Shown piece by piece: positions 1 to 64,000 of a DNA stretch of 64,000 bases. Source of the stretch: Schmidtea polychroa (Eukaryota). The stretch spans positions 49,724,001 to 49,788,000 of the forward strand of contig CM097885.1 in the NCBI GenBank assembly GCA_044892525.1, given 5' to 3'. Under the pieces are notes generated by a model. That model did not search any database. It saw only the letters and a program-made list of their open reading frames with translations, and was not told where the DNA came from. Positions within the stretch are counted from its first letter, which is position 1. Every line of letters starts with the position of its first letter. Both the position numbers and the translations under genes were made by a program.

Positions 1-1216
1 ATTACTGAATTGTATATTTTTATAGCATGCATGTGGTAGGTATCATGGGCTCCATTATCCAACAGATAAGCTCCTGTAGACAAATCATTTATAGAAAATT
101 TAAAGCCGGTTTTGAATAAAGTCGTTCAAGTAGTGGCAAAAAAAGTTTTCTTAATTGGAATAAATAATACTTTTAGGGTTATCAATAATTCTAAATGAGA
201 ATTAAGTAGTAAAGTGTGTAGAGACAGAATTGTTTGCTTCTGAATTTGCCATGAAAAAAATTTGCAAAGTTATGTTAAAATAGAGAAGATGCAAATATAT
301 ATATATATATATATAATATCATCGAATACGTTCATATGATGAGATACTCCCAGGACTATCAGAATCAGCATCAGTTCGTAGCGGTATAAGATTAAGGAGA
401 TTAACAGAACCTAATAAAGTTTCCAAAGTGAAAATTTTTGTTAGGACACTCAATTCTATTAAGTGTAACGAAATTAATATTGAGACAAATTGCTGAATAT
501 TCATAATATTAAAAACCAAAAATAACTGTAAAATATTATCTTAAAACACTTGTTGAAAAATTATTTCCCAATGATTAATGTCATCTATTTTTATGGAATT
601 TTATTTATGTCCCAAGCCTATTATATTAATTAAACATCGGATTTAAGTCAACAAATCCCAGGGAGAAAATGCGCAAATTTGCACCAAAACCAATCGATAA
701 AATATAGAAATCCTGCCACAAAAAATTATTTTTCACAATATATAAACAAAAAACTCTCACTCTGCCATTGCAATAAAATTCGCATTTCTCTGTTGGATGC
801 TGCACAAATTTTTAGGTGCAACTATCGATTATCAGAAAATAGCATTTTGTAGACTTTCAAATTGAGCTTTACACATGATTTCTAAAATAAAATTCACATC
901 CCACATTTGTAAACATGCACATACACAAATTAATAACTGATCTGATTAGTTCATGATTTTCCCTCAAAATGCATACCTAAAATTAATTACATTCTGTATA
1001 AATATTTATTACAACCTACAATTCATCATTTCGCTTTAAGGTTTTTTAGTTAGGCAAAAGGCAAGGTTCCTCAAGAAATTATATCCGATAAATTAATTTA
1101 TTTTAAAAGAAAACTTTCAGAATTATTTTTTGTTTGAATCTTGAAATATCTAATTAATTTTGATAAAAACAAATTTCGACTTTTAATTTCTACGATTGGA
1201 AAATCAAATTCGATCA

Positions 1217-4200
1217 ATGTCTAATATTGGAAATAAAAATTCTGCCACCCATGGAGAACAAGAATCAACGTCTTCAGATCTTTCCGATGACCATCCATCA
1301 ACGACAACAGTTAGCACTGTGGCTGTACAGGCTGGTGATTCAAGAATAGTTTTAGCCATCTTAAAAGTTAGTTTAAAAATATTCGTGGAAACTATTATTA
1401 TAATTATTATTTAAAACCAAACTCAATAGAGTGGCAATTGGATAAAAGTAAAAATTCAAACAATGGATCCTGATCTTTATGATATTGGATTGACGACAGA
1501 GAAAGCTGAAAATCTTTTACAAACTCACAATACTTTATGTTCTAAAATAGCGGTAAAATTCTCATAAAAATTATTCAAGAAAATATTTTGTATATTTATC
1601 CCTTCAGACAAAACAGGGCCAAATTTCAGAGTTATTGTCGAGAGCCGATGACTTAGTTAGTCAGCAAACAACAGGTAGCCAATCAGATGTTTACGCGGCA
1701 ATGGCAGATTCTATGGGTCGAGCTTGGAAGGATTTGCAGAAAATATTGAATTATCGCACTCAGTTATTAGAATTAAACGTCAGATTTTGTTATTCGTTTG
1801 ATCAAGTCGATCAATTGTTAAATGAAGTAGAAAATCAGTGTTCCAAATCCAATGAATTTACCGATAAAAATGATGTCTCAGTGTTTATTCAAGTAGAAAA
1901 TTTGAATTGTTTTTTTTTCATTGATACTCGGCATAATTTTAGGAGCTAATGAAATTGAAAGATGAATTGCACAATGCCGATTCTCTATTCGACGAGAATG
2001 CCAATTGTTTTCTCGATTATTTACGAAACTTGAGTTTATTATCATCAACGGATAACTCTGGAGAAGTAACGAGAATTGTTGTCAAATCCGTAGAAGATTT
2101 AATTGGAAGCCTGATCAATCGACGATTACAAATAGAAAGTAAATGGGACAATAAAATTGATGTTTTACATTCAGAATCTTCAAACATGGATTCGGTAAGG
2201 AATTTAGAAAAGATTCTCGATTGGTTTGTGAATGTACGTTGTTTCGAGTTTAAATTAGAGTTATAATGTAATAAATATTAATAAAGGTTGGAGAGACAAG
2301 ATTAAACAACATGAAAATCGGACAAAATCTCAGAGATACAAAAGATTCCCTGGGAGATTTGATGGCTTTAATAGATGAAACAAGAATTGTACAAGACGGT
2401 CTAATTGTTATAAGTCGAACGTGCTCAACACAAAATAACTTCAACATTAATGAAAGATTGAAAATTGCTCAAAATCATTGCTCAAATTTTACTCAAAAAT
2501 TGGAAGATAAAAGGCGTTGTTTAAATCAAGCTGTGATATTTTTCAGTGAAGCAGACATTGTAAGTATTACATTCGTTGTTTATTTTTCCCTATTTGATTT
2601 ATTACGTAACAGAATTGCAGGTGAAATCATTTTCTTGCTGCTGGGATTCAATATAAATATTTATATTTTGTAATAATGATATGTAAAATTGGATGATAAC
2701 TTAAANNNNNNNNNNNNNNNNNNNNNNNNNNNNNNNNNNNNNNNNNNNNNNNNNNNNNNNNNNNNNNNNNNNNNNNNNNNNNNNNNNNNNNNNNNNNNNN
2801 NNNNNNNNNNNNNNNNNNNNNNNNNNNNNNNNNNNNNNNNNNNNNNNNNNNNNNNNNNNNNNNNNNNNNNNNNNNNNNNNNNNNNNNNNNNNNNNNNNNN
2901 NNNNNNNNNNNNNNNNNTTTAATTGAAAATAATTTCTGCATTTTAGCTGTATGACAAAACAAAAAATCTTGAACTTGAAATCATCAACAACCCAGAAAGA
3001 GAGACTTTACGAGCGGATTATTTCATGTCCCAATTGAGATCTATACAGTTACGAATGCCTGGGATTTGGAATCTCGCGAAATTGGTCGTGGAACGATTAG
3101 ATAGCTGCAGTAATGAGTTCAACAATCAAATCCTAATGGAGAAATCAATGATTAATGAAACAACAGAAAATTTAGAAAAGACCATAAATAATTTATCAAA
3201 ACTTTGTGAAAGATTTAAAAATGAAGAGAAAAATGAAGGACAACTTCATGTGATAGAAGAGAGAATTCGATCGGTTCTTATTGTTTTTGAATTATTTTTA
3301 ACGATAGTACCAATACAGTTGAAGACATGGCTACTGGAGGTTGCCTATCGAATGATGAGAGAATACATTGATTCACCAATATCAGTGCACTCGATCAATG
3401 ATCTGCTAGATCTGCACATCCGAGTTGAAACAGAATTAACATCAAAGTTTCAACAATTAACAAGTTTAAGAAATGATTTACAAACCACTTCAAGCCAGTC
3501 TTCAAATTATAGAGTTGTTGAAGTAATTACAAAATTAAACTTTCATTATAATTGTTAAACCATTATAACATTGCTTACAGCTAATACTGTATANNNNNNN
3601 NNNNNNNNNNNNNNNNNNNNNNNNNNNNNNNNNNNNNNNNNNNNNNNNNNNNNNNNNNNNNNNNNNNNNNNNNNNNNNNNNNNNNNNNNNNNNNNNNNNN
3701 NNNNNNNNNNNNNNNNNNNNNNNNNNNNNNNNNNNNNNNNNNNNNNNNNNNNTTTTATTTGTTCGATAATAATTTAATTACAATATTATAATTGATAAAA
3801 TCGGAACAATTTTCATGTCTAAAGAAACCATTTCAATTTGTTAATTAATAAAGAATAAAATAGTTGAAGTAAACTTGTCAGAACATCATATTAACGATGT
3901 CGAGAACAATATATAAAAGGTAAAGCAGGAAGCTTTCCTTAAACATATTAATAAGTCTGACAGTTAGACAATAAAGAGAAATAGAGCTTTATAATTATTT
4001 AAATTAGAACTAATTTGTGCTTGACAAAATGTAAAACAAAATTAAAAGTTTAATGAAAATATTTTTGCTTTTTTGGCTGGTTATTTTCCTGAGAAGACAA
4101 GGAAATATCCTGATGCGTACCGAGAACTAATTTAACCAATTGCGCTATATTGACGTGCCAGGCACGTCTTGGTGATTTTTTTCAGAACTGCAAGTGACGT

Positions 4201-7200
4201 GTATACCACGTCGATAGTATTTGTCGCAAAAACAAAAACGACGTGTTTGCAACGTCGGCTGACAGGCGGAACGTCATTGTTGTTGTGGATAATTATTTAT
4301 ATTCGTGTAAATTTTTTATGTAAGACCTTACCCTCGCGCTAAGCACTGGTCAAACCTCTTAGCTCGCTGACGCGGTGAGGCGTCGATGCCTTATGATACT
4401 TTATATAGTAGAGCGCGGCTCAGCTACCCAAAATTAAATCATAGCGCAAGTGGTTAAAGGATTTTTCATTTAACCATTGCAGAATAAGGCTACGCTTAAT
4501 TTACGCGGAAAGTGTTTCCTGGAAGTAAATACGTAAAATAAATTTCGTATAAATCGGATATGTAAATATATTATAATATAGTAAACCATGGGAAAAAATA
4601 TTCTTTCATTATTTCATCCTTTTATTTATGATCTTAGGTTATAGAAAACATTGATTATGAAAATTATATAAATACACTTCTTTATGAGGATCAGTTTGCC
4701 AACATACATCGTAAAATAAAATTTTTTAACAGAATGAATGTTTATTTGAAAAATGTGTTTGCTTAGGTTTCATTTTTAATGCATTCCTATCAAAAAATAA
4801 TGTCTTTATCTATTTCCTGTTCTGCTATTTTATAAAACTTAAACGAAAATACAATACAACTTTTCAAACGTAGAAGTCATCCTATTTTTGTCACTCAACT
4901 TGTTTTCCCGGACAATGTATACACGGAGCTCAGTAACTTGATACCCCCAATCACTTGTCCAGTTCTTTATCAATCTATTTGCCCATTTTATAAAGAATAT
5001 TGCATATGTAACAGGATTTTACTCATGTAAACAGTGGCGTAGCTAGAAATTTTGGGCTCCTATGCAATGAGTCATAGGTGGGCCCCCTTTACTGCATACA
5101 CAAGTGAAATAGTTGCGGAGCACCATAGCGCCGCAGGAAAAAGATTTTTGGCCCCCTTTGGAAGCACAATTGAATTAGACCAGGGTTTCCCAAACTTTTC
5201 CTGCGACGGAACACTTCGTAACTCTCGAAATTTTGATGGAACACCTTGCTTATTTTGTATGGTATGAGACCAGTGGCGTAGGCCTACCCAAGATTTTTTA
5301 AGGGGGAGGGGAGAGTGTTAATTGAAAGAAGGGCTTATAGTTACAGAGGAGTTTTGCGCCGCAGGTAAAACATCTTTTTGGGTCCTCGTTGAAAAGACAT
5401 TTTAATTAAATAATTAGAGCTCAATATACAATATAACAGTATAAATTGTTATAAAATGATAGTAGGGACAAGTGTGTATAGCCGACAAGCGAAACAATTT
5501 TTTCGACCTCTATATGAATGAGCGATTTACTTAGATAACTAAAGTTGCTTGCTTATACAGTATATTATTAGCGAGGGAGAGGCAGAGGGGATTGCATAAA
5601 TAGGTAAAATGCAGGTAAATAATGTACTTAATGCAATAAGTAAACAAAACAGTGGAGCTTTATTACATAAAACCACAAATCGATCATTTGGAGGTCCCTG
5701 TTGACTGGTGCCGACCGTGCCGTTGTTTGACATTGTTTTCTGAAGAAAATTAAGGAAACTTGGAAAAAAGGCCCCCTTGTCTTGTGGGCCCCTATGCATT
5801 GCTTACTCTTGCTATATGGTAGCTAAGTCACTCCATGTAAAAATAAGATATTAAAACAGCAAGAAAATCAAAAAAAGTTTAGTTTTCAAATAGCTGTTGA
5901 TATTATGGATTATTTGGAATCGGTATTACCGACGAGCAATGGGTACAAAGGGTATGTGTGTAATCAGTGCAAGCTAGTGACTTGGGTGTACTAGGAATTA
6001 CTCGTTCATGCTAAATAATAACAATTCACAATCCCTGATACGAAAGTATCTCAAGAGACTACCCGATTATGTCTAGTTAGGAAAACTTGTTAGTACTGCC
6101 ATTGTAGCACACATATTTGTTATTCTTCTAAGAAGTGAGCATTTACATGGAATGTCTCTCAAGAATTGAATATTATCTAGGATAATTTATTTACAAATAT
6201 AAAATATTTTATATTTTTGTAATCAATTGATTATTTAGGATAAAATATCACAATTAATGAGTGAATGGAGTCAATGCCAATATGTTGTCAATAAAAGGAT
6301 AGATTTATTCCATGAAATGCAATTCATTCTCAACCAAGTCAAAGAAGATGAAATCCAGTTGCAACTCTTTCTTGATAAATTGCTAGATTTAGATTTAGAG
6401 AAAATGTCTGACAGTCAAATTGATGAATTACAGTACAATATGAACCATATCAAGCATGAGATCAGCAATCAACAGGAAACCCTAATCCAGATTGTTAATA
6501 AGGTTTGATTGTTTGAAGGGTAATGTGCAATTGACATATTTTTATTTGAAAATTAAAGCTCATATCATTACCGGAGGAAGAATACAATGGACATAAAGAT
6601 AATATAATTCGATTTTGTCAAACTCAAATTGTTATGAACGATGACCGAATAAGTCAGTTGACAGACCACTGGAATTCAATACAAAATAATTCCAAAGACA
6701 TGAATGTTATCCGAGTTCAAATGAATGAGTTTGTTCAATGTGCCGACAAAGTAAATCATAAATTTGATTAAAAAAACTGTTAAATTTACACATAAAAATT
6801 ATTTATTCAGTTGGAGCATATGTTTCATTCAACGGGCAATTCCTATTCCAGACGAGTCGACTGCCAATCGAAAATAGAACTAGAAAACCAGAAAGAAGAT
6901 CATTTTAAAGAGCATGATTTCATTAGCCAGATGTGCGTTCTAACTAAAACGAAAGCCAATCAAATCATTGGAATGTTGAAAGCTCAAAAATCCAAAGCTC
7001 CAAAATCAACAACCAAAGGAGGAATCATTGAATTCACTTTTGAACTGGATCAACGAAATCAAAGTTTGCTGAATGATGTCAATAGACGATTGGATTCTTT
7101 GGAAATCAGTCATTCAAGATGGGAAAAATTGTGGCAAGACAGAACCAATTCACTCAGTCATAATTCATCAATGTTCAAAATGGAATCAAATGTGGAAGTA

Positions 7201-9960
7201 AACGAGAAAGAAATATTTAGAATCGAAGAAACTTTGACAAGAATTCAACACATGTTAAACAGTAGTCCAAATTTGGAAATTCTTGAAAAAATTGAACAGG
7301 AACTAATGAAAATCGAATCTACTTTACCGGTAAACAATTTTAAATTTTCTAATTTTTCTAAATGTGGACCCCAAAATTTCGGAGCTTATTGTATATTATA
7401 AATTTTTAGAAGCGATTAACCTTCGAATGAAAGTTGATAAAAATACATTTTTTTATTAAATTTATAGTTAATATTGAATAATTTCGCGGTTCTCTATGAC
7501 AGCGCAAAACTCATATAAAACAGGGGTTCCCAACCTTTTCATAGTACCGTAACCGTACGTCGTAAACTATTTGATGGCGTACCGGTAAACCTAATTTTTT
7601 AATGGGGTATAAAATGAAATGGATATTTGTAATAAAGACAAGTAACTTGGGATATATATGTATTTACTGCTAAACATATAAATAAAATATAATTATGACT
7701 TAAAAAATAGTTAGTGAGAAGGTTGGGCCTGTCTATCATTAACTAAAGAAGAAATATCGGACTCATTGTTTGTCAGTTTAAGGCGAAGATCCGAATCAAT
7801 GTATGGGTTATCGTAGTCATGTTTTGTTTTTCGCTAAACAGATTTTTAATAGATTTTTGTTTTATATATAGTAAAGTAATTCGCGTACCCAAGGTTGGGA
7901 ATCACTGATTTAAAACATCTAAATCAAATATGGAAACTACTTACTATCATCAGTAGTTAATTTCATTATTGACTAATATTTAGAATTTGCAAAATAAAAT
8001 TCTTTCTGAAACCGGCCATCATGTGATTATTCCTACAAATCAAAATGATAATTTATCAAAAAGATTATCAAATCTTGAAGATCGACTCGGAAGACTCTTT
8101 GGAAATATTGACGATACTCGATACAAAGTCACGGTTCATATAAATTTATTGGCGAAGGCACAAGAATTAGAAAGCTATTTGAGTCACATAACAATTTTCT
8201 TGGATCGAGTTAAAAGAAATATAAAGATGATAGAAGCAAATGATGATTTACGAGCGGAATTAATTGATCAAGTTAATCGTGCTGAACAACTTGCTGATTC
8301 AGAAATCAGAGACATGCAAGACATGGCAGAAAGAGCGCTACGTAAGTCTGAAATTTTTATTAACATTTTCATTGAAAACAATCTATTAAATGAATATTTC
8401 AATAATCCAAATTAATTAAAGTTTTCTCCAAAAATATTGATTATCTATAATATAATTTTCAATCTAATTCAATAGGTAAATCTAAATGAGACATCTAAAC
8501 AAACACGAAGTAAATATAAAACCAATTTATATAAAGAATTAATTTTCTACTTAATATACATTTAATTATAATTCCTTGAAAATACGAATAAATTAAATAA
8601 TCTTTAGAAAACTCATAAATCAAAATATTATATTTATGCTAAAAAAATTTTTACAATTTAAAATATTCCATTATAATATTTCAATTATAATAAATGCAGG
8701 TGATAAATTCGCGTTAATATATTACCATGATAAATATAAATTTAAATTTATAATGTAATTCAAATTAAATTGAGAAATATAAACAAAAATGAAGGGGATT
8801 CAAGAATAGTTTTAATTTTAATACTTAAATTATGAAAGCTTGTTTTGATAAATAGCTAAGAAAGTGAACTGAATTCCAGAACTTAAAATAAAAATTTACA
8901 TTTCATAAAATCTTTCTACTGTTTATTCCATAACAATAAAGAAGATAAGTAACTTTCCATTTCTATTTTCACTATTGATCAAAAATAGCAATGAATAATG
9001 AATAAAATTCTTGAGATAACCACAAGTTTTCGCCACAGATTTTTAAAGTGTGAACAATAGCTTCTAATATTACCAAATTTCTTTTCAAAATTAAATGAAG
9101 TTTGAGGTAATATCCTGAATTTTACCCATAGATATTGCCATCTAAAAGTGAGTGAAGTAAATATTTATTCATGGATTTTCAAATATTAAAATATTACCCA
9201 TCAGATCTATTTTTCCAGAAAAATCGGATTTGTAAATATAATTTTTAACAGTCAATCTAGTTTTTCAAGAGGCTCTTCATTCAATCTGCATAATATTAGT
9301 ATAAATTGAATTTTTAATAAATGTTTCGTGTATATTAAATTAAAGTATTTGTTATTTTCCAACGGGTGCTTACAACTAATTAGTAATCCTATAATTATCT
9401 CATAAATCAAATTTGTTCAAAAATTTCATTATTGTTACTAAGAACCTACAAAATTTATAATAAAATGCATTATTTTAATCATTTTGTGTAATAGATTTAT
9501 TATTTTATATCGGACTATTTTTTGGAAAAATAAATGATTTCTATGATATAAATTACATTTTACTTATTACATTTTACTTACATTTTTTTTATTTATTTTT
9601 TTAAAAGTATTTATATGAAGTTTTCAAAAATCAAGTAAAAGAATAACTTAATATTCTTATTTATACAAAAATTCTAGATAATAGAAAGTCATCTGTACTC
9701 GGAAAAGTATTTTCCTACACCAAAATAAAAGAACTAATTTTATTTACGTATCCAAATAAAAACAAATAATAATAATGATTTATAAATATATTTAGATCCC
9801 GAAGAAAGCAGAAAGTTAGAACCATTATTTGAAAAATTCAATGAAGTACGAAACAATCTAAATGAACTAGCAAAAGACGCGAAGATTAAATCGGAAGATT
9901 ATATAACGTTAGCAGGTCCCAAGCCAGGCCAGATACTTCCTCCAGCAAAATCATCAGTTG
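1217..9960 (+). CDS. N-terminal CCDC141/zormin-like spectrin-repeat (helical) region of the titin-like gene
   Basis: Exons 1217-1366, 1430-1552, 1608-1892, 1943-2233, 2287-2559, 2947-3273, 3319-3522, 6239-6502, 6559-6750, 6811-7329, 7984-8341 and 9796- splice in frame; the 3522-6239 junction spans a gap and is not confirmed. The translation [43 protein letters not shown]...|...SDVYAAMADSMGRAWKDL resembles the vertebrate CCDC141 N-terminus as I recall it. Confidence 0.8.
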
Positions 9961-12900
9961 CTACTCCAGGCTATCGAGCACCACGTTTTATTAGACCACT
10001 TTGTGATAAGAAAGTTTATGAAGGAGAAAGAATTACATTATTTGTTGAATACGATTCCGGAATGCCAATTGATGACAAAAGTAAAAAATAGATGCCATTC
10101 TTTTATCCTTTTACCAACATTAATATTCCAGCAAAATCACGAAAATTACCTGAAGTTGAATGGTTTAAAGATGGCCTGAAACTTGATTCACCAGATTTCC
10201 AAACAATAGTCGAACCCGATCAAGCTTCTTTGACAATTGATGAAACATTCGTGGATGACAGTGCTGTTTACTCGTGTCGTGTTAGTAATGTTGCTGGTTA
10301 TGCAGATTGTAGTGGAGAACTGAGTGTTACTGAAGTTTACAAGACATTTGATCAGTCACCGATTTTTATCAAGTTGATGATTGATAATTATTATCAAAGT
10401 TGGTAATTGAAACCATTTCTAGACCTTTAAAGAACGTCGAAGTTACTGAGGACCAACCCTTGATGTTAGATTGCCAAGTTATTGGTGAACCTCGACCTCA
10501 AGTATCGTGGTTTCGAAATGGAGAAAATGTAGACCAGAGTCCAGATTTTATCATCAGCGAAATATCTGGGATTTGCACATTAAAAGTAGGAAATTTATTG
10601 AAAAATCATTATTGATTTTGTTAAGGCGCGAAAAAGCAAATCTAACAAACATCAAGCCAATTTTACTTGCAAAGCGAATAACAGAGCAGGAGAAGCCGTT
10701 ACTTCAGCAAATGTTTTTGTTGTCAATGGAACCCCTCCACTTATTATTAAACCCTTACAAGATCAACTTCTGAAAGTTGGCGATCGTGAAAAATTGATCG
10801 TACCATACACTGTAAGATAACCATTTTCTTTATTATATTTTTTTCATAAAATATTTCAGTCTTCTCTCCCAGTTAATGCCAATTGGTATCATAATAATTC
10901 TCAAATGACTGATGTACCAGGATCAGTGAGATCGTACGTAGATACCCAAAATAAAATTGCAGCATTATCTATGACAGAAGTATGTAAAAGTTGCCCTATA
11001 AATCTTTATAAGCTGATTTAGATTTACTCTTCATCGGCCGGTAATTATACATGCGTTATTAACAACCAGTTTGGTTCGGCTACAACCCAATGCCAAGTGA
11101 CTGTAATTGAAGAGGTTTCCGATCACAATGAAGAATGGATAAGTGATACACAAGATGAAATTATTCCCAAAAATCAAACTGATCCCCAAGAAAATCCCCC
11201 TGAACCTTTTGATGAATATATAAAACCAATGTAAATTAATCATAACAAATTATATTTCAATTAAATTTAAAACAGTAAGCGACGTAAAAATGAAGAAGCT
11301 CCACACGGCGATCCACCAAAGGTTATTGAGGAATTGCATAATTCTGAAGAAATTGAAGGAGAGAAGGCTAAATTACAATGTAAAATTATCGGAAATCCCA
11401 TTCCACAGGTTAAAACATGAATTCCTTTAAAATAATTTGGTTATTAATAAATTTCAGATAACTTGGTTGAAAAACAATATACCCCTTAAACTCAATAACG
11501 CCATTAGCAGCCGATCGGAGGGAAATAAACATATGTTAGTTTTTAACGACTTATTCTTAGAAGACAGCGGAGAATACAAATGCGTTGCTAGTAACCCCTA
11601 CGGGTTTGCTGAAACTAAGGCTATTATGCACGTAACGCGTACGTTGATTCATTTGTTGAATTCACATTTGATATGAATATACATTCAGCTTACTACAAAA
11701 ATTCAGTAAAAGAAGACATGGAACCACCAGTCTTCATCAAGCCACTTGACAAGGAAACACACGAATATGTAGGAAATACTTTAGTACTTGATTGCTTTGT
11801 CAAAGGAAAACCGACACCGCATGTTACTTGGTACAAAAATGGAAACCGCCTTCAAAATAGACCTACTTGCCAGGTAATATTTTTAATTTTTATAATTGTT
11901 TGATATTTTTTATTAAAATTTGAATTATATATTCAAAAACAGAACCACAGGTGTAATTCCCCATCAATGTAAATATTTTAGGGGAGGTGTGATTGTAAAT
12001 GATGCGATAATGATTGAAATTGGATACTAACGCTTGATATTACGCAACATCGTAATTATAACTAATTAATTAATTAGTCATTTTAATCTAAGCACAATTG
12101 AGTTGGATCAAAGAATCAAACTTGTCTGAAAGCAGGCGCGTACGCAGGATNNNNNNNNNNNNNNNNNNNNNNNNNNNNNNNNNNNNNNNNNNNNNNNNNN
12201 NNNNNNNNNNNNNNNNNNNNNNNNNNNNNNNNNNNNNNNNNNNNNNNNNNNNNNNNNNNNNNNNNNNNNNNNNNNNNNNNNNNNNNNNNNNNNNNNNNNN
12301 NNNNNNNNNNNNNNNNNNNNNNNNNNNNNNNNNNNNNNNNNNNNNNNNNNNNNNAAATTGTTTTAAGTTTATATATTTATTAATTATAGTTTTTTATATT
12401 GTTGTTGGAATCATGGGGGGGTTAACCCCCCCCCCCCCCCCCCTGCGTACGCGCATGTCTGAAAGTAAACAGTTTAATTAAGTTTTGTATTTATTTTCAG
12501 TGTTTTTATGCTAATATGCGTATTTTATATAAAAAATGTAATATTCAGTAGCGTAGCGAGCATAACTGGTGCCCGGGGCATGAGACCTTTTTGGCGCCCT
12601 TCCCTCGAAAAAACATACAGTAATATAATATATAAAATATACTCTCAATAAAAATATAATAAAAATAATAATAGAATGCAGTACCTACCTTAAAATACTC
12701 TATAATATATTAGGAATAGTCACTACCTAATCATGCATCTACAAAATAATATACAGTTTTTGGAATAAATAGTGACTCACGCTCAGGTTAAGCTTTAAAT
12801 TTTATTGCATTTATACTGGATTCGTTCTGAATTGAGGGTGTCTCGTTTCCCGGGAAATAAATTTTTTAAATTATCAACACATAAAACTGCTATATATAAG

Positions 12901-15900
12901 ATTTTAGTATTTTTATCTCAATACAATATTTATAAATATATGTATATACTATTTCATTAAAAAATCTAGTTTAGAATAGTTATGATGTCTTCAACTTCTA
13001 AATTCATAAGATCAATAATAAATGCAGTTAAAATATATTTTTCAAAAAAACGCTAAAAACAATATTATTAAAACAAACAACTTTCCATAACTCTCCCCTT
13101 CTTTAAGGAACTGCCCATCTCTTAAGCCATTTAATTCGTCTGAGTTTCTTTGTCGTCCCGTCACTCAATTCCACCTGGTGCTCTGACAAAAACTTTGATA
13201 TTACAAAAGGACCTTCATACTGTAGTCCATCTTTGTCGCGATTTTGTGGTTCTTTCCGAACTAATACTTTCTCCCCCACCGTGAAACATCGATTCGTTCT
13301 CTTCTCTGTTTCCATCTCTTTCATTCGTTTAGCTGCTTTCTCACTGTTCTCTCTTACCAATCTATGTATCTCAACTGTATCCAATGTCGTCTGAGGCAAT
13401 GTTGAATGAAGGTTAATCTTCCTCCCAAAAACAATTTCAAATGGGGAAAATCCCGTCGCGCTCTGTTGTGTCACGTTGATACAAAATTCTACTCGAGGAA
13501 GTAACTCCGCCCAATTTCGCTCTCCTAGTCCACCTGCTAATGATGTTGCCAGCAAGTCTCTGACTGTCCGTATTGTTCTCTCAACTAAACCGTTAGATTG
13601 ATGCTGATATGGTGAACTGAACTGGTGCGTAATACCCAGTCTTCCTAGATTTGTTTTCATAAAACCACTATCGAAGTTCTTCCCTCTGTCTGACAGACAA
13701 TTTGGCGGTTTTCCGAAACGGTATATCCACTTCTCCAATATGGCTTTGAAAATCGATCTCTCGTCTTGTCTCTCCAGTGCGGTCAGACTGACCATTTTGC
13801 TAAAACGATCAATGATAACTAGCATATACTTGTACACTCCACCATTCTTCATATGTGCTACATCAATGACCAACTGCTCTAAAAAGTCTGAACTTATTAT
13901 CGGCAACAATCGTTCCTTTGTCTTCTCCTGCACTATTTTCCTTCTGCAGCATATCTCACATACTCTCAAACAGTTTTGTATAGTTTCTTGCATGTTTGGC
14001 CAAAAAAATATGTTGCTCATATAGCTAATTAATTTCTTTACTCCAATGTGACACATTTCAGTATGTATTCCTTTAACTAACGTATTTGAGTAGTCTATCG
14101 GCACCAGGATGACATCTTTACCATTCTTCTCTAATAATAAAAACCCATCTTCTAATTTTATGTTGTTATGCGAATTGAAAGGAAATTTCTTTTTATTCAA
14201 GTCATTTATTTCCTCTTCTCCCTGTAACACTCTTGTCATGTGAATGAAATCTACATCATCTTGTTGCTTTTCTAAGAGTTTTGTCATCGACTCAGTCTTC
14301 TGTAATGAGCTGATATGTCTTACTCTGGCTTTTTCTTCTTTTGCGTCTTCATGTCTAGTCTGGCATTGTGCACATAACATCCCTTTAATCCTTGATATTC
14401 CGTCCGCATTTCCATGTTCCTCTCCTTTCCTATATTGAAGATCGAAATCATATCCGGAAAGGTTGGCTAGCCAGGTTTGAAATTGCGGGCTTATCGGTTT
14501 TTTTGTGTATCTCATGAAAACCAACGCCTTGTGATCCGTTCGTACTACAAATGACTTTCCGTATAGATATTGTTTAAAATACATTACATATTCGTGTATA
14601 GCCAGTAACTCCTTCCTAGTCACACAATAACCTTTTTCATGCGCGGTCAAGTGCCTCGACCCATATGCAATTACCACTTCAGTACCATCTTCTTTAGCTT
14701 GACATAAAACTGCTCCGATGGCCCCAAAACTAGCGTCTGTATCCAGAATAAAGTTTCTATCCATTTTTGGGTAATCTAGAATTGGAGCTTCACACAACTT
14801 TGTTTTAAGTAATTCAAAACTATTGTTGCAATCTTCTGACCAATTAATCTTTTTCTCACAGCCGGACGTAGCTGCATGTAGAGGTTCCGCAATTTTCGCA
14901 TAGTCTTTTATAAACTTCCTATAGTAATTGGTCATACCTAAAAAGGATCTTAATTGTTTGGCGCATACTGGTATTTCTGCATCTTGAATCTCTTTAATCT
15001 TCTTGTCGTTCGTTTTTATCCCACTTGCACTTACAGTGTGCCCTAGGAATGTCAATTCTTCTTTATACAGATTACATTTTTCTGGGTTAATTCTCAACCC
15101 CGCTAGTTGAATTCTTCTGAATACTTCCTCTAATCGGTTATTGTGTTCCTCTTTGTCTTTTCCATAGACAAGAATGTCGTCGAGGTAGACAACAACACCC
15201 TTAAATAATATTCCATCCAACATTGAGTGCATGATTCTTTGAAACGTCGCAGGGGCGGTTGCTAGTCCAAAAGGAAGTCGGTTAAAACAAAACTGTCCTT
15301 GCCTTGTACTGAAAGCCGTGACCTCTTGAATTTCCTTCGCCATTCCAACTTGATAATATGCTTGACCTAGATCGATGGATGTGAAATATTTTGAATCTGC
15401 CAGACAATCCAGTAGAAATCGTGTATCTGGCATTGGAAAAGATATCTTTTCAGTGATCGCAATCAACCCTCTATAGTCGACACACATCCTTATTGATCCA
15501 TCTTTCTTAGCCCCAATCACTAGTGGCGCGTTCCATGCACTTTTGCATTTTCTAATAACTCTCGCTTCTAATAAGTCTGTGACAAGTTCGTCAAGCTTTT
15601 GTTCTAAATGCATTGGTTGTCTTCTTGGCTGTAACATTACAGGCCCACCTACTATATTCATTTCATGTTGAACAACTTTCGTAAACCCGAGATCAAACGT
15701 TGAAGCCATAAAAATACCTTTGAACTTTCGTAGCAATATGTCTAACTGTTCATTCTTCCTGTCTCCAAGCATTAATAATGCTTTCTCTTCTCGTTGTGAG
15801 TCCACATATGTCCTCCCTACTTGTGATGCTTCAATATTGTCTACCTCTACCAGTCGAATACCAAATCTCTCCATTGTATCTACACCCCCAATGAAATCTG

Positions 15901-18900
15901 GACGTATATCTTTGACAACTATAACATTAATAATTCTTTTTTTCCCATTCCAATCAGCTTCTATCGTCATTGCTCCTAACGGTCTTTCCATTCCCGTCGA
16001 AAATACTCCACAAAGAGAAATTGTGCTCTGCTTCAACCTCGGTTTCCCAATCTTTGTCCAACTTTTTTCACTCATAACTGATACTGACGCTCCAGAGTCC
16101 CAAAGCATGTCAATCGCCGTCATGTTTATTACAATCTTACTCCACTTTCTTCTGTCTGTCGTCTCATACATCTTCTGCATCATGTCTTCATTTCGCTTCT
16201 TTCTACTGATTATTGTGTCGACCCCACTGACAAAATGAAAGCAATGGGATCGTCCTTGTTTTTTGGTTTATCCATTGATTTTTTTATCGTTTCTTCGTAA
16301 TTACTGTATAAATCTTCTGTGAAATCACCATTATTTCTTTCGTGATCTTCTTCGTAAATACATGCCACTCTCTTCTGATATCCATTTCTATTTTTAAGCA
16401 AAAAACAATCTCTGAATCCATGACCTTCTTTTCCACAGATTAGACATTTGTGTTTCATAGGACATTCAAAACGCCGGTGCCCTTTTTCTCCACAACAAAA
16501 ACACTGACCTGGTGTCAGTTTCACTGGATGAGGCGAATCTCTTCCTTTGCTGTCATTAAATAACCTTCTCGCAATATCTTAAAGCGATACTGTAGGTATT
16601 CTTCTCTCTGGTTCTCCTGTTTCGTAGCGTCCTCTATACCGCTCATTTTCATTCTTGTCTTCATTTACAATTGGTACAAACCGACCATTACCAGGTCTAT
16701 TCCTCTCATGATTAATCTCTCGGTGTTCGTCGCGTTCATGTGCAGTTGTCTTCACAATTGTTCTTTGGTCTCGTCTACCCTCGAATTTACCATTTTTCAT
16801 CACTGATGCGTAAGAGTCTCTTCTTATGGCATCAATATTGAATTTATTGTCATTCGTCATCTCGATCTTCTCCCGAATTTTTGCCATATCCCTGGCATCT
16901 TCAAAACTTGTCACTTTCCCTGATAAGAATATTTCTTTTACTCTATCGTCTTTCGCTCTGTTTGAAATAATGTCTCGAACAATCTGTTCATCAGACATTC
17001 CAGAGCTAAATACACTTCTAACTAAACTTCTTACTCGTATTTCGAAGACTTGGAATCTTTCATCTCTTTCTTGCTGAATTTGAGCTAGTTCCACAATCTT
17101 GTTAGTAATGGTTTTCCTTACTGTAAAAGTTTCTATAAACCACTCTTTTGCCATTTCATCGGTCATCTTCGCTATTTTCGCCGCTTCCCATAACATCGAT
17201 GCCGCATCTGTCAACAAAAGATCCAATGCGTCTACTAGACTTTGATCTTCTATTCTCAGCCATTCCATAATATCCTTTAGCCAAAGTTCGGCTTCAGATC
17301 CAACTTTTCCGTCAAACTTTCTGACATTAAAATTTAGCATCTCACGTGCTTGTTTTGACAAGGAATCTAACATATTCTTGGTTCCTTTCTTTTTTCCTAT
17401 CGCATTGATTTCCTTGGCGTGGTCGCCAGTTATGATGTCTTCAACTTCTAAATTCATAAGATCAATAATAAATGCAGTTAAAATATATTTTTCAAAAAAA
17501 CGCTAAAAACAATATTATTAAAACAAACAACTTTCCATAACTAGAATAAATTCTACTAATTATATGTTAATATCATTACGAAAAAATCATAATTAAAAAG
17601 CAACGAATAAGTATTGTAATTGTTTATATATTTTTTATTATTCAATATTTTAATTTGTAAAAAATTTACTTTAAAACTTTAAATAACAGTTTTTCTGTTA
17701 TTTTATTTGTAGATTAAAATAAATATAAAATATCCCCGATGGCGGATTCTATGTGGAAATATTTTACAAAAGAAAAAGGAGGTGAAAGAGTTAAATGTTT
17801 GAAATGTTCAAATAAATGGTTAAGTTGCAAAGTATCCTCAGCTAGTGGTTTAATAAGACATTTGCAACATGTTCATAAAATTAATCTGTTGAAACGAGAT
17901 TCAGTTGACGATCAAGATGTTGGTTCAACGTAGGAAAACTTTCAATAATATCTAAGAACCAACCTCACAGAATATCATTCTTTACTAGAAAGCAATCAAT
18001 GGCAGAAATTGTGGCACAACTTGCGGCTGTTGATGTATTTTCAATCCATGGAATTTGCAAAAACGAATTTATTCGCCAATCGGCAATATATTTAACCAAA
18101 GGTAAAACTAAAGTAATGAAATTAATTCATGACTTTTATAAGTCTGCAAAAAGTGAGGTTGTAGCAAAAATTCAATCGCATAAAGATCTTTGTGGTAAAT
18201 TCAGTCTTACATTAGAATCTAATGATTAGATGAATGGACTAGTTTACGAAACCGGCGCTACTTCAATATAAATGTTCATTTTGATACTAAATATATAAAC
18301 TTAGGATTAGTGGCAATTAAAAACAGACGAATTGGTGAATTCAAAGCTACTAGGTTTTGGTATCAATTTATCTGATGTAGTCGCGTCGACCACAGATGGT
18401 GCTGCTGTCATGGTAAGATTTGGAATATTATCCGAATATATTCACCAGTTATGTTATAATCATGGCATACATTTAGCTGTTATTGATGTAATTTATAAAA
18501 AAGTGGAAAATGATATTGTAAATGATGATTATCAAAGTGATACCAGTGAAAACGAATATAGCTCCATTTCCGATGAACTTTCTGCCTCTGATGGTGATGT
18601 TAAACCAAATGATACTAGAACCCAAAATCGTGAATGTGATGATATTAGTAAGGCATTGCAAATGGTAAGAAATATTGTAAAATCTTTTAAAAGATCACCA
18701 AAACGAAATTCCATACTTCAAGAACATGTCAAAGAAAAGCATGGGATACAACCGAGTTTGCTTTTAAATTGTAAGACAAGATGGAACAACATTGTCACCA
18801 TGATAGAAAGATTTTTAAAAATTATTGACTCAGTTCGGAAGGCATTGAATGTATTAGGTTCACCTTCTCTACTGAATGAAAATAGCATTTCAATATTGTC

Positions 18901-21900
18901 AAATGTTTACAGCGCACTGCAGCCCGTTAAATTAGCTGTTGAAGCATTAGGTAGACGGGATACAAATCTTGTAACAGCCGATGCGATTTTGAAATTTTTA
19001 TTTGATTCTTTGCGTGGAAACAATAATAATATCTCAAAAGAGTTGTTGGACGTTCTAATAATTTGTATCAGAGAACGGTGAAATCAGCATCTTGTAACTT
19101 TGATTAAATATCTTCAAACACTAGATTTACAATCTACACTGGACTTGCCTTTATCATCAATGGCTACAACATTCACTGTGCTAACAAAATATTTATACGG
19201 TTATTCGAAAAAGAGAATCAATGCGCTGGTGTTGATGATGATATACTTTGTGAGGAAGATTCAACTGCAGATCAAAACTGTTTAGTTCTAGATATAAATG
19301 AAAGGCTAAATGGTGCCATAAATGCAGCATTAAAAACTAAAAGGTGTGAAGAAAGATTTACAAGTACTCGAACAAAAAATTTAAAGCAAGAATTTCAAAT
19401 ATACGGTTGTACAAAAAATATAACAAAAAATTTGCAAGATTTGTTGGATGCATTAAAAACGATACAGCCCAGCTCGGTCGAAAGTGAAAGGGTATTCTCG
19501 CCATCGTCAAATTTTTGTACAAAAAGAACTTCGTTAAGCAACCAATCGCTTGATTGTCTTTGTTTTTTATAAACTTATTTTTTAAACCAATAAATTTAAA
19601 AAGATACAATTAATATGTATTTATTTATTGGATAGAATATTATTTTAAAACTTTAGTTATAAACATGCCTTTGTTATATTAAAGTTATAACTTTTTCTCC
19701 AGAAAGAATTTTTACGGGTTTTTTCTGTTCCCTATATTCCCGGGAAAAGGCACTCTCTAGCTCTGAAATATGCGGGATCCAAGAATGATCATTTCGATAT
19801 TATTTAAAGATTATTACTGAATTTTAAATAAGCAACATATTTGAACTCCAGAATTTTCTGTACTTTTCGTTAAAAAAATAAAAATATTACTATCTTAGAA
19901 AAATAAAATGTTCATAAAAATGTTTTGTATACGGATATATTGGATTGATTTATGGCAAACATTATTTATAGGATGTTTTATCAGACAAATCAAGGAATGA
20001 AATAATTAATTATATTACAGTAATTATTAACTTAAAATATATTTCCCAGAAATCGATCAAATTAAAATTGAAATGTTTATCTTGGGGATCATTTGGCACC
20101 CAAGGCATGATAGATCTCATTGCCTCCACACCCGGTACGCCACTGGTAGTATTTAATATATATTCTATTAAAAAGGTTTAAAATGGTAATTATTTTTTGA
20201 GTCATTTTACTATTACTTGAAATTGAACATTGGATATCTTGAAATTTTAAAGTTGGACATAATCCAAAAAGGTTGGAAAGTATTTGTCTAAGATATTATA
20301 ACCTTGGCTTATTTTATAAAACAAATAAAATCATTAAGAAAGAACTTAAATAATTAAAACGGATCTGTAAGTGAATGACCCTTTAACCTATTGGGATTTT
20401 CTAGATGCAAGTAAAATACAATTCCATTCCATTTAAAGACGTTATAATTTATAAAATTTCAAATAAAAATTACTTATACTACCTATTATTAAAACAACTG
20501 AAGTATTTGTAATTTTAACAATAACGAAACTATTAAGTTATAATAATATTTCATTTATTTACATTCTGACAAAAAGATCAAAAATTAATTCTATGCAACA
20601 CCAATTTATTTTTGATCTATCGTTAGAATGAAAATAAATTAAATATCATCAAAAAAAGAAAACAGTCACCAAACAAATCAACCATAAAAAACATGGTTTT
20701 TTAAACTCTATATTTCAATCTCTTGATTTCAACATATTTTAGATTTAATCACGCTATCTGTTTAATCCGAAGTTAATGAATAGATAAGAAATTTCAGCTC
20801 AATCCGATCACAAAAGTAGGTTAATTTGGCCTCATAAAATTTGCGTGTTATATACAGACATGCAGACATAAGCAAAGTTATATAGAGAGAGTATTAAAAG
20901 TTTTTAGTTATTTGGATAAGTATTTTAGATTGATTAATATATAAAGTTTACAAATATAATTATTTTAATTAAATTATCATAAAAATATAATTTAATTTTA
21001 AAGAAATTTTTTTTGGAGTTTGAAGGAATTTATAAATTAAACAATTCTCAATTCAGATAAACAAAAACGACAATGTTCATTCCCTAATAATTCCAAATAT
21101 CAATTCCAATACAGCGGGATATTATTCAGTCGTAGCAGTCAACACAGTTGGAACTTCAGAATGCGGCGGATACGTAAACATTCTCGCCGAAATAACTGAC
21201 GAAATTGATTCGACTTTCAACACAACTACCGAAATGGAAGATGTCGGTCAACCACCCAGATTTATTAAAACATTGAAGTAAATTTGTTTCAAATTTCTAA
21301 TTAACCATGAAAATTTTGTTAATTACAATGTTTATCGGTATTTAGAAATGCTTTCATATACCTCACTCGTTCTCGATTCGGAAACTTTGATCTATATAAA
21401 CATATTTGTACCTTATACAACTTTCTAAATATAGAAATTACCATCTTTTTCACACTAGCCTTTTAATTATATTTCTAGTAAAGCACTTCTCATCTTTTTC
21501 TGGCGTATTAAAACCTCCACCAATTTTTTGATACAAATTTTATTGATTTTAGATAAAATTTCTGTTTGTAACACATTTCATTAAAACTAGTTTCCTATCA
21601 TATTTAATTTATTTTCATTGCGACTATAAGTCAAATTTTTCCTCTCTTGTAACACAAATTGTTGACACTGCCATATTCAAATAAATAACACTTGAAAAAA
21701 TTAATGCAGAAAATTTGTGTTACATAAGGAGAAACCTTTGATCTATAGTCGTAATGAAAATAAATGAAATGTTAAAATAAAAAAACAAACCAAAGTTGAA
21801 CAAAAAAGATACTTTCCTACCAGTTTCCTGGGTATTTTAAGTTTGTGCGAATTATTTCAAAAATTATCAATATAACAGTAAAATAATTTATCGTTTTTTC

Positions 21901-24900
21901 ATTACTGATTTGATTTGTTTTCATTTAGAATTACATTTATCTTCATTTNNNNNNNNNNNNNNNNNNNNNNNNNNNNNNNNNNNNNNNNNNNNNNNNNNNN
22001 NNNNNNNNNNNNNNNNNNNNNNNNNNNNNNNNNNNNNNNNNNNNNNNNNNNNNNNNNNNNNNNNNNNNNNNNNNNNNNNNNNNNNNNNNNNNNNNNNNNN
22101 NNNNNNNNGCTGCCAATAATGTATTTAATGATATTTAATAATATATCAAATGTAAAAAGAGCATTAATTTGGCAAAAACATATAAACACAAGCCATAATA
22201 AAAGTCCACATGTGCTGACTCTTACTAAAGTATAGGGATAGGTATTATCTTCCAAAAATGGATTCTATGTGTTTATGCAGATCTAAATTACTGTCTTATG
22301 GGTGTAAACTTAACAATCACCATAATTTATATATTTATATTGAAATTTAAATTAAATACTTTAAGGGATAATGCCGTTGAACCTACAACACAAAATCTAT
22401 CTTTGTCCTGTGAAATCCACGGAGTTCCAAAACCAAAGGTAATATGGTTATTTAATGACAAAAAAATCGACGAAGATGACAATGGATATTCTTTGATTGT
22501 AAAAGACGAACAATACACTTTAATCATTCATAATGTAAACGAAAATACGGCAGGTAATAAGTTATGTCTATGATAAAATTAATCCTTGTCTTTTCACACA
22601 ATAGGTCATTATTCGGTAGTTGCTGAAAATACTTACGGTACCGTTCGAAATGAAGCTATTGTTAGAATTGATGATAAGTATTTCTATTCTCATAATTCTC
22701 AGCGAGAAAATGTTCAATGGAATACAGAAAAACACTTTTACTATCGAGATGAAAATATAAAAAGACAGAAATTAATGTCGACAAATACCGCTAGTGTGTG
22801 TCAACATTTAGAAATAAACCAATCACCTTTGAAACGGGCCGGAAGTGCTATTATTTACTCAAGCACTTTACAAAGAGAAATAAAAAATCCGATTGGTCAA
22901 CAACCAATAGAATTTGTTTTCGGTTTACCGAATGCCACGAGAGTGGTGGATTCTAAAGTAAGTTTTATTAAAATTTGTAGATATGCTATTGAGATTTCTG
23001 TAACTTTTTTCTTTTCTTGTATTTTCATTTCTAAACATACGAATGGCCTTGCTTTTGCCTTGATAAATTTCCAACCGTTTTTCCCTCGAAATTAGCTACT
23101 AACGTTAGGGAAAGAAGACTCAGTTGAACAGTGGAATGAAAGAAATGCATGGCATTCATAGAAAACGAAATGCAAAATTACCCAAGCATGAAAACATAAA
23201 ATGTTAAATAAATAACTCACTTCATATATCTGTAGATTCTCGGAAGCAATATGTATAAGAGTGAAAAACAGTTCAATAAATCCATGGAAATTGTGCCATT
23301 TACAAAAACATCTAAGTTCAAAGCTTTACTGGAGTATGATTTAAAACCTGAGGTAATATGCGGTACCGAATCCAATGTTGATATATTTAAAACCATGGAC
23401 ATATTGCTTGTTGGAAAGACAAGTCGTTTCCTTTCTCATATAAATGCTGATTTGAGTAAACAACTTGATGTGATTTCCGGTTGTCAAAGTATAACAGAAA
23501 TTGAAAAATCTTTCGAATTTACACCAATGGTGAAGCAAAGTAAATTTTTGTCACAAATGTCTACTGATTTGAATAATCATCCAAGTGTAACGGTTGGTTT
23601 TGAAAGTGAAAAAGAAATAGCAAAAGAACTTGAAATTACACCATTAGTCAAACAAAGTCAGTTTTTGTCCCAAATGAGCACCAACTTGTATCATCATCCG
23701 GATGTCACAACTGGTTTTGAGAGCGAAAAGGAAATAAATAAAAGCTTGGAAATAACTCCAATGGTAAAGCAGAGCCAATTTTTGTCTCAAATGAATACAG
23801 AACTTTATCATCATCCGGATGTCACCACAGGTTTCGAAAGTGAAAAAGATATAAATAGAAGTTTAGAGATAACTCCAATGATAAAACAAAGTCAATTCCT
23901 ATCTCAAGCAAGTACTAATTTATATTATCATCCGGACGTCACCATAGGTTTTGAAAGTGAAAAAGATATAAATAGAAGTTTAGACATAACTCCAATGGTA
24001 AAACAAAGTCAATTCCTATCTCAAGCGAGTACAGATTTATGCCATCATCCAAATGTTTTATCAGGGTATGACAGTGATAAAGAGGTTATGAATCCTTTGC
24101 AAATTACTCCGATGGTGAAGCAGAGTCAGTTCCTCTCTCAAGCGAGTACCGATCTTTATCATCATCCAGATGTAACATCGGGTTTTGACAGTGAAAGAAA
24201 AATACAGAAAAATCTTGAAATCACTCCAATGGTAAAACAGAGTCAATATTTGTCTCAGGCGAGTACAGACTTATATCATCACCCAGATGTTTTATCAGGA
24301 TACGACAGTGATAAGGAAATCTTGAATCCTTTACAAATTACTCCAATGGTTAAACAGAGTCAATTTTTGTCTCAAGCAAGTAAAGATTTATTCCATCATC
24401 CAAATGTTTTATCAGGATACGACAGCGATAAAGAGGTTATGAATCCTTTGCAAATAACGCCGATGGTCAAGCAGAGTCAGTTTCTCTCTCAAGCGAGTAC
24501 CGATCTTTATCATCATCCAGATGTAACATCGGGTTTTGACAGTGAAAGAAAAATACAGAAAAATCTTGAAATCACTCCAATGGTAAAACAGAGTCAATTC
24601 CTATCTCAAGCGAGTACAGATTTATGCCATCATCCAAATGTTTTATCAGGGTATGACAGTGATAAAGAGGTTATGAATCCTTTGCAAATTACTCCGATGG
24701 TGAAGCAGAGTCAGTTCCTCTCTCAAGCGAGTACCGATCTTTATCATCATCCAGATGTAACATCGGGTTTTGACAGTGAAAGAAAAATACAGAAAAATCT
24801 TGAAATCACTCCAATGGTAAAACAGAGTCAATATTTGTCTCAGGCGAGTACAGACTTATATCATCATCCAGATGTTTTATCAGGATACGACAGTGATAAG

Positions 24901-53100: not shown

Positions 53101-56100
53101 TAGAAAGTAAAATGGAAAATGTTATCGAAACTGAGTTAATTGAAGAATATCCACAAGCTCTAGAATCATCAATTGCAGAAGATGTTGTTGAGGAAGAGAT
53201 CGATACTGTCGAGGCGTCTATTGTAAAATCCGAGGATAAGTTATCGGCTCTATCAGAAGCTGTCGAACAAATAGAAAAGGTTGAACAAGACGAAATCAAA
53301 GACGAGGATTTAGAAATTAAACAAGTAGAATCTATAACAGCTGCCATTGAAAGTATTTCTGAAGAGAACGTAATTGAAATTAAATCAGAAATGCCTGAAA
53401 TAAATGTTTTCGAAGAAATGAGAGTAGAAGAGGAAATTATGAAAGTCGAAGAGGTTGTTGAAGAAACTATTGAAAAAGAAGAATCGGTTGAAGACTCATT
53501 CGAAATAGAAATGGAGCTATCAGACATTGAAAATGAAAATGTAGAAGTAGATTTTGAGATTAAAGATAAAGAAGAACTTCGAGTTGTTTCTGAAAATGTC
53601 GAAATTGTCAATGAAGATGAAACTGAAGCATGCAAAGAACAATCATACGAGGCGCCCTTAGAAAGTAAAATGGAAAATGTTATCGAAACTGAGTTAATTG
53701 AAGAATGTCCACAAGCTCTAGAATCATCAATTGCAGAAGATGTTGTTGAGGAACAGATCGATACTGTCGAGGCGTCTATTGTAAAATCCGAGGATAAGTT
53801 ATCGGCTCTATCAGAAGCTGTCGAACAAATAGAAAAGGTTGAACAAGACGAAATCAAAGACGAGGATTTAGAAATTAAACAAGTAGAATCTACAACAGCT
53901 GCCATTGAAAGTATTTCTGAAGAGAACGTAATTGAAATTAAATCAGAAATGCCTGAAATAAATGTTTTCGAAGAAATGAGAGTAGAAGAGGAAATTATGA
54001 AAGTCGAAGAGGTTGTTGAAGAAACTATTGAAAAAGAAGAATCGGTTGAAGACTCATTCGAGATAGAAATGGAATTATCAGACATCGAAAATGAAAATGT
54101 AGAAGCAGATTTTGAGATTAAAGATAAAGAAGAACTTCGAGTTGTTTCTGAAAATGTGGAAATTGTCAATGAAGATGAAACTGAAGCATGTGAAGTAGGA
54201 TCATACGAAGCGCCTTTAGAAAGTAAAATGGAAAATGAGAGTACTGAGACAATATTTATAAAACCTGATAACATGAAAAATATTTTATCTGAATCAATTG
54301 AACAAATTCAGAAGGTAGAACAATGCGAAAATAAAGACGAAATTGCTGAGGCAATGCAAGATACAGCTTCTGAGGCTGTTGTGGAAAATGTACTCGAACA
54401 AAAGATCACTGGACAAAAGACCGACAAACTCGAAAGAAGTATTTTAGAAATTTCAAATGTGCAATTGGAAATTATGAAAGATGAATCATTTATGGAAGAC
54501 TTAATTGAAAATGAAGAATCTTTAGAAGTTTCATTCGAAGTGGAAAACGAATACGCCAAGTCGATATACAATATGGATCTTCAGAATGTTTGTGACGATA
54601 TTGAAGATTTAGAGGTGCATGAAACGTATATATACGAAGAAAGGTTGGATGAAGTACATTTGGAAAATGTAACTGAAATAAATCTTTTGAAAAATGAAGT
54701 AATTAAAGAACAGCCACAATTTTTAGAGAGGCTGACAACTGACACTATCGTTGATGAAGAAATGAAGACTGTTGAAGGTGTTATTGTAGAATCAAAAGAA
54801 GAGATGAAAGTTTTATCTGAAGCTGTCGAACAAATCGTAGCAATTGAACAGAGCGAAATTAAAGAAGAATTATCAGAATTAGCTTTAACAAATATTGTTG
54901 AGGATAAAGTTTTAGAAACTAAATCGGAAAGGTCTGATGAATACGTTTTAGTGGAAACCCAAATGGAAATCGAAACTCCGAAAGCTGAAGCCGATACTGA
55001 AGAAACAATCAAGAAAGAAGAGACTATAGAGGACTCGTTTGAAATAGAAATGGAGTTATTAGATGTCGAAAGTGCGAATGTACAATCGGAATTCATGTCA
55101 AAGAACAATAAAGAGCTTCAAATTGTTCCCGAAAATATTGAAACTGTTGATGAACATGAAGCCGAAACATGCAAAGAAGCATTATATGAGGTAATTTTAG
55201 AAGGTAAGACAGAAGAGAATGTCTTTAAAACTAAAGTGATTGAAGAACATCCATATTTCCTAGAAGAATTGATAACAGAAAATATTACCGAGGACGATAT
55301 AAAGACTATTGATGCAACAGTTGTGACATCAGATGCGAAGGTTTCAGTTTTATCTGAAGCAGTAGAACAAACGCAAAGGGTTAAGCAAGATGAAATTAAA
55401 GATGATGTTGCAGAAATAGAACAAGTCATAGCTTCTAATTCTGTTGTTGAAAGCAAGGTTATGGAGCATGAATCAGAGAGACCTGAGTTGAATGTGTTGG
55501 AAGAATCGAAAATTGAAACAGAAATAATTGAAAAAGAAGAATCTATAGAGGACTCATTTGAAATTGAAATCGAATTATCAGATGTTGAATACCAAGATGT
55601 AGAAGCAGATTTCAAGACAAAAGAAAATTTAGCACTTCAAAATGTTTCTGAAAATGTGGAGAATATTTGTGATTATGTAGCTGATTTAAGTGAAGTATGT
55701 CTAGAAAATAAAGTTGAAGACAATGTATTTGGTACTATAGCAATCCTAGGACATCCACAAACTCTAGAAACGATAGTTGCTGATATTGTTATCGAAGAAG
55801 AAATAAATACTATTGAAGCAACAATTGTGAAAACCGAAGATAAGTTATCGACTCTATCTGAAGCTGTTGAACAAAATGTAATGATGGAACAAAGTGGAGT
55901 CAAGGAGGATGTTTCAGAAATTAAAGAAACAAGAGCTTCTACAGCAATTGTTGAAAATGTACTTGAAAATAAATCAGAAATGTTAGATGTCAATGTTTTA
56001 AAGAATTCAGAAGTTGAAGAAATTATGAAAGATGAAGCAGTTTTTGAAGACATAATTGTAAAGGAGGAATCAATGGAAGACACATTTGAAATAGAAATGG

Positions 56101-59100
56101 AATTGTCAGATGTTGAAAATAAAGACGTGGAAGCGGATTTCAGGACGAAAGATAATAAAGGACTTCAAAATGTTTCTGAAAATGTAGAAATTAGCGACAG
56201 GCAAGAAGCCAACATACATGATGAAGAAATCGAGGAAGTAAGTCTTCAACATAAAATAGAAGAAGATGTGTTTAAAACTGAAGTAATTAATGAACAGTTA
56301 CAATTTCTAGAAGAGCAAATAATTGAAAATATTGTCGACGAAGAAATGCATAATGTTGAAGCAACGCTTGTAAAGTTAGAAGAGCAACAAACAGTTCTAT
56401 CTGAAGCAGTAGAACAAATTAAGGAGCTAGAACATGACAAAAACGAAGTTTCAGAAATCAAACAAGATTTAGTTTCTTCAGCTGTCGTGGAAGATGTTCT
56501 TGAAACCAATATTAATGAAAGTGAAGTAAAGGAACTTCATATAAGAGTTGTAGACTCAATAGAAAGAGAAGAATCAGTTGAGGATTCTTTTGAAATAGAG
56601 ATGGAATTGTCAGATGTTGAAAATGAAGACGTAGAAGCAGATTTCAAAACAAAAGACAATAAAGAACTTCAAACTCTTTCTGAACATATTGAAGTTCAGG
56701 ATGAAAATGAAACTGAAACAATCAAAGAATTTGATAAAGTTAATTTAGAAGGTAAAGTCGAAGAAAATGTGTTCAAAAAGAATATAATTGAAGAACATCC
56801 ACAATTTTTAGAAGCATTGATAGCTGATAATATTGAAGATGGAATGGTAAATAATGTTGAAACAACCATTGTAAAACCTAGAGAACAGTTAGCAGTTTTA
56901 TCTGAAGTAGTTGAACATACACAAATCCTTGATGAGAACGAAATTAAAGAGGAGATTGCTGAAATAAAACCAACAACAGCTTTCGCAGATCTTGTTAAAA
57001 ATATACCTGAAGATAAGGTCTGTCAGCATAAATCGGAAAAGCTCGACGTAAATGTTTTGGAGGAAGTGAAAATGGAAAAGGAAAGTTTGGAAACTGAGGA
57101 CGTGATCAAAGAAACAATTGAGAAAGAAGAATCGATAGAAGGCTCCTTTGAAATAGAAATGGAATTATCGGATGTCGAAGGTGAAAATGTTGAAGCAGAT
57201 TTTAAGACAAAGGAAAATCAAGAACTTCAAGTTCTTTCGGAAAATGTTGAAATTCAAGACGAACATGAAGTGGAAAAATCCAAAGAAGAATCGGATGAAG
57301 TGAATTTAGAAAGCAAAGCTGAGGAAAATGTGTTCAATATAAAGGCAATTGAAGAACATCCAAACATTTTAGAAGCGTCGATAAATGAAAATATTGCCGA
57401 AGAAGAAGTAAATACTGTTGAAGCAACTCTAGTTAAATCGGAAGAACAATTACCGGTTTTATCTGAAGTTATTGAACAAGTTGAAAAACTAGAAAAAGGT
57501 GAAATACAAAATATGCATTTGGAAACTGAAGAAGATCAAGTTGTTCCTACAACGGTTGGTTCTATGAAGGAGACTAAAGCTGAAGCATTCAAAACAGACA
57601 TTGAGAATGAATTACTGGAAGAATCGTTTGAAATTAATCTAGAATTAGAGAATGCAGAACATAGCGATGTTAAAAATGAGTTCCAAGTTAAAAATCAATA
57701 TTCTCTCCAAGAAATCTCTGAAGTTATTCCAACAATCGATGATAAAGAACTTGAAGAAATTGCTGAGATCTTGTCCTACGTAAAAGCTGAAGATAAAATT
57801 GTAGAAGATGTCTACGATCGTAATATCATTGCAGGCATTTCTGAACAGCAGATATTATTCGAAGAAAGTTTTGTGAAAGACATTGCAGAAGATGTAGCTA
57901 AATTTGTTTCGGCGATGAATGTTGTTGGAGAGGAAGTTAATAAGATTATGTCGGTCATAGTAGAACAGCGTGAAATTCTTGATTTCATTAAACTCAACGA
58001 TTTAAATATCGAAATTTCAGATGAAACAGCAAAAGAGTTCATCGTTAAAAATCAGGCAGATAATAAGGCGGTCATTATACCAGTAGAGCAATTAGAAAAC
58101 ACCACTGAAGATATCGTCCACGATCTAAAGGATCTTATTGCCGGTGAGAATTTCGAGAGAACTCTGATTAGCGACGCATTTGAGGACAAAATCTCTAAAT
58201 CCCAGCCTGAGATATTGGTGGAGAATTCTGGTGAAGATTTCGAATTTGAAATTCCTGATAGTAAAACTGACGAAGTAGATGCTGATTTCAGTTTGAAGAA
58301 ACCAACTGAAAGCATTGTGAAAATTTCAGAGAAAATTTCTAGAGAAAATACAACTGAATCCGTTGACAGCCAAAGCAAACTTGAAGAAGTTGAAGAAATG
58401 GATGACGATGATGGACTGGGAGATTCTTATTTAGATGATCGTCATGATTTGCAATCGGCAAAGAAATTCCTGCTCCAAGAAAGTCCACATGTTGTTGAAG
58501 AAGACATTTTAACCGGAAGTTTTGATTCCTTTACTGAAAGTTTGGAATATGAAGATTTTGATGATAGTAATTTTATGGAATTGAAAGAATTAAAAACATC
58601 TGAATACGGGTTTGATACTGCTCTATTCAGTAAACAACAGAGTCATGTTGATATTATTAATGAAAGGATTGTTGAAGAAATCATATCCGATACCAATGAA
58701 TTATATGACAGTGATATCGCTGAAATCGTCGAACTCGAACTAGACTCCGATGTTTTACAGTTAGCTAAGACTAGCCAAGAAGTTTTCTTCGTTAAAGAAT
58801 TGACAGATATGACATTGTCGGTAGGGAAATCTCTTCTTCTTGAATGTGAAATTACACCAACCGTTGATGTTGTCGTGGAATGGTTTAAGGTCAATATCAA
58901 TGTTTGCTATTTTAATAATAATATTATCATTATAGAATTTAACTCCCGTGATATCCAATGAGCATATTGCAATCACCTATGATCTCGGAAAATGTATTTT
59001 GATGATTGCTGAAGTTGAGGAAGAAGATTCCGGGCAATATATTTGTAAAGCTTGTTCTCGTGAGCGTAGTATTTCTACATCCAGCAATGTTACTGTGAAA

Positions 59101-62100
59101 AGTAGGGAGATTATTTTCTTTTCGAAATTTCATTATTTTGCTTTAAGACGGTACTTTAGAAGCGAAAGAGAGTGATGAAGAAACCATTGATGCTTCATTT
59201 GAAATTGATGCTGACAATAAGCAAAATACTGACGATGTAAATTCCGAATTTGCCCTTCATCCAATCGTCAAAGAGCCTTTGCCGAATGAAATATCCATTC
59301 CAGAACGTGGCAAATTACTTCTTCAGTGTGCGATCGTACAAAGCCCTGAAAACAATGTCAGCTGGTATTTAGATGGAGATTTATTAGAAAATTCGGAAAT
59401 TTATGAAATTAATAATACACCTGATGGAGTATGCCAATTAATCATCCATGAAATTTTCCCGGAGGACGAAGGATATTATTGCTGTAAAATCGAAAATCAG
59501 TTTTCAACCATCGAAACTGGCACAGATGTTCGAATTATACCGGATAGTGTTGCTGGTCAAAAACCGAAAATTGAGTCTAAATTACTTGAAAAAGCCGTTG
59601 AAGAAAATTCAAGTACTAATGACTTTTTGTTGGACCTAGAAGATGAACAACCGATTACAACAGATGCTGTCGAAGCAGTCTATGAAGGGAAATATGAAAA
59701 TCTTCCAGAAACTGAATCTATGGATGTAGATTTCAACTTGGAGCTTGATGATAGAAGTAAGAATTTTTTGTCTATTTTGGATAATTTTACCTTTCAGAAT
59801 TTTCTGTTAGAAATTTCAAATATATTTAGCATTTTAAGTGAAATAATTACTTATCTAATGCATAAGATACCAAGTAATAAAGCTGCGATGGATGGTGAAG
59901 CATTAGAAATTTAATATAATATTTTACTTATAATTTGTCAGTTAGAAATAAATAATTAAATAAATTAAATTATCAAATTATCAAATGATCAATAAACTTA
60001 TAATAATTGANNNNNNNNNNNNNNNNNNNNNNNNNNNNNNNNNNNNNNNNNNNNNNNNNNNNNNNNNNNNNNNNNNNNNNNNNNNNNNNNNNNNNNNNNN
60101 NNNNNNNNNNNNNNNNNNNNNNNNNNNNNNNNNNNNNNNNNNNNNNNNNNNNNNNNNNNNNNNNNNNNNNNNNNNNNNNNNNNNNNNNNNNNNNNNNNNN
60201 NNNNNNNNNNNNNNNNNNNNNNNNNNNNNNNNNNNNNNNNNNNNNNNNNNNNNNNNNNNNNNNNNNNNNNNNNNNATTACGTAACGTCGAGTATCGATGC
60301 CGAAAAGACTATACAAATACCTTCAACGCCAATAGATGTATCAGCAGTTCTGGAAAAGAATCAAAAAGCCAACGGAACGTGTGATACAGTGGTAATATCA
60401 TGGGAAATGCCATCAGAAAATCAAGGATCAGTTACCGATGCCATATTACAATACAGATCAAATAAAGATTCAGAATGGCAAACTGTTGATTCAGAAATGA
60501 ATGTAAACAAAAAGACTTGTACCTTACCCGTGGAATTATTATCAGAAAATTTGTCTTATGAATTTCGTTTAATCGCGGCAAATGCATTCGGTCGAAGTAA
60601 ACCATCAAAACCTTCTAATGCTTTATCATTAGGTTTAATCTTTTTAACTCTATTTGTAACTAAATTCTCATTAATATTTTCAGAAATACCACCAAAAATT
60701 ATAAAGCCATTGGAAAATATTGTGGTTAAAAATATGAATGAAAAGATTGTTTTGACCTGTGAATTGTCTAAGCCCATTGAAAAATACACCTGGCTAAAAG
60801 ACGGGTTACCTTTGATTCCTAACAAGAATCTTGAATTCACGGTTAATGATAACAAATACAGTTTGACAATCAAAAATGTTACTAAAGAAGATATTGGTTT
60901 GTATAAATTTAGTTTGGGAAAATTAATAACCGAAGGTCGTGTTGATATGCAAGGTAAAAGTTGATAATATAGTTTCTTTTATGTTCATTTTGTAATTAGT
61001 TCCTCCTCATCTTCTTGAAAATAAGAACTTCAAAGAAAGATTGATAATGAAAGTTAACAGCTCGTCTGTCATTGAGATTCCATTCATGGCATTTCCTAAG
61101 CCAAAAATATCTTGGACTTTCAAATCATTGATCAAAAAAAATGTTACAACGCCCAGATTTCGTTCAGAGGATGCTTTAGGGGGTTTAGCATGCTTGACTT
61201 TATCCAAAGTGAAGCCTGATGATGAAGGAATTTATAATGTGAACATATCTAATGAACATGGAAAGTTAGATTTATCTGTTGAAGTGGTTATTTTGGATAA
61301 GCCCAGTGAACCAGTTGATTTAAAAGTGATGGATAATCAAGGAGATAAAGTTTCAATTGCTTGGAAACCACCAGTAAGTGAGCTCAACAGACCCGAATAT
61401 CAAGTCAAAGAAACGGGACCAGTTACATACATAATAAAAATGAGAGAAATTGCAAAAAGAAAAGACATTGATTTAGGAGTTTCAATGGTGCCAACATATG
61501 AAATATCTAATCTTATTGTAAATACAAAGTATGTATTTTGTGTGGCGGCAAAAAATAATTTTGGTGAATCAAATTACGTGGAAACTGGAACTGTTGAAAC
61601 AAAATATCCGTTTTGTGTTCCAGATGCTCCAACAGAATTAAATCCACAACCAAGAAATCTGGGAGAGGTCTCACTTTCTTGGATTCCTCCATTAAAGGAT
61701 GGAGGCTCTGAGATTTTAAAATATGTAGTGGAAAAGAAATCAGAAACATCTGGTTCAAAATGGACTCTCATTCCTATTGAAATGACTGATAACAAACCAA
61801 CTTCTAACTCTTGTATTGTGAAATCTTTGAAGCCAACAATCAAAGTTCAATTTCGTGTTGCTGCGATTAATAAAGCTGGCCAGAGCCCATTTAGTTTACC
61901 GACAGAATATCTTTTACCAATATCAAAAGACAAGTTAATTCCTGGTGTACCAGAAATACAATCAATCATTCCAATTGGTCTAACAAGTGCAAATCTTTCG
62001 TGGACCGCCCCTGAAAAATCTGATTTTCATGGACCGGTAGAATATTATGAAATTGAAATGAAGGAGTTTTCTCAAACCGATTGGAAACCGTGCTTACAAA

Positions 62101-64000
62101 CTTCTCAATTATCAACAATTTTGGAAAATTTGCCATCTTCTAACAATATAATATTTCATGTTAGGGCAGTTAATAAAGCTGGCCCCAGTGAATATTCCAA
62201 ACCATCAAAACCCATTAAATTGGACAAAGGNNNNNNNNNNNNNNNNNNNNNNNNNNNNNNNNNNNNNNNNNNNNNNNNNNNNNNNNNNNNNNNNNNNNNN
62301 NNNNNNNNNNNNNNNNNNNNNNNNNNNNNNNNNNNNNNNNNNNNNNNNNNNNNNNNNNNNNNNNNNNNNNNNNNNNNNNNNNNNNNNNNNNNNNNNNNNN
62401 NNNNNNNNNNNNNNNNNNNNNNNNNNNNNNNNNNNNNNNNNNNNNNNNNNNNGAATTTATCGAAGAACCGAAAAATATTGTTTGTGAAGAAATTCCGGAA
62501 ACCATAACCTTTATTGCCGAACTTTCTCGTAAAAGTGATGATGTTAAATGGTTTAAAGGTTCTAAGAGAATATTTCCTAATAAAACAAAATTTTTATTAA
62601 CAAATGAAAATGAAAGACAACCAAAATTGGAAATAATCAAAGTAGTTCCAGAAGATATTGGCAAATATAGAATTACGGTAGAGAATTTGGAAGCAGCGGC
62701 TAATTTTGATTTAAGAGGTTTTATATAATATTTTTAATTTTTGTAAAAATAAAAATAATATTAATTTTAGTACCTCCTTCATTCATTTTATCCACTGATT
62801 TCGCAAAAACATTTGTTGTACCGATTGGATCTAACAAAACTATCTCCTTACCATTTAAAGCTTGGCCTACACCGAAAGTTAACTGGACATGTATCAGTCC
62901 AATTCAGATACCAGATAAAATGCGTTTCAGAACGAACATTAAAGAAAGTACCATTGATTTGCAAATGAATAAGTTACAAAGATTAGACTCTGGAGTTTAT
63001 GAAATCATAATAGAAAATGATTATGGTATTGCAAAATTGGAGTTAACTTTAACTGTGATAGATGTACCTGGGCCTGTGGAGGAATTGGAATACGAATTGC
63101 CTGAACAACCATCAGATGTAAAATTGAAGTGGCTAGAACCGAAAGACAATGGAGGCAGCCCAGTACTAAATTATTTATTTTCTATTGAAGAAGCCGCCCG
63201 ACTATCTACACCTATCAAAAACTCTAAATCTGTTTCTGCAAATGATGTATTAATTCCTGGATTAAAACCTGATACTGCATACACTGTTTCTGTTCAAGCC
63301 GTGAACAGTGTTGGAGTTGGTAAGTTAAATACGATAAAGTTTCAAACTAAAAAGAAAATTCAATTAAATGTCCCTGACCAACCAACTGATTTGACTATCA
63401 CAGTAACGAGTCCGAAAAGTATATCACTAAATTGGCAGGTACCAAAATATGATGGAGGATCTCCGATTTTAAGTTATATTGTTGAAAAACGACCTAAAAC
63501 ATCTCTCCTCATGAAATGGGTTCCTGTAATAACTGATAATGTTTCAAATACAAATTGTGTGATAGAAAATCTGAAAAGTGACGAGTATTCGTTTAGAGTG
63601 TCGGCTGAAAACAAAATTGGAACAAGTCGACCTTCTTCTATTGCTAGTGTTAAAATTGATACCGTAAATGACTTACCAGACAAACCGGGAAAACCATATC
63701 TTGAAAAGTCTATTGAAGGAATAATTCTTAAATGGGAAGCGCCAAAATATTTAGGAAAACCTCCATTTATTGGTTATAATATCGAGAAGAGTTGTAAAGC
63801 TAATAATAAATGGACAGCTATTAATGATACCCCTTGCGTTGAGGAGTATTACCCGGTTTCTTTAATTGTTGATAACGACGAAATATTTAGAATTGTTGCA
63901 CTGAACAAGTATGGTACAAGTTTGCCATCTGATATTTCCGACAAACCAAATATTACTCGGTCCGTTACATTTGTCAAAGAATTGGAAAATATCTACATCA
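1217..64000 (+). CDS. Giant multi-exon titin/connectin-like (sallimus/zormin-type) sarcomeric protein gene; 3' end outside the window
   Basis: Hand-spliced exons with GT-AG boundaries and matching phases join the + strand ORF fragments into spectrin-like, Ig (I-set signatures such as G.P.P.V.W and D.G.Y.C.A.N..G), repeat and Fn3 segments. Roughly 33 Ig and 7 Fn3 domains counted by eye. Continuity across N-gaps is inferred. Confidence 0.9.
4136..4453. mobile_element. piggyBac-type MITE
   Basis: TTAA at 4132-4135 and 4454-4457; 13-bp TIR ccaattgcgctat / atagcgcaagtgg with 1 mismatch. Confidence 0.8.
5032..5833. mobile_element. hAT-type MITE (CAGTGGCGTA ends), composite
   Basis: Perfect 8-bp TSD catgtaaa (5024-5031, 5834-5841); TIR cagtggcgtagct / agctaagtcactc; additional hAT left ends inside at 5181 and 5271. 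Confidence 0.8.
7521..7907. mobile_element. hAT (Charlie/Buster-like) MITE
   Basis: TIR caggggttcccaacc / ggttgggaatcactg; 8-bp TSD atataaaa / atttaaaa. Confidence 0.85.
9961..22957 (+). CDS. First Ig-domain cluster (~6 I-set Ig) of the titin-like gene, split by a 9.2-kb TE-filled intron
   Basis: Motifs APRFIRPL..PEVEWFKDG..DDSAVYSC, PQVSWFRNG, EDSGEYKC and KPTPHVTWYKNG. Exon ending 11873 (…RPTCQ) joins exon 21057-21277 (INKNDNVHSLII…) to complete one Ig domain; the next exon starts at 22366. Confidence 0.88.
12133..12457. mobile_element. hAT-type MITE (spans an N-gap)
   Basis: TIR caggcgcgtacgcagg / cctgcgtacgcgcatg; perfect 8-bp TSD tctgaaag (12125-12132, 12458-12465). Confidence 0.85.
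12978..13092 (-). repeat. 3' LTR (115 bp)
   Basis: Identical to 17428-17542; immediately preceded on the - strand by the PPT. Confidence 0.95.
13093..13102 (-). promoter_or_regulatory. Polypurine tract AGAAGGGGAG
   Basis: Lies between the pol stop (13103-13105) and the 3' LTR. Confidence 0.85.
13103..16267 (-). CDS. pol: Pol polyprotein: protease-RT-RNase H-integrase (gypsy order)
   Basis: LWDSGAS, YLDD, TDAS..AIGAV, HTEMCH..CEIC zinc finger, IDVAH…SDRG…NGLVER and YEGPF. The frame is open from 16267; the first ATG is at 16183. Confidence 0.96.
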   Translation of the reverse strand, partial: TKKQGRSHCFHFVSGVDTIISRKKRNEDMMQKMYETTDRRKWSKIVINMTAIDMLWDSGASVSVMSEKSWTKIGKPRLKQSTISLCGVFSTGMERPLGAMTIEADWNGKKRIINVIVVKDIRPDFIGGVDTMERFGIRLVEVDNIEASQVGRTYVDSQREEKALLMLGDRKNEQLDILLRKFKGIFMASTFDLGFTKVVQHEMNIVGGPVMLQPRRQPMHLEQKLDELVTDLLEARVIRKCKSAWNAPLVIGAKKDGSIRMCVDYRGLIAITEKISFPMPDTRFLLDCLADSKYFTSIDLGQAYYQVGMAKEIQEVTAFSTRQGQFCFNRLPFGLATAPATFQRIMHSMLDGILFKGVVVYLDDILVYGKDKEEHNNRLEEVFRRIQLAGLRINPEKCNLYKEELTFLGHTVSASGIKTNDKKIKEIQDAEIPVCAKQLRSFLGMTNYYRKFIKDYAKIAEPLHAATSGCEKKINWSEDCNNSFELLKTKLCEAPILDYPKMDRNFILDTDASFGAIGAVLCQAKEDGTEVVIAYGSRHLTAHEKGYCVTRKELLAIHEYVMYFKQYLYGKSFVVRTDHKALVFMRYTKKPISPQFQTWLANLSGYDFDLQYRKGEEHGNADGISRIKGMLCAQCQTRHEDAKEEKARVRHISSLQKTESMTKLLEKQQDDVDFIHMTRVLQGEEEINDLNKKKFPFNSHNNIKLEDGFLLLEKNGKDVILVPIDYSNTLVKGIHTEMCHIGVKKLISYMSNIFFWPNMQETIQNCLRVCEICCRRKIVQEKTKERLLPIISSDFLEQLVIDVAHMKNGGVYKYMLVIIDRFSKMVSLTALERQDERSIFKAILEKWIYRFGKPPNCLSDRGKNFDSGFMKTNLGRLGITHQFSSPYQHQSNGLVERTIRTVRDLLATSLAGGLGERNWAELLPRVEFCINVTQQSATGFSPFEIVFGRKINLHSTLPQTTLDTVEIHRLVRENSEKAAKRMKEMETEKRTNRCFTVGEKVLVRKEPQNRDKDGLQYEGPFVISKFLSEHQVELSDGTTKKLRRIKWLKRWAVP
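16210..17457 (-). CDS. gag: Gag with two CCHC zinc knuckles, interrupted by one in-frame TAA at 16579-16581
   Basis: ORFs 16579-17457 and 16210-16524 are in the same frame; knuckles CFCCGEKGHRRFEC and CLICGKEGHGFRDC. Confidence 0.88.
17411..17428 (-). promoter_or_regulatory. Primer-binding site TGGCGACCACGCCAAGGA (possibly tRNA-Arg(UCG)-type)
   Basis: Starts with TGG at the 5' LTR edge and is complementary to a tRNA 3' end ...CGUGGUCGCCA; the tRNA identity is inferred. Confidence 0.7.
17428..17542 (-). repeat. 5' LTR (115 bp)
   Basis: Identical to 12978-13092; termini AGTTAT…ATAACT. Confidence 0.95.
17739..19575 (+). pseudogene. hAT transposase pseudogene
   Basis: BED finger (WKYF..KCLKC..LIRHLQHVH), LDEWTS, TTDGAAVM, CYNH, CKTRWN and C-terminal QPSSVESERVFS..LDCLCF, spread over frames broken by stops and frameshifts. 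Confidence 0.92.
20690..20895 (+). mobile_element. Possible Helitron/Helentron-derived relic
   Basis: aaatttcagctcaatccgatca…cagacatgcagaca…aaagttatatag resembles 3' ends of non-autonomous Helitron families as I recall them; weak. Confidence 0.3.
23236..28884 (+). CDS. 5,649-bp phase 0-0 exon encoding 39-aa tandem repeats plus a unique Ser/Thr-rich segment
   Basis: Acceptor tctgtag at 23235 and donor gtaaat at 28885; 1883 open codons, matching the 1916-aa ORF. Confidence 0.88.
23287..27200 (+). repeat. Coding tandem array of 117-bp/39-aa units (~33 copies; the core 20 near-identical)
   Basis: Consensus (E/Q)ITPMVKQSQFLSQASTDLYHHPDVLSGYDSDKEVMNPL; period confirmed by unit starts at 23515 and 27142. 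Confidence 0.97.
29323..29564. mobile_element. piggyBac MITE
   Basis: TTAA on both sides; 14-bp TIR (t/c)cctttccagccca. Confidence 0.88.
29570..30095 (+). pseudogene. Penelope-like retroelement relic (post-RT segment)
   Basis: Translation CSEEKENYKQQLNFNKILHRNGYQ…YFYLNIPFISD resembles the PLE motif ICS…L..NGYP…LPY. Confidence 0.6.
30150..48949 (+). CDS. Second Ig-domain cluster (~20 Ig) of the titin-like gene, many short exons plus one 2.55-kb exon (44361-46910)
   Basis: In-phase junctions checked by hand, e.g. 30359/30415, 42927/44361 (…KSTE|LTCQVVGSPKP) and 46910/48720 (…GETLN|LECCYESD); canonical Ig I-set motifs throughout. Confidence 0.88.
31332..31595. mobile_element. hAT (Charlie-like) MITE
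   Basis: TIR cagtgcttctc(a/g)aa; perfect TSD ctttaaac (31324-31331, 31596-31603). Confidence 0.9.
31604..32362 (+). pseudogene. Buster/Charlie-group hAT transposase relic with right end
   Basis: SKGKILKQFWNLMRGIKHFL…, QLEIIELQ and FWSTYA fragments; right end ggctgaacaacactg followed by ctctagaa. Confidence 0.6.
32516..32740. mobile_element. MULE-type MITE
   Basis: Perfect 9-bp TSD aaaaccaat (32507-32515, 32741-32749); TIR core cgtcaaaatagcc. Confidence 0.75.
36265..36519. mobile_element. Foldback/MITE-like element with ~55-bp inverted repeats
   Basis: 36265-36320 is the near reverse complement of 36464-36519; TSD unclear. Confidence 0.6.
38397..38646. mobile_element. Tc1/pogo(Tigger)-type MITE
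   Basis: TA TSD; TIR cacccatacctcg / cgaggtatgggtg. Confidence 0.88.
38700..38779. repeat. (TA)n followed by (TG)n microsatellite
   Basis: Direct read. Confidence 0.97.
40805..41006. mobile_element. piggyBac-type MITE
   Basis: TTAA on both sides; 14-bp TIR ccgtttgc(g/a)gacgg. Confidence 0.88.
41038..41098. repeat. (TA)n microsatellite
   Basis: Direct read. Confidence 0.97.
41804..42091. mobile_element. hAT (Charlie-like) MITE
   Basis: TIR cagtgtttctca; TSD ctctaagc / gtctaaac. Confidence 0.82.
43266..43510. mobile_element. hAT (Charlie-like) MITE
   Basis: TIR caggagttcttaacct / aggttaagaaccactg; TSD gcctagaa / gtctagaa. Confidence 0.85.
47499..47635. repeat. ~137-bp hairpin repeat (46-bp arms), member of a family dispersed in this window
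   Basis: Arms …ttgaagactataaatcagtaatatatcgat / atcgatatattactgatttatagtcttcaa…; related sequence at ~40180-40350, 47655-47800, 29100-29130 and (reverse) 38650-38697. Confidence 0.75.
48131..48394. mobile_element. Degenerate hAT (Charlie-like) MITE
   Basis: Ends caacaatactcagcc / ggttgagtatggtta, with ctctaa-containing flanks and internal gcgggccgc/gcggccc motifs. Confidence 0.6.
48994..58889 (+). CDS. 9.9-kb exon: one Ig domain, then a ~3,000-aa Glu/Ile/Val/Lys-rich (PEVK-like but Pro-poor) elastic region
   Basis: Acceptor tcgtag at 48993 and donor gtcaat at 58890; corresponds to the 3291-aa ORF. Confidence 0.9.
50205..51560 (+). repeat. Degenerate 41-aa (123-bp) coding repeat, ~11 units
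   Basis: EQxEH(L/I)EE-type motif at 50328, 50457, 50580, 50703, 50826, 50949, 51072, 51195, 51315 and 51438, with a weaker copy at 50205. Confidence 0.8.
51918..54237 (+). repeat. 558-bp/186-aa coding tandem repeat, 4 near-identical copies plus a partial; degenerate copies continue to ~57750
   Basis: Unit starts at 51918, 52476, 53034, 53592 and 54150; the EES(V/I)EDSFEIEMEL..VEADF motif recurs downstream. Confidence 0.97.
58936..64000 (+). CDS. Ig/Fn3 region of the titin-like gene (Ig,Ig,[gap],Fn3,Ig,Ig,Fn3x3,[gap],Ig,Ig,Fn3x3,Ig...)
   Basis: Exons 58936-59101, 59160-59756, ~60281-60632, 60684-60953, 61000-62230, 62453-62717 and 62771-64000. The last is open to the window end and absent from the ORF track. 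Fn3 motifs include W.PP..DGGS.I..Y.VEK and Y.FRV.A.N..G.S. Confidence 0.88.

Follow-up and report, generated by a model that had tools for sequence, protein, structure and literature searches.

In the fly, the A-band role falls to projectin; Sls itself carries a small number of Fn3 domains and is not known to include a kinase. The repeat regions of C. elegans TTN-1, said to be lineage-specific tandem-repeat springs, and its domain counts were reportedly described by Flaherty et al. in 2002. TTN-1, which coexists with twitchin, combines many Ig domains with some Fn3 domains, and an Ig-Fn-kinase module lies close to its C-terminus (PMC4472019). Zormin combines four SPEC repeats with Ig domains, and there are transcripts that cover both zormin and sls, or both CCDC141 and TTN (PMC12198301). 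The joining of a spectrin-repeat head (CCDC141/zormin) to titin was published in 2025 as "connectitin" by Hanashima et al. (PMC12198301), for whom connectitin is the ancestral SESTD1-CCDC141-titin unit, present as a single gene in cnidarians and placozoans and postulated for the bilaterian ancestor. Here, we analyzed a 64,000-nucleotide stretch of the Schmidtea polychroa genome (the window) and the sequence downstream of it.

Organization of the gene

The window carries most of the length of a titin-family gene that is real, transcribed, and spliced, and the analysis confirmed, in its place, every element of the plus-strand gene named in a preliminary description. This single gene runs on the plus strand from approximately position 1,217 to approximately 24.6 kb beyond the window end (approximately 88.6 kb). 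A crude splice model gave a gene span of approximately 87 kb, approximately 83 exons (80 or more), and a protein of approximately 16,040 aa, with approximately 10,850 aa inside the window, in line with the more than 10,000 aa proposed earlier. This model, the second of two, recovered all five RNA junctions open to comparison and serves as a size estimate rather than an annotation: it calls hAT ORFs (17858–19491) exons, misses short in-frame introns, and places gaps in introns by construction. The first model was dropped because short introns had been overlooked. Introns are mostly 44–60 nt long, with GT..AG limits.

Our own HMMs gave 59 Ig and 35 Fn3 hits over the whole gene, corresponding to approximately 42 Ig and 33 Fn3 domains, counted as domain equivalents; many Ig domains are split by short introns. 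The Pfam scan proposed in the preliminary description found I-set and fn3 well over the cut-offs in window and downstream exons. As in other members of the titin/connectin superfamily, there are long tandem I-set arrays (231 bits on the single exon 44356–46911) and Fn3 arrays mixed with Ig (fn3, 98–170 bits per exon). Within the window, the helical head is followed by approximately 27–32 Ig domains, interrupted by an exon of 39-residue repeats, then by an acidic exon and Ig-Ig-Fn3-Fn3-Fn3 blocks. Past the window come Fn3-only arrays, an Ig-Ig-Fn3-kinase-Ig module, and approximately five tail Ig domains (Table 1).

Table 1. Features of the titin-like gene, in window coordinates (numbering continues past the window end)
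Feature	Position	Strand	Basis
Head, approximately 10–13 exons, approximately 1,000–1,200 helical spectrin-like residues	1217–8341	+	ORF pieces, splice model
Helix-to-Ig exon: last head helix, Pro-rich linker, first strands of Ig 1	9796–10080	+	Translation
First Ig block, approximately 5–6 Ig in short exons, reaching gap 12151–12354	10132–12150	+	Own HMM
Long transposon-loaded intron	12355–21056	+	Pfam
Three exons coding for two Ig domains, with gap 21949–22108 in a modelled intron	21057–22999	+	Own HMM, splice model
Single 5.6-kb exon, approximately 1,880 aa, 39-residue Ser/Thr/Gln-rich repeats	23236–28884	+	Translation, TRF
Second Ig array, approximately 20 Ig, including 7-Ig exon 44361–46910	30150–48949	+	Own HMM
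9.9-kb acidic exon	48994–58889	+	Translation; 3' end 58889 by RNA contigs
Two RNA-confirmed exons, 58936–59101 and 59148–59756	58936–59756	+	RNA contigs, Pfam I-set, frame check
Intron holding gap 60011–60275	59757–60275	+	Donor GTAAG at 59757; acceptor under N run
Start of Ig/Fn3 region: Fn3, then Ig-Ig-Fn3-Fn3-Fn3 blocks	60276–64000, onward to approximately 88.6 kb	+	Pfam fn3/I-set, domain map
Ig/Fn3 exons	60276–60632, 60684–60953, 61000–62229, 62453–62717, 62771 onward	+	Introns by RNA contigs

The helical head

The ORF pieces from 1187 to 8412 translate into helical sequence, with a candidate start codon at 1217; exon limits in the head are those of the splice model. The region of exon 1608–1907 (1557–1946) matched Pfam Spectrin weakly (E 0.01), and this exon matched beta-spectrin chains in the PDB (E 0.0086 and 0.018). 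The AlphaFold (AF2) model of exon 2947–3555, made from a query that contains a 45-nt in-frame intron (3274–3318), was all-helix at low confidence (pLDDT 46.6), a value that did not justify a fold search. Language-model look-alikes of the head included the SESTD1, CCDC141, and kalirin spectrin clusters (0.90–0.91), which we treat as a lead only. A genomic contig of a relative (L028) keeps the coding parts of the head at 59–64% amino acid identity, and its frame breaks at the 45-nt intron near 3274–3318.

A phmmer search with exon 2947–3555 against 1.84 billion representative proteins returned one 95-aa fragment, from a relative, and nothing else, and Pfam up to E 0.1 gave no Spectrin_7 or DUF7799 match on the head. 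An atlas look-alike search with exon 6796–7398 gave no match, and a PDB search with exon 7984–8340 gave noise alone. Exon 9796–10080 codes both for the last head helix and for the beginning of the first Ig domain, which resumes at 10132; the sequence itself thus ties the head to the Ig array within one exon. In zormin and CCDC141, spectrin repeats directly precede Ig domains; the position of the head and the helix-to-Ig exon fit this layout, with weak spectrin similarity and a low-confidence AF2 model. Of the zormin/CCDC141-like spectrin head proposed earlier, the helical, weakly spectrin-like character and the position stood, whereas phmmer and Pfam detected no sequence homology tying it to CCDC141 or zormin; it is by position only that the head can be called CCDC141.

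Ig arrays, repeat exon, and acidic exon

Our HMM map placed approximately 27 Ig domain equivalents over 10122–59512 (overall range approximately 27–32), compatible with the approximately 29 counted earlier. Many of these domains are cut by 44–60 nt introns, with HMM coordinates matching on either side; in the first Ig block, hits run from 10122 to 11864 and the halves are separated by introns of 40–51 nt. In the long intron, minus-strand matches to RVT_1, RNase H, and rve at 13103–16183 mark a gypsy-type element, and plus-strand matches to zf-BED and hAT dimerisation at 17718–19569 mark BED/hAT remnants. Three gaps (34579–34756, 35471–35747, and 47236–47463) sit within the second Ig array.

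The 39-residue repeat exon, located as described earlier, contains 35 motif copies, arranged as 31 in exact 39-residue register, a 409-aa insert, and four more. TRF reported periods of 117, 234, 351, and 468 nt. No homologues of this exon were found among proteins of 1,056–3,361 aa. A Pfam Talin_VBS2 match on it was rejected as spurious, being the sum of many weak repeat matches with no single significant stretch.

The Glu-rich exon was likewise recovered, at 9.9 kb. It opens with one Ig domain (49230–49439) and closes with the first half of another; between them lies an acidic stretch of approximately 3,000 residues, composed of 24% Glu, 6% Asp, and 1.8% Pro among others. The ORF that contains it (48918–58958) has 3,347 aa with 23–24% Glu. 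The acidic segment includes approximately 11 units of 186 residues, four of which are 95–100% identical. An AF2 model of one unit, with its copies as the alignment, consisted of isolated helices with no fold (pLDDT 57.9, pTM 0.18). Minus-strand ORFs in this exon (e.g., 51905–54274) were rejected as genes because they mirror the GAA-rich coding sequence. With 1.8% Pro, the segment does not resemble the PEVK region of vertebrate titin; because its composition is not PEVK-like, a spring role would be assigned to it by analogy.

Transcript evidence from the acidic exon into the Ig/Fn3 region

The two exons downstream of the acidic exon (58936–59756) code for the second Ig half and one complete Ig domain, joined by an acidic linker and followed by an acidic tail. 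RNA contigs X1 (11,101 nt, study P1) and X2 and X3 (from a second study, P2) revealed GT..AG joints at 58887/58934, 59101/59148, 59753/60276, 60630/60682, 60951/60998, and 62715/62769, in aligner coordinates from which the exact exon and intron limits differ by a few nucleotides. A DNA run, X15, had none of these six joints and covered both flanks of gaps 60011–60275 and 62231–62452. At the joint from 59753 to 60276, the three intervening RNA letters equal the genome's next three letters with one difference, and therefore no exonic sequence is hidden in gap 60011–60275. Gap 62231–62452 was crossed by RNA contigs with 11 letters between the sides; these were kept as N/X, and no gap letters were filled in. 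The spliced sequence from 58302 to 64000 is an open frame of 1,575 codons, in frame across both gaps.

These observations support the acidic exon and the Fn3 block as one transcription unit. The preliminary description had allowed for transcripts that end before 60280; RNA contigs from two studies instead splice across this point in frame. The single reading frame that it drew through all elements holds, by RNA splicing, from the acidic exon into Fn3, and upstream of approximately 54 kb it follows the splice model. RNA contigs were compared across two of the nine gaps (60011–60275 and 62231–62452). The other seven (2706–2917, 3594–3752, 12151–12354, 21949–22108, 34579–34756, 35471–35747, and 47236–47463) are introns in the splice model only and may conceal exon parts or frame changes; exon parts may be concealed at 12151, 34579, and 35471 because Ig halves flank these gaps.

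Fn3 arrays and kinase

The Ig-Ig-Fn3x3 blocks noted earlier occupy 60389–65438 by Pfam and our HMMs. There are approximately four of them, with partial positional similarity to one another, followed by Fn3-only arrays that bring the Fn3 domains to approximately 33 in all. As read from the sequence, this pattern is neither the A-band super-repeat of vertebrate titin (7 and 11 domains) nor the twitchin periodicity. The Fn3 arrays are conserved in other flatworms: a 2,697-aa protein of a relative (P0002) showed 88% identity and was colinear with exons 67680–76917, and a protein of the monogenean Protopolystoma (P0054) was colinear across intron 71490/72181 with 32–34% identity.

A downstream kinase, for which a check had been proposed, was present. 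Near the C-terminus, as is typical of the titin superfamily, an Ig-Ig-Fn3-kinase-Ig module spans 79.7–85.0 kb (Ig at 79704 and 79992, Fn3 at 80289, kinase exons at 82.4–84.6 kb, and Ig at 84782). The kinase exons matched Pfam Pkinase weakly (24.7 and 21.7 bits); in the PDB, the best match was STK17A (E 5.5e-6), followed by titin kinase (1TKI/4JNW, 8e-6) and twitchin (5e-4), and the kinase tail plus Ig aligned with titin 6YGN. Comparison by eye with pieces of the twitchin kinase exons of the same genome showed VAK replaced by ITE, HLDLKPEN by HLGIE..PKN, and DFG by PSP, with loss of the Gly loop. The domain thus departs from a catalytically competent kinase (VAIK Lys, HRD Asp, DFG), a feature not needed for superfamily membership, and is predicted to be a catalytically dead pseudokinase.

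A separate canonical twitchin/projectin-type gene was found on the same chromosome at approximately 252.5 Mb, 202 Mb from the titin-like gene. It shows the Fn3-Fn3-Ig pattern and an intact kinase with VAK, HLD, DFG, and the Gly loop (59.9 and 50.7 bits per exon); the titin-like gene has neither this periodicity nor an active kinase. Because the genome has this separate gene, the sallimus and projectin roles are not merged in the titin-like gene, and the merger proposed in the preliminary description has to be given up.

Comparison with related genes

Like connectitin, the flatworm gene unites Ig domains with a kinase downstream of them, and a weakly spectrin-like head precedes both; it differs in that no SEC14/SESTD1 part was found. 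All CRAL_TRIO_2 (SEC14-type) matches in the genome lay on contig C3 and none near the titin-like gene, in an exon-by-exon search that a divergent domain can escape, and the 10 kb upstream of the gene contained no long ORF. The full connectitin arrangement is therefore absent. RhoGEF, PH, and SH3 domains were not seen in the Pfam-scanned subset of exons. As to whether the architecture had already been described, the joining of a spectrin head to titin is published as connectitin (PMC12198301).

TTN-1 and the predicted flatworm protein are both giant protostome muscle proteins with Ig, Fn3, kinase, and lineage-specific repeats, beside a twitchin. The flatworm gene, however, is approximately threefold richer in Fn3 domains, some of which form Fn3-only arrays, and it has a helical spectrin-like head, 39-aa and 186-aa repeats for which no homologues were found, and a kinase without catalytic residues. 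With Drosophila sallimus (zormin/kettin/Sls) and crayfish I-connectin, it shares an N-terminal spectrin-like part, Ig arrays, and putative acidic springs at one locus, but in the flatworm the spring part is spliced to an Fn3-rich part of approximately 5,000 residues with a pseudokinase. Vertebrate and amphioxus titin likewise combine an Ig-rich spring, an Fn3-rich part, and Ig-Ig-Fn3-kinase-Ig (A168-A170, TK, M1) in one polypeptide; the flatworm gene lacks their 7- and 11-domain A-band super-repeats and PEVK composition, and its head lies within the gene, whereas in vertebrates CCDC141 sits next to the titin gene as a gene of its own. The titin-like gene and the flatworm's own twitchin have the same C-terminal layout, Ig-Ig-Fn3-kinase-Ig(5-6), although the former has no Fn3-Fn3-Ig periodicity and its kinase is dead.

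Alternative explanations

We consider it very probable that the locus is a flatworm titin/connectin-family gene, the counterpart of sallimus/I-connectin and TTN-1, alongside a separate twitchin gene. The head and first Ig domains could nevertheless form a separate zormin/CCDC141-like product of a locus organized like sls, with the giant filament made from an internal promoter and head and kinase never sharing a molecule. In Drosophila, sls yields zormin and kettin as distinct products, and CCDC141 stands next to TTN as an independent gene (PMC12198301); the RNA evidence begins at approximately 54 kb, short of the head, and the transposon-filled intron (12355–21056) could house an internal start. 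However, exon 9796–10080 links helix to Ig, in-phase short introns run on into the Ig array, neither a long open frame nor a terminator-like break lies between the parts, and alternative isoforms are compatible with a full-length form, so that we regard two never-joined products as unlikely.

The N run at 60011–60275 coincides precisely with the switch from Ig/acidic to Fn3-rich architecture, where a sallimus-like gene ending at approximately 59.9 kb might have been read together with a twitchin/projectin-like neighbour starting at 60,276; titin-family genes are prone to local duplication (PMC12198301). Three RNA contigs from two studies splice from 59756 to 60276 in frame, one of them spanning approximately 54.2 to 66.3 kb, and the genuine twitchin gene is at a distance of 202 Mb, which makes two neighbours highly improbable. 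Scaffolding over nine N runs could also have joined pieces of several Ig/Fn3 genes, since nine gaps occur in 64 kb and repetitive Ig/Fn3 domains are prone to mis-joins, but independent RNA contigs pass two gaps colinearly, a relative's protein and the monogenean protein are colinear for 7–9 kb downstream, domain halves match over short introns throughout, and DNA run X15 is present on both flanks of 60011–60275 and 62231–62452. Such an artefact seems to us highly improbable. A single titin/connectin-family gene is the reading we follow below; it represents a known family in an unusually complete flatworm form and is no new kind of system or mechanism.

Proposed role and significance

By comparison with titin, sallimus, TTN-1, and twitchin, the protein would serve in muscle as an elastic scaffold filament. 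It may be anchored at the dense body (the Z-disc equivalent) or at the actin side by its head together with the N-terminal Ig domains. The chains of Ig domains, the 39-residue repeats, and the polyanionic segment, taken to be unfolded, would act as springs in series, an arrangement well matched to the extreme changes in length that flatworm muscle undergoes. The Fn3-rich third would run along the thick filament, and the dead kinase may be a docking or strain-sensing module rather than an enzyme. Shorter isoforms are likely, as with zormin and kettin in flies. Since flatworm muscle is entirely non-striated (PMC5167519), the span of the half-sarcomere suggested in the preliminary description is doubtful.

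For bilaterians, Hanashima et al. (2025) consider a protostome split into I-connectin and projectin, a chordate fusion of two genes, and loss followed by regained function (PMC12198301). The flatworm gene, with its head, springs, long Fn3 part, and kinase beside a separate twitchin, is a concrete data point for these scenarios and supplies domains for proper phylogenies. It is possible, though we hold this tentatively, that this protostome gene keeps the ancestral bilaterian layout, with a CCDC141-like spectrin head, an I-band-type spring, an Fn3-rich part for the thick filament, and a kinase in one transcription unit beside a separate twitchin. If so, the paralogy of titin and twitchin would be old, the Fn3/kinase third would have disappeared from arthropod sallimus, and there would be no need to invoke either a protostome split or a chordate fusion; animals without their former striation would have retained a complete titin and rebuilt its springs.

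Brunet et al. (2016; PMC5167519) noted that it was not known if the secondarily smooth muscle of flatworms continues to express titin. Our analysis shows, from RNA contigs, that a complete giant titin-like gene is transcribed and spliced in a flatworm, and this gene may be expressed in muscle. Because RNAi is routine in planarians, the 39-aa and 186-aa repeat systems and the dead kinase can be tested there, and they could reveal the workings of an elastic filament in the absence of sarcomeres.

Extent and splicing of the gene

The region scanned comprised the window (66% A+T, nine N runs) and its flanks, 30 kb on the upstream side and 50 kb on the downstream side. Ig and Fn3 HMMs that we built from Pfam-confirmed seeds and ran over all forward-strand pieces located Ig and Fn3 domains from 10,122 to approximately 88,555 (window coordinates) and none past that, so a single locus extends beyond the window, which contains its first two thirds. 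The forward-strand stop-to-stop ORF pieces include exons of 1,921, 852, and 3,347 codons, and the head, Ig domains, 39-residue repeat, acidic exon, and Ig/Fn3 region named in the preliminary description were all present where it had placed them.

Contigs from sequencing runs X1 (study P1) and X2/X3 (study P2) skip GT..AG introns of 46–53 nt that are retained in the DNA run X15; X1 and X2/X3 were therefore read as RNA. A single 11,101-nt contig of X1 extends from ~54.2 kb, within the acidic exon, to ~66.3 kb. Transcripts ending before 60280 had been envisaged as evidence against a single gene, but X1 and X2/X3 contigs splice 59756 to 60276 in frame. The RNA joint 59753 to 60276 has three extra letters, which apart from one mismatch are the genomic letters that come next, just ahead of GTAAG; this defines the intron as 59757–60275 and makes the gap 60011–60275 entirely intronic. 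The gap 62231–62452 is spanned by RNA with 11 letters between both sides. By phase arithmetic and translation, the RNA-supported product of 58302–64000 reads open over 1,575 codons, unknown letters being given as X. The RNA contigs cover sequence from ~54 kb onward, including these two of the nine gaps.

A splice model based on dynamic programming with a short-intron prior recovered all five testable RNA junctions and, once transposon-derived false exons were taken out, comprised 83 exons and ~16,040 aa, with ~10,850 aa within the window. The ORFs that it called exons in the hAT/BED region were rejected as transposon remnants. Two proteins support the downstream joins: one of 2,697 aa from a relative (P0002, 88% identity) is colinear with exons 67680–76917, and P0054, from the monogenean flatworm Protopolystoma, is colinear across intron 71490/72181 at 32–34% identity. 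Among named proteins, the best colinear matches came from flatworms. The interpretation in the preliminary description is partly supported: its parts are combined in one spliced gene, as RNA shows from the acidic exon into the Fn3 block, and this gene is a titin-family member with a variant layout. Other features, of the locus and beyond it, are listed in the table; the (AAT)n runs, which lie in introns or where the gene ends at its 3' side, are probably simple repeats and not coding.

Features other than the titin-like exons (window coordinates unless stated)
Feature	Position	Strand	Remarks
Gypsy-type LTR retrotransposon	12978–17542	minus	in intron; carries pol ORF
pol ORF	13103–16183	minus	open, 1,026 aa; protease, RVT_1, RNase H, integrase
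Second ORF of gypsy-type element	16579–17457	minus	292 aa; no Pfam match
BED zinc finger and hAT dimerisation remnants	17718–19569	plus	DNA transposon, same intron
Long (AAT)n run	69062–69340 (downstream piece L002, 5062–5340)		read as poly-Asn ORF
Long (AAT)n run	88634–88999 (downstream piece L011, 6634–6999)		read as poly-Asn ORF
Reverse-transcriptase-like fragment	91203–91613 (downstream piece L004, ~7203–7613)		just past gene end; motif by eye
Twitchin/projectin-type gene	G000:C1 (CM097885.1) ~252,493,000–252,540,000 (pieces L016–L027)	minus	Fn3-Fn3-Ig pattern, intact kinase

Domain organization

The ORF pieces of the head are visibly helical, and the AF2 model of exon 2947–3555 is all-helix (pLDDT 46.6). 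Pfam Spectrin matched 1557–1946 weakly (E 0.01, 16.7 bits), and the top two PDB matches of exon 1608–1907 were beta-spectrin chains (E 0.0086 and 0.018); by these matches, the head appears only weakly spectrin-like. Atlas look-alikes of exon 2947–3555 (0.90–0.91), taken as a lead only, included SESTD1, CCDC141, kalirin-like, plectin, and MSP300 spectrin-repeat clusters. Its sole phmmer match was a 95-aa fragment (63% identity) encoded on a 913-nt genomic contig from a relative; the contig keeps both coding parts at 59–64% identity and shifts frame at a 45-nt GT..AG intron. The corresponding intron in the window, 3274–3318, stays open in frame, so this 203-codon "exon" is really two exons. Because the relative conserves the coding parts and changes frame at the intron, the head is, on this comparison, real conserved coding sequence. 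Hidden in-frame introns are possible in this genome's long ORFs and weaken searches with whole ORF pieces. The proposed zormin/CCDC141 likeness gained no sequence tie from Pfam, PDB, or phmmer against 1.84 billion representatives. One exon, 9796–10080, encodes the final helix and, after a linker, the opening strands of the first Ig domain, physically joining the helical part to the Ig array.

Exon 23236–28884 encodes 35 copies of the 39-residue repeat motif, 31 of them in exact register. The acidic exon encodes one Ig domain and then ~3,000 residues (24% Glu, 1.8% Pro) built from ~11 units of 186 residues, with 95–100% identity among four of the units; AF2, with the segment's own copies as alignment, predicted isolated helices and no fold (pLDDT 57.9, pTM 0.18). 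Minus-strand ORFs in this exon (51905–54274 and neighbours, up to 789 aa) mirror the GAA-rich coding repeats and were rejected as genes. The near-identical 186-aa units and exact 39-aa register indicate putative springs that expanded recently and lineage-specifically. Unlike these repeats, the Ig and Fn3 domains compared in the Fn3-rich part, 20–46% identical among themselves, are old.

Pfam confirmed I-set and fn3 in the window's last 4 kb. The Fn3 part opens with approximately four Ig-Ig-Fn3-Fn3-Fn3 blocks, across which the first Ig resembles the first and the second the second, with no clean periodicity among the Fn3 positions. An Fn3-only array of ~1,600 residues follows, its 1,598-codon exon 72127–76920 (downstream piece L010) giving fn3 and no Ig family in Pfam. 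Comparable Fn3-only fragments occur in a planarian-like relative (52% identity), Protopolystoma (32–34%), and the limpet Lottia gigantea (LOTGIDRAFT_176120); such arrays may be general in lophotrochozoan titin-like genes.

Looking downstream for a kinase, as the preliminary description had suggested, revealed kinase exons past the window end with their catalytic motifs replaced. The 3' domain order in our HMM map is Ig-Ig-Fn3-kinase-Ig, then about five Ig domains; a module of this type is a hallmark of titin, twitchin, and TTN-1 (PMC4472019). In the PDB, the kinase exons matched STK17A best (E 5.5e-6), followed by titin kinase (E 8e-6) and, further behind, twitchin (5e-4); the stretch from the kinase tail into the Ig could be aligned with titin 6YGN. 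By-eye comparison with the same genome's twitchin kinase exons showed that the Gly loop is lost and that ITE, HLG, and PSP stand in place of the VAIK lysine, the HRD aspartate, and DFG; the C-lobe remains conserved.

A separate twitchin gene

The 120 kb examined 202.7 Mb downstream on the same chromosome contained 25 Ig and 21 Fn3 hits from a gene that ends with Ig-Ig-Fn3-kinase-Ig(5-6). Against Pkinase, its kinase exons reached 59.9 and 50.7 bits, and the motifs HLDLKPEN, DFG, and APE are intact. With this canonical twitchin encoded separately, the window gene does not replace twitchin/projectin, and the suggestion that it merges sallimus and projectin roles falls. The window gene is the other giant of this genome and corresponds to sallimus, I-connectin, or TTN-1.

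Discussion

Hanashima et al. (2025) termed SESTD1-CCDC141-titin "connectitin", equated zormin with CCDC141, described single-gene forms in cnidarians and placozoans, cited transcripts spanning zormin-sls and CCDC141-TTN, and did not decide between the splitting of one gene in protostomes and the fusion of two in chordates (PMC12198301). No SEC14-type domain was found near the titin-like gene. Of the merged-architecture connectin proposed in the preliminary description, the joining of the parts in one spliced gene stands, but the gene coexists with twitchin and the head-plus-titin arrangement was already published (PMC12198301).

If the protein works as titin, sallimus, and TTN-1 do, it would form an elastic scaffold, held at dense bodies or on actin through its N-terminal head and Ig domains. 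Stretch would be taken up by three putative springs in series, namely the Ig chains, the 39-residue repeats, and the acidic segment. The Fn3-rich third would run along the thick filament, and the dead kinase could serve for docking or strain sensing.

According to Brunet et al. (2016, PMC5167519), striated muscle has been lost entirely in flatworms, and whether such muscle expresses titin was then unknown; the literature that we searched contained no published description of flatworm titin architecture. The value of the gene is that it offers one data point on how titin evolved and on elasticity in muscle that lacks sarcomeres.
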